Positions 1 through 59,236 of a stretch of 59,236 bases of DNA are shown here, in pieces. The notes beneath the pieces were generated by a model that saw only the letters and a list, made by a program, of their open reading frames with translations, was not told the DNA's origin and did not search any database. The DNA is from a bacterium (GTDB lineage: Bacteria > Hinthialibacterota > Hinthialibacteria > Hinthialibacterales > Hinthialibacteraceae). The stretch spans positions 1-59,236 of the forward strand of contig CAXXSM010000047.1 of the NCBI GenBank assembly GCA_963663405.2, read 5' to 3'. The translations under genes were made by a program, and so were the position numbers. The stretch's first letter is position 1; the number at the start of each line of letters is the position of its first letter.

Positions 1-150
1 ATTTGTCGTGATACTTGATATTGCAAGCGCCCCAATACGTAAAAAGTCGCGACGGTTTGAAAAAACGTTTCTTGACTCTGTCCCATGGATGCTGTGATAA
101 TTGGTATGATGAGCTGGATCGTCGATATGGTTTCGATGGATCGGATTCAT
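1..150 (-). CDS. 5' end of a Tat-exported protein (runs off window)
   Basis: ATG at 150 with GGAGAG RBS; open frame MNPIHRNH...VFSNRRDFLRIGALAISSITTN contains a twin-arginine RRxFL motif. Confidence 0.7.
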   Translation of the reverse strand, partial: MNPIHRNHIDDPAHHTNYHSIHGTESRNVFSNRRDFLRIGALAISSITTN

Positions 151-372
151 AGCCACTCTCCCGGATAGAAATGCATGTCATGCAACCATCTTCATTGTCG
201 CATGAATGTTTTGCCTCATGCAATACCCAATTCAATTTTTCGGATAAATGATTGTAAATCGCAATTTTTTTCTCTACAATGTTCTCTACAACAATTTTTG
301 TCAGAGATATGCAGCCGCTGTATTTTGCCTACAGATAATCTTTCAACATGAAATCGCGAGGGAGGGAATCCA

Positions 373-1305
373 ATGTCTATGTTACAGGCAAGCCCAGATG
401 GGATTAGAGAAAAAAGAAAACGCCGATCGAAAGCAATTTCGTACGAAGATGGCGTAACAAATTGGAATGGTCAGGTTTCGATTGTTCGATGGTTGATTGT
501 TTCCATGACATGTCTGTTCTTTATCCGGGGTATTGTCTCTGCGAACAACAGCGCTGAGGTTGCAAAAGCGATTTCAGCGCATAGTCATGTTACTCAGTTA
601 TTTAACGGCAATGATCTGAGTGGATTCTACACCTGGTTGAAAGAGAGTGGGAGAAAAGATCCAAACAATGTGTTTAGCGTAAAAGATGGGATGATCCATA
701 TTTCTGGCGAAGGATATGGTTATCTCGCAACTGGAAATGAATACGCGAATTATCAGCTGAGTGTGGAATACCGATGGGGGAACCGGACGGATGGTTCAGG
801 TTATGTCCGCAATTCTGGGATACTTTTGAATGCCATCGGTCCTGACGGCGGCGCAAACGAGACCTGGATGACGTCGATTGAATGTCAGCTGGCGCAAGGT
901 TGCGAAGGTGATTTGATCGTGATTCGCGGCAAGGATGAAGCGGGAAATGTCATTCCGGCAACGATCACCAGCGAAACAGTTTTAGCTTCGGATGGGCGTA
1001 CACGCTGGAAAAAGGGCGGCAAGATAACACCATACGCGGGAAAGCAGTTTTGGTGGTCCAAACATCAGGCCGGTTTCAAAGAGATCCTGGATACACGCGG
1101 ACAAGATGACATGGCTAGTCCGTTAGGGGAATGGACCCTCGTTGAGTGTATCTGCGAGAAGGACACCATCACGATCAAAGTGAATGGCGTTACCGTAAAC
1201 CAATGTTTTAATGTATATCCTTCATCGGGCAAGATACTTTTGCAAAATGAAGGGAACGAAATTTACTTTCGAAATGTTCAGTTGAGACCGATACAAAAGA
1301 AATAA
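373..1305 (+). CDS. DUF1080 / 3-keto-disaccharide hydrolase family protein
   Basis: LFNGNDLSGF, RNSGILL, SIECQL, GEWTLVEC and GKILLQNEGNEIYFRNV motifs; hydrophobic N-terminal segment; start uncertain. Confidence 0.85.
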   Translation: MSMLQASPDGIREKRKRRSKAISYEDGVTNWNGQVSIVRWLIVSMTCLFFIRGIVSANNSAEVAKAISAHSHVTQLFNGNDLSGFYTWLKESGRKDPNNVFSVKDGMIHISGEGYGYLATGNEYANYQLSVEYRWGNRTDGSGYVRNSGILLNAIGPDGGANETWMTSIECQLAQGCEGDLIVIRGKDEAGNVIPATITSETVLASDGRTRWKKGGKITPYAGKQFWWSKHQAGFKEILDTRGQDDMASPLGEWTLVECICEKDTITIKVNGVTVNQCFNVYPSSGKILLQNEGNEIYFRNVQLRPIQKK

Positions 1306-1323
1306 AATTGGGGAGACGATAGA

Positions 1324-2640
1324 ATGATATCCAAAACGAGAAATTCTAATGATTCTTCGGCATCACGGCGGAAATTTATGAAAGTGTCTACTACGGTTTT
1401 AGCCGGAGGAATCACCATGACCAACCGAAGAAACGCATTAAACGCTGAGGGAGGAGCAAGCGATTTGCTGCGGATCGGTTTGATTGGTTGTGGAGGCCGT
1501 GGGACTGGCGCCGCCTCGCAAGCGCTGCGGGCGGATAAAAATGTTAAACTCACGGCGATGGGTGACGCATTTGCAGATCGTATACAAACCAGTCTTGATA
1601 GATTGAAGAAGATGGATGATATCGCCAGTAAAATCAATGTGCCGCCGGACCGCCAATTTACAGGTTTTGACGCCTATAGAAAAGTCATCGATAGCGGCGT
1701 TGACGTCGTCTTGTTATGCGCGATCCCCCATTTTCGGCCATTACATTTTCAAGCGGCCATCGAAGGCGGAAAACATGTCTTTACTGAAAAACCCGTCGCC
1801 GTCGATGCTCCCGGCGTGCGGTCCGTACTCGAAACAAGTTGGCTAGCAAAGGAACGTAATTTATCGGTGGTTTCCGGACTCTGTCTTCGTTTCAGCAAAG
1901 GATTTCAGGAAACGGTTTCGCGCCTTCAGGAAGGGGCGATTGGGGATATTCATACACTGCAAGCCAACGATTATCGGGGGAAAATATGGGCAAAATCCCG
2001 TCAACTGGATTGGACGGATATGCACTGGCAAATGCGCAACTGGTATTATTTCACATGGTTGTCCGGTGATTTCAATGTCGAACAACACGTTCATTATCTG
2101 GATATCTGCTCGTGGATCATGAAGAACACCTACCCGGTTTGTGCGGTTGGAATCGGCGGACGACAAGTACGAACGGGTGAGGAGTACGGCAATATCTACG
2201 ATCATCACAGCGTCACTTATGAATATGAGAATGGCACGAAACTATTCAGCAACTGTCGGCAGATGCCCGGATGCCATAACGATATGAGCGCGCAGGCCGT
2301 GGGTTCGAACGGGAAAGCCAATTTAAACGAAAGCAAGAACGGGTTATACATCATCAATGACACGAAGTGGACCTACTCAGGCGAGGATAACGACTTTTAT
2401 CAAACCGAGCATGATGAGCTGTTTGCTTCCATTCGCAACGGGAAATCCATCAATAACGGCGAGTACATGGCCAAGAGCACAATGCTGGCCATCATGGGGC
2501 GCATGGCAACTTATACCGGCCAACGGATTACCTGGAACGAGGCGTTCAATTCAAAAGAGGATCTTACTCCTCCGAAATACGAATGGGGACCGATCGAAAT
2601 CCCTCAGGTCGCTATGCCGGGGATCACCAAGTTCTACTGA
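1324..2640 (+). CDS. Gfo/Idh/MocA family oxidoreductase with Tat signal
   Basis: SRRKFMK Tat motif, Rossmann IGLIGCGGRG, GKHVFTEKP, EQHVHYLD. Confidence 0.92.
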   Translation: MISKTRNSNDSSASRRKFMKVSTTVLAGGITMTNRRNALNAEGGASDLLRIGLIGCGGRGTGAASQALRADKNVKLTAMGDAFADRIQTSLDRLKKMDDIASKINVPPDRQFTGFDAYRKVIDSGVDVVLLCAIPHFRPLHFQAAIEGGKHVFTEKPVAVDAPGVRSVLETSWLAKERNLSVVSGLCLRFSKGFQETVSRLQEGAIGDIHTLQANDYRGKIWAKSRQLDWTDMHWQMRNWYYFTWLSGDFNVEQHVHYLDICSWIMKNTYPVCAVGIGGRQVRTGEEYGNIYDHHSVTYEYENGTKLFSNCRQMPGCHNDMSAQAVGSNGKANLNESKNGLYIINDTKWTYSGEDNDFYQTEHDELFASIRNGKSINNGEYMAKSTMLAIMGRMATYTGQRITWNEAFNSKEDLTPPKYEWGPIEIPQVAMPGITKFY

Positions 2641-2647
2641 TGCGGAT

Positions 2648-3946
2648 CTACTTCACGAGAGCCATATCAGCCCAGAACCGGACCTCCTCATCTTCATCAC
2701 ATGACGCCCCTTTCAGAGCAAACCTGCTTTCATCCGAGATAATCTGTGCCAATGCCCAGGCAGAAGCCCGCCGGATTTGGAGATTGTGCCCTTTCAATCC
2801 GTCGACGAGTCTCTCAACAGATTTTTCGGAGCGGAGTTTCCCAAGTGAAATGGCAGCCATCCAAGCGGATGGACCTTTCTCTTGGAGCATGACAATCAGC
2901 CTATTCTCGGCTTCCTTTGCGCCGATTTCACCTAGAATCCAAGCCGCTTTTTCACAGGTCTTGAAATTATCATCTTTCAGCATCTTCATAAGTGGATCGA
3001 CAGCGTCCATTGAGTTCAATCGTACAAGGTGCACAGCTGCCTCGTTACGCACCATCCAGTGATCGTCTCGTAGCGCCTCCACTAGCGACGTGATCATACG
3101 GTTGGATTGCAAATTCCCCAGTAGACGGATCGCATTCCAACGGACGAGAGAATCGGAATCCTTCAGAGCCTTCATAAGCGCTATGGCGGCGGGCTCTCCG
3201 ATCCTCTCAAGTGTTTCAGCAGAACTCCACCGAACTGTCCATCGCTCACTATGTAAGGCAGAGACAAGGACATCACACGTTTCTTCTGTGGGCAAATTAA
3301 CCAAAGCCTCCCTAACCGCTTCATCGAAAATACACGTTGGATTGATCTTGAGTCCGTCGACAAGCGCCTCCACAGCTTCGCTGGAGCCTATCTCTGCAAG
3401 AGCTTCTCCGGCGCGGTATTGGATGGGCATCTCACCACTCTTCATCGCCTCCGTTAACAACTCAACAGTCTTCTTCGAAGGAAAATTAGCAAGAGTGTAG
3501 ACAGCGGTTGCTCGTAGATTAATGTTCTTCGAGCGATCCTGACAAGTTTTTACGAGGGCATCCCGCGCATCAGATGAGCCGATGTTTCCCAAGGCCTTGG
3601 CGACAGACCGGTGAATATGACTGTTCATTCTCTCGTTCGCCAGCGCGGTCAGAAGCGCATTCTCAGCCTTTTGAGAACCGATTTTTCCCAATGCCTGCGC
3701 TGCGCGCCGCTGTTTCCAGGCGGAACCGTCGGACGGTTCGTTCATAGCAGTGATGAGCTGATCGACTGCTGGGGCGCCGATTTTCTCCAGGGCATCCATT
3801 GCGCCATCCCAGTCGCGAGTGTTCAAAGCCTCGATATAGGACGGAATCGTTTTGGTCTTTGCTGCGTGATTTTCTGACGCGTATCCGTCCATGACTGCAA
3901 TGAAAAGGATTATGGTATACATAAATCGCAGATGTACTTTCCTCAT
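2648..3946 (-). CDS. HEAT-repeat (PBS lyase-like) protein, probably exported
   Basis: Many LxDxxxxVRxxAAxALG repeats; signal-like N-terminus from ATG 3946 (ORF track starts further upstream). Confidence 0.85.
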   Translation of the reverse strand: MRKVHLRFMYTIILFIAVMDGYASENHAAKTKTIPSYIEALNTRDWDGAMDALEKIGAPAVDQLITAMNEPSDGSAWKQRRAAQALGKIGSQKAENALLTALANERMNSHIHRSVAKALGNIGSSDARDALVKTCQDRSKNINLRATAVYTLANFPSKKTVELLTEAMKSGEMPIQYRAGEALAEIGSSEAVEALVDGLKINPTCIFDEAVREALVNLPTEETCDVLVSALHSERWTVRWSSAETLERIGEPAAIALMKALKDSDSLVRWNAIRLLGNLQSNRMITSLVEALRDDHWMVRNEAAVHLVRLNSMDAVDPLMKMLKDDNFKTCEKAAWILGEIGAKEAENRLIVMLQEKGPSAWMAAISLGKLRSEKSVERLVDGLKGHNLQIRRASAWALAQIISDESRFALKGASCDEDEEVRFWADMALVK

Positions 3947-3980
3947 TTCTTTTTTCCTCACTTTATACCTTTGATGATCT

Positions 3981-5027
3981 TTAGTTTTCGTTGGTAAAGT
4001 GGCGATATAGCTCATAGTCCAGCTTCCCTGGAAATGTATTTTCAATCTCTCCAATGCTCTTCAAACCAAAAATGAAAGCAATTGCTATGGGATCAGCCCG
4101 CCATCCGGTGTGACCCTCATAAAAACCATAACGATATATATAAAAGGGAACTATCTCGCCGAGCATCATTTGGGATAGTTTTTGAACGAACGATTTTCTT
4201 TGGTTCTCATCCAACCGGTTGTATCTTTCAGTCAAGAATTTCGTTTCATTTGTATCGAGATCCCGCCATATTTTAATTCCCCAGGCTCCATCTAAATCGC
4301 CGTCATTGAAAATGGATTTTTGCCCGCCTTTGGTGAGAGTGACTTCCAAAAAGATCTTTTTGCCGTTATAGAGGATGTAGGATTGATCTTTCCAGGTATG
4401 GATGTGTGTTCGGCTATGGTGATGATTGCTGTAGCAACGAATCATATGACAGAGATGGATCAAGGGAGTGGCGGTTTGCAGATGGTTCAAACCGAGTTTT
4501 TTTACAAGCCGGTTATCGCCTTTGATTACGGACATCACATCCTCGTCTTCACAGAGAAAACCACTGCTGGATAACCTGCCGGGGCGGCCCAACTCAGTGA
4601 TTTCCGCGATGGACCGGCCAGTAATACGCTGCGCCGCATCCAACTCAATCTCGGAGTGCAATCCTATTTTCGCCAGAGTGGGAAAATCTGTGGCATCGAT
4701 TTCCAGTGGTACATTCCATGGTTCAATCGATTCTCCGGACTTAACAGTAACGGGAAATAGTGAATACTTGGATGCGTCAGTGACTACCGTGAGGTATTCC
4801 ATTCCATTTTCCGCTCGATAGGGTGATGGGATTTCTGGTTTGCCTTCCAAAGTATCTGGGTATAGAGGTAAATCTATAGAGTTGTTTGGTTGAGCAGGAT
4901 GTGCAATTGCTTGGATTCTTTGTTTTAATCTCGTCTGGCTCGTATTCCCCAAGGAATTGAAACAAAAAATATAACATGAGAAGACGCATAACAGCAAACA
5001 AACATTAAATGTCCATCTCGAAATCAT
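3981..5027 (-). CDS. Hypothetical exported protein
   Basis: Long ORF, AGGAGG RBS before ATG 5027, signal-like N-terminus, co-oriented with the HEAT gene. Confidence 0.7.
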   Translation of the reverse strand: MISRWTFNVCLLLCVFSCYIFCFNSLGNTSQTRLKQRIQAIAHPAQPNNSIDLPLYPDTLEGKPEIPSPYRAENGMEYLTVVTDASKYSLFPVTVKSGESIEPWNVPLEIDATDFPTLAKIGLHSEIELDAAQRITGRSIAEITELGRPGRLSSSGFLCEDEDVMSVIKGDNRLVKKLGLNHLQTATPLIHLCHMIRCYSNHHHSRTHIHTWKDQSYILYNGKKIFLEVTLTKGGQKSIFNDGDLDGAWGIKIWRDLDTNETKFLTERYNRLDENQRKSFVQKLSQMMLGEIVPFYIYRYGFYEGHTGWRADPIAIAFIFGLKSIGEIENTFPGKLDYELYRHFTNEN

Positions 5028-5161
5028 GGTCTTAAATCCTCCTGAATTAATAAATATCATTTCTTAATTCATAAAACGAAGATTTTGTCCAAAAGTTTCG
5101 AAGGTGGAAAAAATTCTCATAAATTTTCTTTAGTGGAAAAAAGCGTATAGATCATAACAAT

Positions 5162-5722
5162 GTGTATGCTTCCACATGGATAGCATCCTCCAACTATCCT
5201 ACGACATCGTATGCTATTCAGAAGCAATATGAAGGCGGAAACTCCGATATAGCCGTATCGAAACTTTCGTCGACAGGTGCGCTGTTGGCCAGTACGTATC
5301 TCGGCGGGAGAGGCGGCGAAAATCCGGAGGGCATTTACGTGGACGCTTCTGAATATCTTTTTCTTACTGGTGATACCAGCGCGACAAACTTCCTGATAAC
5401 CAGTAACGCATGGTATCCGCACAATGAGGGAAACCATGACGCAGTTATAGTCATGCTATCCCCTGATTTCAGTTCGCTTCTCTGTTCCACGTATTTGGGG
5501 GGTTCCAGTTATGATAATGGACGATCTGGTTTTCTCAGCAGTGATGTGGCATTCTATCTGACAGGCTCATCGGGTGGAAGTGGATGGCCGACAAGCGTCA
5601 ATGCTTTCCAACATTCCTTCGCTGGAGGATTTGGTGATTATGGCGCAGGGGATGTAATCGTAGCCAAAATATCGACGATTCATTCTGCCAAAGACGGTTT
5701 CTGGAAACGGATAATACAATAA
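5162..5722 (+). pseudogene. C-terminal fragment of an SBBP beta-propeller repeat protein
   Basis: STYLGG / TGxTxS / DxxVxKL repeats; begins mid-repeat with no signal peptide or RBS. Confidence 0.65.
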
Positions 5723-6037
5723 TATCGCAGGGCTAAAATAATATCGGTAATATCGAAATTCGCTACTCAATAAATCATTGGCTATAAAAAAATTACATGA
5801 ATCCTCGTTACAATTACGGATCAAATCACATGATCCGAATAACACTATTACACTCGCCAAATCCTTCCAAATCTTATAGTCAACCAGAACCACCATTAAC
5901 ACATTAAGATTCCCTTTTTCATAAATGTGCCGCTTGAAATTTTTGAACCCAGCTATACCGTTTTTATATATTTCATGGTTTTCAACCGCGATTGCATAAA
6001 TGAAAAGACCGGAAAGTATAAACCAGGTAAAATTATT

Positions 6038-8590
6038 ATGTTAAACGTTCTTTGGGCTATTCGAAATCCTTTAATAATTTTGTTTTTGCTCTTACTTTGC
6101 TCAGTGGGAAATATTCTTCATGCAGAGGAATTGATTCGTTTTGGACGGGAAACGTTGCTTCCCGACGATCCCCGCGCTCATTATAGCCGGGCGGTGAATT
6201 TCGCGCCCGGCGATGGTGAAATTTGTGCATTAAATCCACCACGGTTCCGCTGGCAATACCATCCAACCAATCCGGGGGAAGGAGGAGACTATGTTTTTAC
6301 ATTTCAAATTTCCTCTAAACCGGATTTCAGCGAATTGATTATAAATGTCCAGACCGAATTCAATTTTTACAATACGATTCCTCCGTTTCATGAGAATGGT
6401 CCTTATTATTGGCGTATTGGATATCGGAATCGATTGGAAGAGGATTCGCCTATGTCATGGAGTCAAATCCGGTCGTTTCAATTGTCGCCAGAAGCTGAAG
6501 TTTGGGATCGATCTCAAATGGCGCATCCGGATTTCGCATCCAAAGGGCATCCCCGCATTCTCTTCAATGTCAATACAATCACATCACTCCAACAAATTGT
6601 TCATACCCATCCGGACTCAAGAATTATTTTTAATCGGATTCAAAGAGATGCGGACAGAGCGCTGACAACGGATTGGTGGAAAAATTTTCCCGAAGAAGAT
6701 AAGGAAGTATGTGTAGTTCCTTATCTGGATATGGCAAGGAATCTGGTCCAAGTGGCGTTTTGCTGGCGGATAACCGGCGATCCTAAATACGCCGGGGTAT
6801 TGCAACGTGCGATACTCATGGCTCGATATCCAAAAGAGGGACGCGCATCCCCCGAAGGCGCGGGAGGAGAGAGCAACGAGGACAGCACTCAAATCACGGA
6901 ATTCCTTGGTTTACTTTATGATTGGTTGTATCCGGATCTTTCAGAAGAGGAACGGAACGATTTTGTCCATTCCCTTGATTGGCGCATTGATCACTTCGTA
7001 AACCATTTTGCATGGAGACGGCCATACAATGGACACTTGATTGTTCGAAGCGGTTCCCTTTCCACGATTGCGGCCAGTCATTCTTATGAAGGTTTTTTTG
7101 ATACCTTCACGGCAGCGTTGGCGGCTTATGAAGATTCGTCGCATGCTCGAGAATGTTTTCATCTTGGCCTCAATTACATGATCGGCGTGGGTTCTAGCCA
7201 TGGCTTTGATGAAGGATGGAATGAAGGTCCAGGTTATGGAAACAGTAAATTTGCGTGGTATGTCAATGCGATCAGCTATTTGGACAGTATTTTTCCGGAA
7301 TTCAACATGGGTAAAAATCCCTGGCTTCTCCGCATGGGTGAGTATTTCCGAGCAATTACACCAGTGGGATTGAAACATGCTCCGTGGGGGCATGGTTCGA
7401 ACCGCCAGAGTTATTATGAAAACGGACATGTACGAAGTTATCGAAAATTAGCGTACCTGACCGGCGACGGACGATTTCTCGCGAATTTTCTCCAATATGG
7501 AAATGTCAACCAGCGATTATCCCGGCCATGGATTGAATGCAGCCTCCCTGTGTGGCAACAAATGCCTGAACCAGAACTGAAAGAACAGTCTGTGCGAGTA
7601 TTCCCTCGCTCCGGATGGATAACAGCGCTTAGCGGCTCCCCATCTGATCCAAATACCTACCTCAAGGGCGTCGGTATGATCTTCGCCTGCCGTCCGCGAG
7701 GAGGATACAGCCACTCATTTTGTTCGGATAATTCCTTTCATCTTTTTGGCTATGGCGAAGATTTATCTCATGCCGCGGGAACATCGGATTATGAGCCTCA
7801 TTCATACCACAGCATGAGTCACAATACAATTCTAGTGGATGGATTGGGACAGGCACAACTCCGTGGTTTACAGAAATCTCCCTTTTACGGGCGTATTCAT
7901 GCCTTTGCGAAAAAAGACGGCGCCGTTTATTGGTGCGGAGACGCGAGCCGCTGTTATCCTCACGAACGCTTTCGTCCTCGTGAATGGTGGGGCCAACTCG
8001 CGGATATCTATTTGAAACAGGATCTGTCTTATGTAACAAAAGTCCACCGCCATGTTTTGTTTATGCGAAATAAATACTTTGTCATATTGGATGATTTGGC
8101 CGCGGATCGTCCCGCGCAGTGGACATGGCTTTACCACATATTGCACTCTGACCAAATGGAATTGGATGAAAATACTGGATCTTTTGAATATCGGATTGGA
8201 AATGTAAACATGCGGGGTGTTCACTTGTTGGGAACCGGTCAACTGCAAGTATTAAATCTGAGAGGGAAAAATGGTTTTCAGAATCCAATAACCAGAGAAG
8301 ATTACGCTGATGACCGGGGACGCGCGCGAGGAGAACGGAACATGATTGCCGAACATAATCTTTGGATCACGACACGTGAGAAACATTGCAATTGGCGATT
8401 TTTATCTGTGCTCTATCCCACTCCTTCCGAAACCGAATCTCCCGTGATCGAAAAAATCGATGATTTAACAATACGTATTCAAATGGATGATGAAACTGAT
8501 GTTATTACATTCAATCCAAATCGAGCCAATCAGGCCAATGTAGTTATTGACCTATCAGCCATTTCAACTGGAAGAAAACAAGAAAATTGA
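6038..8590 (+). CDS. DUF4962 / heparinase II/III-like polysaccharide lyase
   Basis: Signal peptide, NPPRFRW, HPRILF, GWNEGPGYG, HSFCSDNSF, SHNTILVDG motifs. Confidence 0.8.
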   Translation: MLNVLWAIRNPLIILFLLLLCSVGNILHAEELIRFGRETLLPDDPRAHYSRAVNFAPGDGEICALNPPRFRWQYHPTNPGEGGDYVFTFQISSKPDFSELIINVQTEFNFYNTIPPFHENGPYYWRIGYRNRLEEDSPMSWSQIRSFQLSPEAEVWDRSQMAHPDFASKGHPRILFNVNTITSLQQIVHTHPDSRIIFNRIQRDADRALTTDWWKNFPEEDKEVCVVPYLDMARNLVQVAFCWRITGDPKYAGVLQRAILMARYPKEGRASPEGAGGESNEDSTQITEFLGLLYDWLYPDLSEEERNDFVHSLDWRIDHFVNHFAWRRPYNGHLIVRSGSLSTIAASHSYEGFFDTFTAALAAYEDSSHARECFHLGLNYMIGVGSSHGFDEGWNEGPGYGNSKFAWYVNAISYLDSIFPEFNMGKNPWLLRMGEYFRAITPVGLKHAPWGHGSNRQSYYENGHVRSYRKLAYLTGDGRFLANFLQYGNVNQRLSRPWIECSLPVWQQMPEPELKEQSVRVFPRSGWITALSGSPSDPNTYLKGVGMIFACRPRGGYSHSFCSDNSFHLFGYGEDLSHAAGTSDYEPHSYHSMSHNTILVDGLGQAQLRGLQKSPFYGRIHAFAKKDGAVYWCGDASRCYPHERFRPREWWGQLADIYLKQDLSYVTKVHRHVLFMRNKYFVILDDLAADRPAQWTWLYHILHSDQMELDENTGSFEYRIGNVNMRGVHLLGTGQLQVLNLRGKNGFQNPITREDYADDRGRARGERNMIAEHNLWITTREKHCNWRFLSVLYPTPSETESPVIEKIDDLTIRIQMDDETDVITFNPNRANQANVVIDLSAISTGRKQEN

Positions 8591-8660
8591 TAGATAAAAT
8601 TATCATAGAAAAACCAATAAGAAAAGAAATCTCGGCTTAATAGAATGGAGACTGGCCATC

Positions 8661-10733
8661 ATGAATCGTGGAATGATATATCATACAAGCATCTCTCATC
8701 CATTGATCGTTACGCTATGGCTCGTGTTTTGTTCAACGGCTGCTGTTCATGCAGTGGGAATCGAACTTCAGAATCAGGAGCTGAGCCTCAGGCTTGATAT
8801 TGATCGGTATGGTTTACCATTTTTAGAACGGATATCCTGGCGGAAAAACGGCGACGTCATTTTCTCTGCGAAAGAATCCGGTTTTGGATTCCAGAACTGG
8901 GTAAAGAACAGTTTTCCTAACAATCCAGAGCAGAACTTATCCTCGACAAAATGGAATCTTGAAAGTGACCATCTTTATCATCGGGCTAAGGCAAGTTGTC
9001 GATTCGGACATATTGAGATTGTTACCCACTTGGATTTGGCGCGTCATGCCAACATGATCAAAACGTATATTGAAATCGTCAATCACGGATCTTTTACACA
9101 AATCGAAACCTTCCCCATTTGGTTCGCTGAGTTGACACTCCCTGGAGCGAGTGATTTGCTCTATTGGAACGCTCTCAGTTACAAACCGCAAAGGGAAAAA
9201 TTGATCCCTTCAAATCAAACAGTTCTGCATTCCAAAACCTATAGTTCCGATACGCGAGAATCTTCCGGTCAAGTGCCATTCTGGGTGTTATACGGCGAAA
9301 AGCAGGGGATTGGTTTCGGGTTGGAATGGAGTGGTGGGTGGCAGGCTGAAATTTCTATGATTGCCGCATCCATAAAATTGAATGTAACCTTGCCCCCAGA
9401 AGAGACTCAACTCAGTTTGAAGCCGGAAGAACGAATGGTCGGCCCCATACTCCAGTTCATCCCGCTAAAAGGAAGCTCAGAAATCGAGCGCCGTCAATGT
9501 TGGCTGAAAGAACGGCAAACTTTGGCTCATGCCACATGGGATATGCCTGAGCCAAGCTATCCTTTGATTTATAATCATTGGTATTCGGTTCGGTTTAATT
9601 TGAATGGAGAATTTATACGCAACCAGGTTGCGGCCATGAGTCCTTATGGGTTTGACGTTTTTGTCGTGGATGCTGGTTGGTATGCGGATGTGGGGGATTG
9701 GATACCAGATCCCCATAAATTCGAAGCCGGTGAATTTGAGTCGGCGCTTCAGATTGTGAAAGATAAGGGAATCAAGATCGGAATTTGGAGCTGTCCGTGG
9801 TTGAAACGTATCAAAAAGGAACAAACGGCGCCGGAAATCGATGAACCACCTTACATCAATAAATTTATGGACTCGTATAGCATTGACTTGGCCGGCGCCG
9901 ATTTCACAGAATTATTGAATCATCACATCACGGATCTCGAACGGCAATTTCACATCGACTGGTGGAAGTATGACCAGGAATTTTTGGGAAAGGAATCCCG
10001 TCATGGGAGAATGAAAAAAATGACAGCTCTCCAGAGCGCATTGGAGACCGTACGCCAGAATCATCCTACTCTCAGTATCGAAAGTTGCATGAGCGGAGGA
10101 CGCATGATCAATGCCTTCACTGATGCGATTGCTCAAATTCACTGGATTCGCGATGGCAGCGGCAGCGGTTACGAGCACGGACGATCGAATATTCTCGAGG
10201 CGCTTGGCGCGGCGCAATTTTTATCGCCGAATAAAGTACAGCGATGGACCAACCGCCTCAACACGATTCTTCCAGACAATCCGGAACTGTTAAAATGGTA
10301 TTGCCGGAGTTGCATGATTGGCGTGTGGGGAATATCAGCAGACATGCGCCTCATTAACAAATCCCAACAGCAAATTATTCTCCAGGAGGTTGAACACTAC
10401 CGAAAATTGAATCCAATCAAATCATCTTTATTGTATCAGATTCAATACCCAGAAGCTGACGGTAACCTAGTCTCCATCGTTTATTACGATGCAAGTAAAT
10501 GTAACGCAGCGATTCTGGTTTTCCGCTGGAATGCGAAGGGAGCGATACATGAACGCTTAAAACTCCAGGATTGGTTTCTCGACAAAGACATGGACATTAT
10601 TGATTGTGACCGAAAGACGACAGTTCATCAAACAGGTTCAAACCTTGTACGGAACGGTTTTGATATTGTCTTGCCTCCTAAACAACTCTCCAACATCTAT
10701 TTCCTGCATGCGACAAAAACTCAAGAACGATAA
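8661..10733 (+). CDS. GH36-type alpha-galactosidase
   Basis: YNHWY, FVVDAGWY, GDW, WKYD, IESCMSGG motifs. Confidence 0.82.
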   Translation: MNRGMIYHTSISHPLIVTLWLVFCSTAAVHAVGIELQNQELSLRLDIDRYGLPFLERISWRKNGDVIFSAKESGFGFQNWVKNSFPNNPEQNLSSTKWNLESDHLYHRAKASCRFGHIEIVTHLDLARHANMIKTYIEIVNHGSFTQIETFPIWFAELTLPGASDLLYWNALSYKPQREKLIPSNQTVLHSKTYSSDTRESSGQVPFWVLYGEKQGIGFGLEWSGGWQAEISMIAASIKLNVTLPPEETQLSLKPEERMVGPILQFIPLKGSSEIERRQCWLKERQTLAHATWDMPEPSYPLIYNHWYSVRFNLNGEFIRNQVAAMSPYGFDVFVVDAGWYADVGDWIPDPHKFEAGEFESALQIVKDKGIKIGIWSCPWLKRIKKEQTAPEIDEPPYINKFMDSYSIDLAGADFTELLNHHITDLERQFHIDWWKYDQEFLGKESRHGRMKKMTALQSALETVRQNHPTLSIESCMSGGRMINAFTDAIAQIHWIRDGSGSGYEHGRSNILEALGAAQFLSPNKVQRWTNRLNTILPDNPELLKWYCRSCMIGVWGISADMRLINKSQQQIILQEVEHYRKLNPIKSSLLYQIQYPEADGNLVSIVYYDASKCNAAILVFRWNAKGAIHERLKLQDWFLDKDMDIIDCDRKTTVHQTGSNLVRNGFDIVLPPKQLSNIYFLHATKTQER

Positions 10734-10757
10734 TGCCCGGATATGGCAGTAATCCGG

Positions 10758-10820
10758 TGTAAGCGGCGATCGAAAAGTGAGTAAATAAAAAGTGTAAAAA
10801 CGGCGGTCCAAATGTACATA
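10758..10820. mobile_element. Probable orphan IS21-family terminal remnant
   Basis: TGT-AAGCGGCGATCGAAAAGTGAG followed by a second CGGCGGTCCAAATGTAC box, resembling repeated transposase-binding sites of IS21 ends; no istAB nearby. Confidence 0.4.
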
Positions 10821-10936
10821 TCAACTGCGAATCGGACTACCGTTTACTATTTGACAATAAATCGAGTATAATCCCATAATTCTGTAGAATGCCTACTTCT
10901 GGTGAGTATCAGACACCAACTCAACAGGAACAAGGC

Positions 10937-10952
10937 TTTTGCATCCGTGTAC
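10937..10952 (+). repeat. attL core TTTTGCATCCGTGTAC
   Basis: Identical to 57135-57150; about 210 bp upstream of the integrase. Confidence 0.85.
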
Positions 10953-11162
10953 TAATTTTCTCTCCACATCAATGATCACTCTTTCGTATCTCCAATTATC
11001 TCAGTGATATATACTTATCTTATTGTTTTTATTGATTATAGAAATATCTCTATCTGTAATTTACAGGAAAAATTTTTAGTGTTTTCTTGTCTAATCAAGT
11101 ATCTTCTGGTACAATAAAGTGATTCTCTGGAGTAATCATTTCTGTCATCAGTGAGGTATAGG

Positions 11163-12279
11163 ATGAAAACACGCCGAACAGCAGGAACAGGGTGTTTATT
11201 CAAGCGTGGCCGATATTGGTATTTACGGATTAAGAAACCCGGCGGGAAAATAATCATGCGATCTCTGCGTGATCCGATTACCAATGAACGACCTACAACC
11301 AAAACTCACGCGGAAAAAATCGCCGCCGTCCTTGCCGCTGAAATATCAACCGGCGGTAAAATAGGACTCAATGGATATGACAATATTAAACTCACGAATC
11401 TAACCAAACTCGAGTGTAGTTATCGGGAAGCCTTCGAAAGCCAATGGGATATAAATCGTATCCGAAACCACACGAAGCTTATGAGTCGTTTTCAGGAACG
11501 ATTTCCTACAGTGGAAAGTATCACACACGAACGACTCGGTCAATATGTTAAAGAACGACTGTCTTCACTGACGGAAAAAACAAAAAAAACAAGTTTCTCC
11601 ATCGACAATCAACCGGGAACTCTCTGAATTAAGGCGTCTTCTCAACTGGGCTCTTCAAACAGAAAAAATCATAAAGAATCCCATGTGTGGATTCAAGTTC
11701 TTGAAAGAGACAGATCATCGTGAAAGAATACTGAATGAAGATGAAGTGGAGCGATTACTCTTCGCCTTGGATGATGAGCGGTTTGATCGGATTCGGCTGA
11801 TCGTAAAAATTGCGTTATACACAGGGATGCGACGAGGAGAGATTTTTACACTTCAATGGAATTGGACAAGTGGGAAACGTATCAACTATGTGGATTTAGA
11901 AAACAACATTTTTGATCTGCAGGATACGAAAAGTCGAAGGCGGAAAGTTCCTATTCCAACCGTTCTACTTGAAGAACTCAAAAGGAACAAAAAAGAATCT
12001 GGTTATTTATTTACATTGCTGAGAGATCCATCAAAACCGATTACTGTCATTAAGGACTTTCACAAATTATTAAAAGCGGCAAAGATAAAACGATTCAAAT
12101 TTCACGATCTTAGGCATACGGCTGCCTCCCGTATGTTGAGACGAGGGGCCGATATCCGAACCGTTCAACAGCTTTTAGGTCACAGCACGATCACGACAAC
12201 AATGCGATATCTAACCTCTCTTGATGACCAGAAACGGCAAGCGATAGAAAGTATATCCAATTTGTCTAGTAAGGATTGA
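11163..12279 (+). CDS. int: Tyrosine integrase with N-terminal arm-binding domain, split by one extra A in the A8 run at 11582-11589
   Basis: GTGCLFKRGRYWY arm-domain-like start; removing one A joins the frames (KKQVSPSTINRELSELRRLLNW) into 371 aa; catalytic R-K-HxxR-H-Y present (GMRRGE, HDLRH, LLGH, MRYL). Confidence 0.88.
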
Positions 12280-12290
12280 GGATCGGTGCG

Positions 12291-14360
12291 ATGGCAAAAC
12301 AAAAAAAGACAATTCTTAAACTTTGGGGAGTATCAAGTTATGGCGATAATCAGATCGTTCCAGAATATCTACTGGAAAAATCAACAGACGGAAAACTGTG
12401 TTTCAAAACAAATGAGTATTATTCCTTGCTAAGTGAACTAATCGGTAATAAAAAAGAATTTGAGGAATATGAAGATTGGATAGAGAGGAATTTCATCCGA
12501 ACGTTAGAAAATTTAAAAAAGGAAAGACATTACGTTGAATCGCTTTTTGCAAAATACTTGCCCCTTGGAGGATTTTCAAGGTTCCTTTTGGAATGCCTCT
12601 TCGATTTCACACGTGTTAATCAAACGAGCGATTTATGGAACGAAGAGGCCGTATATCCAGTAAGCAAGTTAGTCAGTGATCTGCAAAAAGAAGATCCAAA
12701 TAAAATGTCTGGATGGACAAAAGGAAAACCAAATAATATCCCACAGGATTTTCCAGATTTTCTAAGAGTCTTGATAGAATTCTCATCATTATCACAAAAG
12801 ACTAAACGAGTACTCAAGCACTATAAAACAAAAATAACACTACAACAGCGTTTTTTAGAGGTATATTGGTCGCTAAATGATTGGCTTGCGGAAGTATACA
12901 TAAGAATAGGAAAGTTTGACAAATTAAATGAGATTTTAGAAATCCTGCGCGATGCGAATCAAAAAGCCATGAAATGGCATTGTATATATCCAGACAATCG
13001 GATTGACCGTTGGCAGTCAGTGACTTTAAAGATCATTGAAAAAGCAAAGAAATCCATAATTGAAAATGAAGAAATCATAAATATCAAACAGAGTTGGGAA
13101 ACAGCTTTTGGTGGGTGGATTGGCAATAGTGATTCTCTTCTGGAACTGATGAAAGTAGTAAAAGCTCACGCGACAAGACTCAAAAAGGTGAGCAAGAAAC
13201 CAAAGGTTACATCTCTGTACAGCAACAGACATCTCTTAGTCCTAGGAGAAAGCGGGACCGGGAAAGAATTAGTATGTCATGCGATTGGAACACTTATTGG
13301 TAAAAAAGTATATTCAGTCAATTGTGCCAGTATTCCTGAAAATCTTGCCTATTCGGAATTATTTGGACACACTAAGGGAGCTTTCACTGGCGCCGATAGA
13401 GATAGAAAGGGATTGTTTGAAACCGCAAAAGATAATGTAATATTCCTTGATGAATTTCATCATTTAGATAAAAACATACAAGCCATGTTATTGCGAGTCG
13501 TCGAAGATAATAAATTTAATAAACTTGGATCCGATCCAAATAATTGTGAGCCAACCCAAGTGACTATCATTGCTGCTTCAAACCTATCAGTAAATAAGTT
13601 ACAAAAAAGAGTGTTACCTGATTTGTTATGGCGATTGGGTCTTAGAAATGAAATCTATGTTCCACCACTCCGGGAACGGGAATACGATCGAATGATCCTA
13701 GCAAAGAAATTGATGGACGAATATTCAATTCAAATTGAACCAACCGCGTTGTCGATGTTTTCGTCCATTCCTTTCAGCAAAGGAAACATTCGGGAAATGA
13801 GAAATCGAGTCAGCCGATTAGCGACATATCTCATATATGAAACTGATGAATCAGATACACAACGTATTATCACATTTAAAGATATTCTCAAGATATTTCC
13901 AAATGTACTTGAAGAGAATAAGAAGAGAATCTATGAAATTACAAAAGAAATGGAAGTGTGCGATGAAAAACTGAAAGATTTATCTACCAAGGAGCGAAAA
14001 CGACAAAGCAAAGATGAAAATCGCATTATTCTTGAACGAAAAATGTTCCTAATGTGTGAATTAGAAAAATACAGTCTATTGGACTACTCGGAAAACCAAT
14101 TCCCTTCCGCCATGGATACCTATATTGCATATCTTTTATTGAGTAATTCTAGTATCACCAATTCTCCAACAAGGAAGAGAGGACGCAAGACGGATGAAGA
14201 AATGAAAAAAAGGAGAAAACGTTTACTCAAAAAGCATAATGGCGATTTTCACCAAGCAGTGAAAGACGAAGAATCAATTACCGGAAAGAAGATCACACCA
14301 AAGTCTTTCTACGATTACGCGAAAGAGCATAATCTTACTCCTCTCAAGTATCCGAGTTAA
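12291..14360 (+). CDS. Sigma54-dependent enhancer-binding protein (NtrC-family AAA+) with an uncharacterised ~310-aa N-terminal domain and C-terminal Fis-like HTH
   Basis: GESGTGKE Walker A, SELFGHTKGAFTGA, FLDEF Walker B, GNIREMRN sensor II; no receiver domain recognised. Confidence 0.9.
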   Translation: MAKQKKTILKLWGVSSYGDNQIVPEYLLEKSTDGKLCFKTNEYYSLLSELIGNKKEFEEYEDWIERNFIRTLENLKKERHYVESLFAKYLPLGGFSRFLLECLFDFTRVNQTSDLWNEEAVYPVSKLVSDLQKEDPNKMSGWTKGKPNNIPQDFPDFLRVLIEFSSLSQKTKRVLKHYKTKITLQQRFLEVYWSLNDWLAEVYIRIGKFDKLNEILEILRDANQKAMKWHCIYPDNRIDRWQSVTLKIIEKAKKSIIENEEIINIKQSWETAFGGWIGNSDSLLELMKVVKAHATRLKKVSKKPKVTSLYSNRHLLVLGESGTGKELVCHAIGTLIGKKVYSVNCASIPENLAYSELFGHTKGAFTGADRDRKGLFETAKDNVIFLDEFHHLDKNIQAMLLRVVEDNKFNKLGSDPNNCEPTQVTIIAASNLSVNKLQKRVLPDLLWRLGLRNEIYVPPLREREYDRMILAKKLMDEYSIQIEPTALSMFSSIPFSKGNIREMRNRVSRLATYLIYETDESDTQRIITFKDILKIFPNVLEENKKRIYEITKEMEVCDEKLKDLSTKERKRQSKDENRIILERKMFLMCELEKYSLLDYSENQFPSAMDTYIAYLLLSNSSITNSPTRKRGRKTDEEMKKRRKRLLKKHNGDFHQAVKDEESITGKKITPKSFYDYAKEHNLTPLKYPS

Positions 14361-14452
14361 TTACTCCACTTAATTCTATCCAACAGAAAATACAAGACTT
14401 ACGCTATTACTCCACTTAATAAAATTCCACTCCACCTATTACTCTACTTAAT
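14361..14452 (+). promoter_or_regulatory. Repeated TTACTCCACTTAAT boxes, candidate upstream activator sequences
   Basis: Exact copies at 14361 and 14407, a 1-mismatch copy at 14439, degenerate copies at 14427 and 14335. Confidence 0.6.
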
Positions 14453-14463
14453 TCAGAATATCT

Positions 14464-14492
14464 CATAACCTACTGTAAATAAATAACTTATA
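14464..14492. promoter_or_regulatory. IHF-like binding site between the UAS boxes and the sigma54 promoter
   Basis: AATAAATAACTTA has one mismatch to WATCAANNNNTTR; 23/29 identical to 57090-57118. Confidence 0.5.
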
Positions 14493-14507
14493 GTGATCCT
14501 ATGTGCG

Positions 14508-14524
14508 TTGGCATACAACCTGCT
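14508..14524 (+). promoter_or_regulatory. Sigma54 (-24/-12) promoter
   Basis: TTGGCATACAACCTGCT: GG 14510-11, exactly 10 nt, GC 14522-23; GGAGG RBS at 14553 and ATG at 14566 downstream. Confidence 0.75.
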
Positions 14525-14565
14525 TTATGATCCAAAAAGAAATCAAATCGACGGAGGAGACCATA

Positions 14566-14766
14566 ATGAATCCGCATGAACCCGCTTTTCCATTTTGGTT
14601 AAAGATGAAAGATGTCGCTAGTATCACCCAACTGAGCCTTTCGTCCATTAAGCGATTTGCCGCTGAAGGTCGGATAGATTCTAATTGCGGAAGAAAATTT
14701 GGGAAATCTTGGCGGTTTAAGCGAGACATTATTCTAAATGAGGGATTAATTCTAACTAAACAGTGA
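14566..14766 (+). CDS. Excisionase-like / AlpA-MerR-type HTH DNA-binding protein
   Basis: 66 aa, WLKMKDVASITQLSLSSIKRFAAEGRI...KFGKSWRF; strong RBS. Confidence 0.75.
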   Translation: MNPHEPAFPFWLKMKDVASITQLSLSSIKRFAAEGRIDSNCGRKFGKSWRFKRDIILNEGLILTKQ

Positions 14767-15824
14767 AACCGCACAGGCATGTGAGAATCAAAATATTTAT
14801 CATCATGGTTGAGATTAAATCTGTGAAAAAGGAACGGACGATCTTCCTCCCGGTATCGACTTTCAAAAAACTTTGTGAAAAGTTTACGTCACCAGGAGTA
14901 ATTCTTACGTATATTGCGCTCAAATCCTTTGCAGACCGAAACGGCCATTGCAATCCACTGATTTCTACCCTGATGGAAATGACGAAAACTAAAGAGCGTA
15001 CGATCCAGGATCACATCAAAGAGCTAAAAAAATACGGATTTATTCGAGTGAAATTAAACAAAGGACATTCCGCGAGTGATTACTACCTATTAGTAACGGA
15101 GAGAGGCGTGGATTCACGCGCCTCTACAAATCAAGAGAGACACGCGGGAAATCGCGCCTCTGAAGCCGAGAGAGGCGCAGATTCCCGCGAGAGAGGCGCG
15201 GTGGACCGTGGGGTTAACAGTTATGAACAGTTAAAAAGCTTTAACAATACTGACGGAACGGAAAAAAAGAAAAAAAACAAGTCATTGGAGAAGGCCACAA
15301 AGTCAGAGGATTTCGAAGCGAATTTCGAAGAAGTTTACAGGGCATATCCACAGAAAGGACGGAAACAGCGAGCGCGTGATCAATACAAGGCGGCACTCAA
15401 ATTGATATCTCATGCGGAACTCCTCAAAGCCGTCAAAGATTACAACGAGTCTCCATACGTCCAAAGCCGGATTAACGATCCGGAAAATAAAAAATACATT
15501 CCTCTCTTCGTCAATTGGTTGAAAGACTGCTCATGGGAGGCTGAGGAACGGGATCGATGGAATAACGCGGCGCCGGGTTGGAAACCTCCAGAAAAAAAAT
15601 ATACCGCAGATGAACAGCGGGAGATTATCCGGGGGAAAATACGCGCTCAGATATTCGAGGAATTAGCCGAATGCATGAAAATCGTAACGGAGCCGTCACG
15701 CCTTCTGGAGCGGATGGGCAACCGTCCTGACGTATACGATAGACTGAGATTAATCGACGGCACAACGGAGTTATCAGCATTCGTGGAATTCGCCGCCGGA
15801 TTGGGGGTGAAAATCGATGGCTGA
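14763..15824 (+). CDS. Phage-type replication initiator (N-terminal wHTH)
   Basis: wHTH (LTYIALKSFADRNGHCNP...RTIQDHIKELKKYGFI), repetitive linker, FEEVYRAYPQK...NWL C-terminal domain; overlaps dnaB start; may start at ATG 14805. Confidence 0.75.
   Translation: MKPHRHVRIKIFIIMVEIKSVKKERTIFLPVSTFKKLCEKFTSPGVILTYIALKSFADRNGHCNPLISTLMEMTKTKERTIQDHIKELKKYGFIRVKLNKGHSASDYYLLVTERGVDSRASTNQERHAGNRASEAERGADSRERGAVDRGVNSYEQLKSFNNTDGTEKKKKNKSLEKATKSEDFEANFEEVYRAYPQKGRKQRARDQYKAALKLISHAELLKAVKDYNESPYVQSRINDPENKKYIPLFVNWLKDCSWEAEERDRWNNAAPGWKPPEKKYTADEQREIIRGKIRAQIFEELAECMKIVTEPSRLLERMGNRPDVYDRLRLIDGTTELSAFVEFAAGLGVKIDG
15099..15280. repeat. Iteron-like repeats and AT-rich tract inside the initiator gene (putative origin)
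   Basis: Four GAGAGAGGCGyG-like units, partly paired with inverted CGCGCCTCT, then AACAGTTA x2 and an A-rich tract. Confidence 0.6.
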
Positions 15825-17157
15825 GAAAATCCCCCCACACAACTCCCAAGCAGAAATTAAACTCCTCGGCTCGTGTCTGCGCTGTAACGCCGATGGCTTC
15901 GCGGAAACGGAAGCCATTCTCCGGGCGCGGAATCTCGATCTCAAACCAGAAGATTTCTACGAGCCGAAACACGGGACGATATACCTCGCACTCTGCGGCA
16001 TGGCGGAGCGGCGCGAGGAAATTACATTAACCGCTCTCGGCGATTGCCTGGAGCGATCCGGGAATCTCCAACGGGTTGGCGGCGCGTACTATCTCATCGA
16101 GTTGGCGCAGTCGGTCGCAACCTCGGCCAATGTCGAGTACTGGTCCAAGATCGTCCTCGAATGCGCACAACGCCGGAATCTTATCCGGAGTTGTCAGGAG
16201 ACGATCACGCAGACGTACGCGGCGGAGTCAACCGAGGAATTAATCTCCGCACACCAATCCCGTATCCATGCGATTCTCGGACGCGCTGACGGCAAGCGCG
16301 GACTCAAGCCGATAGGCGACACACTACCGGAGGCCATCGAGAGTATCCAAGCGCGGAGCGAGAATCTGTACGGGGGCCGGGCGGCCTGCGACGGGATATC
16401 TACCGGCTTGATCGATCTCGATCGCAAGATTGGCGGCCTGGGCCGGGGCCGTCAAATTGTCCTCGCGGCGCGGCCATCTGAGGGAAAGACGAGTCTCGGC
16501 GCACAGATCGCCGCTCATGCGGCGCGGTCTGGAAACCATGTCTGTGTCTTCTCATTGGAAATGTCCAACCAAGAGTTGACAGAACGAATTCTCTCGAACG
16601 TGGCCGAGGTAAATATCAGGCAGGCGCTTGATATTGCGAAATCTACGCGGCTGCTCAACGCCGAGAAACTCGCCAAGGACTGGGAGTTGTACATTGACGA
16701 CTCTCCATTGCAGATCGAAAAGATTGAGTCACGGGCGCAGCGTCAGGCGCTTATCAAGCAAATTGATTTGATCGTGGTTGATTATCTGCAACTCTCTGAG
16801 ACGAGTCACACACACAAGCGCTATGAGGCCGTCACGTTGATATCCCGACGTTTGAAACTCCTCGCCAAGGAGTTGAATTGTCCGATTCTGACGCTCTCAC
16901 AATTGAATCGGGAGAGCGAAAAAAATAACGAGCCGCCAAAACTGTCCAACCTGCGAGACAGCGGCGCCATCGAGCAGGACGCGGATCAAGTGCTATTTAT
17001 CCACGCGCCGGACGGCAATGACAAGCGGGAGTCCGGGACGCGAGAAATTATCGTGGCCAAGAACAGGCACGGGCCGATAGGCCAAATTGATTTATATTTC
17101 CGCAAGGATTTAACGCGGTTTGAACCGCTCAGTGATCGAGAGGAGGAAATAATCTAA
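15817..17157 (+). CDS. dnaB: Replicative DNA helicase, phage/element-type DnaB
   Basis: PPHNSQAE N-terminus, AARPSEGKT, FSLEM, VVDYLQL, LSQLNR, LRDSGAIEQDAD, KNRHGP. Confidence 0.95.
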   Translation: MAEKIPPHNSQAEIKLLGSCLRCNADGFAETEAILRARNLDLKPEDFYEPKHGTIYLALCGMAERREEITLTALGDCLERSGNLQRVGGAYYLIELAQSVATSANVEYWSKIVLECAQRRNLIRSCQETITQTYAAESTEELISAHQSRIHAILGRADGKRGLKPIGDTLPEAIESIQARSENLYGGRAACDGISTGLIDLDRKIGGLGRGRQIVLAARPSEGKTSLGAQIAAHAARSGNHVCVFSLEMSNQELTERILSNVAEVNIRQALDIAKSTRLLNAEKLAKDWELYIDDSPLQIEKIESRAQRQALIKQIDLIVVDYLQLSETSHTHKRYEAVTLISRRLKLLAKELNCPILTLSQLNRESEKNNEPPKLSNLRDSGAIEQDADQVLFIHAPDGNDKRESGTREIIVAKNRHGPIGQIDLYFRKDLTRFEPLSDREEEII

Positions 17158-17366
17158 TGGAGACGCTGAAAGTCTTTTGCAAAAAATGTAAACGATTTCT
17201 TTCCACCGCCCGGCGCGGGTCACAAGTCCATTGTCCTTCATGCGGTGAATACTCAACCGCCGGGATCGGGCAACGGGCCGAAATACCGGACTTGGTTGAG
17301 ATGGCCAAGATGGGCAGACAACGAAAGAGGAAGCGGAATCGAATGTCTGTTTGCATATTTGCATGA
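17157..17366 (+). CDS. Small Zn-ribbon protein
   Basis: CKKC...CPSC; translationally coupled to dnaB. Confidence 0.6.
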   Translation: METLKVFCKKCKRFLSTARRGSQVHCPSCGEYSTAGIGQRAEIPDLVEMAKMGRQRKRKRNRMSVCIFA

Positions 17367-17393
17367 AAATAACCAATGAAAGGACGAACAACC

Positions 17394-17738
17394 ATGAAAA
17401 ATATTTCTATGAAAACCGATGGAAACAGTGTTCAGATAACGATTAACTTGGAGAATGAATGTATGTCTAATGGTTCATCTGATCGAGAATTAATCCCTTC
17501 CGTTTCTAGATTCGATCCCCGTATTCCGGCTTTCGATTATCTCGTAGGTAATAAATGCGAACATCCAGATTCGATTGTTAGGAATACATGGTTAAAGGTG
17601 ATTGGTTGGCCGTACAGCGATCAAGCCGCGTTCGCTTTGCAGGTTGGAATATTAATCAAGAATGGAATCCTTGAGCCGGAAGCATGTAAATATACATATG
17701 AGGGGATGACAATCAGTACACCATCTTTGAAAAGATGA
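17394..17738 (+). CDS. Hypothetical protein
   Basis: GAAAGGA RBS; N-terminus similar to the 18111 ORF. Confidence 0.6.
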   Translation: MKNISMKTDGNSVQITINLENECMSNGSSDRELIPSVSRFDPRIPAFDYLVGNKCEHPDSIVRNTWLKVIGWPYSDQAAFALQVGILIKNGILEPEACKYTYEGMTISTPSLKR

Positions 17739-17744
17739 ACGATC

Positions 17745-17954
17745 ATGAAAAACAATGGAAAAAAGAAACTGATCTCGAAACCCGCTTTCCCAAAACTGAT
17801 CGAGGTTCGATGCTCAAGATGCGAGCACGTTTTGTGTTCCGCGCCGGTTGGAGCGCGTGTGTGTTGTGAAGACTGCCATCGCTGGCATATCGTGAAAGAC
17901 TGCGATGGGAAACTCCTTGTTTTTGAGTGGAAGCCTGACGCGCCTAAAGAATAA
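17745..17954 (+). CDS. Small Zn-ribbon protein
   Basis: CSRC...CEDC; paralogous to the 17157 ORF. Confidence 0.6.
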   Translation: MKNNGKKKLISKPAFPKLIEVRCSRCEHVLCSAPVGARVCCEDCHRWHIVKDCDGKLLVFEWKPDAPKE

Positions 17955-18110
17955 CCAGAAATCGCCGGGAAGGCGCTAAATCTTCGCCCTGTTGGATGTT
18001 TGGTATTTTTCCGATGAATGAGCCGCGCAAAACAGGAAACGCCGTGCACGCGCAACGAGCAGACATTTTAGTGAGTGTAATTTGAATCGGCATTGAAAGG
18101 ATGAAAGATC

Positions 18111-18299
18111 ATGAAGAATGTAGGAATGATAGTTGATGGAGACGTTCTACGAATCGAGATCAATCTTACGAAAGAATGTGGACTTTCAAAGTCCGGGAAA
18201 ACCACCATTGTAGCAACCACCGCCGGAAATGTTCCTTTGCCAAACAGAGAAAACATTAAGATTGGGCTGAATTGTTTTAAACCGTTGGACCGGGAGTGA
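18111..18299 (+). CDS. Small conserved hypothetical protein
   Basis: MKNV...INLTKECGLSKSGKTTIVATTAGN...IGLN resembles a ~60-aa uncharacterised family recalled from memory; RBS present. Confidence 0.65.
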   Translation: MKNVGMIVDGDVLRIEINLTKECGLSKSGKTTIVATTAGNVPLPNRENIKIGLNCFKPLDRE

Positions 18300-18356
18300 T
18301 TTTTATATCAAAGTACTTTATATTAAAAAGCATATTCCTTGACAACCTCCCCCAGG

Positions 18357-18533
18357 ATGTCGACATCATCCCAATACCATATCGATACGAACCCCATATC
18401 AACCCCATACCATATCGATATCAACACCATATCAACCCCATATCGATATCAACCCCATATCGATATCAACACCATACCATATCGACACTATGTGGACATC
18501 ATCCCCTCAAGGGGCCCCCTATAGGGGCCCCCC
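18357..18533. repeat. CCATATC(GATATCAAC) repeat array plus GC-rich near-palindrome
   Basis: Seven CCATATC copies (18377-18483) between ATGT(C/G)GACATCATCCC direct repeats; GGGGCCCCCTATAGGGGCCCC at 18511. Confidence 0.8.
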
Positions 18534-19048
18534 AGTCACAAACAGAAAAAAAACCAAAAATCCCCCGTTGACTTCCATTTCCCTCAAAAACTATCTCCCC
18601 CCAAGGGTGTACGAAATAAATATGGGTAAAAGATCATCCAGTAGTTCGTGAAGCCCAATAATCATCTCATTCACTACTGAGTAAACAACATCCCAGGGTA
18701 ATATAAATCGCCACATCTCCGAGGACCACCTGACGTTTCGTTTGAGCCAATCCAGTCCAAACCACTTCTGCAAATAGGTCTTTCCCAAACTCTTCAGCCG
18801 TCTCGATCAAACCAGAATAAGTTGTCAAATCCAAATTCCGTTATTGTATATATTTATTATAACAAATCATAATACTACCATTATATCGTTTTTTAATACA
18901 TATAATTATATATTCAAAATTCAATGCTTGATTTAGAAAATTAGTTTTTGAATAATTGAAATTGTCATACGATAGACCGATATACATACACTAAAAAATC
19001 TAAAAAAATCCGCAGAGGTGTAATTAACACATAAACCATCGATCCAAA

Positions 19049-19106
19049 GGGGGGGCGGGGGGGTCGATTCCTAGAGAACAACGGATATATAATCCGTTGT
19101 TCTCTA
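19049..19106. repeat. G7-C-G7 tract and perfect 15-bp inverted repeat
   Basis: TAGAGAACAACGGAT-ATATA-ATCCGTTGTTCTCTA at 19072-19106. Confidence 0.8.
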
Positions 19107-19482
19107 TCTCATAACATATTGATATATAAAGACTTACGAATCTTTGAAATAGGCATAGAATAGGGGGATTAATAGATTGATTGTTCACATATATACATTC
19201 ATCGATGATAGGTATTAATTGTGCATATGCTCATAACATTACCCAAATAGACTCCAAATAGCCCACAAATAGGGTGTTAATAAGCCCTTATTTCCCCGTT
19301 GTTTGCATCATATTTCCATTTTTCCTATAGTATTGACCGCGTGCGTTCAGGATGATACTAAATGGTTTAATAACTATCAAATAGTTGTTAAATAGGCAAT
19401 ATATATGTTGACTTTTGTAATTTGTTCATGATAGGATAGGGTTGTAGTTGAGGGAAATATAGAGATTGAAGGAGTAGGAACG

Positions 19483-20121
19483 ATGAGACTAACTGAGGAG
19501 TACAGACCAAGAACTTGGTCCGAAGTTTTGGCCCAAGACAAGGCAATTGAACGCATCAAACGAATTGGGAAACGCGGCTACGGCGGTAGAGCGTTTTGGA
19601 TATCCGGTCAATCGGGGACTGGAAAGACAACTCTAGCCTATCTCATCGCAGAGGAAATAGCGGACGGCTGGAGTATTCACGAACTGGACGCGGGAGAGAT
19701 GACCGTTAGCCGGTTGAAGTCAATCGAATCGGATATGAACCATCTCGCCTTGGGTAAAGGCGGGAAAGCGTATCTCATTAATGAGGCGCATGGTCTCCGG
19801 AAGGAAGCAATACGGCAATTGCTTGTCATGCTTGAACGTCTTCCGTCTCATGTCTGTGTTGTTTTTACTACAACGTGTGAAGGTGAAGAGAAACTTTTTG
19901 AAGACTATGACGATTCATCACCATTAATAAGCCGTTGCGCGCATATAAAACTAGCAAGGCGGGATCTTACAAAACCATTCGCCGAACGCGCGCAATTCAT
20001 AGCACAGGAAAACGGCTTAGATGGAAAACCTTTAGCATCCTATATCAAACTAGCGCAGAAGCATCGAAACAACATGAGAGCGGTCCTGCAAGCAATTGAA
20101 GCCGGTGAGATGATGGATTAA
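19483..20121 (+). CDS. Clamp-loader/RarA-clade AAA+ ATPase
   Basis: [14 protein letters not shown]-terminus, [14 protein letters not shown] (degenerate Walker B), SRC arginine finger. Confidence 0.8.
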
Positions 20122-20173
20122 TTCAGTCTTGTTTTAAGTCTGTTTAAAACCTATTTCAAAGGAGTGAAGGACA

Positions 20174-20413
20174 ATGAAGGAAAAAAGAGATTACACGGTT
20201 ATCGCAGAAGGAAACTCTCAGGGAGATTACGTTACTTGCCTTTATTCTGCTGAATACGATTGGGTTATGGAATGGGCGCGATTTGCTTCACGATATTATG
20301 GGAATGTTCCCGTTACTGTCCTTGAAACTATTTCCCGTGAACCCTATCGATCAAAACAAGTTGGTTCAATTGAACCGAGTAACGAGCCTCTTTTTGAATT
20401 TCCAGTAATCTAA
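20174..20413 (+). CDS. Hypothetical protein
   Basis: RBS and operon context. Confidence 0.6.
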   Translation: MKEKRDYTVIAEGNSQGDYVTCLYSAEYDWVMEWARFASRYYGNVPVTVLETISREPYRSKQVGSIEPSNEPLFEFPVI

Positions 20414-20426
20414 AGGAGAAAAAATC

Positions 20427-20837
20427 ATGTACAGATTAATCATAACAAGAAGTATTGTTGCGAGTGATGGGGAAGGGCGAGAGGTTATGACTGAAAAGAA
20501 AGACCTCGATTTCGATTTAGATACTTGTATTACTTGTGGGAGAGTCTTGGTAAATGATCAATTCGTAAGAAGGGTAAAGGTTGTTGATCCTAAAAATGAG
20601 ATCATTGTTCGATGGGATTCATGGTTGGCTAAATTGATTCAACGATGCAATGGGCGTGAATTGGAAATCTCGAACACGAAAATAGAATCAATTTACCATC
20701 TGCACAAACGAGCTTTTAAATCGAGAGACGAGATTTTAAGAGAAGGAAAAGAATTGAATCGCGTTGACTGGGTGATGGTATATCCAAACGGCACAGAAAA
20801 CCATGTCTGCGCGATGAATAATGGTATTCCAGTATAA
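20427..20837 (+). CDS. Hypothetical protein
   Basis: AAGGAG RBS and operon context. Confidence 0.65.
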   Translation: MYRLIITRSIVASDGEGREVMTEKKDLDFDLDTCITCGRVLVNDQFVRRVKVVDPKNEIIVRWDSWLAKLIQRCNGRELEISNTKIESIYHLHKRAFKSRDEILREGKELNRVDWVMVYPNGTENHVCAMNNGIPV

Positions 20838-20858
20838 AACAATTGTAATACAAAAATA

Positions 20859-20901
20859 TCCCCAGGGAGACACTCCCGGCAAGGATCGCGCTCCCTGGGG
20901 A
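20859..20901. promoter_or_regulatory. 11-bp stem hairpin upstream of ardC
   Basis: TCCCCAGGGAG ... CTCCCTGGGGA. Confidence 0.45.
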
Positions 20902-20929
20902 ACCACCAAAGAAAGGCGGTAACCATATT

Positions 20930-21829
20930 ATGAAAGCGAAACGGAAAGAAAACAAGGATATTTATCAAATCGTGACAGACCGAATCATCGAGAAACTAGA
21001 GCAAGGCGTCATTCCCTGGAATAAGCCCTGGACCGCCGGAGGAGCGCCACAAAACCTCATCAGCAAAAAAGAGTATCGCGGTATTAATATCTTTCTGCTG
21101 GACTGCGCCGGTTACTCCTTCCCCTATTTCTTGACATACAAACAAGCCCAGAATCGAGGCGGAAACGTCCGGAAGGGAGAAAAGGGCTTTCCCGTCGTGT
21201 TCTGGAAGATGGTCCAGAAAAAGAAATCCCCGGACGATCCAGGACCGCGCCCCGGAGAAGTCAGCACGAAAGAAGATACATTCCCCGTCCTGCGGTATTA
21301 CACGGTTTTCAACGTCGAACAATGCGATGGGATTGAGTATCCTGCAGACTGGGAGCGGAGACCGCTCAATCCAATCCCCGAAGCGGAACGAATCATCCAA
21401 GGTATACCCAACCGACCAGAGATCAAACACGAACAGCAACGCGCTTGCTATTCACCTTGGTTCGATTATGTCAACATGCCTGATAAAGAATCCTTTCTCA
21501 GCGATGAGTCATACTATCAAGTACTCTTCCACGAATTAACTCACTCCACCGGTCACGAAAGCCGCTTGAAGCGCGAAGGAATCACAGATCCCACATTCTT
21601 TGGAAGCCATAAGTATTCGAAAGAAGAATTAATCGCCGAAATGGGCGCCGCGATGCTCTGCGGAACCTGCGGAATTGAGAATAGCACGATAGACAACTCA
21701 GCCGCTTATATTCAATCATGGCTTGGGAGACTACGTAACGACAAGAAGTTATTGGTCCATGCCGCTGGACAAGCGCAGAAGGCCGCCGATTTCATCCTGA
21801 ATCGGAAATGGGAGGAAAACGAATCATGA
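20930..21829 (+). CDS. ardC: ArdC-family antirestriction protein (DUF1738 ssDNA-binding + zincin domain)
   Basis: VTDRIIEKLEQGVIPWNKPW, YRGIN, VRKGEKG, VFNVEQ, HELTH, EELIAEMG, AAYIQSWL. Confidence 0.92.
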   Translation: MKAKRKENKDIYQIVTDRIIEKLEQGVIPWNKPWTAGGAPQNLISKKEYRGINIFLLDCAGYSFPYFLTYKQAQNRGGNVRKGEKGFPVVFWKMVQKKKSPDDPGPRPGEVSTKEDTFPVLRYYTVFNVEQCDGIEYPADWERRPLNPIPEAERIIQGIPNRPEIKHEQQRACYSPWFDYVNMPDKESFLSDESYYQVLFHELTHSTGHESRLKREGITDPTFFGSHKYSKEELIAEMGAAMLCGTCGIENSTIDNSAAYIQSWLGRLRNDKKLLVHAAGQAQKAADFILNRKWEENES

Positions 21830-22332
21830 AATATCACGTTGACATTCACTTAATTCTTCCGGACCTCAAGTATCCGAACAAGGTTATCGATTTACCATTT
21901 ATTGAATCGAATCCCGAATTCTTAAATTATTGTTTTGAGCATCTAAGCGCCTCTATTTCCATATGGACTGGTGGCCGGTCATTCGGTTTAGTAAATTCGA
22001 TCCCGGAAACTTATATCGCAATTCAACGCGCAATCAACGTAGAAAAACAACGGAAACGAGCGGAGCATTGGGAGCAGTACAAATGTATTGGCCTTACTCG
22101 ATATGGTTTTCCTAAAGATGCGCTTTGGTTAACGGAAATAACAACTACAGAAGACGCAATCACTTTCTACGGGAAAGGCTCTGTTATGGCCGAAATCATC
22201 CATCAAGAAGGAGATAAGCCTTTCGTCCTATACTATCACGAATCGGGAAATCTACACGCTATAAAAACGTTTAGGGATGACGGCGCAGAGTTTGAACATG
22301 CTTGTAAAGTAGTCGCTAAATACTGGAACTAA
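21826..22332 (+). CDS. Hypothetical protein
   Basis: ATGA overlap with the ardC stop. Confidence 0.6.
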   Translation: MKYHVDIHLILPDLKYPNKVIDLPFIESNPEFLNYCFEHLSASISIWTGGRSFGLVNSIPETYIAIQRAINVEKQRKRAEHWEQYKCIGLTRYGFPKDALWLTEITTTEDAITFYGKGSVMAEIIHQEGDKPFVLYYHESGNLHAIKTFRDDGAEFEHACKVVAKYWN

Positions 22333-22339
22333 AAAAACA

Positions 22340-22365
22340 ATGGGGGCCGGTTCGCCGGTCCCCAT
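22340..22365 (-). terminator. GC-rich hairpin, terminator-like on the minus strand
   Basis: ATGGGGGCCGG-TTCG-CCGGTCCCCAT; T-run follows on the minus strand. Confidence 0.45.
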
Positions 22366-22380
22366 ATAAGGAAATCTAAA

Positions 22381-22536
22381 ATGAACCGAACCCAGATTAA
22401 AGAAATCATAGAAGACCGGCAGTGGTTCGTCCTTGAAATGTACGCGACGGGCCGGATAAACACACTGGAAGCAGACGGGCGCTTGAAGGAACTTAGTTGG
22501 ATCACCCGGCTCTTGGGAAAGGAAAAGGAAGCATGA
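22381..22536 (+). CDS. 51-aa hypothetical protein (below ORF-track cutoff)
   Basis: AAGGA RBS; MNRTQIKEIIEDRQWF...; stop overlaps the recombinase ATG (ATGA). Confidence 0.55.
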   Translation: MNRTQIKEIIEDRQWFVLEMYATGRINTLEADGRLKELSWITRLLGKEKEA

Positions 22537-23384
22537 AAAAACTAGTAAAGTTAGTCGCCGCCTACCGAACCACATTCGGTGGGAGGTGGAACAAACAACG
22601 TTCGATCCATAATGCAACCTGCATGGAACGGTTCTGCAAACGATTTCCCAACATCAAAGATATTTCACACGAAGGCCTAGCTGGTTACGTTGCTGACCGA
22701 CAAACCAGTTCAAAACGGGGAAGCATTCGCTCAGACGGGACAATCAATCGAGAGTTAAGCGAATTAAATCGCGTTCTCAATTGGGGAGTGATCGCCGGGA
22801 AGATCGACCGTAATCCCATGAAGGGCTTCGGACTCCTGAAAGAACCGAAACATCGAGAACGAATACTATCGCCCGATGAAATGCGGAAGGTATTTAAATG
22901 CGTGGAAGCGTTCGATTCCGATTTCCGTCTCATCGTGAAGATCGCTCTGCGCCTGGGACTACGCTTCGGAGAAATCGTTTCACTGAAGTGGATTCATGTT
23001 GATGAACTCAATCGGCAATTAATTCTACTCAACACGAAACACGGTCACAGGAAGGTTCCGGTTCCCGATGACCTTTGGTATGAATTGAAAAGGCCAGAGA
23101 AGCGTTCCGAGTGGGTTTTCCCGGCGCCGAACGGTCCCGAATCCCATTTGAAAAGTGTTCGCCATCCGTTTGCTCGATTATTAAAGGAGAGTGGGATACA
23201 ATCGCTTCACTTTCACGATCTTCGCCACACGGCAGCGACTTATATGCTCAAAAACGGCGCAGATATCAAGACCGTTCAAGAAATTCTCGGTCATACCGAC
23301 GTAAAAACCACGATGCGCTATCTAAATCCTTTGGAAGAAACAAAGCGTTCCGCCCTGGAATGGACGAAAGCCGAAGGATTATAA
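22533..23384 (+). CDS. Second tyrosine recombinase, lacking the arm-binding domain
   Basis: 283 aa; TINRELSEL, GLRFGE, HDLRH, ILGH, MRYL. Confidence 0.9.
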   Translation: MKKLVKLVAAYRTTFGGRWNKQRSIHNATCMERFCKRFPNIKDISHEGLAGYVADRQTSSKRGSIRSDGTINRELSELNRVLNWGVIAGKIDRNPMKGFGLLKEPKHRERILSPDEMRKVFKCVEAFDSDFRLIVKIALRLGLRFGEIVSLKWIHVDELNRQLILLNTKHGHRKVPVPDDLWYELKRPEKRSEWVFPAPNGPESHLKSVRHPFARLLKESGIQSLHFHDLRHTAATYMLKNGADIKTVQEILGHTDVKTTMRYLNPLEETKRSALEWTKAEGL

Positions 23385-24211
23385 AAAGCCAGTTTTTCCC
23401 TTGAGACAATCTTGAATTCACTTGACAGTATGCTTTTGTATACGGGAAAGTTCGGATATTTATCATTCAGAATTTCATGGATTCAGAAAAGTGGACGTTC
23501 GAGTTGACCTGATTAATCTTGATAACTATTCGATGCTTCAAACGATACTCACACAAAAGCCTTCAAATGAATGCAGACATGTAAAGCCAAAAACCAGAGC
23601 AACCAAAGCACGAACCCAAACCGAAACAAAAAAAAGGAACGTTCCACTCAGCTCCCGGGAGCGGGTCGACGTTCTGACAGGGTCTTTTTTTTGCGGAAAA
23701 AATTGCCTTAGAAAAGCTTCGTAAAGCTTTGGATTATACTATCATCCTTTGGATAGACATTTTTTATCATTTTCGCTATTCATCAGTCAAAGGCTATTCT
23801 TGGGGAAAAATATTCCGGCTTGGAGATACAAAAAGCTGCAGGATAATTGTATTATGTATAAGTTATTGATTTATATAATTATTGATATCATTGACATTGA
23901 TGAATGAGGTGTAATATTACGAATGTGATTCTACACAGAATGATCATTCTATTTCGACTTTTCTACGAATCATTTTCATTTCTACTAAACAAATCTCCCG
24001 GAGATAAATTTTTTTAATAAAAATCCATACTCTTTGAACGCCATCAGCATGAATCTTACGAATGGAATCGGTATATTGAAAGTGAACGTTTATTAACGAT
24101 GATTTTGTCTTTATTTTGTGATGAAATAATTAATGTTGTTGCAGGACTTGACAATTATGTGTAAATGTGTTGTGTTGAGATTTATGGGATGAAAAATAGG
24201 GAGATTGACTT

Positions 24212-24997
24212 ATGGATTATCATTCACGGGAAATCGAGAAAATAAAAACGCCTGAAGAAAAAGAACTAGACAAAAAACGTGAAATACTCAAGAGATTGGA
24301 ATATCAATTAGCCGATAAAGAACTCAATCTATCTACATTAATGACTGAATTACACTATTTTGAATTAAAGTACTTGAAAATTGTTGGTTGCCGTTATGCC
24401 GAGCTAGATGAGATTGAGGCGAAAATAGCTGAATTGCTCGCAAAAAAAAGACCGGAAGACTTTGGTTTACGAGATCGTGCGGACGAGGCTAGGTCGAGGG
24501 CAAATAAATCATCTAGTGAAATTAATGAAGAGGTTATTTCGTTTAATGAAACAACAAAATTCAATCCACCCGAACAAATAAGAAAATTGTATCGAGAGAT
24601 TGCAAAACGAGTACACCCTGATCTTGCGACGGATTCTTCAGATCATGAACGAAGAAACGGGTACATGTCAGATGCAATACAAGCCTATCAAGAAGGTAAT
24701 GAAAGTCGATTACAGCAAATTCTTGAAGATTGGGAATCGAGTCCTGAATCAATAGAGGGAGATGGAATCGGGAACGACCTAGTTCGTATAATCCGCAAAA
24801 TTGACAAAGCCGAAAAACGGGTTCTCGAGATTGATACAGAAATCCAAGAATTAAAGAAATCAGAAATTTATCAAATTTTATCTGAGGTACAAAAAGCGGA
24901 GGAAGAGAATCGTAATTTACTTGATGAAATGGCTACAAAATTGGATCGAGACATTGAAAGAGCGAAGATTCGATTATCCGTGTTGGAGAAAGAATAA
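24212..24997 (+). CDS. Coiled-coil protein with a central J-domain
   Basis: IRKLYREIAKRVHPDL (HPD motif) flanked by heptad-rich helices. Confidence 0.8.
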   Translation: MDYHSREIEKIKTPEEKELDKKREILKRLEYQLADKELNLSTLMTELHYFELKYLKIVGCRYAELDEIEAKIAELLAKKRPEDFGLRDRADEARSRANKSSSEINEEVISFNETTKFNPPEQIRKLYREIAKRVHPDLATDSSDHERRNGYMSDAIQAYQEGNESRLQQILEDWESSPESIEGDGIGNDLVRIIRKIDKAEKRVLEIDTEIQELKKSEIYQILSEVQKAEEENRNLLDEMATKLDRDIERAKIRLSVLEKE

Positions 24998-25006
24998 ATT
25001 GTAATT

Positions 25007-25954
25007 ATGGATGATTCAGAAAAACGGTTTCAAAAACGGCTTGTTCGGGTTAGGAATCAGAACTTAATAAATCGGTCTTCAAGCATTATCAGCCGGGGTC
25101 TAGATTTAATTAAGAAGAAAGAGCCTTCTGAGTTATTGATAGAAATTCCAGGTCTACCTGAAAATGCTAAAAAATTGGAAATGGTACTCATCCGAGGTGG
25201 CAGTTTTCTGATGGGTAGTCCTTATAACGAAAAAGGGCGGAGAGATGATGAAGGCCCCCAGCACAAAGTAACCATAACCAACGATTTCTATATAGGTAAA
25301 TATCCAGTAACCCAGGCTCAGTGGGAAGCAATAATGGGATGGAATCCATCATATAACCAAGGGAAACCGAACCATCCAGTCGAATGGGTAAGTTGGAATG
25401 ATTGTCAGATGTTTTTAAGAAAACTGAATAAGTTAGGGAAAGGAGTATTCAGGCTTCCGACAGAGGCAGAATGGGAATACTCGTGTAGGGCGGGAACAAC
25501 AACTCGATATTCTTTTGGGGATGCGTTGAAATGTTCTGATGAGCGTGAATATTGTGAGGAGATGGATAAATATATGTGGTGGGATGGAAATAGAGATGAC
25601 TTATGGACGACGCGGGAAGTAGGATTGAAATTACCAAATCCATGGGGGTTATATGACATGCATGGAAATGTTTTCGAGTGGTGTTTGGATTTGTATGACT
25701 CTTATTCAAAGGAACCTCAAACTGATCCTATGGGACAAATCACAGCCTCGTATTGCGATTCGAGTATTTGGTATTTAAATCCGCAGACGGGAAAATCAGA
25801 AGAGAAGATCTTATACAAGCGTTTGGAGCGAATTATGCGTGGAGGTGAATATTCTTCCTTTGCATGGCTTTGTCGGTCATCATGTCGTGTCCATAACCCA
25901 TCGTATACAGCTTTCGGTATAATTGGCTTTCGCCTTATAAGATTGTATCCATGA
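25007..25954 (+). CDS. FGE-sulfatase (SUMF1/CLec-fold) domain protein
   Basis: FRLPTEAEWEYSCRAG, PNPWGLYDMHGNVFEW, RGG...GFR; no signal peptide. Confidence 0.88.
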   Translation: MDDSEKRFQKRLVRVRNQNLINRSSSIISRGLDLIKKKEPSELLIEIPGLPENAKKLEMVLIRGGSFLMGSPYNEKGRRDDEGPQHKVTITNDFYIGKYPVTQAQWEAIMGWNPSYNQGKPNHPVEWVSWNDCQMFLRKLNKLGKGVFRLPTEAEWEYSCRAGTTTRYSFGDALKCSDEREYCEEMDKYMWWDGNRDDLWTTREVGLKLPNPWGLYDMHGNVFEWCLDLYDSYSKEPQTDPMGQITASYCDSSIWYLNPQTGKSEEKILYKRLERIMRGGEYSSFAWLCRSSCRVHNPSYTAFGIIGFRLIRLYP

Positions 25955-27820
25955 CGCTCGAATTGCATTTGTCGGAAAGATTTGCATGAGTTACATTTTA
26001 TGTTTTTTGAGATATACAAACCTCATCTAAGCCATGTGAAGAATGAGAGTTGCAGGGCTGAATAGTCGAACGTAGTGGATTAATACCTATAGACTAGTAG
26101 AGAAATCTGGAATTAATCAGGCCAATGACTATGGTGCCTGTCGTATCCCAGTATGGCAAGAAGAGAGATAGCTTAAACGGAAATTAAGATGGGTAGGAGT
26201 AGTCCTTTCATAATAATGCAGAATGGAGGGAATATGCAATGAGCACCTCGTTGGAAAACAGGAAAGATGTCAAGGAGATTCTACAAGGTCTGAAAGGACT
26301 GGAACCGCTAAAAGAACTGTTTTGGTCGCGGTTAAATTATGATCGCGTTAATACACCACTTTCCCGACGAGAATGGAGCAAAACGGCGAAGAATGCTCTA
26401 GCTGAAGATCCCGTGCTCTGGGCTTCGGGTGGCGATGATGGCGCTTTTCATATTATCTATTCGCGTCTAGCCTCTGATCGCCTATTGCTGGGCATGGAGC
26501 GCCCCGTCGTTACTACTCTACTGCGCGAAAATCCCTATGCGCTCTTTGTTTTCTCTAATGACACCCAAGATCGTTGGCATTTCATAAATGTGCGCGCTGT
26601 GAATAGAGAAGATCAGGAAGCGGAAGAGAACCGCGACCCACTGCGTCGTCGCCTCTTTCGGCGCATCACCATCGGTCCAGAAGAACGACTGCGAACCGCC
26701 TCCGAACGAATCGCCATGCTGGACCTCGAATCCGTCCAGCCGGACCCGTTTGGGCTTTCGCCGTTAGCCATCCAGCAACGCCACGACGATGCCTTCGATG
26801 TCGAAGCGATCACTCGCGCCTTCTACGATGAGTATAAGGCGTTGTTTGACATCCTTCAAACAGATCTTGCAATACAAACAAAAGACCGCGTCTGGGCGCA
26901 CGATTACGTGCTTCAATTCCTCAACCGCTGTATGTTCATGTATTTTGTCCAGCGCAAATGCTGGCTCAACAATGACTCCGATTTCATGCGCATATTCTGG
27001 GATTCTTATCGGCGAAGTGACCAGCCCGAGGACAGTTTCGTGGAAAAATGGCTGAACCTGATGTTCTTTGAGGCGTTCAACAACAAATTCCACGGCGGGA
27101 ATCGCCATTTCCCGAAAAATATCAGCGATGCCCTACAACTTGCCCCTTACCTAAACGGCGGGCTATTTGAGGAAAACGATCTGGATAGCAAGTATTTACG
27201 CCGTTTCACTTTTGCAGACACACGTTTCAGCCAAGTGTTGACTTTTCTCGAACGATATAACTTCACCATTAGTGAGGACACCCCTCTTGATCAGGAAGTA
27301 GCCGTGGATGCCGAAATGCTCGGAAAGGTCTATGAAAGCTTGGTCAATGTCTCGGAAGAAGCCGATGAACGCGGTGACGCAGGCATCTTCTACACGCCTC
27401 GCACAGAAATAGACATGATGTGCCGCTTGGCTCTGGTGGATCACCTCGCCAATCACTTAGTGATCACGTAAAAATTAATTCCCATTTTCAGAGGAATGTA
27501 AAGTGTAGTTCAATTTACTTAAATTTTGATCCTTGACAATGTTTAATTGTTTCATTTGTTCATTGGTTACAGTTTTTCCTTTTTTATATTTTTTCCGGAC
27601 AAGATAAGCTTTGACTTTAAGACCGGTAGTGGTTTTTGTTGTTCGAATATAATTTAAGACAGTCTCATAACTATCAAGAGGCCTTCCTGCCCAGTTCTTA
27701 CTTATCTCACTGAATAAGCGATGTTCAATTGGATTCCATTTCGAACATCCCGCAGGATAATGAGAAACGGATACAGAAATACCATGAGGATCGCATAATT
27801 TGTGTTGAAGCCAATATTTC

Positions 27821-29011
27821 GGTGATGTCCCCAAATTATTGACATATTGATGGGAACCATAACAATTCAGCGAGTGACCATGGATGATCGGTCAATTCAG
27901 CAGCCATCGCTGGCGTTTTAGGAGTAAATGATCGATCGCTCTGCCGACTCAAAGTCTCATGGGGCCGGATGAAATTGTAACAAGCGACCACCAATGAAAA
28001 TTTGGCTTTTAACCAGCGTATGGATTTGGCGAATGTCGTCGATTGCCGTCTCAAATGGGCGTCCCATAATCGCCAATTCAAGTTCGATCGTTCAACGAAA
28101 GATGTATTTACTGTGTTACTTGGTGTACTTTCCAACCGATTGGCAATCCGGCTCTCCGAGCCAAAAACCACTTTGGTTTCAACGTTCACTATACACCCAT
28201 TTTTTCGGGTCTTATGAACGGTTGCGTAATCCAAATCTTCATGGACAATTTTCTCCGGATTTTTGGGGCGGCCTCGCTGCCCCGTCGGTTCCGGCTGAAT
28301 CAGCGTGTGAAACATCTCTTCGAGTCCATTCTCGTAATGGGGGAGTTCATCCGACACAAATAAGGGTTTCTCGTTCATTCGTGAAATCAAGTCTTTTAAA
28401 AAACTGTGTGCGTCTTCCAGCGTCCGATCTCCAATGAGAAACGTGATGATTAATCGGGTTGTGCTATCAATGGCCGTCCAGATCCATGTCCGCCCATACT
28501 CCTTTTCCAATTCTTCTTCGCTAACACTTTTCTTTTTTTTACAAAGGTCCAGAGTTCGTCCAGTTGGACCTCGGTCATCTGGAGGGAATGGAGTAAATTG
28601 GATAAAACCAAAGCACAGTGTTCACCGGCGCGAAGGATGACTCGGTTCACTGTGTCTTTATCAAGATTCAGTAATCGAGCGGTTCCGCGAACGCTGACTC
28701 CTTCCGCCGCATGGTGAATAATCTGTTGAATCGTTTCACCGGGGAGATGAAGTCCAAAAAAAGCCGTACACTTGGTTTCCGCGAAGCGATGGCCGCAAGT
28801 CCGACAATAGAGAAGAGTCCTTGTTTTGTCTTTCCCATACATTCCACGCGTCCCGATGTTATTTTGATTTCTCAATCCGTAATCTTTACAATCCTTGTTT
28901 GGGCAAAACACATTCGTCAAGGCTGTCATAACTCACCTCCAAGAAAGTTTTCTTCTTGAAGGTAATATTATACTCACTATAATTTATTGTCAACTATGAA
29001 GGGACATTACC
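27821..29011 (-). mobile_element. IS1-family insertion sequence (1191 bp), 8-bp TSD AATATTTC
   Basis: IRs GGTGATGTCCC / GGTAATGTCCC; TSD at 27813-20 and 29012-19. Confidence 0.9.
27836..28929 (-). CDS. IS1-family transposase (InsA-like Zn finger/HTH + InsB-like DDE joined by -1 frameshift at an A8 run near 28535)
   Basis: CPNKDC...CRTC, QLDELWTFVKK slippery site, SDELPHY, NTSFVERSN. Confidence 0.85.
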
Positions 29012-32000
29012 AATATTTCCATGTACGGCAATTTGACCCATTACTCCCCCCTCCATCGGCCAGGATGAGTAAATGATTGGCTGATGGATATCGCTTTCGC
29101 CCTTCATAACGCCACCACTTTTCGACGCATTCGACAGCGAATTCGGGGGTGTCAAAAGAGGTCCCGACAAAAACCGTTCCACAGTTCGCTTGACAATCGT
29201 AAATCCCATAAGGAATCCCTTTGCCTTTCGCAGTCGAAGAAAAATCATGATCGGAAACCTCGATTGATTTTTGGGTCCATGTGGTTCCTTGATTTTTAAA
29301 CGATCCAATTTTTTCTTTCTTTTTCGTATCCACACTTAAAATGGGATTGCCTTCTTGAGCGAATTGCTTTCGGATTTCTTCAATGTAAACAAATTGCTCA
29401 TTTCGATCGTTGGAGGAAGCCGACGAAACACTTTTTTTATTCACCCGCAGAGAGAAATCCAATTGTTTCAAAATCCGAGCAACGGTTCGTTCGCTTATTT
29501 GGATGTCTAAGCGTTTGAGTTCTTCGGCCACTTTACAGCATGTCTTTCTGGTCCACTTCAGACCGGTCATCGGATCTCCCGCTGTTTCGTAATTCATTAA
29601 TTCCTCAATGACATCTATGACTTTGTCAGTTTTTTTTCCACGGATTTTCGTCCGCCTCCAGGTTTACGTATGCGCTGAATCTCCACATCTTGCTCGATCA
29701 ATTCACGGCGCCCTCGAGATACCGTGCCCACGTCTATCCCCATGAAATTGGCGATGAGGCGGTCTCCCCCATGTCCCCATCGGAGCGATTCAAGTCCAGC
29801 ATATAAACGGCGTTGCTTTTCATCCAAAAGACTCATAAATAGAATGATCGCCGCTTTCAATTCATCGCTTGTCGATTCCGGTGCAATTCGTTGGGATTCA
29901 AATTCTTGTTGGATACGACGGGCCGTCACTTGTTGTTTTTTGATAGTGGATTGAGAAGAGCAATAAAGGTATCGTCCACAGATTTTTTCGCGATAGAGTC
30001 GTCCAGTATTGATCAATTGGAGTAGAGCTTCTTTACATCCTACATGAAGAATGTCTTGAAGCTCTGCAACGGAATATCCCGACTTGGAATGATTCACGAT
30101 AAATTCAAGAGTCGATAGCAAAGTACCATGCTGAGAAAAATAAACCGATTGATAAGACCACAGACCCTGCTCATCGAATTTGACAAGTTGTTGAATCGTG
30201 TAAAATCGTCCCCCATGAGAGTAACTCGTATGATAATTGAGTTCCTTCAACTTACGGAATACCGTTATGTTTGTGTTGGTACCCAAAACCTTTTTCATCT
30301 CTTCCATCGTTGCTATTTTTTGCGTTTTCAACATTAGTTCTAACTCTTTGGCATGGTAAAGTTTCGTATTCATCTCAACCTCAAAATGTTATAGTGTCGC
30401 CTCTATAAGCGATACTATAACATTTAGAATGAAAAATCAATCCTTCTCGCTTATTATAAAAAAACTGTTTTTTACCTTTTATTAATAGCCTTTTTGGAAA
30501 TTTTTCTATGTAAGTAAAAGAAATGTATTGTATTTCTAGTATGTTTGAGATTCGCTAATTAATCCGTAGTTATTTTTGCGCCAACCCTTAGGCGCCGAGC
30601 AGAAATCGCTTCTATATGAGGTGATTTTTGCCTATTCGCTCGATGAGAAAGATGAAGCCGACAAACGTTTGTCTGAGAAAAATTTCTGGCCCAAATTCGA
30701 CACGCTCTTACAAAATATCACCGTTGTGGATCCCGCCTGCGGTTCCGGATCGTTTCTTGTCGGGATGTTGCAAGTTCTAGATGACTTAGTCCAGCGCGCT
30801 GATAAAGTGCTGGGACGCCAGGAAACACCTTACGAGCGTCGCAAGCGCATCATCGGCCAGTCGCTCTATGGCGTGGACGTGATGAGGTGGGCCGTCGAAG
30901 TGGCTGAACTGCGCCTCTGGCTCCAACTCGTCATTGAAACGGAACTGGAACCGGCGGAACTCAAGTTCAGGCCGTTGCTGCCCAACCTTACGTTCAAGGT
31001 TCGGCGGGGCGACAGTCTGTTCCAGGAGTTCGGCGGGATCAACATGGCCCATTTGAAGAGCACATGCGCCGTTTCCCCGGCGCTTAAAGGACGCCTCACC
31101 AGACTCAAAGGCGAGAAACTGAAATACTTCAATAACGATAGGTCTTCCAAATTCAGTAGCGCCAGCGAAATCCAGCTGGAGGAATTCAAACTGTTTCGCG
31201 ATATCCTAGAAGCCCGAGCGCACGAACTTTCCAATCAACTGAAGCGGACACGGAGCAACCTGGCGGACACCACGACCAACTTATTTGGTGATACCGTTGG
31301 CGTTGTCTTAGAAGCCCAACGGCACATGAGCGAGGCCGAGGCAGCAACGTTCCAGGCCGAACTTGATCAGACGACTACCGCTCTTGATGCTCTCCGCCGG
31401 GTAAAAGACACACCGTTCGTCTGGGACATCGCTTTCGTTGAGATTTTCGATGGCGAAAGGCGGGGTTTTGATATCGTCATCGGTAATCCGCCTTATGTTC
31501 GGCAAGAGAACATCTCCAATCCCTTGGTGGCGCGTGACGAGGTCACAGCGGTCAACAAGAAGGAGTACAAGAATAAACTCATTCGCTCGGTCTATATGGC
31601 GTATCCCGATTTCTTCGGAGCCAATCCAGAAAAGCCGACGTACAAACTCAACGCCAAGAGCGATCTCTACATTTACTTCTTCTTTCAAGGGCTTTCGTTG
31701 CTCAATGAAAAAGGCTCGTTTTGTTTTATCACTTCGAACTCATGGCTCGATGTGGGCTACGGGAAAGACCTGCAGGTGTTTCTCCTCGCTCACAGCCATG
31801 TCAGAATGGTTCTCGACAACAAAGCAAAACGCTCCTTCGCTTCGGCGGACGTTAACACGGCGATTGCCCTGCTTGCCCCGCCGGTAATGCGTAGCGGCAA
31901 GGCGGAGGAAAAGACCGCGCGTTTTGTGATGTTTACGCTACCTTTTGAACAAATCCTCTCGCCGATTATCTTCGATGAAATCGAGACGGCGACGGAGCGC

Positions 32001-33063
32001 AAGACCACCCCGGAATACCGGCTGTTCCCAATTGACCAGACAAATCTTTTTGAAGATGGCTGCGATATGCCAGAGGAAGAAGAAGACCGGAAGACCTCAG
32101 GACGAGGGGGCAAGAATAAGGCGCACGGCCCGCACATCAAGGTGACCAGATATATCGGAAACAAGTGGGGCGGTAAATATCTGCGGGCACCGGATATCTA
32201 TTGGACGATTCTTCAAAAAGGAAAAGGCAAACTCGTCCGGCTCGGTAATATTGCGGAAGTGCGTCGTGGCTTTACAACAGGCGCGAATGAGTTCTTTTAT
32301 CTCAATGAAGAGCGCATCAGGGAGTGGGGGATTGAAGAGGAGTTCTTGAAACCGGTAATTATAAGTCCTCGGGAGTGCTCATCTATCAAAGTCATACCAA
32401 GTGAATTGAAGCGCCGTGCATTCGTGTGCCATGAGAAGAAGCAGAATATTCCCGGGACGGCTGCATACCAATATATACAGTGGGGAGAACAAAAGGAATT
32501 TCACAATAGGCCAAGCTGTTGTTCTCGTCCACGATGGTATGAATTCCCGGAAAAGGAATGGGCACATGTTCTGTGGCCCATGATCCATAATGATCGTCAA
32601 AGTGTTTTCTGGAATCCCTATGGAGTGGCAGTTGACCATAATCTATTTGAAATATTGGGATTTGATGATGACCTTCTATGGGGAAGTCTTGCTTGGACTG
32701 CACAAGTAATGTTCAGGGAATTGCACGGGCGTGCTAATCTTGGCCAAGGTGCACTTAAAACTGAGGGGATAGATATACGAACGTTTGCTCTCTTATGTGT
32801 AAGAGACGATTCCATTGTTGAAGGCATTCGTTCTATGCGTAAAAAATTGAGTCAACGGGCAATTGGTAATGTGAAAGAGGAATCTAAGAGACAAGATAAG
32901 ATAGAGTTAGATAACATCTTTTTTGATATATTGGGGCTGTCAAGAGCCGAACGCGACGCCGTCTACGAAGCCGTTATCGATCTCGTGGAAGCGCGCCTGA
33001 ATAAGGCGGACAGTCTGAAGCCGAAAAGGAAATAGCCAGGATAAACTCACAGGGAGTCCCAAC

Positions 33064-33432
33064 ATGTCAGTAAAGGAATTGAAAAAGAATTTCCGCAATA
33101 TTATCGAGAACAATCCAGATGTCGATCCTTATGAGTTGCGGCGTATCTTCACGGAGGCAGTTCGCGAATGGGAACTCGAATGCAGGTGGGATGAAAACAG
33201 AAAGGGGAAACCCTGGATGGATGATGAACTACGTGTTGTTTTGGCCGATGCGCCAACGAAAGAGAACTGCTTGAAGCATGCGCGTGGTTTCAATCGTGGC
33301 TACGGCGCTATTGAACAGATTTACCGTTGGGCATCGGCTTCAGATAAAGTTATCCACGACAAGCGTTTGGACGACGCTTTTGTCAAACAGATCAAACGCA
33401 TCGCTAAGCAACTTGGCTGGCGTGCGGGTTGA
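33064..33432 (+). CDS. Hypothetical protein inside the defence operon
   Basis: GGGAG RBS; lies between the MTase and the helicase. Confidence 0.65.
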   Translation: MSVKELKKNFRNIIENNPDVDPYELRRIFTEAVREWELECRWDENRKGKPWMDDELRVVLADAPTKENCLKHARGFNRGYGAIEQIYRWASASDKVIHDKRLDDAFVKQIKRIAKQLGWRAG

Positions 33433-33479
33433 TACGTTGAGTTCATGTGTGAATTCCGGCGCGGAAAGGATGCTTGTCA

Positions 33480-33938
33480 ATGAATGAAGCGACCATAGGA
33501 TTGGTTGGTACTATACTGGGGACTCTTCTTGGAGTTGGCCTGACCTTGGTATACCAGTGGTTTACTTTCAAACTCCAACGCAAGGATCTGTTTCGCTTGG
33601 CGGCGTTGGATAAGCGGCTTGAAAAGCATCAAGAGGCGTTCATGCTCTGGCATGAGATGTTCTTACTTGTCCACAACAAAGAAGAACGTACAAACAAGGT
33701 CCTGGAATGTCAGGACTGGTGGTTTAAGAACTGCCTTTACCTTGATCCAAAGGCTCGTACGGCTTTTCGTAACGCAATGCTTTACCTGTTTGATTACGAT
33801 GGCAAAGACGAACAAATGCGAAGGGAAGGATGGCCGGAAATCGCGGGTGCTGGAGATGTGATCGCAGCGGCTGTGGATTTGCCGTCGATAGGGAACACAA
33901 TGGAAAAGTTCGAGAAGATGAATAAAAGACAAGCGTAA
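33480..33938 (+). CDS. Hypothetical protein with an N-terminal transmembrane helix
   Basis: IGLVGTILGTLLGVGLTLVY; GAAAGGA RBS. Confidence 0.65.
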   Translation: MNEATIGLVGTILGTLLGVGLTLVYQWFTFKLQRKDLFRLAALDKRLEKHQEAFMLWHEMFLLVHNKEERTNKVLECQDWWFKNCLYLDPKARTAFRNAMLYLFDYDGKDEQMRREGWPEIAGAGDVIAAAVDLPSIGNTMEKFEKMNKRQA

Positions 33939-33968
33939 GCGAAATTCCGATTATCATGAGAAACCGTT

Positions 33969-36900
33969 ATGCAACATGACATCATCGACAACCGCCGTGA
34001 GAAACTGGTGGACCACATTCAGACGATTCTTCCACAGGCCAATGTGGCTCGGTTTGCGGTAGGGTATTTTTTCCTTTCGGGTTTGGAAGCGCTTGGGAAT
34101 CAGCTAGAATCGATGCGGGAACTACGTCTGTTGATTGGAAATACCTCGAACCGCGAGACCATCGAACTGCTTGCCGAAGGGCGGCGACGGCTGGAACTAG
34201 TAGAAGAACGACTGGAAGAGCAGCGCTATTCAAAGAAATCGGAATTAAAACAGAGGGCGTATGAAACGGCGGAGAACTTGAAAGAATCGGTAGAAGTGAT
34301 GGATCAGACGGATGAAGGAGAAGAACTGGTCCGGGCTATATTGCGAATGATCGAGCAGAAGCGGCTACAAGTACGGATTTATACCAAAGGAAGACTTCAC
34401 GCCAAGGCTTATATTTTTGATTATACAACACCGAATCCGGGCAACCGTGGAATCGCTATCGTGGGCTCGTCAAATCTCACACTGGCTGGTATTCAGGACA
34501 ATACGGAACTGAATGTGCTAGTACATGACAACGCTAGCCCCACCCGCCCGGACAGTGGAAATCATGCGGCGCTGGTGACGTGGTTTGAGGAATTGTGGAA
34601 TGAGTCTCAAGATTTCGAAGTCCACCTGATGAATGAGTTGAAACAATCGTGGGCCGCGCGGTTGGTGACACCCTATGATATCTACATGAAGACGCTGTTC
34701 ACACTAGTAAAAGACCGACTCGACGGCGGCGAGGAGAAAGAGATTCTCTGGGATGACGAAATCACGCGTGACTTAGCAGACTTCCAGAAAGTGGCAGTGC
34801 GCCAAGCGATTCAGATGATCCGGGATAACGGAGGTTGTTTTGTATCAGACGTGGTGGGATTGGGCAAGAGTTATATCGGCGCTGGGATCGTTAAACATTT
34901 TGAGCGAACGGAGCATATCCGTCCACTGATCATTTGTCCGAAACCGTTGGAAGATATGTGGGAGCGTTACAACGAAGTATATCACCTGAATGCGCGGATT
35001 CTTCCGATGAGCCTGCTTCAATCGGGAGACCGAGGAGTGGATTTGTTGGAAGATGTGAAATATAAAGACCGTGATTTCATATTAATAGACGAATCGCATC
35101 ACTTTCGTCACCATACGTCACAGCGTTATGAAGAACTGCAACGGTTTTTAGCGACCGGTGGTGGGCGCAAGGTCTGTTTACTTACTGCAACGCCGCGCAA
35201 TAGCCGGGTTCTAGACGTGTATTATCAGATTAAGTTATTCCACCACGAGGAGATCACGTCGCTACCTATTGATCCACCGAACTTAAAAGAGTATTTCAAA
35301 GGAATCGAGCAAGGGGAAAGGCGACTACAGGATCTTTTATCACATGTTCTGATTCGGCGGACGCGCAGACATATTCTTCGCTGGTACGGGTATGCCGAGG
35401 ATACTGGTAATCCATTGCGTGGTTTTTCGGACGAGAAATGCAAACTTTACTTAATCGGAGCAAAACAGGCCTATGTGATTGTGGCAGGCAAACATCAGTT
35501 CTTTCCCAAGCGTGAGTTAGAAGCGCTTCGATACAGTATTGAAGACACTTACAACGGATTGTATCAAGAGTTGCGTCGCTATTTAGGACGTCCCGCAGGC
35601 CAGGGATACAAACCTATGCCGGGCAAACATCTTACTTATGCACGTTATGGACTCTGGAATTATGTTTACAAGGAGAAGCAGAAACGAACCCCTTACAACG
35701 ATCTTCGCCGGGCGGGAATCAATCTGCGTGGTCTGATCCGCACAAGTCTCTTTAAACGGTTTGAATCAAGCGTTGATGCTTTTCGCCAAACATTACAGCG
35801 GATGATTAACACCCATGAAATGTTTCTTAAGGCTTTGAAACAAGGATTCGTTCCAGCTGGCGAAGATGCGGAAGCATTGCTGGGAAAAAGTGGATGGATG
35901 GACGAGGACGATCTCCTTGAAGCGATCAGTAAAGTAACGGGACGATATGACATTGCGGATTTTGAGACGGACAAACTAAAGGAACACATAGATGCAGACG
36001 TATTTCTCCTGAAGAAGATGTTTAGTCTAATAGAACCAATCACACCAGAGGAAGATGATAAACTCCAAGAATTCTTAAGAAGGCTTGAACAGCCGCCTGT
36101 CGATGGAGGAAAATGCCTGATTTTTACTCAGTACGCCGATACGGCGCAGTATGTCTTTGAGAACCTTAATCCCGAAAAACACAGAGACGTCGAGATCATC
36201 TTCGGAACGGATAAGAGCAAACAGCGCGTGGTTGGCCGTTTCTCACCAAAATCCAATCCAGATTTTGTACCCCGGAAAAAAGAAGATGAGATTCGCTTAA
36301 TTGGTGGCGACTGATGTTCTGGCCGAAGGTCTGAACCTACAGGATTGCAGTGTGGTACTTAACTACGATCTCCATTGGAATCCGGTTCGATTGATCCAGC
36401 GATTTGGACGGATTGATCGAATCGGTTCGGAGCATGGGACTATCTATGGTTTAAATTTCCTCCCCGAAACGGCTCTGGAGAAGGAACTGGGGATTCGGGC
36501 CGTTTTAAACACGGCGCATCCAAGAGATTCATGACACAATTGGCGAAGACGCCGCCATACTCGACGCGAGTGAGAAACTCAACGAAGACGCCATGTATGC
36601 GATATATTCGGACAGCGATATGGCTGAACTAGAAGAGAAGGAAGAGGAATTCATGGATCTGAATGAAGCGGAAGAATTCTTTCGTAGTCTAAATAAGGAT
36701 GATTCGGAGGAATATAAACGGATTACTGAACTGAGGGATGGAATACGTTCTTCAAAACCTAGTGAGAACAGAAAAGGTCTTTATGTTTTTTGCCAGGCTG
36801 GACGTTATAATCAACTATTTCTCGTTCGAAGCGATGGTCAAATCGCTACACGAGATCTGCCTAGAGCGCTTGAAGCGATCAATTCCACTCGCGAAACACC

Positions 36901-37309
36901 AATAGGAAAAGCATTACCAAGAGATTATAACCACCGGTTGATGCACGTTCGGGATCAATTCGTGGAGGAAGTGAAACATCGAGAAGCACAACAGTTTCAC
37001 TCTATTTCTTTGCGTCAAGGACAGAGATATGTTTTGCGCGAGTTGCGCACCCTTTTCAGCTACACCGACGATGAAGATGAAAAGATGAGAATTAATGAAA
37101 TGGAGAAAGCGTTTCGTATGCCACCGACGGCCGCGGTGACAAAAGAATTGAACTTGCTTCGCCGTAATGGTGTGAGTGGTCAGACCCTCCTTAAGAAACT
37201 AATTGACATATACCATCATCATCATTTATCTGCTAGACTCGAACAAGGTGGATGCCAGATTGAGAAAGCGGATGTTCCACGGATTGTCTGCAGTGAGGCG
37301 TTTTGTTAA
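33969..37309 (+). pseudogene. PLD nuclease - SNF2/SF2 helicase fusion (restriction-type), two +1 frameshifts (~36300, ~36507)
   Basis: LHAKAYIF...GSSNLT; [28 protein letters not shown]; removing two A's gives 1112 aa; could be intact if these are assembly errors. Confidence 0.82.
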
Positions 37310-37385
37310 TTTATCCATCGCTCCTGGAGTAGTTCAGCGAAAAAATTACTGCGGGTAGAGATTACCGTACAAGTAACAGAATTGG

Positions 37386-39299
37386 TTATTCGAAGAGGAT
37401 CCAATCTGTAACGGAAACTGGTTCGCCCAATTTGATACTGAATGGTATGAATACAGTGTCTATGTCAAAACCGTTGGTGTCTACTACTCCAATGATATCA
37501 CAATCCAGCGCTACCTGTTCACCCTGCTCTCCAATGACACTGAATATCAATGTAGCAACATGGTTTTTGCCTACTGGATCTGTGATGCTTTGGAATTGAT
37601 AGGATGATATTCGTACACTTCCCGCAGATGGATCGACGCTAGGTTGTGTTAAGGGGAAAGGAATGTAAGAGGTTCCCTGTTGTGATTCTTCGTATAGCAG
37701 CATTAGAGGATCGTAGTGAATGGTAAGATTAAATCCTCCCAATGGTTGCGGGCCTGAGTGGATGTATAGATCTAATGACAATCTTTTATTTGGGATAGAA
37801 TCGACGTTAGTATACTCAAAAGCGATGTAATTGGTGTTTGGTATCTGCGCTGTTGGTATTGGTGTCGCCGCTGGCCATTCTGAAGTTGGTGTTGTAGTTG
37901 GCGGTATAGTTGGTGTCCAAGATGGTTCAGGAATTGGTGTATCCGTAGGTTCGATAATATTATCACTTTCGACCATCCAGCGGGCGCTTTTTGTAATCCT
38001 GGGGATTTCTTGGACGTTGGTATCGGTAAGAACTTGCGCGTCAATGCTGATAATGCCTTGTTGGGCGTCTTGGCTATTGGATTGAAAGGTTATTTTCGCC
38101 AATTCAATCCGCCCCATTGGACCATCCAATCGTCTGCTTTGGTATCCGTTGAATAGAATGGTTCCTTCTTCTTGATTGGCGTTAACTAGTGGAATCGGAA
38201 ATTCGTCTCCTTTTTGTGGATCATCCGTTGATTGATATTCGAGCATGCCGCTTGGATATTGAAGGACAAAACGATACGCGCCCAGCGGATAGTTTTTCGA
38301 ATCAACGACTATCATAGCGGTTGTTTCCTCACCCAAACTGAGGGAACGCCATTCAGGTTCCAACGAAACGATCGGGATATGATTGATTTCCGGTTCGGGT
38401 GTTGGTGTCGATGTCGGCGTTGGAGTAGGATCGTCTGGTTTTGGCGTGGGTGTTGGGATGAAAAATGGCGCGATAGTGGGGGTGACCGGTGGATTATCAA
38501 TGTATACACGCCGGAAAAACTGACTTACATTATTGTTTTGATCGACGACAGATAAAACCAACGTGAATGGATCTTTCGATCCCAGGTTGCGAATATCCCA
38601 ATCGATCAGTGTGTCTTTTTCGATTGTTTCCGCTCCAAGTTCGTTTGAATCGGCGATCACCTCGAAACGGTTGGGCTCCGCGCCCCATCCACAGCCCAGA
38701 ATCCAGGATTGGAAATTATCCCGGTCATTGGCTGTGCCTTGAATTGGGAAGGTGTTTCCTTGGATGTGTTGGTTTTCGTAAGGGAAGTGAATGTCAGCGG
38801 ATGGTTTGTTTGGATCGTATGTAAATAGAGAGGGTTGGTCGATGAATTCTATATTTCCTGCATTGTCTGTGGATTGAGTGTATAGAGATTTCTGGCCTGT
38901 TGTTAGAGTAGGAAAATCAATTTGCCATTGATCGTCTCCCACCGCTCGATTCCAGGTTTGCATATCATCGAAACTCACGGATACTTGGTTGACTTGACTC
39001 CCTTGCCCGTCGGCGCCGATTCCATACGCGATCGGCGGTAATCGATCGTAGGTCGAACCATTCGATGGGCGCGTAAAGAATGTTCGTGGAGCGTCGTCAT
39101 CGACCAACACCGGTAATGACAACTGGGAAGTGGTTTTCAATCCCGCCTCATTACGCACGATGGCGCGTACGCGGATTTCTGGGACCGCTATTTCGGGCAG
39201 TTCCGCATGCGCGTAAACAACACCATTTCCGTTCAGCGCCTGGCCTTGCAGGTTTATGAGCGTCAATCCATCCGAATCGACCAGCTGGAATTCAGTCAC
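37386..39299 (-). CDS. Ig-like + two cohesin-like domains with Pro/Thr linkers; apparently 5'-truncated
   Basis: PLGAYRFVLQYP and PLGGFNLTIHYDP cohesin-like segments; C-terminal VSVTDWILFE; no signal peptide. Confidence 0.65.
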   Translation of the reverse strand: MTEFQLVDSDGLTLINLQGQALNGNGVVYAHAELPEIAVPEIRVRAIVRNEAGLKTTSQLSLPVLVDDDAPRTFFTRPSNGSTYDRLPPIAYGIGADGQGSQVNQVSVSFDDMQTWNRAVGDDQWQIDFPTLTTGQKSLYTQSTDNAGNIEFIDQPSLFTYDPNKPSADIHFPYENQHIQGNTFPIQGTANDRDNFQSWILGCGWGAEPNRFEVIADSNELGAETIEKDTLIDWDIRNLGSKDPFTLVLSVVDQNNNVSQFFRRVYIDNPPVTPTIAPFFIPTPTPKPDDPTPTPTSTPTPEPEINHIPIVSLEPEWRSLSLGEETTAMIVVDSKNYPLGAYRFVLQYPSGMLEYQSTDDPQKGDEFPIPLVNANQEEGTILFNGYQSRRLDGPMGRIELAKITFQSNSQDAQQGIISIDAQVLTDTNVQEIPRITKSARWMVESDNIIEPTDTPIPEPSWTPTIPPTTTPTSEWPAATPIPTAQIPNTNYIAFEYTNVDSIPNKRLSLDLYIHSGPQPLGGFNLTIHYDPLMLLYEESQQGTSYIPFPLTQPSVDPSAGSVRISSYQFQSITDPVGKNHVATLIFSVIGEQGEQVALDCDIIGVVDTNGFDIDTVFIPFSIKLGEPVSVTDWILFE

Positions 39300-39510
39300 T
39301 TCGATCTGATCGTCGGCCAGAATATGGACGGATACTGTATCCGCGCCTTTTATATTTAAACCGCTTTTCCGGCTCTCACAGATCCTCCGTATCTTGAATT
39401 ATCATTAATCACTCTTTTACTTTTCCACCTTCTAATAACTCCGTGTAAATTAAACAGTTTGGATGAATTAATTATTTGAAATTGAAAAAATCAGATTTAT
39501 GTGTTTGCTT

Positions 39511-42378
39511 TTAAGGAAGGATTTTTACAAGACGTAATCCTATGCTAACAAAATAACGTTTTTCAGGAGGAGCATGTGCTCTATTCGCTGATTGACAGGA
39601 ACTGGCAGATAAATCCCAAGCGCCTCCTCGATAGACTCGATCGACACCGGTTTTAGGTCCAATAGGATCAATCTTTGGTTCCTTTGTGTACGGAGCATAA
39701 AAATCCTGACACCACTCCCACACATTTCCGCTGATATCGTATAAGCCAAATGGATTAGGAGGCATCATACCTACGGGATTGTATCCACCTCCCCTTGTGT
39801 GGCAAGCGTGGATTTTATTATCGAGAATATTCCACTCATCACCCCAATAGAAGCGCGTTGTTGTTCCTGCACGACAAGCATATTCCCATTCGGCTTCGGT
39901 TGGTAGCCTGAAGGTTCCTATTTCCAGGTCATTTAATTTATTTATGAAGTCTTGGCATTCGTTCCATGTCACACTGCAAATAGGAAAGTTAATTCCAATA
40001 GATTGATTAATTTCAGGGAGTGAACCCATAATCGCTTTCCATTGACCTTGGGTTGTTTCATATTTTCCAATATAGAAGTCATTCGTCAATGAGACTTGAT
40101 GTGGTGTCGCGTCAGGATATCGCAATGAATCTGTTGTTCCCATATTAAAAGTACCTCCTTCGATCAATACCATTTCAAGAGGGAACGCGTTTTCAGGTAA
40201 ATTGGGTAAATCAATAGTAATAATTTTTTGAGATAATTTCGCTTGTAGATACAGTTCTTGAGCGTCCTGAGGTGTAATGGATCCATCTCGATTTACATCG
40301 TCTAATCGTTTTTGTACAACGGTTAAATTATCTTTATAAAAAAAATTTGAAAAAATGGTAATGAAATCATCAAAATTAATTCTTCCATCCCGGTTTGAAT
40401 CCCCTGGATGCATGCAAATATAGGGATTGAATACATTTTGTGGTGAATACTCGAAACCACTTACAAGTGATTCCCATGAATCATACTGAGGAGGACCTAT
40501 GACTTTTCTTAAAAACCATATGTCATCCCAAATATCATAATCCAAATCGTTATAGCGCAAATCTAATGTTATTATACCTCTGTCTCGATTCTTCTCTCTT
40601 TCAATAATACTTGAAATAGAATCTATGTGATTATTATTGCATATTAAGAAGGATAATAAGGAGTTTTGGCTAACGTCAATGTTGCTCAACAGATTATGAG
40701 AGCATGTTAATCCAATCAATTTAGTATTCTTAGAAATATCGATATCTGTCAAACGATTATTTGAACAATTGAGAAATTCTAATTGTGGCGAATCAGCGAC
40801 ATATAAACTAGACAAATGATTATCGCTGCAATAAAGACTATACAATGATATAGCGTTTGATGTATCCAAGTAGACTAGTTGATTATCATAACAAGTCAGA
40901 TGTGTTAGGTATGGATGATCAGAACAAATCAATTGTGTTAGCTGATTAGTCGAACAATCAAAGTATTTTAGAAGATGGTTATTCGATACATCTATACGCT
41001 CCAGCTGATTTCTGCTGCACTGAAGAGTATGTATATTGGTCGCAAAGGTTATATCTAAATTGGTCAATTGGTTCGAGGATATTCTGAGTATTTCTAATTT
41101 TTGATTGTTGGAAACATTTAAATAAGTGAGTTCATTATTCTCACACCAGAGGTAAATTAATGAGGGATTGTTCGTCAGGTCTAAATGAGTTAACGAATTG
41201 TTATCGCATGCAAGTTCTCGTAAATTTTTTGAATTCGAAATATCTAAATAGTTTATTTCATTATTTGAACAATACAGTTCAGTTATCCCAGTTAATAACT
41301 CAATTCCAGTCACATCCTTGATCGACATACCTGAACAGCTGAAAACACCAATTCTTGAAGCCACATCTTTCATCGTGAAAGGACTTCTATAATCGACACC
41401 CATAAATTGCTCTACCGCTGCGCGAAAATTTGGATCTGGAAAAAAATATGGAAGATTAATGTTTTCACCAATCAGTTCAAAGGGATCAATTCCATTTTGA
41501 GGAGAATAAGCGAATCCCCATCTAAGATCTTCAACCCAATCGAAATAATAGGCCTCTTCCAGACGATTTCTTAATGTCAAAACATCATCCCAATCATCAT
41601 AATCAAGATTGTTGTACCGGATATCTAGAATATCTTGTTGAGAAAATTGCTCATTGATCACAAAACTGGTAATGTTTGACAAAAGGTTATGACTGCAATA
41701 GACTTCTGTCAATTTTGTATTGTAAGAAACATCTAAATGAGATATTTGATTATGATCACATCGTAAAGTTGCTAATTGCAAATTTTTAGAAATGTCTATA
41801 ACCATTAAGTTGTTATGTGAACAATTCAACTCATATAAAAAATTGTTTCTAGAGAGATCTAAATGTAAAAGTTTATTCTCATAACAATGTAGTAGTTGTA
41901 ATTCCGTTGTGTTTTCAAGATTCAGACTCGTCAGCCGGTTCATAGGACAATATAGGTAAAATAGAGTTGGCGTTGTCGGCAATTCTAAATGAATTAATTG
42001 ATTATTCGCGCATGAAACATGTTTCAATGACATATTTTGTGAGAGATCTAAGTAAGTCAGTAAGTTGTTATCACAATACAATCCAATAACACTTGTAAAG
42101 TATTCAATGCCTTTCATATCGGATATTTTTTTATTTGGACAATACAATGTGTCAATTGAAGCGATGTCTATGGCTGTAAATACACCACCTGGTTTGACAT
42201 TCATGATTGATTCTACAACCTGGCGAAAATTTGGATCCGGAAAATTTTGGGGAGTGTTGATATTATCTTGTAGAGACTTCTCTATGGGATTTTGTGCATT
42301 ACTTTTAGGGGGGAAAATTAATAAAAGAGTAAAACTCAGTGCAATCTTTAGTGTCCACAAAACATTTAGATATTTCAT
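39511..42378 (-). CDS. Exported protein: two LRR modules + dockerin + FGE-sulfatase domain
   Basis: Signal peptide; two FPDPNFR...YSPQN LRR blocks; GDSNRDGRINFDD...DVNRDGSITPQD; RLPTEAEWEYACRAG. Confidence 0.85.
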   Translation of the reverse strand: MKYLNVLWTLKIALSFTLLLIFPPKSNAQNPIEKSLQDNINTPQNFPDPNFRQVVESIMNVKPGGVFTAIDIASIDTLYCPNKKISDMKGIEYFTSVIGLYCDNNLLTYLDLSQNMSLKHVSCANNQLIHLELPTTPTLFYLYCPMNRLTSLNLENTTELQLLHCYENKLLHLDLSRNNFLYELNCSHNNLMVIDISKNLQLATLRCDHNQISHLDVSYNTKLTEVYCSHNLLSNITSFVINEQFSQQDILDIRYNNLDYDDWDDVLTLRNRLEEAYYFDWVEDLRWGFAYSPQNGIDPFELIGENINLPYFFPDPNFRAAVEQFMGVDYRSPFTMKDVASRIGVFSCSGMSIKDVTGIELLTGITELYCSNNEINYLDISNSKNLRELACDNNSLTHLDLTNNPSLIYLWCENNELTYLNVSNNQKLEILRISSNQLTNLDITFATNIHTLQCSRNQLERIDVSNNHLLKYFDCSTNQLTQLICSDHPYLTHLTCYDNQLVYLDTSNAISLYSLYCSDNHLSSLYVADSPQLEFLNCSNNRLTDIDISKNTKLIGLTCSHNLLSNIDVSQNSLLSFLICNNNHIDSISSIIEREKNRDRGIITLDLRYNDLDYDIWDDIWFLRKVIGPPQYDSWESLVSGFEYSPQNVFNPYICMHPGDSNRDGRINFDDFITIFSNFFYKDNLTVVQKRLDDVNRDGSITPQDAQELYLQAKLSQKIITIDLPNLPENAFPLEMVLIEGGTFNMGTTDSLRYPDATPHQVSLTNDFYIGKYETTQGQWKAIMGSLPEINQSIGINFPICSVTWNECQDFINKLNDLEIGTFRLPTEAEWEYACRAGTTTRFYWGDEWNILDNKIHACHTRGGGYNPVGMMPPNPFGLYDISGNVWEWCQDFYAPYTKEPKIDPIGPKTGVDRVYRGGAWDLSASSCQSANRAHAPPEKRYFVSIGLRLVKILP

Positions 42379-42413
42379 TTTATATCTTTTTCCAATATAT
42401 ACAAGATTTTAAA

Positions 42414-45400
42414 TCAATCTATATAATAAGCAGACAAGTCATCCACAAATACATCCGCGCCTGCAGATTGAACAACTAAATACGCTTTGGATTCCGCGTT
42501 TACCGTGGTTGAGCACATGATTTTAATCCAACGATCAGTAGGAATTGTTTTTGCAGGGACAAAACTTGCAAATGTATTCATTTTGCCATCCGTAACAATC
42601 AGAACAAACGTGGCGCTATCATCAGTAGATCCAAATCGTTTCACATAACATTCATAAACCTGTCTTCCTTCGTTCAAATCGATTGAAATCGCTGCGTTTG
42701 AGATTCCTCCATTTCCTCTCAGTTCGAGACTGCCACTGTTTGTTTGAGAATGGTTTTCAAAAGAAAACATAGGACCGACAGCGCCTAATTGCAGCAAATC
42801 TCCAATCCACCCATCCAGGTTAGGTACGCTTCCATCGATTCCAAGATTAATATCATTTATTGGTATCAGCGTATCGACATTATATGCATCTAGTTTAGTT
42901 ATCGTTACAGAAGCGGGTGTTTCTCCTCCATTGTAAACTTGAAACGCTGGATAGATATTTCCTGTATGAGATATAAACAATGTATCAATTTCTTGATTGC
43001 CATCCATCCTTAGAACATTTCCAGAGGGATTGGTATAATTAACAGTGTTTGAAGCCATAACACCATCAAACCCAATCGCAGCAACACTAATATCTGTTGA
43101 ATTACTCCTGCAGTTAAGCGATATTATCGCTGTGTCATCGATTGGTATGCTGTCATTTGATACGACTAATATTCCCTCGTCCGGTTTAGCAAAGATAGAA
43201 GTTCCATCGACTTTAAACGTAATATCCGCCATCCTTGTGCCAACCGGTATTAGGGAAAAGTTTTCCTTAGTCGTTAAATCGATGCTATGGGGTGTTTGTG
43301 TAGGTAAAATCGTAGGTTGAATACTTGGTTTTGGCGTAGGTTCTACAGGTATTGACGTATTGAGAAAGATGACAAGTTCATTTGTAAAATCATCGAGCAT
43401 TGCTAAATCTTCTTTGCCATCTAAATCTATATCAATCGCTTCCAGGCGGAGATTTGCATGATCGCTTGAGTGACGATCAATAGGAAAAATAACAGAAGAA
43501 CCAAATTCACCCGGTTGTTCTCCACAAACAACACAGATCATTACGATGCGCTCACTGCCTTTCTTTCTGCTTATGTATATCATGTCCATCGTGTGGTCGT
43601 TATCCAGGTCAGTTATCACAGCATCATCAAAAATCGCTCCAAGCTCGCTGACGCCGCTGAAATCAACATCCACAACGCGATTTTGAGCCAAAGATTCAGC
43701 AAAGGACGTGTACAAACGCGCCGTTCCATCAAAGGGAAGAATAAGTAAATCATGCAACGCATTTCCGTCCGCGTCTCTTACTTGAAACGCTGACATCGTA
43801 TTTCCATCGATTGTATCTTCAAGTGAATAGGTAGCGCGAAGAGTATATTCCAAGAAATTGGCAGGCTCGAAAAAGCGGACCAAACGATCGTCCCATGTAA
43901 TAACTCCCAATACAAAATCATCCCTGCTGACCATATGTTCGATAGTAATCATTTGAATCGTGTGATTTTGAATGTCAGGTACAATCAATTTTTCATGTAT
44001 CAACTTTTCCCCATATTCCGAAAGCGTAAGGAGGTAAATTACATCGAAATTATCTGAATAGACAACAAAAATTTCATCTTTACCATCCCCATCGGTATCC
44101 ACACAGGCGATGGGTTGCTGTCGTCGTGTGGAAGAAATGAAGTATATGGGAATAGTCGTTTCAACCTTATCGTTAAAATTTCCTTCTCCATCCGAGAAAA
44201 GTACAGTCAGTTTTTCATCATTATAGGACAAAGCGCAAATATCTTTATAATTATCCCCATTAATATCACCCGAAGATATAAATTCACATTGATAACCTAG
44301 AGACAGACGGATTTCATAGAATGGACGCTGCAAATCTCCTGTGGATAAGAAGAGATGTAGTTGTTCTTCAGTTGGTAGCGCTGTGAGTAAATCGGTATAT
44401 CCATCATTGTTGAAATCATCCGAGATTAATTCTTTTGGCTTTGAACTGAGTGGGATTGTGAAAAACTGATGTAGTGAGAAATCGTTTGTACATAGATGCT
44501 GTATAATCGGTATTGGAGTTGTCGGTGTTATGCTTGGTGTGAATGTCGGTGTATAAGTCGGAGAAGGAGTATGTGTATACGTTGGTTGAGTGTTTTGAGT
44601 TGGTGGAGGTGTTGGAGTTTCTGTCGGTGTAGGAGTATACGTTTTGGTTTTCGTTCCAGTTGGGGTAAGTGTATCTGTAGGAGATGGAGTCATCGTCCAA
44701 GTTGGAGTTGGCGGTATCGTCAAGGATGGAGTTGCTGTTAAAGTCGGTATAGGGGTATTTGTTGATATGTCTGGTGTTCTCGTCGGTGAGACATCGGTTC
44801 CCGCCAAACCATACAGCAATCCCCAGGATACCGATTCTCCGCTTTTCACCTCTTCAGGATTCCATTGGACATGAACCGCGGAATCATCCCCTATATCATC
44901 AAGAAAGCTGGTATTGCGATTCGGAATGTATTGGAGTACCACTGGATTATTCTTTATGCTATCCCAATCAACAAATTGAATGAGATTCGGTTTTTGCCGA
45001 TCAAAGAAACTGATTTCGCCGATTAAGTTTGGATTCGTCAAGCGATCGATTACGTGAATGTATTCTGGAATTTCGTTTTCCTTCAATTCAGCCTCATGCG
45101 TGATTGCGTCCCCGTTCAACAGACGGAAAAGAGCCGCGTCATTCTCCAGTATCATGGTATCGAGTATTAGATGCATTCCAACAGAATGACTCGCTGTACC
45201 GTGATTTGACACGGTCCATATAATCTCAATATTATCATCTCGTTTCGAGGTATATCCCTTGGTGAACTGTAGGTCCAGTTGCAGTTCGATATCGCCAATC
45301 TGCCAGGCCCCTCGTATCTGTTGGCTGTTATTTACGAGTGACATGAGCGCCTGAGTCTCTCCCAAAACAGAATTGCTGAAGTTCGAATATCCAACTCCAT

Positions 45401-48107
45401 CAATATTGAGTGAAGACCAGCTTGACCATGGTTTTATAATAGGATCGCCTGGGAAGAGTAGATTTTTTTTATCCTTTGTCTTTAACCGGAATCGGCCTTG
45501 AGATTCCGCTGTGAGAATAAGGTATTCGTTCGATAATATGATTTCTGGAGTCCGGACATCGATCGTATAATATCCTATGTTGTTATCTCCAGATTCATTG
45601 ACTTTTATATAGTATGTGCGATTTGTCTCCAAATCCAATTCGATTCTAGATAGATAATTGAAGGTGTCGATATCATCATGTTCTTGAATAAGATGAGTTA
45701 GACTATCCGGGCCATAGAGATGAATCTCTGTATCTAAAACATCGTGTCCAGTTAACTGACGCGTTTCGATCGTGTAATGAGTACCTGTCGAATACGTATT
45801 GAATTGATACCAATGGTCCATACCTTTTTCTGTTATTTGCGCTTCGTGCGGAGGCGCATTAACGATTAATTTAGTGATTGTTGATGTCGGAGTGGGAGTT
45901 GAAGAGGGCGTTCTTGCCACATCAGACTCGGAAGTTCGTACGTCAATCGTATACACTCCTATATCATTATTTCCCGATTCGATGACCTTGATGAAATATG
46001 TGCTGCCCATAATTAGGGCATGGCTGATCATTGCCGTATAATTTGTATCTGATTGGTCATCGTTTTCCATGATCAATAATTCTTGACTGTCGGGCCCATA
46101 AAGATAAATTTTCGTATCCAGCATTTGATAACCTGATCGATAGTGGGTTTCAATTGTGTAGAGACTATCAGGTATCGCAGTATAAAACTGATACCAATCC
46201 TCTTCTCCTGGCCAAGAGATATCACCTAAATACGGTGGATCGTTTACAAATAACGTCACAAGAGGTGAATTGGTTTTTGGAGGCGGGCCTGTCGATGTTG
46301 GTGTTAGAGTTTGTTCTGGAGTGGGTGTACTGGGAGATGGTGTTGGCGAAGGAGTAGGAGGGATTTTTGCGCGCACATCTATGGAATAATCTCCTGTATT
46401 ATTGTTTCCAGTTTCATGTACTTTAATGAAATAAACATTGTCAGGGAGAAGCAGCCTATTGATTTTCGAGTAAAATTTGTCCTCACCACTATCATCGTCA
46501 TCATCGATTTGCATCTGTTGATTATAAGGGCCATATAGGTAGATATATGTATCTGCAGGAATCCCATCCGTTAGTTGATGCGTTTCAATGCTATAAATAA
46601 GACCATTTTCTGACAACGTAGTGAATAAATACCAATCGGTTTCTCCAATATCAGTAATTTGGGCCACATAGGGAGGATCGTTTACAATCAATACAATGGG
46701 TGTTGGCGTTGGGGATGATGTTGGTGTAGGTGTATTCGTGATTGCTTCATTATTACCGTGTCCTCCATTATCCGTTCCATCTCCACTGCCATTATCCACT
46801 CCTGGATCAACCTCCGGAGTTGGTGGAATGATCGATCGTACATCAATACCGTAATAACCGATATCATTTTGTTCTGTTTCAATTACTCTGATGTAGTAAG
46901 TACTGTACGATTCAAGATACAATTCGATTTTTGATAAATAGTCGTTTTCTGACTTATCATCATTTTTGCCAATATATAGAGATTGATCGTCTGGTCCGTA
47001 AAGATAAATCCAAGTGTCCAATATATCCTTCCCTGCAGATTGATGAGTTTCTATGACAAAATAGTGACCATAATCATCCGTTTCAAATTTGTACCAATCG
47101 ATTTCTTCCGTCCACGATATTTCTCCATGATATGGTGGATCATTTATGATTAATGTGACAATCTCTTTAGTTGGAGGTGGGATGGTAGCGCTTGATTCCC
47201 AGGTTGGAGTAGGAGTAAAGAGTGTTGGTAAAGGTGAAGGATTCGTTGGTGAGGATGTTGGTGTTGGAGGAATGGCAGTTCGAACATCAATAGCGTATAT
47301 TCCCATATCACTGTGATTTTCTTCAATGACTTTTATATAATAAACGCTATGTGGTTTTAGTAAGATCTCGATTTGTGAATAATAGTCATTTTTACCTTTA
47401 TCATCATTTTTCTCAACTGAAATTCTTTGATCATCCGGACCATAGAGAAAAATCATTGTATCCAATATATCCCCTTCGCTCGGAGGGTGAGTTTCTATGA
47501 TAAAATAGGCGCCATAGTCTTCCGTCGCGAATTGATACCAATCAACATCTCCGATTCTGTTTATTTGAGCGAGATAAGGAGGATTGTTAACTATCAAAGT
47601 AATCATTGGTTCATCCGTCGGAGTCGGAGTGGGTGTGCTCGTATAAGTTGGAGTTGGTGTAGGTGTTGGTGGATCCGTTTTTGCAACGTTTATCGTGTAG
47701 GATCCTATCCTCCCGTTCTCGGCGTTGGTTACTTTTATGTAATAGAGTTGAATGGATTCAAGTTGTATGGTTATTTGCGAAAAATAACTTGATTCCGCGT
47801 TATCGTTAATAGCAATCACTTCTTTTAGATCGTCACTATGATATAACTCAATCACTGTATCCGCTTGATTTTGGTTTCCTACAGCATCCGTCTCAATTCT
47901 ATAATAATTATCCGTTGCTGTCGTTCTAAATGTATACCAGTCTTCTTCTCCGTCTGTCGATATTTCACCTGCGTAGGGAAGAGATTCGGTGTCCAAATCA
48001 ATGGGCTTTCCCGGGTACTGAGCATTTCCTTCTGACGTAAAAACGATAGGGATCAGTAGAATATGCGTATACAAAAATCGTGGGAAATGAGAAATGAGAG
48101 TATCCAT
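42414..48107 (-). CDS. 1897-aa exported protein: six PPC-like repeats, FG-GAP/VCBS-type propeller, PT linkers
   Basis: Signal peptide; six DWYxF...DTxIxLYG...YxIxV modules; DFNNDGYTDL, DINGDNYKDI, DLDGKEDL motifs. Confidence 0.8.
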   Translation of the reverse strand: MDTLISHFPRFLYTHILLIPIVFTSEGNAQYPGKPIDLDTESLPYAGEISTDGEEDWYTFRTTATDNYYRIETDAVGNQNQADTVIELYHSDDLKEVIAINDNAESSYFSQITIQLESIQLYYIKVTNAENGRIGSYTINVAKTDPPTPTPTPTYTSTPTPTPTDEPMITLIVNNPPYLAQINRIGDVDWYQFATEDYGAYFIIETHPPSEGDILDTMIFLYGPDDQRISVEKNDDKGKNDYYSQIEILLKPHSVYYIKVIEENHSDMGIYAIDVRTAIPPTPTSSPTNPSPLPTLFTPTPTWESSATIPPPTKEIVTLIINDPPYHGEISWTEEIDWYKFETDDYGHYFVIETHQSAGKDILDTWIYLYGPDDQSLYIGKNDDKSENDYLSKIELYLESYSTYYIRVIETEQNDIGYYGIDVRSIIPPTPEVDPGVDNGSGDGTDNGGHGNNEAITNTPTPTSSPTPTPIVLIVNDPPYVAQITDIGETDWYLFTTLSENGLIYSIETHQLTDGIPADTYIYLYGPYNQQMQIDDDDDSGEDKFYSKINRLLLPDNVYFIKVHETGNNNTGDYSIDVRAKIPPTPSPTPSPSTPTPEQTLTPTSTGPPPKTNSPLVTLFVNDPPYLGDISWPGEEDWYQFYTAIPDSLYTIETHYRSGYQMLDTKIYLYGPDSQELLIMENDDQSDTNYTAMISHALIMGSTYFIKVIESGNNDIGVYTIDVRTSESDVARTPSSTPTPTSTITKLIVNAPPHEAQITEKGMDHWYQFNTYSTGTHYTIETRQLTGHDVLDTEIHLYGPDSLTHLIQEHDDIDTFNYLSRIELDLETNRTYYIKVNESGDNNIGYYTIDVRTPEIILSNEYLILTAESQGRFRLKTKDKKNLLFPGDPIIKPWSSWSSLNIDGVGYSNFSNSVLGETQALMSLVNNSQQIRGAWQIGDIELQLDLQFTKGYTSKRDDNIEIIWTVSNHGTASHSVGMHLILDTMILENDAALFRLLNGDAITHEAELKENEIPEYIHVIDRLTNPNLIGEISFFDRQKPNLIQFVDWDSIKNNPVVLQYIPNRNTSFLDDIGDDSAVHVQWNPEEVKSGESVSWGLLYGLAGTDVSPTRTPDISTNTPIPTLTATPSLTIPPTPTWTMTPSPTDTLTPTGTKTKTYTPTPTETPTPPPTQNTQPTYTHTPSPTYTPTFTPSITPTTPIPIIQHLCTNDFSLHQFFTIPLSSKPKELISDDFNNDGYTDLLTALPTEEQLHLFLSTGDLQRPFYEIRLSLGYQCEFISSGDINGDNYKDICALSYNDEKLTVLFSDGEGNFNDKVETTIPIYFISSTRRQQPIACVDTDGDGKDEIFVVYSDNFDVIYLLTLSEYGEKLIHEKLIVPDIQNHTIQMITIEHMVSRDDFVLGVITWDDRLVRFFEPANFLEYTLRATYSLEDTIDGNTMSAFQVRDADGNALHDLLILPFDGTARLYTSFAESLAQNRVVDVDFSGVSELGAIFDDAVITDLDNDHTMDMIYISRKKGSERIVMICVVCGEQPGEFGSSVIFPIDRHSSDHANLRLEAIDIDLDGKEDLAMLDDFTNELVIFLNTSIPVEPTPKPSIQPTILPTQTPHSIDLTTKENFSLIPVGTRMADITFKVDGTSIFAKPDEGILVVSNDSIPIDDTAIISLNCRSNSTDISVAAIGFDGVMASNTVNYTNPSGNVLRMDGNQEIDTLFISHTGNIYPAFQVYNGGETPASVTITKLDAYNVDTLIPINDINLGIDGSVPNLDGWIGDLLQLGAVGPMFSFENHSQTNSGSLELRGNGGISNAAISIDLNEGRQVYECYVKRFGSTDDSATFVLIVTDGKMNTFASFVPAKTIPTDRWIKIMCSTTVNAESKAYLVVQSAGADVFVDDLSAYYID

Positions 48108-48513
48108 AATTGACCTTCGTAATCTATGATGAGTTTAGTATGCAGGAATGGTCAAAAATAACATAATCAGATTGCTGGAAAATAAACCTAACTATCAGAA
48201 TATTAAACAACGGTTAAATAATGCTGTATTTTTTTGCGATCCAGCACTTGCTATTATGCAATTCAAATTTTCATTTAATTATTCATGAGAGAAATTCCAT
48301 TGTCAAGAAAAAAATATTTCTTTTTGGGGCGTGGGATTCTTGACCGATATGCTGTTGACATCTGTATATGATATGTTACTTTGGATATAAAATTATCACC
48401 ATGAGCAAACCGAATCAAGACTCGATTGCTATCGATTCTATAGAATTCAACGCTGATAGGTCGGATTAAAGAGTTCTAGTGACCTTGGCGAAAATAATAT
48501 CGGGAGGAAGACG

Positions 48514-50910
48514 ATGAATAAGAACTATTTATTATTGAACGCTGTTGTGTTGACTCTCTTATGCGTAGCGCAGACCGAAGCGCGGAATTATTACATCGAC
48601 GCGGTGAATGGTGACAATATCAATGGGGACGGATCTTTTGAGAATCCGTACAAACATATCATTCTGGTGTTTAAACAAGGCGATATGCAACCGGGAGATG
48701 AGATCCATCTCGCTCCTGGGCTGTATACGGATGAGCCGGATCGTTTTGGATTTCGTGAGAGTTTCCCGATCGACCTTTCGGATGGGATTTCACTACACGG
48801 CGCCAGCGCAGCAGACGTTATTCTTGAGGCTAGCCGTACTTCAAATGCCATTATACAGGTTGTCAATAACTCGCAACCGGTAACGATCAGTGGTGTTAAG
48901 ATATACCACACATATCAAAACGGTACCGGAATCAAAATCACTGATTGCATGACAGAGATTGTGACAGTCTTTGATTGCGAGATTACAGAAAATAATTATG
49001 GTCTTTACATAATGAAAAGTCAAGCGATTATCGATCGCTGCATCATCTCAAAGAATGCGGTCACAGATTTAAATAATTATATTGGAGGCGCAGGTTTATA
49101 CTGCGATACATCTATCCTAGATATATCGAACAGTGAGATCAGGGATAATACTGTGAAGGGACGAGCGCAAGGTGGCGGAGTTTATTGCTATAACCGTTCA
49201 TCGATGACATTATATAATACAGTAATCTCCGGGAACACCGCTTCAGGTAGTTATGGAGGAGGTAATGGAGGAGGTATTCATATATTAAACAGTTCCGAAG
49301 CAACGGTGGATAGATGCACTATTAAAGAAAATCATTCATCAGAAAACGGTGGAGGTATTAACTGCTCAGGTAACCTACATATCACTAATTCCATGATTGC
49401 TAACAACAAAGCGGGTGGATCTGGGGGAGGAATGTATATAAAAAAAACTGCCACGATTCTACACTGCACATTCCTAGAGAATACTTCTGCAAGTGGTACT
49501 GTTTCCGTAGAGAACAGCGACGTCCGAATAGGAAATTGCATTTTCGTTAGGGCGATGAAATCCGAAGATGCTCCTGGCTACGCAATCTCCGAACTTAATG
49601 AGAGTAGTGATCCACAAGTCTTTTCCAATCTATTTTGGGACAATGCGGAGAATTTTTATCTTGATGAGGGTAGTTATGGTATACCTTTAGTGCTGACACT
49701 CAACTTTATGTTGGAAGAAGCGTGGGATAACATCAGCGAAGATCCTGGTTTCATCAACGCAGATAAGGGAAATTTCGATCTTCAATCGAATTCCCCTTGT
49801 ATAGACGCAGGCGCCGGTGTTGTTACTAATGTCGTGATGCCTGTCACAGATTTTCTAGGAAGGACTCGTCCCCAAGGAAACGGCTATGATATTGGCGCCT
49901 ATGAGTTTCAAGGAGAGAAGCCCATACCAACGATTCCTCCTACACCCATACCGACTCCAACACCCTCACCCACAGTTTTCCCATTTGAGATCGTAATCAC
50001 TCCTAATGAACTGGACTTTGGTGAAGTTACGATCGGGGAATTTCGTGAACTAGCATTCCTTTTGGAAAATCAAGGAGATGGCGGTTGGTCGGTTGAACCG
50101 TGGACCTTGGCGCCTTTTAGTATTGTGGGGGGCCTAGGCTCAGAGATCTCCCCCGGTGGTTCCGCGATGGTGATTGTACGGTACGAACCACAAGTTGCAG
50201 GAACTGACGAAGATATCGTCAATTTCAACTTCGGCCGCCTACCACTCGGAATACCACCTCATCATGGAGATTATTTCGAATCGAGGACCGTTCGTGGGAC
50301 CGCTGTCTTTGCCCCCATTCCTACGGAAATTCCCACTCCGACAGCCACTCCCACACCAACTCCTGGTCCATTTGTTATCGAATTCGAACAGCCAACAATA
50401 GAAGAGAATGGATTGATCTACGTAGCGGGTGGATTTAGCGAATTTCCCAGCGGCGAAGTTACATTTGTTGAATTATCAGATTGGATTCCTTCATCGAGTG
50501 ATGGGCAAGGGATGATGATGGAAGTAGATCCTGGTGAAGTCGCATTGATTTTAACAGATTTGCCCGTTCATATCGGAAGTCGAGTGGCGCTGCTTCGCGC
50601 CGTAGCGCGCGCGGATCAACCAAATGTGAGTATTGCGCTAGCCGCATTGAAAGGAGACCGTTTGTCAGCAGATAGTATGGACGGCTCAATCGCCACACAT
50701 ATCCCAGCCAGTGCTGCCAGTTTTATCGAGCAGGAACGAGCGCTGGTTCTGCTATACGAACCCGATTCAGGCGAAGCCATCACACCCGTTCTGCAGATCG
50801 CAGCCACAGGAGACACCGGCCCAGCACGCGTTTATTTTGACCGACTAGAAATTCACTTTATCGATACAGAAACAGATATACCTAACGAACTACTGTTTGC
50901 ATCCCCATAA
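48514..50910 (+). CDS. Exported right-handed beta-helix (DUF1565/pectin-lyase-like) protein with Ig-like and C-terminal domains
   Basis: Signal peptide; GDGSFENPYK; GGGxxC repeats; SPCIDAG...DIGAYE; LDFGEV Ig-like domain. Confidence 0.8.
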   Translation: MNKNYLLLNAVVLTLLCVAQTEARNYYIDAVNGDNINGDGSFENPYKHIILVFKQGDMQPGDEIHLAPGLYTDEPDRFGFRESFPIDLSDGISLHGASAADVILEASRTSNAIIQVVNNSQPVTISGVKIYHTYQNGTGIKITDCMTEIVTVFDCEITENNYGLYIMKSQAIIDRCIISKNAVTDLNNYIGGAGLYCDTSILDISNSEIRDNTVKGRAQGGGVYCYNRSSMTLYNTVISGNTASGSYGGGNGGGIHILNSSEATVDRCTIKENHSSENGGGINCSGNLHITNSMIANNKAGGSGGGMYIKKTATILHCTFLENTSASGTVSVENSDVRIGNCIFVRAMKSEDAPGYAISELNESSDPQVFSNLFWDNAENFYLDEGSYGIPLVLTLNFMLEEAWDNISEDPGFINADKGNFDLQSNSPCIDAGAGVVTNVVMPVTDFLGRTRPQGNGYDIGAYEFQGEKPIPTIPPTPIPTPTPSPTVFPFEIVITPNELDFGEVTIGEFRELAFLLENQGDGGWSVEPWTLAPFSIVGGLGSEISPGGSAMVIVRYEPQVAGTDEDIVNFNFGRLPLGIPPHHGDYFESRTVRGTAVFAPIPTEIPTPTATPTPTPGPFVIEFEQPTIEENGLIYVAGGFSEFPSGEVTFVELSDWIPSSSDGQGMMMEVDPGEVALILTDLPVHIGSRVALLRAVARADQPNVSIALAALKGDRLSADSMDGSIATHIPASAASFIEQERALVLLYEPDSGEAITPVLQIAATGDTGPARVYFDRLEIHFIDTETDIPNELLFASP

Positions 50911-51012
50911 CAGATCACAAGGTGATTGATCGTACAATTCAGCGGTTTTTTTCACGGATTTGATCAAACAAAACATTCATTCCGTATGTACGTCGTACCC
51001 TGGAGGAGAACG

Positions 51013-54000
51013 ATGTCAAACATTAAATCAGGTAATAGGATCAAATTTTCCTGTTTCAGAAATATTATTAAAAGTATAATAGTTCTTTGGTGTTTGACTC
51101 TATCCTTGTCTACAAGCGCTCAGAGTATCACCGATCTCCCACTTAACACACCAATCTCGGATACGATTTCTCCACTGAATAAGGAAAAAATATACAGAAT
51201 TCTGATTGGCGGGGGGGAACACCTGTTTTTGTTTGTAGAAAAGTCAAATGCATGGGCTTCACGGCTCGATATTATGTATAGTTCTCCACCTAAAGATACG
51301 GATTACGACGATACAGATGGTGGGATAAATGATCTGACTGATCAGTCTGTAGAGATTCAATCCACTCAAATGGGTGTCTACTTTGTTCGATTGAAAGCGG
51401 ATGGGGATACGCAGGGTGGAGAATATAAGGTCATCGCTCAAACGCTGAAAACTTGGCCGTCGTTGCAGATCGGACAACAATTTGATGAAAACTTATCTTA
51501 TAGTGGCGCAGAGCATTTATTTTGGATCAAACCAAAATCCAATGGATGTCTTATTACCCTACGTGGAACCAATCAAAACGAACTTCCAATTCTTTACATC
51601 AAGAAAGATTTCTTACCTGACGTGAGTGATTTTGATATACGCAGGGAAGGATCATTGGAAGTCACAGCCATCCTGACTCCATTGAATGAATCAGAATATT
51701 ATATCAAGATCGCGAATTCGTCTGAAAATGGGATTGATTATACGTTAAGTGTCACTGATATTAAGGAAACGATCCAATCAACGCCAACCGGAAAACCGAC
51801 GGCGATACCGACTCGTACGAATAGACCTACAGAAATACCAATTCCTACCTCTCCCCCAACACTCCCTCCTTCTATTACTCCTACGATCGCAATCACCCCG
51901 ACATCCAACCTGTGTGGTGTTCTTCTCAGTTCTCCGGGGAAAATCGGTGTGTCTCCTCAAGTCGCGACGGATCCATTTGGAAACGCGCACATCATATGGA
52001 AGGAGGAAGACGGGGAATTAATGTATACGCGAATCGATTCGGATCTATCAAACGCACCATCTATCCACATGATCTTCAAAGCAGATAATTATAGTTCTCC
52101 CCGTATTGCAACCGACTCAGATGGGAATGCGCATATTATTCTATGGTTGCAAATCTCTGAAAAATTGATTTATTTCAAAGTTTCTAACGGCAAAGATGTT
52201 GAATCACATACATTAAATCTGTTTGGAGGGGCCGATTGCCGTTATGGATGGCCAAGTATATCTATAGATCCAACAACAAATCTACCTGTTATTGCAGTAG
52301 AATTTCATATCTATTGGCCACCAGTGGAAGATTTATATGTACCTCCCCCCCTAGTCAATCTTTTTTATCCACATTTTGGGAATTATGGTATTCCATATGA
52401 TTGTTTTTGGGATGGGATTTTTGTTGTAAAATTGAATAAACGCGGTGAATCTATTGATGATTCACGTTGGATTCCATTTATTTTTATTCCTCATGGCTTC
52501 CCGTTGAAATATTCAAATGTTGATGTTAGATCGCCGGATATAACCGTTGATTCAGACGGAATATTTCATTGTGTTTGGATGCATAAAGAATCTGAATGGG
52601 GAGGTTTTAGTATTGCGTATAGAAATCAACATAATGATAATTGGTTTGAAATTTCTAACCATAGAAATGTTCTTTATAACCATGGGGGGCCAAAAATATG
52701 CGCGAATGACTATGATTACATTAATGTTGTTTGGTCCACAGAAAATGGCGATACGGTTTGGCAAAATATGTTATCAAATGGATTAACATTTCAAGACGAC
52801 ACGGTAATAAATCCTGCAGGAGCGATTACGTGGTTTCCAAGTATATCCGCATCGCAAAAGGATGTTGCCGCATGGACGGATAAAAATACAAAACAGATTT
52901 TTTATAAAGTGTTATCCGGCGATGGACTTGTTAAAGAAGTCTCTTGTTCTGGTAGCGAAGCCATGAAGCTGGATATTTCCCTCTTCGAGGATAATTATAT
53001 CGACTGCGTTTGGCAGGAGAAACGGGAGGATATCTATCAGGTATATCACAAACGTGTGGCTTTTATTGAGCCTTCCACCAAACCTCCTGTCGCTCTATTT
53101 ACTCACAATCCTGATCATCCGTTTGTAAATAACCCAATTACGTTTATTGCCACTGAATCACATGGTCATGATGCTGAAATTGTTAGCTTTAAATGGGATT
53201 TTGGAGACGGCAATTCGGCTAATGGGGAGATTGTTAATCATGTATATGAAAATCCAGGATACTACAATGTGAAACTGACCGTCAAAGACGAAAACGGACT
53301 TGAAGGCTTTGCGGTGCTGACGTTTGAAGTCTTAACCAATCAAATTCTTGTAGGTAATATTCTCATCCGCGGGAGTGCAATTCACGAAATCCAAGACAAT
53401 CCAGGTGTTTTCCGTGTTGAAGGAAAGATCGAATTTGGCGCGAAGAGCGGTTTGATGATGCTGTACACCTGTACTAGTGGTTCAATTACAGTCAATACGA
53501 AAACAAAAAAGATTTCAAACATCAACCTCTCTGGAAATCATATCATGAAAGCGGGAAGCCATGTAATCAGATTATCAGTGAATGATCTCAATATTCATCC
53601 AATCGATCCAGATAATCCATTGACAGGTTCGATTAACTTTGGCGTGAAAACAAAGGTGTTTTTACCTAATAGTCTCTCATTTGATATCGTAGAATTAGGC
53701 TCAAAATTAGACCTAAATTCCGGAGTATTTGATGTAAAGGCATGCTGGTTTGATGGAATTTTTAATGGATTACAAAAAGCTAAATTTGTAATGGCTCTTG
53801 GTCCAGAGCAATTTACTGGTGAGATTGAAATTACTCCTTTTGGTAGAGATTTATTTTCTCCTTTTTCATTTCCGGATAAAAATTCCTTTATTGAATTTGG
53901 AAAAATGCCCAAAATACGCATGAATATTTCTAATTGTGGATTCGAAATTGAAAATCAAGGTCTTGATATTGTTAAATTTTTTGATGGTGGTATTGATGTA

Positions 54001-56930
54001 GGTTTATCTCTCAGTTTTTATGGTGTTTCCACAACTGGATTGTTGAAAGTGAATTGGTGTGGAGATTTTATATCTATTTCTGGCGATGATCTTAGTATAA
54101 ATATAAGCCCAAGTAAAAAACCGATCGGAATTTTTCCTTGGAATATCCTCAAAACGAAAAATGTTACAAATAACAACAACAATAAAAAAACAAAATTTTC
54201 GCCAGTAACTGGAGTAAAGATAAATGTAGATCACGCTGAATTTAACATACCTAAATCCACAGATATTTTAGATATTTTTCAATTATCAGGAAAATTAGAG
54301 AATTTATCATTAAGTATAGAAGTTTTTTGGTTTTTTTACGTTCAGATATTTTCTATGGATACAACCTTGGAAGATCTGAAATTTACATTATCCCAGGACT
54401 ATCGTGCTCGAATTGGTAATTTAATAGAATCGGCAAAGGGAATTTCAGTTGAATCCTATTTAGATTTAAAAACAGGAGAATTATTTCTTCATTTGCGAGA
54501 AGACGTCGATTTTAATTCTGATTGGTTTTCTCCAGTAAATACTATATTGGTAGGAGCTGAGTTTGCGATATATATCGATGTCGATGCGAGAATACCTTTT
54601 AATAAGATGTTTGGTTTAGAAGCAAAAACGGATCTAACGCTCTACGGTCATAAAATTCCTGACAAGAATATAATTTTAACATTTGACACCGACGGTATAA
54701 TATATAGCTGTGAACCATTTGTAGATTTAGACAAATATCCTTTTCAATACAACAAACCTACTGATATTAACAGCGAGTTCCTTGACTGGAATGACAACAA
54801 AAAATGGGATTCGGGTATTGAGTTCATTTTATTTTCCTTAATGAGAGTCAAATGCGAGGGAATTTTTAAACCATGGATATTTCGTGGAAAAATGCAAACT
54901 CCTATATGCTGGAAAGGTTATTGTTGGAATACAGAAATATACTTCACCATTGACAAAGATGGTAATGTCTCATGGGGCGCAAGAGCTGAACCTTATATTC
55001 CGCAAACTGGATTACGTCTTGCACAGGAAGAATCAAAATTTGTAACTGTATTCGCTGATCTATATGGACAGTCGACAATAATTGTTAGTGACCAAGATGA
55101 TCCACCAGTTATCAATAATGGTCCAAAGGTATCGCAGTCAAGTTCTACTACTACCATTATCACATGGAATACAAACGAACCATGTGATAGTGTTGTTCAT
55201 TATGGAACAACTACAAAATGCAACCTTTCTGTCGCTGAACCAGCGTATATAATGAATCATAGCGTTGTTCTTGAAAATCTTGATCCACTTACAGAATATT
55301 TTTTTTATGTAGAATCAAACGATCTAACAAATACGATTCCCGCTGTATCCTCATTGCAGACATTCACAACTTCTAATTCTATAGATAATATTCCACCAAC
55401 TATATCGAATGAACCGCTGATTACGCTTCTTTCAGAAACCTCTGTGCAGATCGAGTGGGAGACTTCAGAGCCAACATCTGCTATAATCGAATATGGAACC
55501 GCTGTGGAATATGTTTTAGAAAGAACCCGAAGTACTTTCGCAGATAATCATATAATAAACATTGCAGATTTAGTACCAGATACGATATACTATTACCGCA
55601 TTTTGATAACAGACGCCGCAGGGAATGGTCCGATAAGTTTTGAAGAACTATCGTTTAAAACAGCTTCAGCACCTGATACCACTCCACCTTTAATCACAAT
55701 CAACTCGAAGATTGAGATCATTTCAAACACCAGCACACGTATTACTTGGGAAACTAACGAACCTGCGAATAGTATAGTGAATTATGGAATTGATTCACAT
55801 TACGGTAACCGAATAACAATTGCGGAGTATACTCTAGAACATTCAATCACTCTACAGAACCTCCTTCCAGGTTTTATCTACCATTACAAAGTTGGTTCAA
55901 CAGATGCATCGGGTAATGGTCCAGTTAATAGCGATAACGATTTTTTTGAGATGCCCTCAGTTCCAGAACCTACATACAGAGAAGGATTTTCACAAGGAAT
56001 ACTTGAAAGTGACGCTGTAATTATAGAAAATGTTAAAAACTACGAGCAAGCAAATGTCCAAGAAACAGTGATACCTTCGCTGCCTGGTTCAGATGGATAC
56101 GGTCTCGTATTCGAAGCCGGGCCAAACGAAGGAACTTTATGCATTCTGAGAGCTTCTGTGTCATACGATCAAGGACCTGTTGTTATCTCTGCCTGGGTAC
56201 GAACGGACAGTAACGATTGTTCGATTGGTTTGGTAGGCCTCAATTCTCCTATCGATGGACAATTGGGCTATACACTCGTCACAGGTCCAGATGTCCCCGT
56301 AGGGGAATGGAAAAAACTGTTTCTTTTGTATGATCCTCCTAACGATATTGTTCAACCAGCTATTCAGGTTGTTGCGCTAGAAACCGCGATAGAGGGAGTC
56401 AAAGTATACATTGATAACTTGGAGATACGTTTATTATCGACTGACAATTTTGAAGAGAATAATTTGGATATCGATGGCTCCTTCGATCAAGATACGGCTG
56501 GGATGATTACGAATGTGAATGGGGATAGTGGGGAGGTTCTGCTAGTTCCTGATGATGAAGGTGGTAAACAAATTCTTCTCTCAATTGATGAATCAGACAT
56601 CGCAGCTAATATAGGAGTATTCGCAACCCAATTGCAGGATGGTTTCCCCCAATTCATAAAAGCGTCTGTTGAATCACAATTAGTTAATGGACCAGAAGGT
56701 ACGACTGCGCTTGTAATGACAAACGGTTATACGGATGTAGGTATGTTTATACACAATTCTCACTTGCCTCTCTCAAGTGAACTACCACAGACATTATCAA
56801 TTGGAGGTTTATTCGAAACGGAAAATCCAGATATGCAATTTTCTGTGTCGTACAGAATGGTGGTCCATCATTACAGTCTGAAATCATAATCGATAATCTC
56901 GAACTAAAAAGACTTATTGGAGAGATGTAA
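51013..56930 (+). CDS. ~1970-aa exported protein with PPC-like, propeller-like, PKD and three FN3-like domains; 1-nt frameshift near 56836
   Basis: GGAGG RBS; WDFGDG PKD motif; 3x ITWxTxEP...YG...H; alternate frame ends IFCVVQNGGP...IDNLELKRLIGEM*. Confidence 0.8.
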
Positions 56931-57134
56931 AGTGAATATATAAGAAGGTTTCAATACATCGTTATGGTTTATTATAAAGTCACATCAAGCAGAATTTGAT
57001 AGCCTAAAGATTTTATATTGAGGTCATATCGATCTATAAAGACTCATCTCTATAGTAATCATTTTAGCAATCTATTTAATTTTGCAGTTCATAACTTACT
57101 TATTTTAAATAACTTATATTTTTAAGTATACGTA

Positions 57135-57150
57135 TTTTGCATCCGTGTAC
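57135..57150 (+). repeat. attR core TTTTGCATCCGTGTAC
   Basis: Identical to 10937-10952; GTATACGTAT-TTTGC-ATCCGTGTAC forms an 8/10 inverted repeat. Confidence 0.85.
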
Positions 57151-57414
57151 CTTTAGTTTCAAAGAAATGAACACTCAAATCATTCAAAAACAAAAGTTTA
57201 TGACGATTTTTCAGAAAAAATTCAGTCATTCAAACTAAAAAGGTCAATGAATGCATAACTTGAGAAAATCATCATACCACGAATTCCACCGGATAGACAC
57301 AATCCTGTTTACTGCTGACCGACATCGATTACTTATCCAATCGAGTTATAAATACACACCTTGTAAAATCCAAAGATTTATAAACCATACATTCTTACTT
57401 GGTCTAATGAAAAA

Positions 57415-57894
57415 ATGCCCTCCACAAAAGACCATCAACACGCCGCATTCACACAGAGTTTCATTGAGGTAATGAAGAAACGACAATACTCCTTGGTTGG
57501 TTGTGAGATTATGTACAATCATTATGGGGATCGGGGTGTGATTGATGTTGTGCTTCGGAAAGATTCTGCGGATCAGAAACGATCGACATGGTTGATCTGT
57601 GAAATGAAACCTCGGCTCTACGATATTGGTGAAGCCATCCGGCAAGTTCACCGGGCAGAAGAGTATTTCCTTCGCGCCCGGCCGGATATGAAGATACAAG
57701 ATTGGGAGAATGAATATCGTTTTGTCCTAGTTCTGGAAGCGGATAAGCAGAATCTGTATCAAGTGGAAAGTCTTCATCGGAATCTCTTTGCTGGGATTGA
57801 TGTGATGTATCATCACAGGGATTCTCATCAGGTCGATACAATTGAACGCATGCGTGAGATCATGAATGCGATTTTGACCGTGCAAAATCAGTGA
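57415..57894 (+). CDS. Putative PD-(D/E)XK nuclease-fold protein
   Basis: E...GVIDVV...ICEMK...AIRQV...Y motif order. Confidence 0.55.
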   Translation: MPSTKDHQHAAFTQSFIEVMKKRQYSLVGCEIMYNHYGDRGVIDVVLRKDSADQKRSTWLICEMKPRLYDIGEAIRQVHRAEEYFLRARPDMKIQDWENEYRFVLVLEADKQNLYQVESLHRNLFAGIDVMYHHRDSHQVDTIERMREIMNAILTVQNQ

Positions 57895-57944
57895 TTTTAC
57901 ACCCAGTTAAATTTTCGTTCGATCGATATCCAAAAGGCTAATCC

Positions 57945-59147
57945 TCAAAATTTTCTTTTCCAAATCCTGAATCGCTGGGCGATCAGATAGCCTTCTTTCT
58001 TCCAGACTCTCGCTATTCGAATCTTCTTGAGCGCTTCCTCTATTCTTCCAGTCAGAAGATTTCTCATGGAATCACGCAACGATTGATTAATCGCGATTTC
58101 CCGATTCTCAATCCTCGTTTCTAATTCCTCGATTTCTGATTCCAATCCAACCTTTTGCTGTTCATCCAGTATCTCTTTCTTTAATTTCCTCCGTTCTTTT
58201 AGACTCATTTTGTCCATCAGTTGGCGCTGTTTTGCAGAAAATAGACTGGAATCCAGAGCCAGGAGACGTTCATTGAGTGTTTTAAGAGAATCCAGTGATT
58301 TTTTCAAATAACGGTTCGATTGAAACGTCATTTGTATTTTCTGAGCGAGCAAGGATCGGGCCCGAGGATTCCCTCCGTAATGTTGAATGGAAGAATCCAG
58401 TTCATCAAACGATGTCTTCATCTGTTTCATGCTAGACTGCATTTTTTTGATTCCAGGAATACCGACTTTCTTCAAAGAATTCGCTTCATCGGATAATTTC
58501 TTGTTGGTGATTCGATCGGGATCGTTGTAGGAGAGTTTATGTAATTTGACTTTCAGAGCTTCACTCGGACTCCTGGCACTCATCTTTGCAAGCGCTTTCA
58601 CCAGAAGAACAAGAAATACGATTGCGAACAATGGATATAGAAAAGGATTGATTGTACTTGCCAGATCATTCAAATTTGGATCGATGGTTGTGACCACCAA
58701 CATCATTACAAGCAAGGTCAAAAGAAATGAGAGAATCGGATTCATTTTCAAATACAAAAAACTGTGGTAGACCATAATCCCAAAGAGAAGGGTTAAAATG
58801 ACAATTGCCACCGTACCAAATGAAGTGAGAGTAAATTGATATCTCTTTTCCGCAGAAATCATAGAAAAGGCCAAAACTAGCCCAATCCCCAAACTGACCG
58901 CACTTCCTGCTCTACCAGGAAATCTCTTTCGGAGACTGTAATGAGCGATTCCGATGAAAATAAGAGCAAAAATGAAAAAATCGATGATGCTAGAATGACG
59001 AAGATAAACATGGGTTGGATCGAGGATAGTATCCCACTGAGTCAAAGCAGAGAATCCATTGGGAACTGACGATCTAGTGAATGTCCACGCGTGATGATCT
59101 ATCCCATTTGCTATTCGATTTGCAATCATGGATCCATACTGTATCAC
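57945..59147 (-). CDS. Multi-pass membrane protein with a C-terminal coiled coil
   Basis: About 5 hydrophobic helices followed by a K/E-rich heptad region; start and final codons uncertain. Confidence 0.7.
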   Translation of the reverse strand: MIQYGSMIANRIANGIDHHAWTFTRSSVPNGFSALTQWDTILDPTHVYLRHSSIIDFFIFALIFIGIAHYSLRKRFPGRAGSAVSLGIGLVLAFSMISAEKRYQFTLTSFGTVAIVILTLLFGIMVYHSFLYLKMNPILSFLLTLLVMMLVVTTIDPNLNDLASTINPFLYPLFAIVFLVLLVKALAKMSARSPSEALKVKLHKLSYNDPDRITNKKLSDEANSLKKVGIPGIKKMQSSMKQMKTSFDELDSSIQHYGGNPRARSLLAQKIQMTFQSNRYLKKSLDSLKTLNERLLALDSSLFSAKQRQLMDKMSLKERRKLKKEILDEQQKVGLESEIEELETRIENREIAINQSLRDSMRNLLTGRIEEALKKIRIARVWKKEGYLIAQRFRIWKRKF

Positions 59148-59236
59148 TACTCTAATATAAATTTTACGATTGGAAATTCATTGAAAATATGCTAAACCGT
59201 GAGAGAAGATTTCCTGTGGAAACTCATTTTCAATTG

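Follow-up and report, generated by a model that had tools for sequence, protein, structure and literature searches.

Introduction

Integration and accretion at attachment (att) sites is, as a basic mechanism, already known. In tandem accretion of ICEs, IMEs and CIMEs of the ICESt1/ICESt3 type, as described in PMC5704250, elements accumulate at a single locus, namely the terminal part of a target gene (for example, a tRNA gene). The site studied here differs from that description: it is intergenic, recurs about 13 times over 10 contigs and serves in both orientations, and no relaxase was found in the 46 kb that it bounds. The locus also resembles PAISt of Streptomyces turgidiscabies, in which, according to the account in PMC4057263, a tyrosine integrase uses a short non-tRNA palindromic site, internal copies of this site allow the island to excise in modules, and decay of the integrase fixes it in place. 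In that account, the site is an 8-bp palindrome at the 3' end of bacA, present in three copies in one island and served by one integrase, whereas our site is a 25-bp dyad associated with two integrase lineages.

Likeness to the tyrosine integrases that target tRNA anticodon loops, as described in PMC8371274 and bioRxiv 10.1101/2020.11.02.365908, lies in the dyad around a 7-bp loop, in sister integrases found downstream of tRNA genes, and in the stem of tRNA-Arg(CCT); in contrast to the integrases of those accounts, the present site falls in no tRNA or Rfam RNA, and its spacer is none of 43 loops. Finally, the pdif modules of Acinetobacter (as presented in PMC13141974) are shuffled accessory modules bounded by many related sites with identical spacers, a property that they share with our locus; however, they are described there as small plasmid modules acted on by the host XerC/D, whereas in our case the elements encode their own integrases, and modules of 6–46 kb lie between co-oriented sites.

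Results

Paired Core Sites in the Window

We analyzed a stretch of 59,236 nt (hereafter, the window; contig C47). The sequence TTTTGCATCCGTGTAC occurs at 10937–10952 and again at 57135–57150, as a sequence-only reading of this DNA had reported; the copies are 46,198 bp apart, and they are the sole matches in the window, even with 3 mismatches permitted. The imperfect inverted pairs described in the same reading (8/10 and 7/10) can be read off the sequence at both ends, and the symmetry of both cores is centred on the 7-bp spacer TTTTGCA, with a 9-bp arm on each side. A direct core repeat with dyad arms around a 6–8-bp spacer is thus present at both ends of the putative element, and this 9-7-9 dyad, together with an integrase gene starting about 220 bp from the left copy, supports the proposed tyrosine-recombinase type of core. 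A search for tRNA and tmRNA genes in the window found none, in agreement with the earlier claim that no tRNA lies at the site, and the core is inside neither kind of gene, where a tRNA-targeting island would have it. No tRNA gene lies within 24 kb of any of 15 sites of this type, and an Rfam scan of 14 site loci gave no match at E<=0.1. The features of the window are as follows (L and R, left and right arms).

10758..10815, + strand: truncated end (58 bp) of an IS21-type element, cut by the next feature; 81–86% identical to element ends at C55, C141, C7 and C64
10813..10927, + strand: left arm LA; start resembling an IS481-family end, then about 70 bp common to C110:79156 and C15:10917
10928..10952, + strand: left core (putative attL); 9-bp arm, spacer TTTTGCA at 10937–10943, 9-bp arm
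10953..11162, + strand: right arm RA, toward int1; 91% identical to C15; AGTAATC at 11131 (possible arm-type site)
11163..12279, + strand: int1, lambda-type tyrosine integrase (PF00589) with N-terminal extension, frameshifted in an A-run at 11582–11589
12276..17157, + strand: backbone of sigma54-type AAA regulator, small HTH protein, HTH Rep-like protein and DnaB helicase; same order in C15
18374..18480, + strand: short tandem repeats from a repeat search, possibly iteron-like
19072..19106, no strand: perfect palindrome, 14-bp arms, spacer TATATAA, same ACGGA/TCCGT stem as the core
19483..23384, + strand: module common to C6 (92%), from domain scans and comparison: clamp-loader-like AAA protein, ArdC, int2
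26239..36314, + strand: defence cargo (domain scans): type IIG restriction-modification gene and PLD-SNF2 helicase
37386..56889, no strand: large surface or secreted proteins (domain scans): cohesin, LRR/dockerin/FGE, FG-GAP, beta-helix, PKD/Fn3
57054..57125, + strand: left arm LB, putative element end; AGTAATC-like 7-mers at -81 and -69; arm common to C99, C142 and C53
57126..57150, + strand: right core (putative attR), spacer at 57135–57141
57151..59236, + strand: right arm RB and the first two genes of a multicopy Cdc6 / MoxR-vWA / ArdC / HerA element; 88–94% identical to C110, C141, C4 and C38

A Genome-Wide Family of Sites

The genome carries a family of such sites with an invariant spacer, whose arms are swapped and beside some of which integrases lie; the mobile modules of the genome change neighbours at about 13 copies of one site, to which the 16-base repeat belongs. 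Six exact copies of the 16-mer were found, compared to 0.002 expected, and 10 copies within 1 mismatch; the related sites, on 10 contigs, all consist of a 9-bp arm, TTTTGCA and a 9-bp arm. Thirteen sites score above 29, compared to a maximum of 19 in the reversed genome, 12 of these 13 being the training set of the scoring model itself. Of 36 genomes, three matched the 25-bp pattern: G000 (nine matches), G010 (five) and G005 (one); the remaining 33 had none, and there were no control matches. The spacer is unchanged in 14 of 15 sites, left and right arms pair in at least eight ways, and none of the 15 sites falls in an ORF of at least 150 aa, compared to 68% of random positions. The 16-mer is thus not unique in the genome; the sequence-only reading had missed that the site is a genome-wide family, also used by a second integrase lineage. 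That reading had named a common genomic repeat as grounds for its own rejection; six exact copies satisfy the letter of this objection but not its sense, as the copies are junctions and not a generic repeat.

An exact search of IMG/VR with the 16-mer gave 20 matches, none with a related integrase nearby, and no relative of the integrase was found in the JGI metagenomes. A pattern scan of genome contigs produced at least 111 matches across unrelated taxa, with a distant integrase match (26%) at 1 of 80 loci, and these were taken as chance.

Exchange of Arms at the Core

Similarity between sites breaks at the core. For pairs chosen after BLAST, the numbers of identities in the 50 bp to the left and to the right of the core were 41 vs. 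16 (C47:10938 and C110:79156), 46 vs. 23 (C47:57136 and C99), 23 vs. 44 (C47:57136 and C110:47091), 41 vs. 25 (C1 and C110:47091), and 14 vs. 50 (C1 and C161). The shared blocks begin at the core and are 123 to 2,090 bp long. The same kind of break separates the reference from an alternative allele: record 17 of another run, X3, a single contig at depth 2.5, equals window positions 10575–10952 with 1 difference, departs from the reference at 10952 and continues for 699 letters beyond the core (X3 also carries a 99.5% match to int2). Because copies are in genome-wide excess, paralogous DNA swaps partners at the core, and the X3 contig departs at the last base of the core, we consider the repeat to be a recombination site. 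The attP and attB junctions that the sequence-only reading had suggested looking for, LB|RA and LA|RB in our notation, were not seen in the assembly, in reads or in the JGI metagenomes (0 matches to the LA-core pattern). The public X3 contig, diverging exactly at the core, supports the proposal. The melibiase in the left flank has no orthologue above 38% identity among 40 genomes, which include no genome of the same genus.

A plain chromosomal attB does not fit the flanks. Both are multicopy: on the left is an arm led by an IS481-type end, and on the right is the start of the giant Cdc6-bearing element, which encodes a HerA/TraG-like ATPase and has a weak Replic_Relax match. On C110, the LA...RB bracket recurs around other inserts (5.8 and 26 kb). 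Since both flanks are multicopy mobile DNA, the "attB" lies within another element. The start of LA belongs to a family of IS481-type ends (rve/HTH transposase) with 45 matches in the genome, a count from a seed model that included the LA copy itself, with direct alignment to IS ends as further evidence. LA does not, therefore, define the Cdc6 element, and the idea that it is the true terminus of that element was rejected. The C7 copy of the neighbouring IS21-type element encodes a Mu-type transposase and IstB. AGTAATC-like 7-mers occupy both of the same positions in all four LB-type sites, and the 7-mer is also found, reversed, in RB. Similarity between RA and LB is a weak link, as two tests disagree: an ungapped 16/18 match was equalled by 2 of 300 shuffles, whereas the gapped test was equalled by 580 of 1000. 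A motif common to arms LC and RD (found at other sites), spotted by eye, had no rank in the gapped test.

Contents of the Putative Element

The catalytic R, K, HxxR, H and Y motifs of int1 are all present in the alignment, and the gene lies next to the element end, although it is frameshifted. Contigs with one base fewer at 11582 are present in runs X2 and X1. A programmed -1 frameshift was rejected: the A-run is one base too long compared to C15 and the read contigs, and a -1 slip does not fit. The restriction-modification gene is split by an ISAzo13 copy (27456–30590), which itself holds a nested IS1-like element (27812–29016). Because the integrase is frameshifted and this gene is IS-split, the window copy can probably no longer move by its own means, so that its mobility would require an intact integrase supplied in trans; the earlier integrated-element reading had overlooked both lesions.

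In the backbone, the small HTH protein may be excisionase-like, and the sigma54-type regulator has no match at E<=1e-60 in 35 relatives. The relaxase, coupling protein and T4SS that an ICE should carry were not found in 42 window ORFs (Pfam) or 27 (NCBIfam), and the same scans, in which several ORFs match no family, revealed no capsid, terminase or other packaging genes of a prophage or satellite. Blocks in 39493–57150 are 77–95% identical to C99, where the copy ends at the same core. The claim that the surface-protein genes belong to a 46-kb mobile unit is thus upheld in that the cargo travels with the right end, and weakened in that the 62.6-kb contig C99 has no int-dnaB backbone; conversely, C15 has the backbone with other cargo.

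Integrase Lineages and the Anticodon Arm

A second integrase lineage, W (C110, C1 and G010), is about 50% identical to the int1 lineage in the catalytic half and, on C110, lies on the opposite side of the core from int1. In G010, which belongs to another genus, a 75%-identical integrase lies about 200 bp from a core with two more co-oriented sites upstream, repeating the C110 layout. The int1 lineage (Y) and W are apart in the best tree, but a single joint clade is not rejected by the AU test (p 0.189). All eight sister integrases (38–49% identity) are located just downstream of tRNA genes, five different ones.

The core stem is the same as the anticodon stem of tRNA-Arg(CCT), whereas comparison of the spacer with 43 anticodon loops gave no full match (best 5/7 among the top-ranked arms). 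An origin from tRNA-Cys was rejected, the match to four tRNA-Cys genes (11–13/25) being within the null. Among the tRNA-linked integrase relatives, no duplicated tRNA half was found; G025:C489 has a 1-mismatch match. Both int1 and W keep the N-terminal extension; int2 (22533–23384) is a paralogue without the N-terminal ~85 aa. The perfect palindrome upstream of int2 matches the tRNA-Arg(CCT) anticodon arm at 18/25 positions, equalled by 8 of 5000 random dyads, and its left arm, spacer and stem are retained in C6; it is a candidate resolution site for int2.

Discussion

The 46-kb unit probably represents a single integrated element. In our judgment the evidence favours, with room for doubt, a reading in which the two 16-mers are copies of the 25-bp dyad site and serve as attL and attR of an integrative element of 46 kb, which would have entered the start of the multicopy Cdc6-bearing element through lambda-type tyrosine recombination. 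Such an element would comprise the int1-regulator-rep-dnaB backbone with defence and surface-protein cargo. Strand exchange would take place across TTTTGCA, the empty target would be LA-core-RB and the circle junction LB-core-RA, with AGTAATC as putative arm-type sites. The W lineage would use this core from the other side. With two cores regenerated at every insertion, elements and decayed remnants would stack in tandem, in line with the LB|RD junctions and the three co-oriented sites on C110; it is likely that the 46-kb stretch is one of several elements inserted by two integrase lineages at a common non-tRNA site.

The strongest alternative, which we still regard as unlikely, is that the att sites are real but form an unmatched pair: RB would be the left end of the Cdc6 element, with the integrase on the LC side, and the window would be a tandem or mosaic of independent events, one bringing the RA-int1 backbone and the other the cargo with LB. 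RB does follow LC twice (C110:47091 and C141:163), so that it could mark the end of an element rather than a passive target; the separate occurrence of cargo on C99 and backbone on C15, and the failure of RA-LB similarity in the gapped test, point the same way. Conversely, the 26 kb on C110 that end in int-LC start at an RD site and hold no Cdc6-element genes, LC on C1 precedes a different arm (RC), and there is no further core between the two window sites.

It is less probable still, and we give it little weight, that the sites are portable module borders resembling Acinetobacter pdif, acted on in trans by any resident recombinase (int1, W, int2 or host Xer), so that the exchange of modules of 6–46 kb would follow no directional attP x attB scheme. 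The invariant spacer and freely combining arms would suit such borders, as would small integrase-free modules (5.8 and 6.3 kb) between sites in two genera and the many sites far from any integrase. However, co-located sites are all in direct orientation (three on C110), with no alternating inverted sites as in pdif arrays, and arms conserved over 60–200 bp with positioned motifs, together with the N-terminal extension of int1 and W, fit arm-dependent directional recombination. The dif spacer is 6 bp, compared to 7 bp here, and the core is unlike the XerD motif. The reading as a chance repeat or an IS/MITE family end in a merely IS-rich island is largely refuted and very improbable: at least one 16-bp direct repeat occurred in 56 of 100 Markov-simulated windows and the first copy has an IS481-type end 125 bp to its left, but only three of the 45 matches to that end (C47, C110:79290 and C15) are directly upstream of a core. 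The reading is also contradicted by the excess of copies across the genome, by arms that are swapped at the spacer, by integrases lying beside the core in two genera and by the point at which the X3 contig breaks off.

A broader scenario can be put forward tentatively, and we would sooner doubt it than rely on it. Integrases of a tRNA-targeting family may have left tRNA genes for a self-propagating mimic of the anticodon arm, used by two lineages in opposite orientations, while a third paralogue, which lost its arm-binding domain, would have as its resolution site a perfect version of the mimic whose spacer is orthogonal. Located at the end of the multicopy giant Cdc6 element, the mimic would be a portable landing pad where defence, surface and metabolic modules of 6–46 kb are stacked and shuffled genome-wide. 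If true, this would amount to a platform for large modules that resembles an integron or pdif.

The sister integrases at five tRNA genes, compared to two lineages at a site outside tRNA genes whose stem is still anticodon-like, offer a natural case for how tyrosine integrases switch targets. Island finders that presume unique chromosomal attB sites would mis-draw such elements. These results also suggest a way in which surface-protein and defence modules of very large size are reshuffled in an uncultured lineage.

The core site and its distribution

The assembly totals 8.44 Mb in 170 contigs (82% complete); one of these, C47, makes up the entire window. The sequence-only reading had proposed a 46-kb integrated element bounded by a 16-bp att core outside tRNA genes; its 16-mer positions and dyad counts were right, with no further match in the window at up to three mismatches, and the sites are free of tRNA, tmRNA and Rfam RNA. 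It should be noted that a direct repeat of at least 16 bp was present in 56 of 100 simulated windows; thus, a lone 16-bp repeat is little proof. The dyad symmetry is best described by a 7-bp spacer, TTTTGCA, between 9-bp arms:

10928-10952, left core (25 bp)
57126-57150, right core (25 bp)

A matrix scan of the genome returned 13 sites scoring above 29, 12 of which were the training set of the matrix, compared to a top score of 19 for the reversed genome; two extra sites with a variant right half scored 22 and, within the range of the control, 15. Of these 15 sites, 14 have the spacer unchanged, and none is contained in an ORF of at least 150 aa. Among 36 genomes, the 25-bp pattern matched only the source genome G000 (nine), G010 from another genus (five) and the relative G005 (one), with zero control matches; a further relative, G012, has two looser candidates.

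A variant core with the right half AACGTRTAC occurs in G000 (C65:922, C7:30728), G010 (C8:728166 and 1267157) and G005 (C214:10872), with no integrase linked to it; a right arm of ~60 bp is conserved in the four variants compared (G000 and G010). HU/IHF and serine-resolvase genes lie near core sites in both genera, and element-borne IHF could serve the integrases:

G000 C161:22493-23585, HU/IHF / serine-resolvase locus
G010 C8:1241592-1242209, HU/IHF / serine-resolvase locus
G010 C8:1273462-1274193, HU/IHF / serine-resolvase locus

Crossover at the core

The core is a crossover point. Left flanks fall into types LA (3 sites), LB (4) and LC (3), the others being unique, and right flanks into RA (2), RB (4, one degenerate), RC (2) and RD (4-5); left and right types combine freely across core sites. 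In pairs sharing one arm, which were picked after BLAST, matches per 50 bp to the left versus right were 41/16, 46/23, 23/44, 41/25 and 14/50, and the common blocks, measured from the core, span 123 to 2,090 bp. Independently of this comparison, a contig from the public sequencing run X3 (depth 2.5) matched 10575-10952 with one difference, followed by 699 letters unlike the reference, so that the break falls on the core's final base. Run X2 (0 differences), which may be the source sample, and run X1 (34 differences in 522) both span the filled LA|RA junction; X1 suggests that the junction is older than ~5% divergence or has arisen twice.

Contents and flanks of the 46-kb unit

The integrase int1 (lineage Y) starts ~220 bp from the left core and is followed by genes for a sigma54-type AAA regulator, a small HTH protein, an HTH Rep-like protein and DnaB, an order identical on contig C15. 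The regulator (694 aa, 12276-14360) overlaps the int1 stop codon; close homologues were found only within G000, with none at E<=1e-60 in 35 relatives. The int1 A-run contains one extra base, and the C15 copy a different one; X2 and X1 include contigs that lack the extra int1 base, and among the contigs listed none reads through the longer run, so either a real allele or an assembly slip may account for it. A 4.9-kb module common to the window and contig C6 encodes ArdC and int2, a 47%-identical int1 paralogue without the N-terminal ~85 residues. The cargo comprises a type IIG restriction-modification gene that nested IS copies have split, a PLD-SNF2 helicase gene and 20 kb coding for surface proteins. 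Contig C99, which shows no Y backbone, has a further copy of the surface block (77-95% by block) that terminates at the same core; therefore, the block travels with LB. Pfam and NCBIfam scans detected no conjugation or packaging genes in the window ORFs scanned. Positions 17122-18776 and 19099-19210 are variable blocks, both replaced in X3 contigs and the second in X2 contigs; the second break lies inside the right half of an internal palindrome (19072-19106).

The target of the unit is mobile DNA. From 57115 to the contig end, the right flank is 88-94% identical to C110, C141, C4 and C38, where the homology continues as a 23-36 kb backbone with Cdc6, MoxR-vWA, ArdC and HerA genes. The left flank LA (71-125 bp) opens with an IS481-type end; its copy in the window truncates an IS21 end. 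Sequences resembling IS481-type ends number 45 in G000 (e.g., C110:138489-139409, C164:29448-30647); some form MITE-like facing pairs, separated by ~1 kb and lacking an intact transposase, and others lie in head-to-tail stacks. On C141, a 420-aa tyrosine integrase ORF (49336-50595) extends in antisense orientation into tRNA-Gly(TCC), at a distance of 50 kb from that contig's core site, and may mark the far end of the island that carries the Cdc6 element.

On C110, LA and RB enclose two other units, of 5.8 and 26 kb, the second ending in an intact 368-aa integrase (lineage W) that flanks the core from the other side. Removing the inserts from the window or C110 leaves LA-core-RB, i.e., the attB proposed by the sequence-only reading; the junction itself was not observed in the assembly or in JGI metagenomes. 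G010 has the C110 layout: its three sites are co-oriented, with spacings of 6.3 and 23 kb, a 75%-identical integrase lies ~200 bp from the last of them, and Cdc6-element genes are found 47-66 kb beyond. The W-type cargo (C110:51268-72477) includes flavin oxidoreductases, which we read as carotenoid-desaturase-like, TspO, a B12-binding regulator, a cation ATPase and a peroxidase, a putative light or oxidative-stress cargo. Elsewhere in G000, an RHS protein of 2265 aa (C142:101120-107914), with matches to SpvB/TcdB-middle and FG-GAP domains, is encoded ~3 kb from an LB-type site.

Relationship to tRNA targeting

In 40 relatives, other integrase homologues (E<=1e-30) number eight, in five genomes, at 38-49% identity, and all eight are directly downstream of a tRNA gene (three Thr-CGT, two Arg-CCT, one each Pro, Met and Ala); their crossover point was not located. 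The TCCGT stem of the core equals the Arg-CCT anticodon stem. In post hoc comparisons with the Arg-CCT anticodon arm, the right core matched at 15/25 positions, a value reached by 337 of 5000 random dyads, so this likeness is only suggestive; the palindrome at 19072-19106 matched at 18/25 (reached by 8/5000), Thr-CGT being the next-best tRNA. Trees of the catalytic half (34 rows) and of the full length (19 rows, without G005, C15, C1 and G011b) placed Y in an unresolved group together with the tRNA-linked enzymes and kept W separate, and a single origin of Y and W was not rejected (AU test, p 0.189). ARAGORN found 42 tRNAs in G000, including tRNA-SeC, and no tRNA-Cys, probably due to assembly incompleteness.

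Discussion

Probably, int1 recombined a circle bearing LB-core-RA with LA-core-RB; strands would have been exchanged over TTTTGCA. Strand exchange across the spacer is established for lambda-family integrases. The weakest step is the RA-LB pairing: a motif shared by RA and LB, at -81 and -69 in four of four LB arms, was supported by one test and not by another. An unmatched mosaic, in which the two cores are not a pair, is unlikely, and pdif-like shuffling is more doubtful still. Chance is highly improbable, the 16-mer having six exact copies genome-wide versus 0.002 expected.

Non-tRNA att sites are an already known kind. Published work describes the general scheme of integrase recombination (PMC8371274), modular excision (PMC4057263), accretion (PMC13651849) and spacer-matched module shuffling (PMC13141974). 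In open-access text, we found no account of a dispersed intergenic site that two integrase lineages with tRNA-targeting sisters share in opposite orientations. Each event would leave two cores; therefore, Y-type and W-type elements would stack and decay into integrase-free units, comparable to the stacking and decay described for ICE/IME/CIME tandems (PMC5704250).

Follow-up and report, generated by a model that had tools for sequence, protein, structure and literature searches.

A predicted sigma-54 promoter and an adjacent enhancer-binding protein gene ahead of the replication genes of a putative integrative element

Gene content and limits of the element

The window, that is the whole stretch of DNA analysed (59,236 nt), contains at about 10.9–24.0 kb a segment of ~13 kb that is best explained as an integrative, self-replicating element, and in which the gene of an enhancer-binding protein (bEBP), a set of repeat boxes, a predicted promoter and xis-like, rep and dnaB genes are found. 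Its features are as follows.

10888–10950, no strand assigned: left junction, a segment of ~63 nt common to this contig (C47), the element on contig C15 and an unrelated place on contig C110
11151–12279, forward: tyrosine integrase in two frames (11151–11627 and 11683–12279); Phage_integrase 3.5e-30 on the second piece
12291–13190, forward: N-terminal ~300 residues of the bEBP, presumed sensor/regulatory domain; orphan, predicted all-helical
13215–13637, forward: AAA+ sigma-54 interaction domain of the bEBP; PF00158, E 1.7e-38; GAFTGA at 13377–13394
14172–14357, forward: C-terminal tail of the bEBP, presumed DNA-binding HTH; RKRGRK (AT-hook-like), then three short helices
14361–14452, forward: candidate upstream activating boxes, direct repeats of TTACTCCACTTAAT
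14466–14490, no strand assigned: AT-rich block with IHF-like matches; position kept in three copies, perfect match only in the copy on contig C6
14508–14524, forward: predicted sigma-54 type promoter, TTGGCAT-ACAAC-CTGCT; predicted start near 14534–14536
14566–14766, forward: small HTH_17 protein (Xis/AlpA-like); RBS GGAGGAG at 14553–14559
14763–15824, forward: replication initiator Rep (HTH_36, lambda O/DnaD-like); phrog_270 'replication initiation'
15817–17157, forward: DnaB-type replicative helicase; clear match in Pfam and PHROGs
17157–24004, forward: remainder of the element, small ORFs; right end about 24004
19483–20121, forward, within the remainder: clamp-loader-like AAA ATPase
20930–21829, forward, within the remainder: ArdC anti-restriction protein
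22497–23384, forward, within the remainder: second integrase

At the left end, similarity to C110 stops near 10950 and similarity to C15 begins near 10867–10888, and the shared segment is probably target or att-side sequence. The two element ends were not found to share any exact repeat of at least 8 nt that could serve as an att core, and neither Rfam nor ARAGORN detected an RNA gene anywhere in the window, left junction included. A contig of sequencing run X2 spans 10575–10952, its record running on for ~700 nt that the window does not contain; the low-depth DNA contigs of four sequencing runs contained no joint across the element ends and are uninformative on excision or expression.

Among the element ORFs scanned with Pfam and PHROGs, neither conjugation genes (relaxase, type IV secretion) nor packaging genes (terminase, capsid) were recognised, many small ORFs being without a match, and ArdC is the only hint of transfer as single-stranded DNA. 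Of the satellite-type (PICI) gene set, the element contains int, xis-like, rep and helicase genes, and a repressor and packaging genes were not recognised; Pfam likewise recognised no regulator of the cI/Cro or XRE type among the ORFs scanned. Positions 18776–23631 of the element share 92% identity with contig C6.

The earlier note on this DNA had described an RBS followed by xis-rep-dnaB genes, of which the RBS, rep and dnaB stand, while 'xis' is reduced to an HTH_17 protein with a score (23 bits) below the Pfam cut-off of 27 bits and with no PHROG match. The homologue in the C6 copy scores 30.3 bits and that of the relative G025 42.4 bits. The HTH_17 family also includes AlpA-type regulators, and the 'xis' product could have a regulatory function instead of acting as a directionality factor. 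The rep gene contains four internal iteron-like repeats of ~22 nt at 15099–15210, which are likely to be the origin.

The enhancer-binding protein and its control region

The bEBP comprises 689 residues (ATG at 12291 to the stop at 14360). As claimed earlier, it is an enhancer-binding protein with an intact GAFTGA loop (residues 363–368), which lies within the Sigma54_activat match at residues 309–449. The translation also contains Walker A (GESGTGKE), Walker B (FLDEF) and sensor II (GNIREMRN), which all align with 3dzd and 4l4u, NtrC-family structures from Aquifex; in the FRxDLxxRL motif, leucine replaces the first arginine of the usual motif. Scores of all NCBIfam equivalogs were far under their cut-offs, and no receiver (Response_reg), GAF, PAS, V4R or CARF domain was detected on the protein.

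The N-terminal domain matched no Pfam or NCBIfam family. Large protein searches for relatives of the bEBP returned only its paralogue and one fragment of 139 aa, and a search with the N-terminal alignment against viral contigs found nothing. Structure prediction for residues 1–310, as proposed in the earlier note, yielded no recognisable fold (AF2 with a three-row alignment, mean pLDDT 45; ESM Atlas, no usable match). The C-terminal region was modelled with a mean pLDDT of 69.5, rising to block means of 76–87 over fragment residues 121–170 (about residues 633–682 of the protein), where the three short helices lie; the reading of the tail as RKRGRK followed by three helices comes from an alignment of five tails. 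No Pfam HTH family, HTH_8 included, matched the tail, and Foldseek found no PDB match to the C-terminal model at E ≤ 0.001; the NtrC-type DNA-binding domain 2m8g came at rank 11 with E 3.4 and is not taken as evidence. In the G025 homologue a weak HTH_8 match (E 0.002) stays under the cut-off. Comparison with the C15 paralogue gave dN/dS values of 0.27, 0.22 and 0.40 for the three parts, the first being that of the N-terminal domain, which indicates that all three parts are under purifying selection.

Between the bEBP gene and xis lies an intergenic region of 205 bp (14361–14565). The repeat TTACTCCACTTAAT occurs exactly at 14361 and 14407 and with one mismatch at 14439, and weak copies are present at 14335, within the coding end, and at about 14427. 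The four to five boxes at ~80–175 bp upstream that had been reported are thus three strong and two weak ones, reaching from about −174 to −83 relative to a predicted start near 14535. Counting both strands, the exact 14-mer occurs three times in the 8.44-Mb genome, always here or in the C15 paralogue, and with up to two mismatches there are 49 matches genome-wide, three of them within a 92-bp stretch here. The boxes are direct and not inverted repeats, which is unusual for Fis-type HTH dimers and counts against the switch proposed below. For the IHF-like site proposed between boxes and promoter the confirmation is weak: a match with one mismatch is present at 14478–14490, but the site homologous to the perfect IHF match of C6 has two mismatches here.

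The predicted promoter consists of TTGGCAT (14508–14514), the spacer ACAAC and CTGC (14520–14523), and is located 43 nt ahead of the xis ATG; the well-spaced GG-N10-GC element of the earlier note is indeed there (GG at 14510–14511, GC at 14522–14523). The pattern TGGCA[CT]-N5-[CT]TGC has 21 matches in the whole genome when both strands are counted, this one among them, and three of the 21 are the three xis promoters described below. One further promoter-like match, on contig C3, was rejected as a fourth copy; it is situated downstream of an ORF that we take to be GyrA-like from its N-terminus, without a xis homologue.

The host lineage appears to use sigma-54: rpoN was present in 20 of 20 relatives searched, and the genome itself has 36 Sigma54_activat matches as well as nine HU/IHF-family genes. 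In the genome's own assembly, which is 82% complete, rpoN was not found with PF04552, PF04963 or tblastn. Calling the switch 'self-contained' was too strong, since the element would depend on sigma-54 of the host.

Copies of the arrangement in the same genome and in relatives

Two more copies are found in the same genome, on contigs C15 and C6, which brings the xis copies to three. The bEBPs of C47 and C15 are 70% identical and their boxes are the same; all 11 defining promoter bases (TTGGCAT, CTGC) are identical between the two, compared with one of five in the spacer. In the third copy only the last 89 bEBP residues are assembled (43% identical to bEBP P0001). There the C-terminal tail differs, four to five different boxes, (G/T)ATCTACAWAAT, are present, and the same type of promoter, TTGGCAT-N5-CTGCTTTAT, is followed by a xis homologue and by a different replication gene, encoding a D5-type primase-helicase. 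The −24/−12 elements are therefore kept in three of three copies with a varying spacer, and the candidate boxes appear to co-vary with the bEBP tail.

Being direct repeats, as is usual for iterons and arm sites, and lying just upstream of the xis-rep module, the boxes might also be replication iterons or Int/Xis arm-type sites next to a coincidental promoter match, a reading that we hold to be very improbable. Rep of C47 shares only 34% identity with Rep of C15, and each rep gene has its own, different iteron array, although the boxes are the same, so that the boxes seem to track the bEBP rather than Rep. As arm sites they would be about 3.4 kb from the element end, and Xis is 56% identical between C47 and C6 whereas the boxes are wholly different. 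A match to TGGCA[CT]-N5-[CT]TGC is expected by chance at about 4e-4 per 300 nt of one strand, compared with about 0.03 (8 of 10 positions) or 0.003 (9 of 10) for looser promoter matches.

Loci in two relatives, G025 and G010, have divergent bEBP-like genes, with promoter matches that are correctly spaced. In G025, the bEBP-like gene is followed by two direct boxes of 21 nt, TTGGTAT-N5-TTGCA, and then a xis homologue and an O-like Rep. At two loci of G010, TGGAAC-N5-TTGCT or TGGCAT-N5-TTGCT comes after the bEBP-like gene, 60–110 nt ahead of a module of primase-polymerase or helicase, PolA and integrase. Repeat boxes are thus seen at two of the three relative loci, G025 and one G010 locus, the latter with four direct boxes. 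The comparison of synteny, repeats and −24/−12 elements that the earlier note had proposed bears out a recurring arrangement (C15, C6, G025 and G010): the layout of bEBP, upstream boxes, −24/−12 elements and replication genes is real and comes back in homologous loci. No bEBP gene lies ahead of the Xis homologues from G005 and G003. Searched against public genome, metagenome and viral contigs, the xis alignment met only distant HTH proteins, with no −24/−12 element or bEBP in the 450 nt upstream that were inspected, and phage records contained only generic bEBP cores, mostly in apparently bacterial contigs.

No terminator-like site separates xis from the bEBP gene, so that xis could also be expressed by read-through. 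The operon might then be transcribed mainly in this way, or from an unrecognised housekeeping-type promoter, with the bEBP boosting it or regulating elsewhere and the −24/−12 element being minor. A strong sigma-70-like site at the left junction (TTGACA-18-CATAAT, 10851–10880) points into int-bEBP, and the scan of the 205-bp region, which detected no sigma-70-like promoter, relied on a consensus of the E. coli type, to which promoters of the host phylum may not conform. Such an arrangement would leave unaccounted for the −24/−12 bases that are kept beside a varying spacer in three copies and recur in G025 and G010, as well as the boxes that vary together with the bEBP tail, and we regard it as distinctly unlikely.

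Somewhat less unlikely, yet still improbable in our judgement, is that the switch is a relic of decaying, immobile elements, its bEBP and promoter being inactive or host-domesticated and no longer controlling excision. Both C47 and C15 have a frameshift in the integrase gene adjoining the bEBP, though not at the same position, and for this reason these elements may be immobile. Furthermore, rpoN is missing from the incomplete assembly. The GAFTGA loop, intact in C47, its C15 paralogue and the G010:C1 locus, is lost in two of five members with a visible loop, being degenerate in G025 (GAYSDA) and absent in G010:C6 (GSHNSA), where an IS also separates regulator and promoter. On the other hand, both copies keep an intact bEBP ORF, with a dN/dS of about 0.3 in every domain, and intact ORFs for xis, rep and dnaB as well. 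Several other bEBP genes of this genome are also broken, and the integrase frameshifts could alternatively come from an error-prone assembly. In C47, three-frame reading and comparison with C15 place the frame change at an A6-C-A8 run (about 11576–11590, A8 at about 11583–11590), which fits an assembly error, and a contig of run X1 over 11406–12682 shows one gap difference somewhere along its length.

A proposed sigma-54 switch and known regulatory systems

From the parts, their order and their conservation, as read from the sequence, we infer dependence on sigma-54, binding of the boxes by the bEBP, gating by its N-terminal domain and an output of excision plus replication. That a sigma-54/bEBP induction switch of this kind is real we consider likely, with the rpoN gene missing from the assembly, the frameshifted integrases and the degenerate GAFTGA loops of G025 and G010:C6 as caveats. 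Induction driven by an activator, as earlier proposed, agrees with the recurring enhancer architecture, with the lack of a cI/Cro or XRE regulator recognised by Pfam among the ORFs scanned and with that of a sigma-70-like promoter in the 205-bp region; the proposal is weakened by the frameshifted integrase and the weak 'xis' and IHF assignments.

The early operon (Xis/AlpA-like protein, Rep with its internal origin, DnaB and probably further genes) would be transcribed from 14508–14524, where the predicted sigma-54 promoter would be off until the element's own bEBP acts. This activator, encoded just upstream and probably co-transcribed with the integrase, would bind the direct boxes through its AT-hook-like and HTH tail, oligomerise and, by DNA looping with possible help from an IHF/HU-type protein, contact the closed sigma-54 holoenzyme complex, which would be opened by ATP hydrolysis via the GAFTGA loop. 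The orphan N-terminal domain presumably holds the activity off until a signal arrives. Activator and sites would thus be supplied by the element, and sigma-54 by the host.

More tentatively, and with clearly less confidence than in the switch itself, it may be suggested that closed-complex silence of sigma-54 is the lysogeny-like off state of a family of small integrative replicons, with the orphan-domain bEBP as a dedicated inducer whose N-terminal domain senses the trigger (helper phage, host stress), and that tail and boxes diversify jointly into orthogonal groups comparable with phage immunity groups. If so, the C6 element would fire independently of those on C47 and C15, and the latter two would cross-activate.

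The bEBP has the usual three-part layout of the NtrC family (Aquifex NtrC1/NtrC4 structures 3dzd, 4l4u and 1ny6; PspF, NorR, RtcR), with a presumed regulatory N-terminus, an AAA+ core and a presumed DNA-binding C-terminus, and its AAA+ domain aligns over ~210 residues with E down to 3.7e-36. In contrast to that family, its N-terminus matches no family, its tail is not recognised as HTH_8, and its gene is carried by a mobile element that would also be its target.

The usual description of mobile elements is of quiescence imposed by repressors or of induction via sigma-70-type activators; lambda CI/Cro and PICI Stl are repressor switches, and SXT SetCD and ICEclc represent activator-driven ICEs. 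Mobile-element-borne bEBPs are not unprecedented. XylR of the TOL plasmid is one, which controls cargo catabolic operons and not mobility or replication, and RteB of CTnDOT, described as having an NtrC-type central domain, is another. Phage phi1422 carries an uncharacterised 'sigma-54 type regulator', according to the portion of the paper concerned with it (PMC3391216). The present arrangement shares its place and proposed role with the switches of phages and satellites and with the ICE regulatory networks covered in a 2017 ICE review (PMC5812530), the regulator being located between int and the xis/replication module and deciding between quiescence and excision with replication. Unlike CI/Cro-type switches, off would here be closed-complex silence of sigma-54 and on an ATP-driven activator. 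In the parts of that review on RteB, sigma and RpoN, RpoN appears only within a reference title. A limited full-text collection contained no paper on a bEBP controlling excision or replication of a mobile element.

The closest likeness is to the RteA/RteB-RteC system of the Bacteroides element CTnDOT, in which, in the sections on it in two papers (PMC5812530, PMC3809561), an activator encoded by the element itself, not the loss of a repressor, starts the cascade leading to the excision operon. RteB, however, is a response regulator with a kinase and acts through a second activator, RteC, whereas the bEBP described here has no receiver domain, no kinase is found among the neighbouring ORFs, the −24/−12 promoter lies directly ahead of xis-rep-dnaB, and the element is small and without recognisable conjugation genes.

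If real, a sigma-54 promoter with almost no basal activity, combined with a private ATP-driven activator, would be another way for an element to decide whether it stays or excises and replicates. With one gene and a 205-bp control region the arrangement is compact, and at least two natural specificities appear to occur in one genome, so that a heterologous host could be used to test it directly and it might serve as a source of orthogonal tight switches. A candidate for a new sensor module is the orphan N-terminal domain, the ligand or partner of which would reveal the trigger of these elements.

The putative activator and its control region

The open reading frame at 12291–14360 of contig C47 (59,236 bases, all of which make up the window) encodes a sigma-54 enhancer-binding protein (bEBP) of 689 residues, with the Pfam sigma-54 interaction domain at residues 309–449 (E = 1.7e-38). 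Walker A (GESGTGKE), an intact GAFTGA loop (residues 363–368), Walker B (FLDEF) and sensor II (GNIREMRN) can be aligned to two NtrC-family structures from Aquifex, 3dzd and 4l4u (E down to 3.7e-36); in the usual FRxDLxxRL motif leucine replaces the first arginine. Neither Pfam nor NCBIfam has a model that fits the N-terminal 300 residues, and very large protein collections yielded only the paralogue on contig C15 of the same genome and one 139-residue metagenomic fragment; within the 35-species collection of the phylum, relatives of this region were found only among proteins of genome G010. The AF2 model of the N-terminal domain was unusable (pLDDT 45, all helices). Judged by dN/dS against the C15 paralogue (N-terminal 0.27, AAA+ core 0.22, C-terminal part 0.40), this domain is under purifying selection despite its orphan status. 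The C-terminal tail, unrecognised by Pfam and Foldseek, consists of a basic RKRGRK stretch followed by three short helices predicted by AF2 (block-mean pLDDT 76–87).

The earlier note had placed repeated boxes, a GG-N10-GC promoter and a ribosome-binding site (RBS) between this activator, with its intact GAFTGA, and the genes xis, rep and dnaB. Since the gene, box, promoter and RBS coordinates were all found, that description is correct in detail:

14361 and 14407, direct orientation: box TTACTCCACTTAAT, directly 3' of the bEBP stop codon
14439 (one mismatch), 14335 and about 14427 (weaker), direct orientation: degenerate copies of the box
between boxes and promoter: AT-rich block
14508–14524: putative sigma-54 promoter, TTGGCAT-ACAAC-CTGCT
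14553: RBS, GGAGGAG
14566 (ATG): 66-residue HTH_17 protein, Xis/AlpA-like (xis)
3' of xis: replication initiator (HTH_36; phrog_270)
3' of rep: DnaB helicase

The exact box occurs three times genome-wide, confined to the C47 locus and one other. Counting both strands, the 8.44-Mb genome contains the pattern TGGCA[CT]-N5-[CT]TGC 21 times; each of its three xis homologues is preceded by one of these matches. Scanning of the 205-bp bEBP–xis intergenic region revealed no terminator-like site and no sigma-70-like promoter of the E. coli-type consensus, which may not fit this phylum; expression mainly via read-through or an unrecognised promoter is regarded as quite unlikely.

With two Pfam models and tblastn using the RpoN of a relative, rpoN was not found in the assembly (170 contigs, 82% complete), whereas exactly one copy is present in all 20 relatives searched. 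The sigma-54 interaction domain is matched 36 times in the genome, which has nine HU/IHF-family genes, and rpoN is most economically placed in the part left unassembled.

Copies and relatives of the proposed switch

A shorter sister element, about 7 kb long, lies on contig C15. Its gene order is the same, its bEBP is 70% identical to that of C47, and its promoter, TTGGCAT-GCTTT-CTGCA, goes with three boxes that share the C47 sequence. Between the two intergenic regions 128 of 177 ungapped positions are identical; in the promoter all 11 defining bases agree, as against one of the five spacer positions. Contig C6 of the same genome opens partway through a third bEBP, of which the last 89 residues are present, 43% identical to the C47 tail, followed by four to five boxes, (G/T)ATCTACAWAAT, unlike those of C47, a perfect IHF consensus, TTGGCAT-ACTTT-CTGCTTTAT, an RBS and a xis homologue; its replication gene differs, being a D5-type primase-helicase followed by an SSB gene. 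When the tails are aligned, C47 and C15, which share their boxes, have the same last helix, ITPKSFYDYA, and C6 has a quite different one. From this comparison of three copies, which are not independent of each other, the -24/-12 elements are, at the sequence level, constant while the boxes vary jointly with the activator tail.

The boxes might instead be iterons or arm sites, with the promoter match arising by chance. This is most improbable: the boxes are identical in C47 and C15 though the Rep proteins are only 34% identical, and each rep gene already contains its own, different array of 3–4 direct repeats of about 22 nt (window 15099–15210; C15 locus L013, 6665–6776), which makes the boxes unlikely to be Rep iterons. 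The internal arrays resemble an origin embedded in the initiator gene, the arrangement of lambda O/ori.

The switch loci all belong to a single small phylum; outside the genome itself (the 35-species collection includes it) three loci in two genomes were informative. G025, from a different family, has a 1,980-nt contig with an incomplete bEBP-like gene that is 40% identical to the AAA+ core; its loop is GAYSDA, not GAFTGA, and it ends in KRRGRKK with a weak HTH_8 match. Downstream are two perfect 21-nt direct boxes, TTGGTAT-N5-TTGCA, a homologue of xis (E = 5.9e-23) and then an O-like Rep. In G010, of the same family and another genus, contig C1 encodes a 576-residue bEBP with intact GAFTGA, 39% identical between residue 184, in the N-terminal region, and residue 510, a span that includes the AAA+ core; TGGAAC-N5-TTGCT follows the gene, 110 nt upstream of a block coding for primase-polymerase, PolA and integrase. 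At a second G010 locus (L031, on its own contig C6) the bEBP relative is as follows:

11838–14075, minus strand: 745 residues, GSHNSA replacing GAFTGA

Its tail has a canonical AT-hook, KKRGRPRS. An insertion sequence sits between it and four direct boxes and TGGCAT-N5-TTGCT, still 5' of a helicase, PolA and integrase block; this relative may be a copy in decay or a variant that works independently of sigma-54. Conservation in homologous loci, the check proposed for the switch, was thus found for the -24/-12 box at all five loci and for the repeats at all except that of G010 contig C1. The xis homologues of genomes G005 and G003 have no bEBP upstream, and the bEBP switch is therefore one option among related elements.

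Proposed mechanism and precedents

From the parts and their conservation in the sequence we infer every functional step of the following scheme. Integrase and bEBP would probably be produced at a low level, the bEBP being held inactive by its N-terminal domain, as happens in many bEBPs, with NtrC1/DctD/XylR-type proteins as established cases. Upon a signal, the bEBP would assemble on the box array and contact sigma-54 holoenzyme at 14508–14524, leading to promoter opening; the Xis/AlpA-like protein, Rep and DnaB would then be made, resulting in excision and replication.

RteB of CTnDOT probably has an NtrC-type core, and XylR is carried by the TOL plasmid. Precedents for part of the idea are the CTnDOT activator cascade (PMC5812530, PMC3809561) and an uncharacterised sigma-54-type regulator of phage phi1422 (PMC3391216). 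Given such precedents in CTnDOT, phi1422 and XylR, the switch forms no wholly new category. Within the limited literature collection searched in full text, no account turned up of a bEBP controlling mobile-element excision or replication. In the passages of a 2017 ICE review that mention RteB, sigma or RpoN, RpoN occurs solely in a reference title and no sigma-54-dependent circuit is described (PMC5812530).

The element and its surroundings

Comparison of C47 with C15 places the element limits at about 10.87–10.95 kb (left) and about 24.0 kb (right). It begins with an integrase gene:

11151–12279: integrase, frameshifted in an A6-C-A8 run

Besides the bEBP and the xis-rep-dnaB block it holds small ORFs without matches, a clamp-loader-like ATPase, ArdC and a second integrase. 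Scanning of the element ORFs brought to light no gene for a relaxase, secretion, capsid or terminase and no XRE/CI-type regulator. The best description of the element is that of a small integrative replicon. Both bEBP-adjacent integrases are frameshifted, at different places (11576–11590 in C47; about 10087–10130 of L013 in C15), and elsewhere in the genome several further bEBP genes are split or contain stops. The frameshifts could be assembly errors or real decay and, because the assembly has several broken genes, are not interpretable; that the switch itself has decayed and is non-functional is considered unlikely.

The left junction (10813–10950) recurs on contig C110 of the genome (79156–79290) at 85% identity, with no RNA gene recognised there by Rfam or ARAGORN, and a strong sigma-70-like site, TTGACA-18-CATAAT, at 10851–10880 is directed into the element. 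Possibly the junction is a target locus that exists in repeated copies, with its promoter reading into int-bEBP.

Against C15, DNA identity is about 91% in the int region, dS is about 0.5 for the bEBP and about 2 for xis, and rep and dnaB are saturated; 18776–23631 is 92% identical to contig C6 of the genome. The stretch 10867–24004 is a mosaic relative to C15 and C6, and a cassette of regulator and control region seems to move between replication modules.

Elsewhere in the window, a type IIG restriction-methyltransferase is apparently split by nested insertion sequences (26239–33035), and the adjoining region at 33969–36314, which lies outside the element, is a probable defence island:

26239–27471: nuclease-side piece of the restriction-methyltransferase
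27475–27834 and 29007–29597: ISAZ013-family transposase, between the two pieces
27836–28929: IS1-like element, interrupting the transposase
30576–33035: methylase piece
33969–36314: PLD/HKD nuclease-SNF2 helicase fusion (PADLOC C3a139 'HKD+Snf2', 1.3e-48), adjoining the methylase

A low-GC part of the contig contains a pair of very large ORFs encoding 1,897 and 1,987 residues:

42414–48107, minus strand: very large ORF
50926–56889, plus strand: very large ORF
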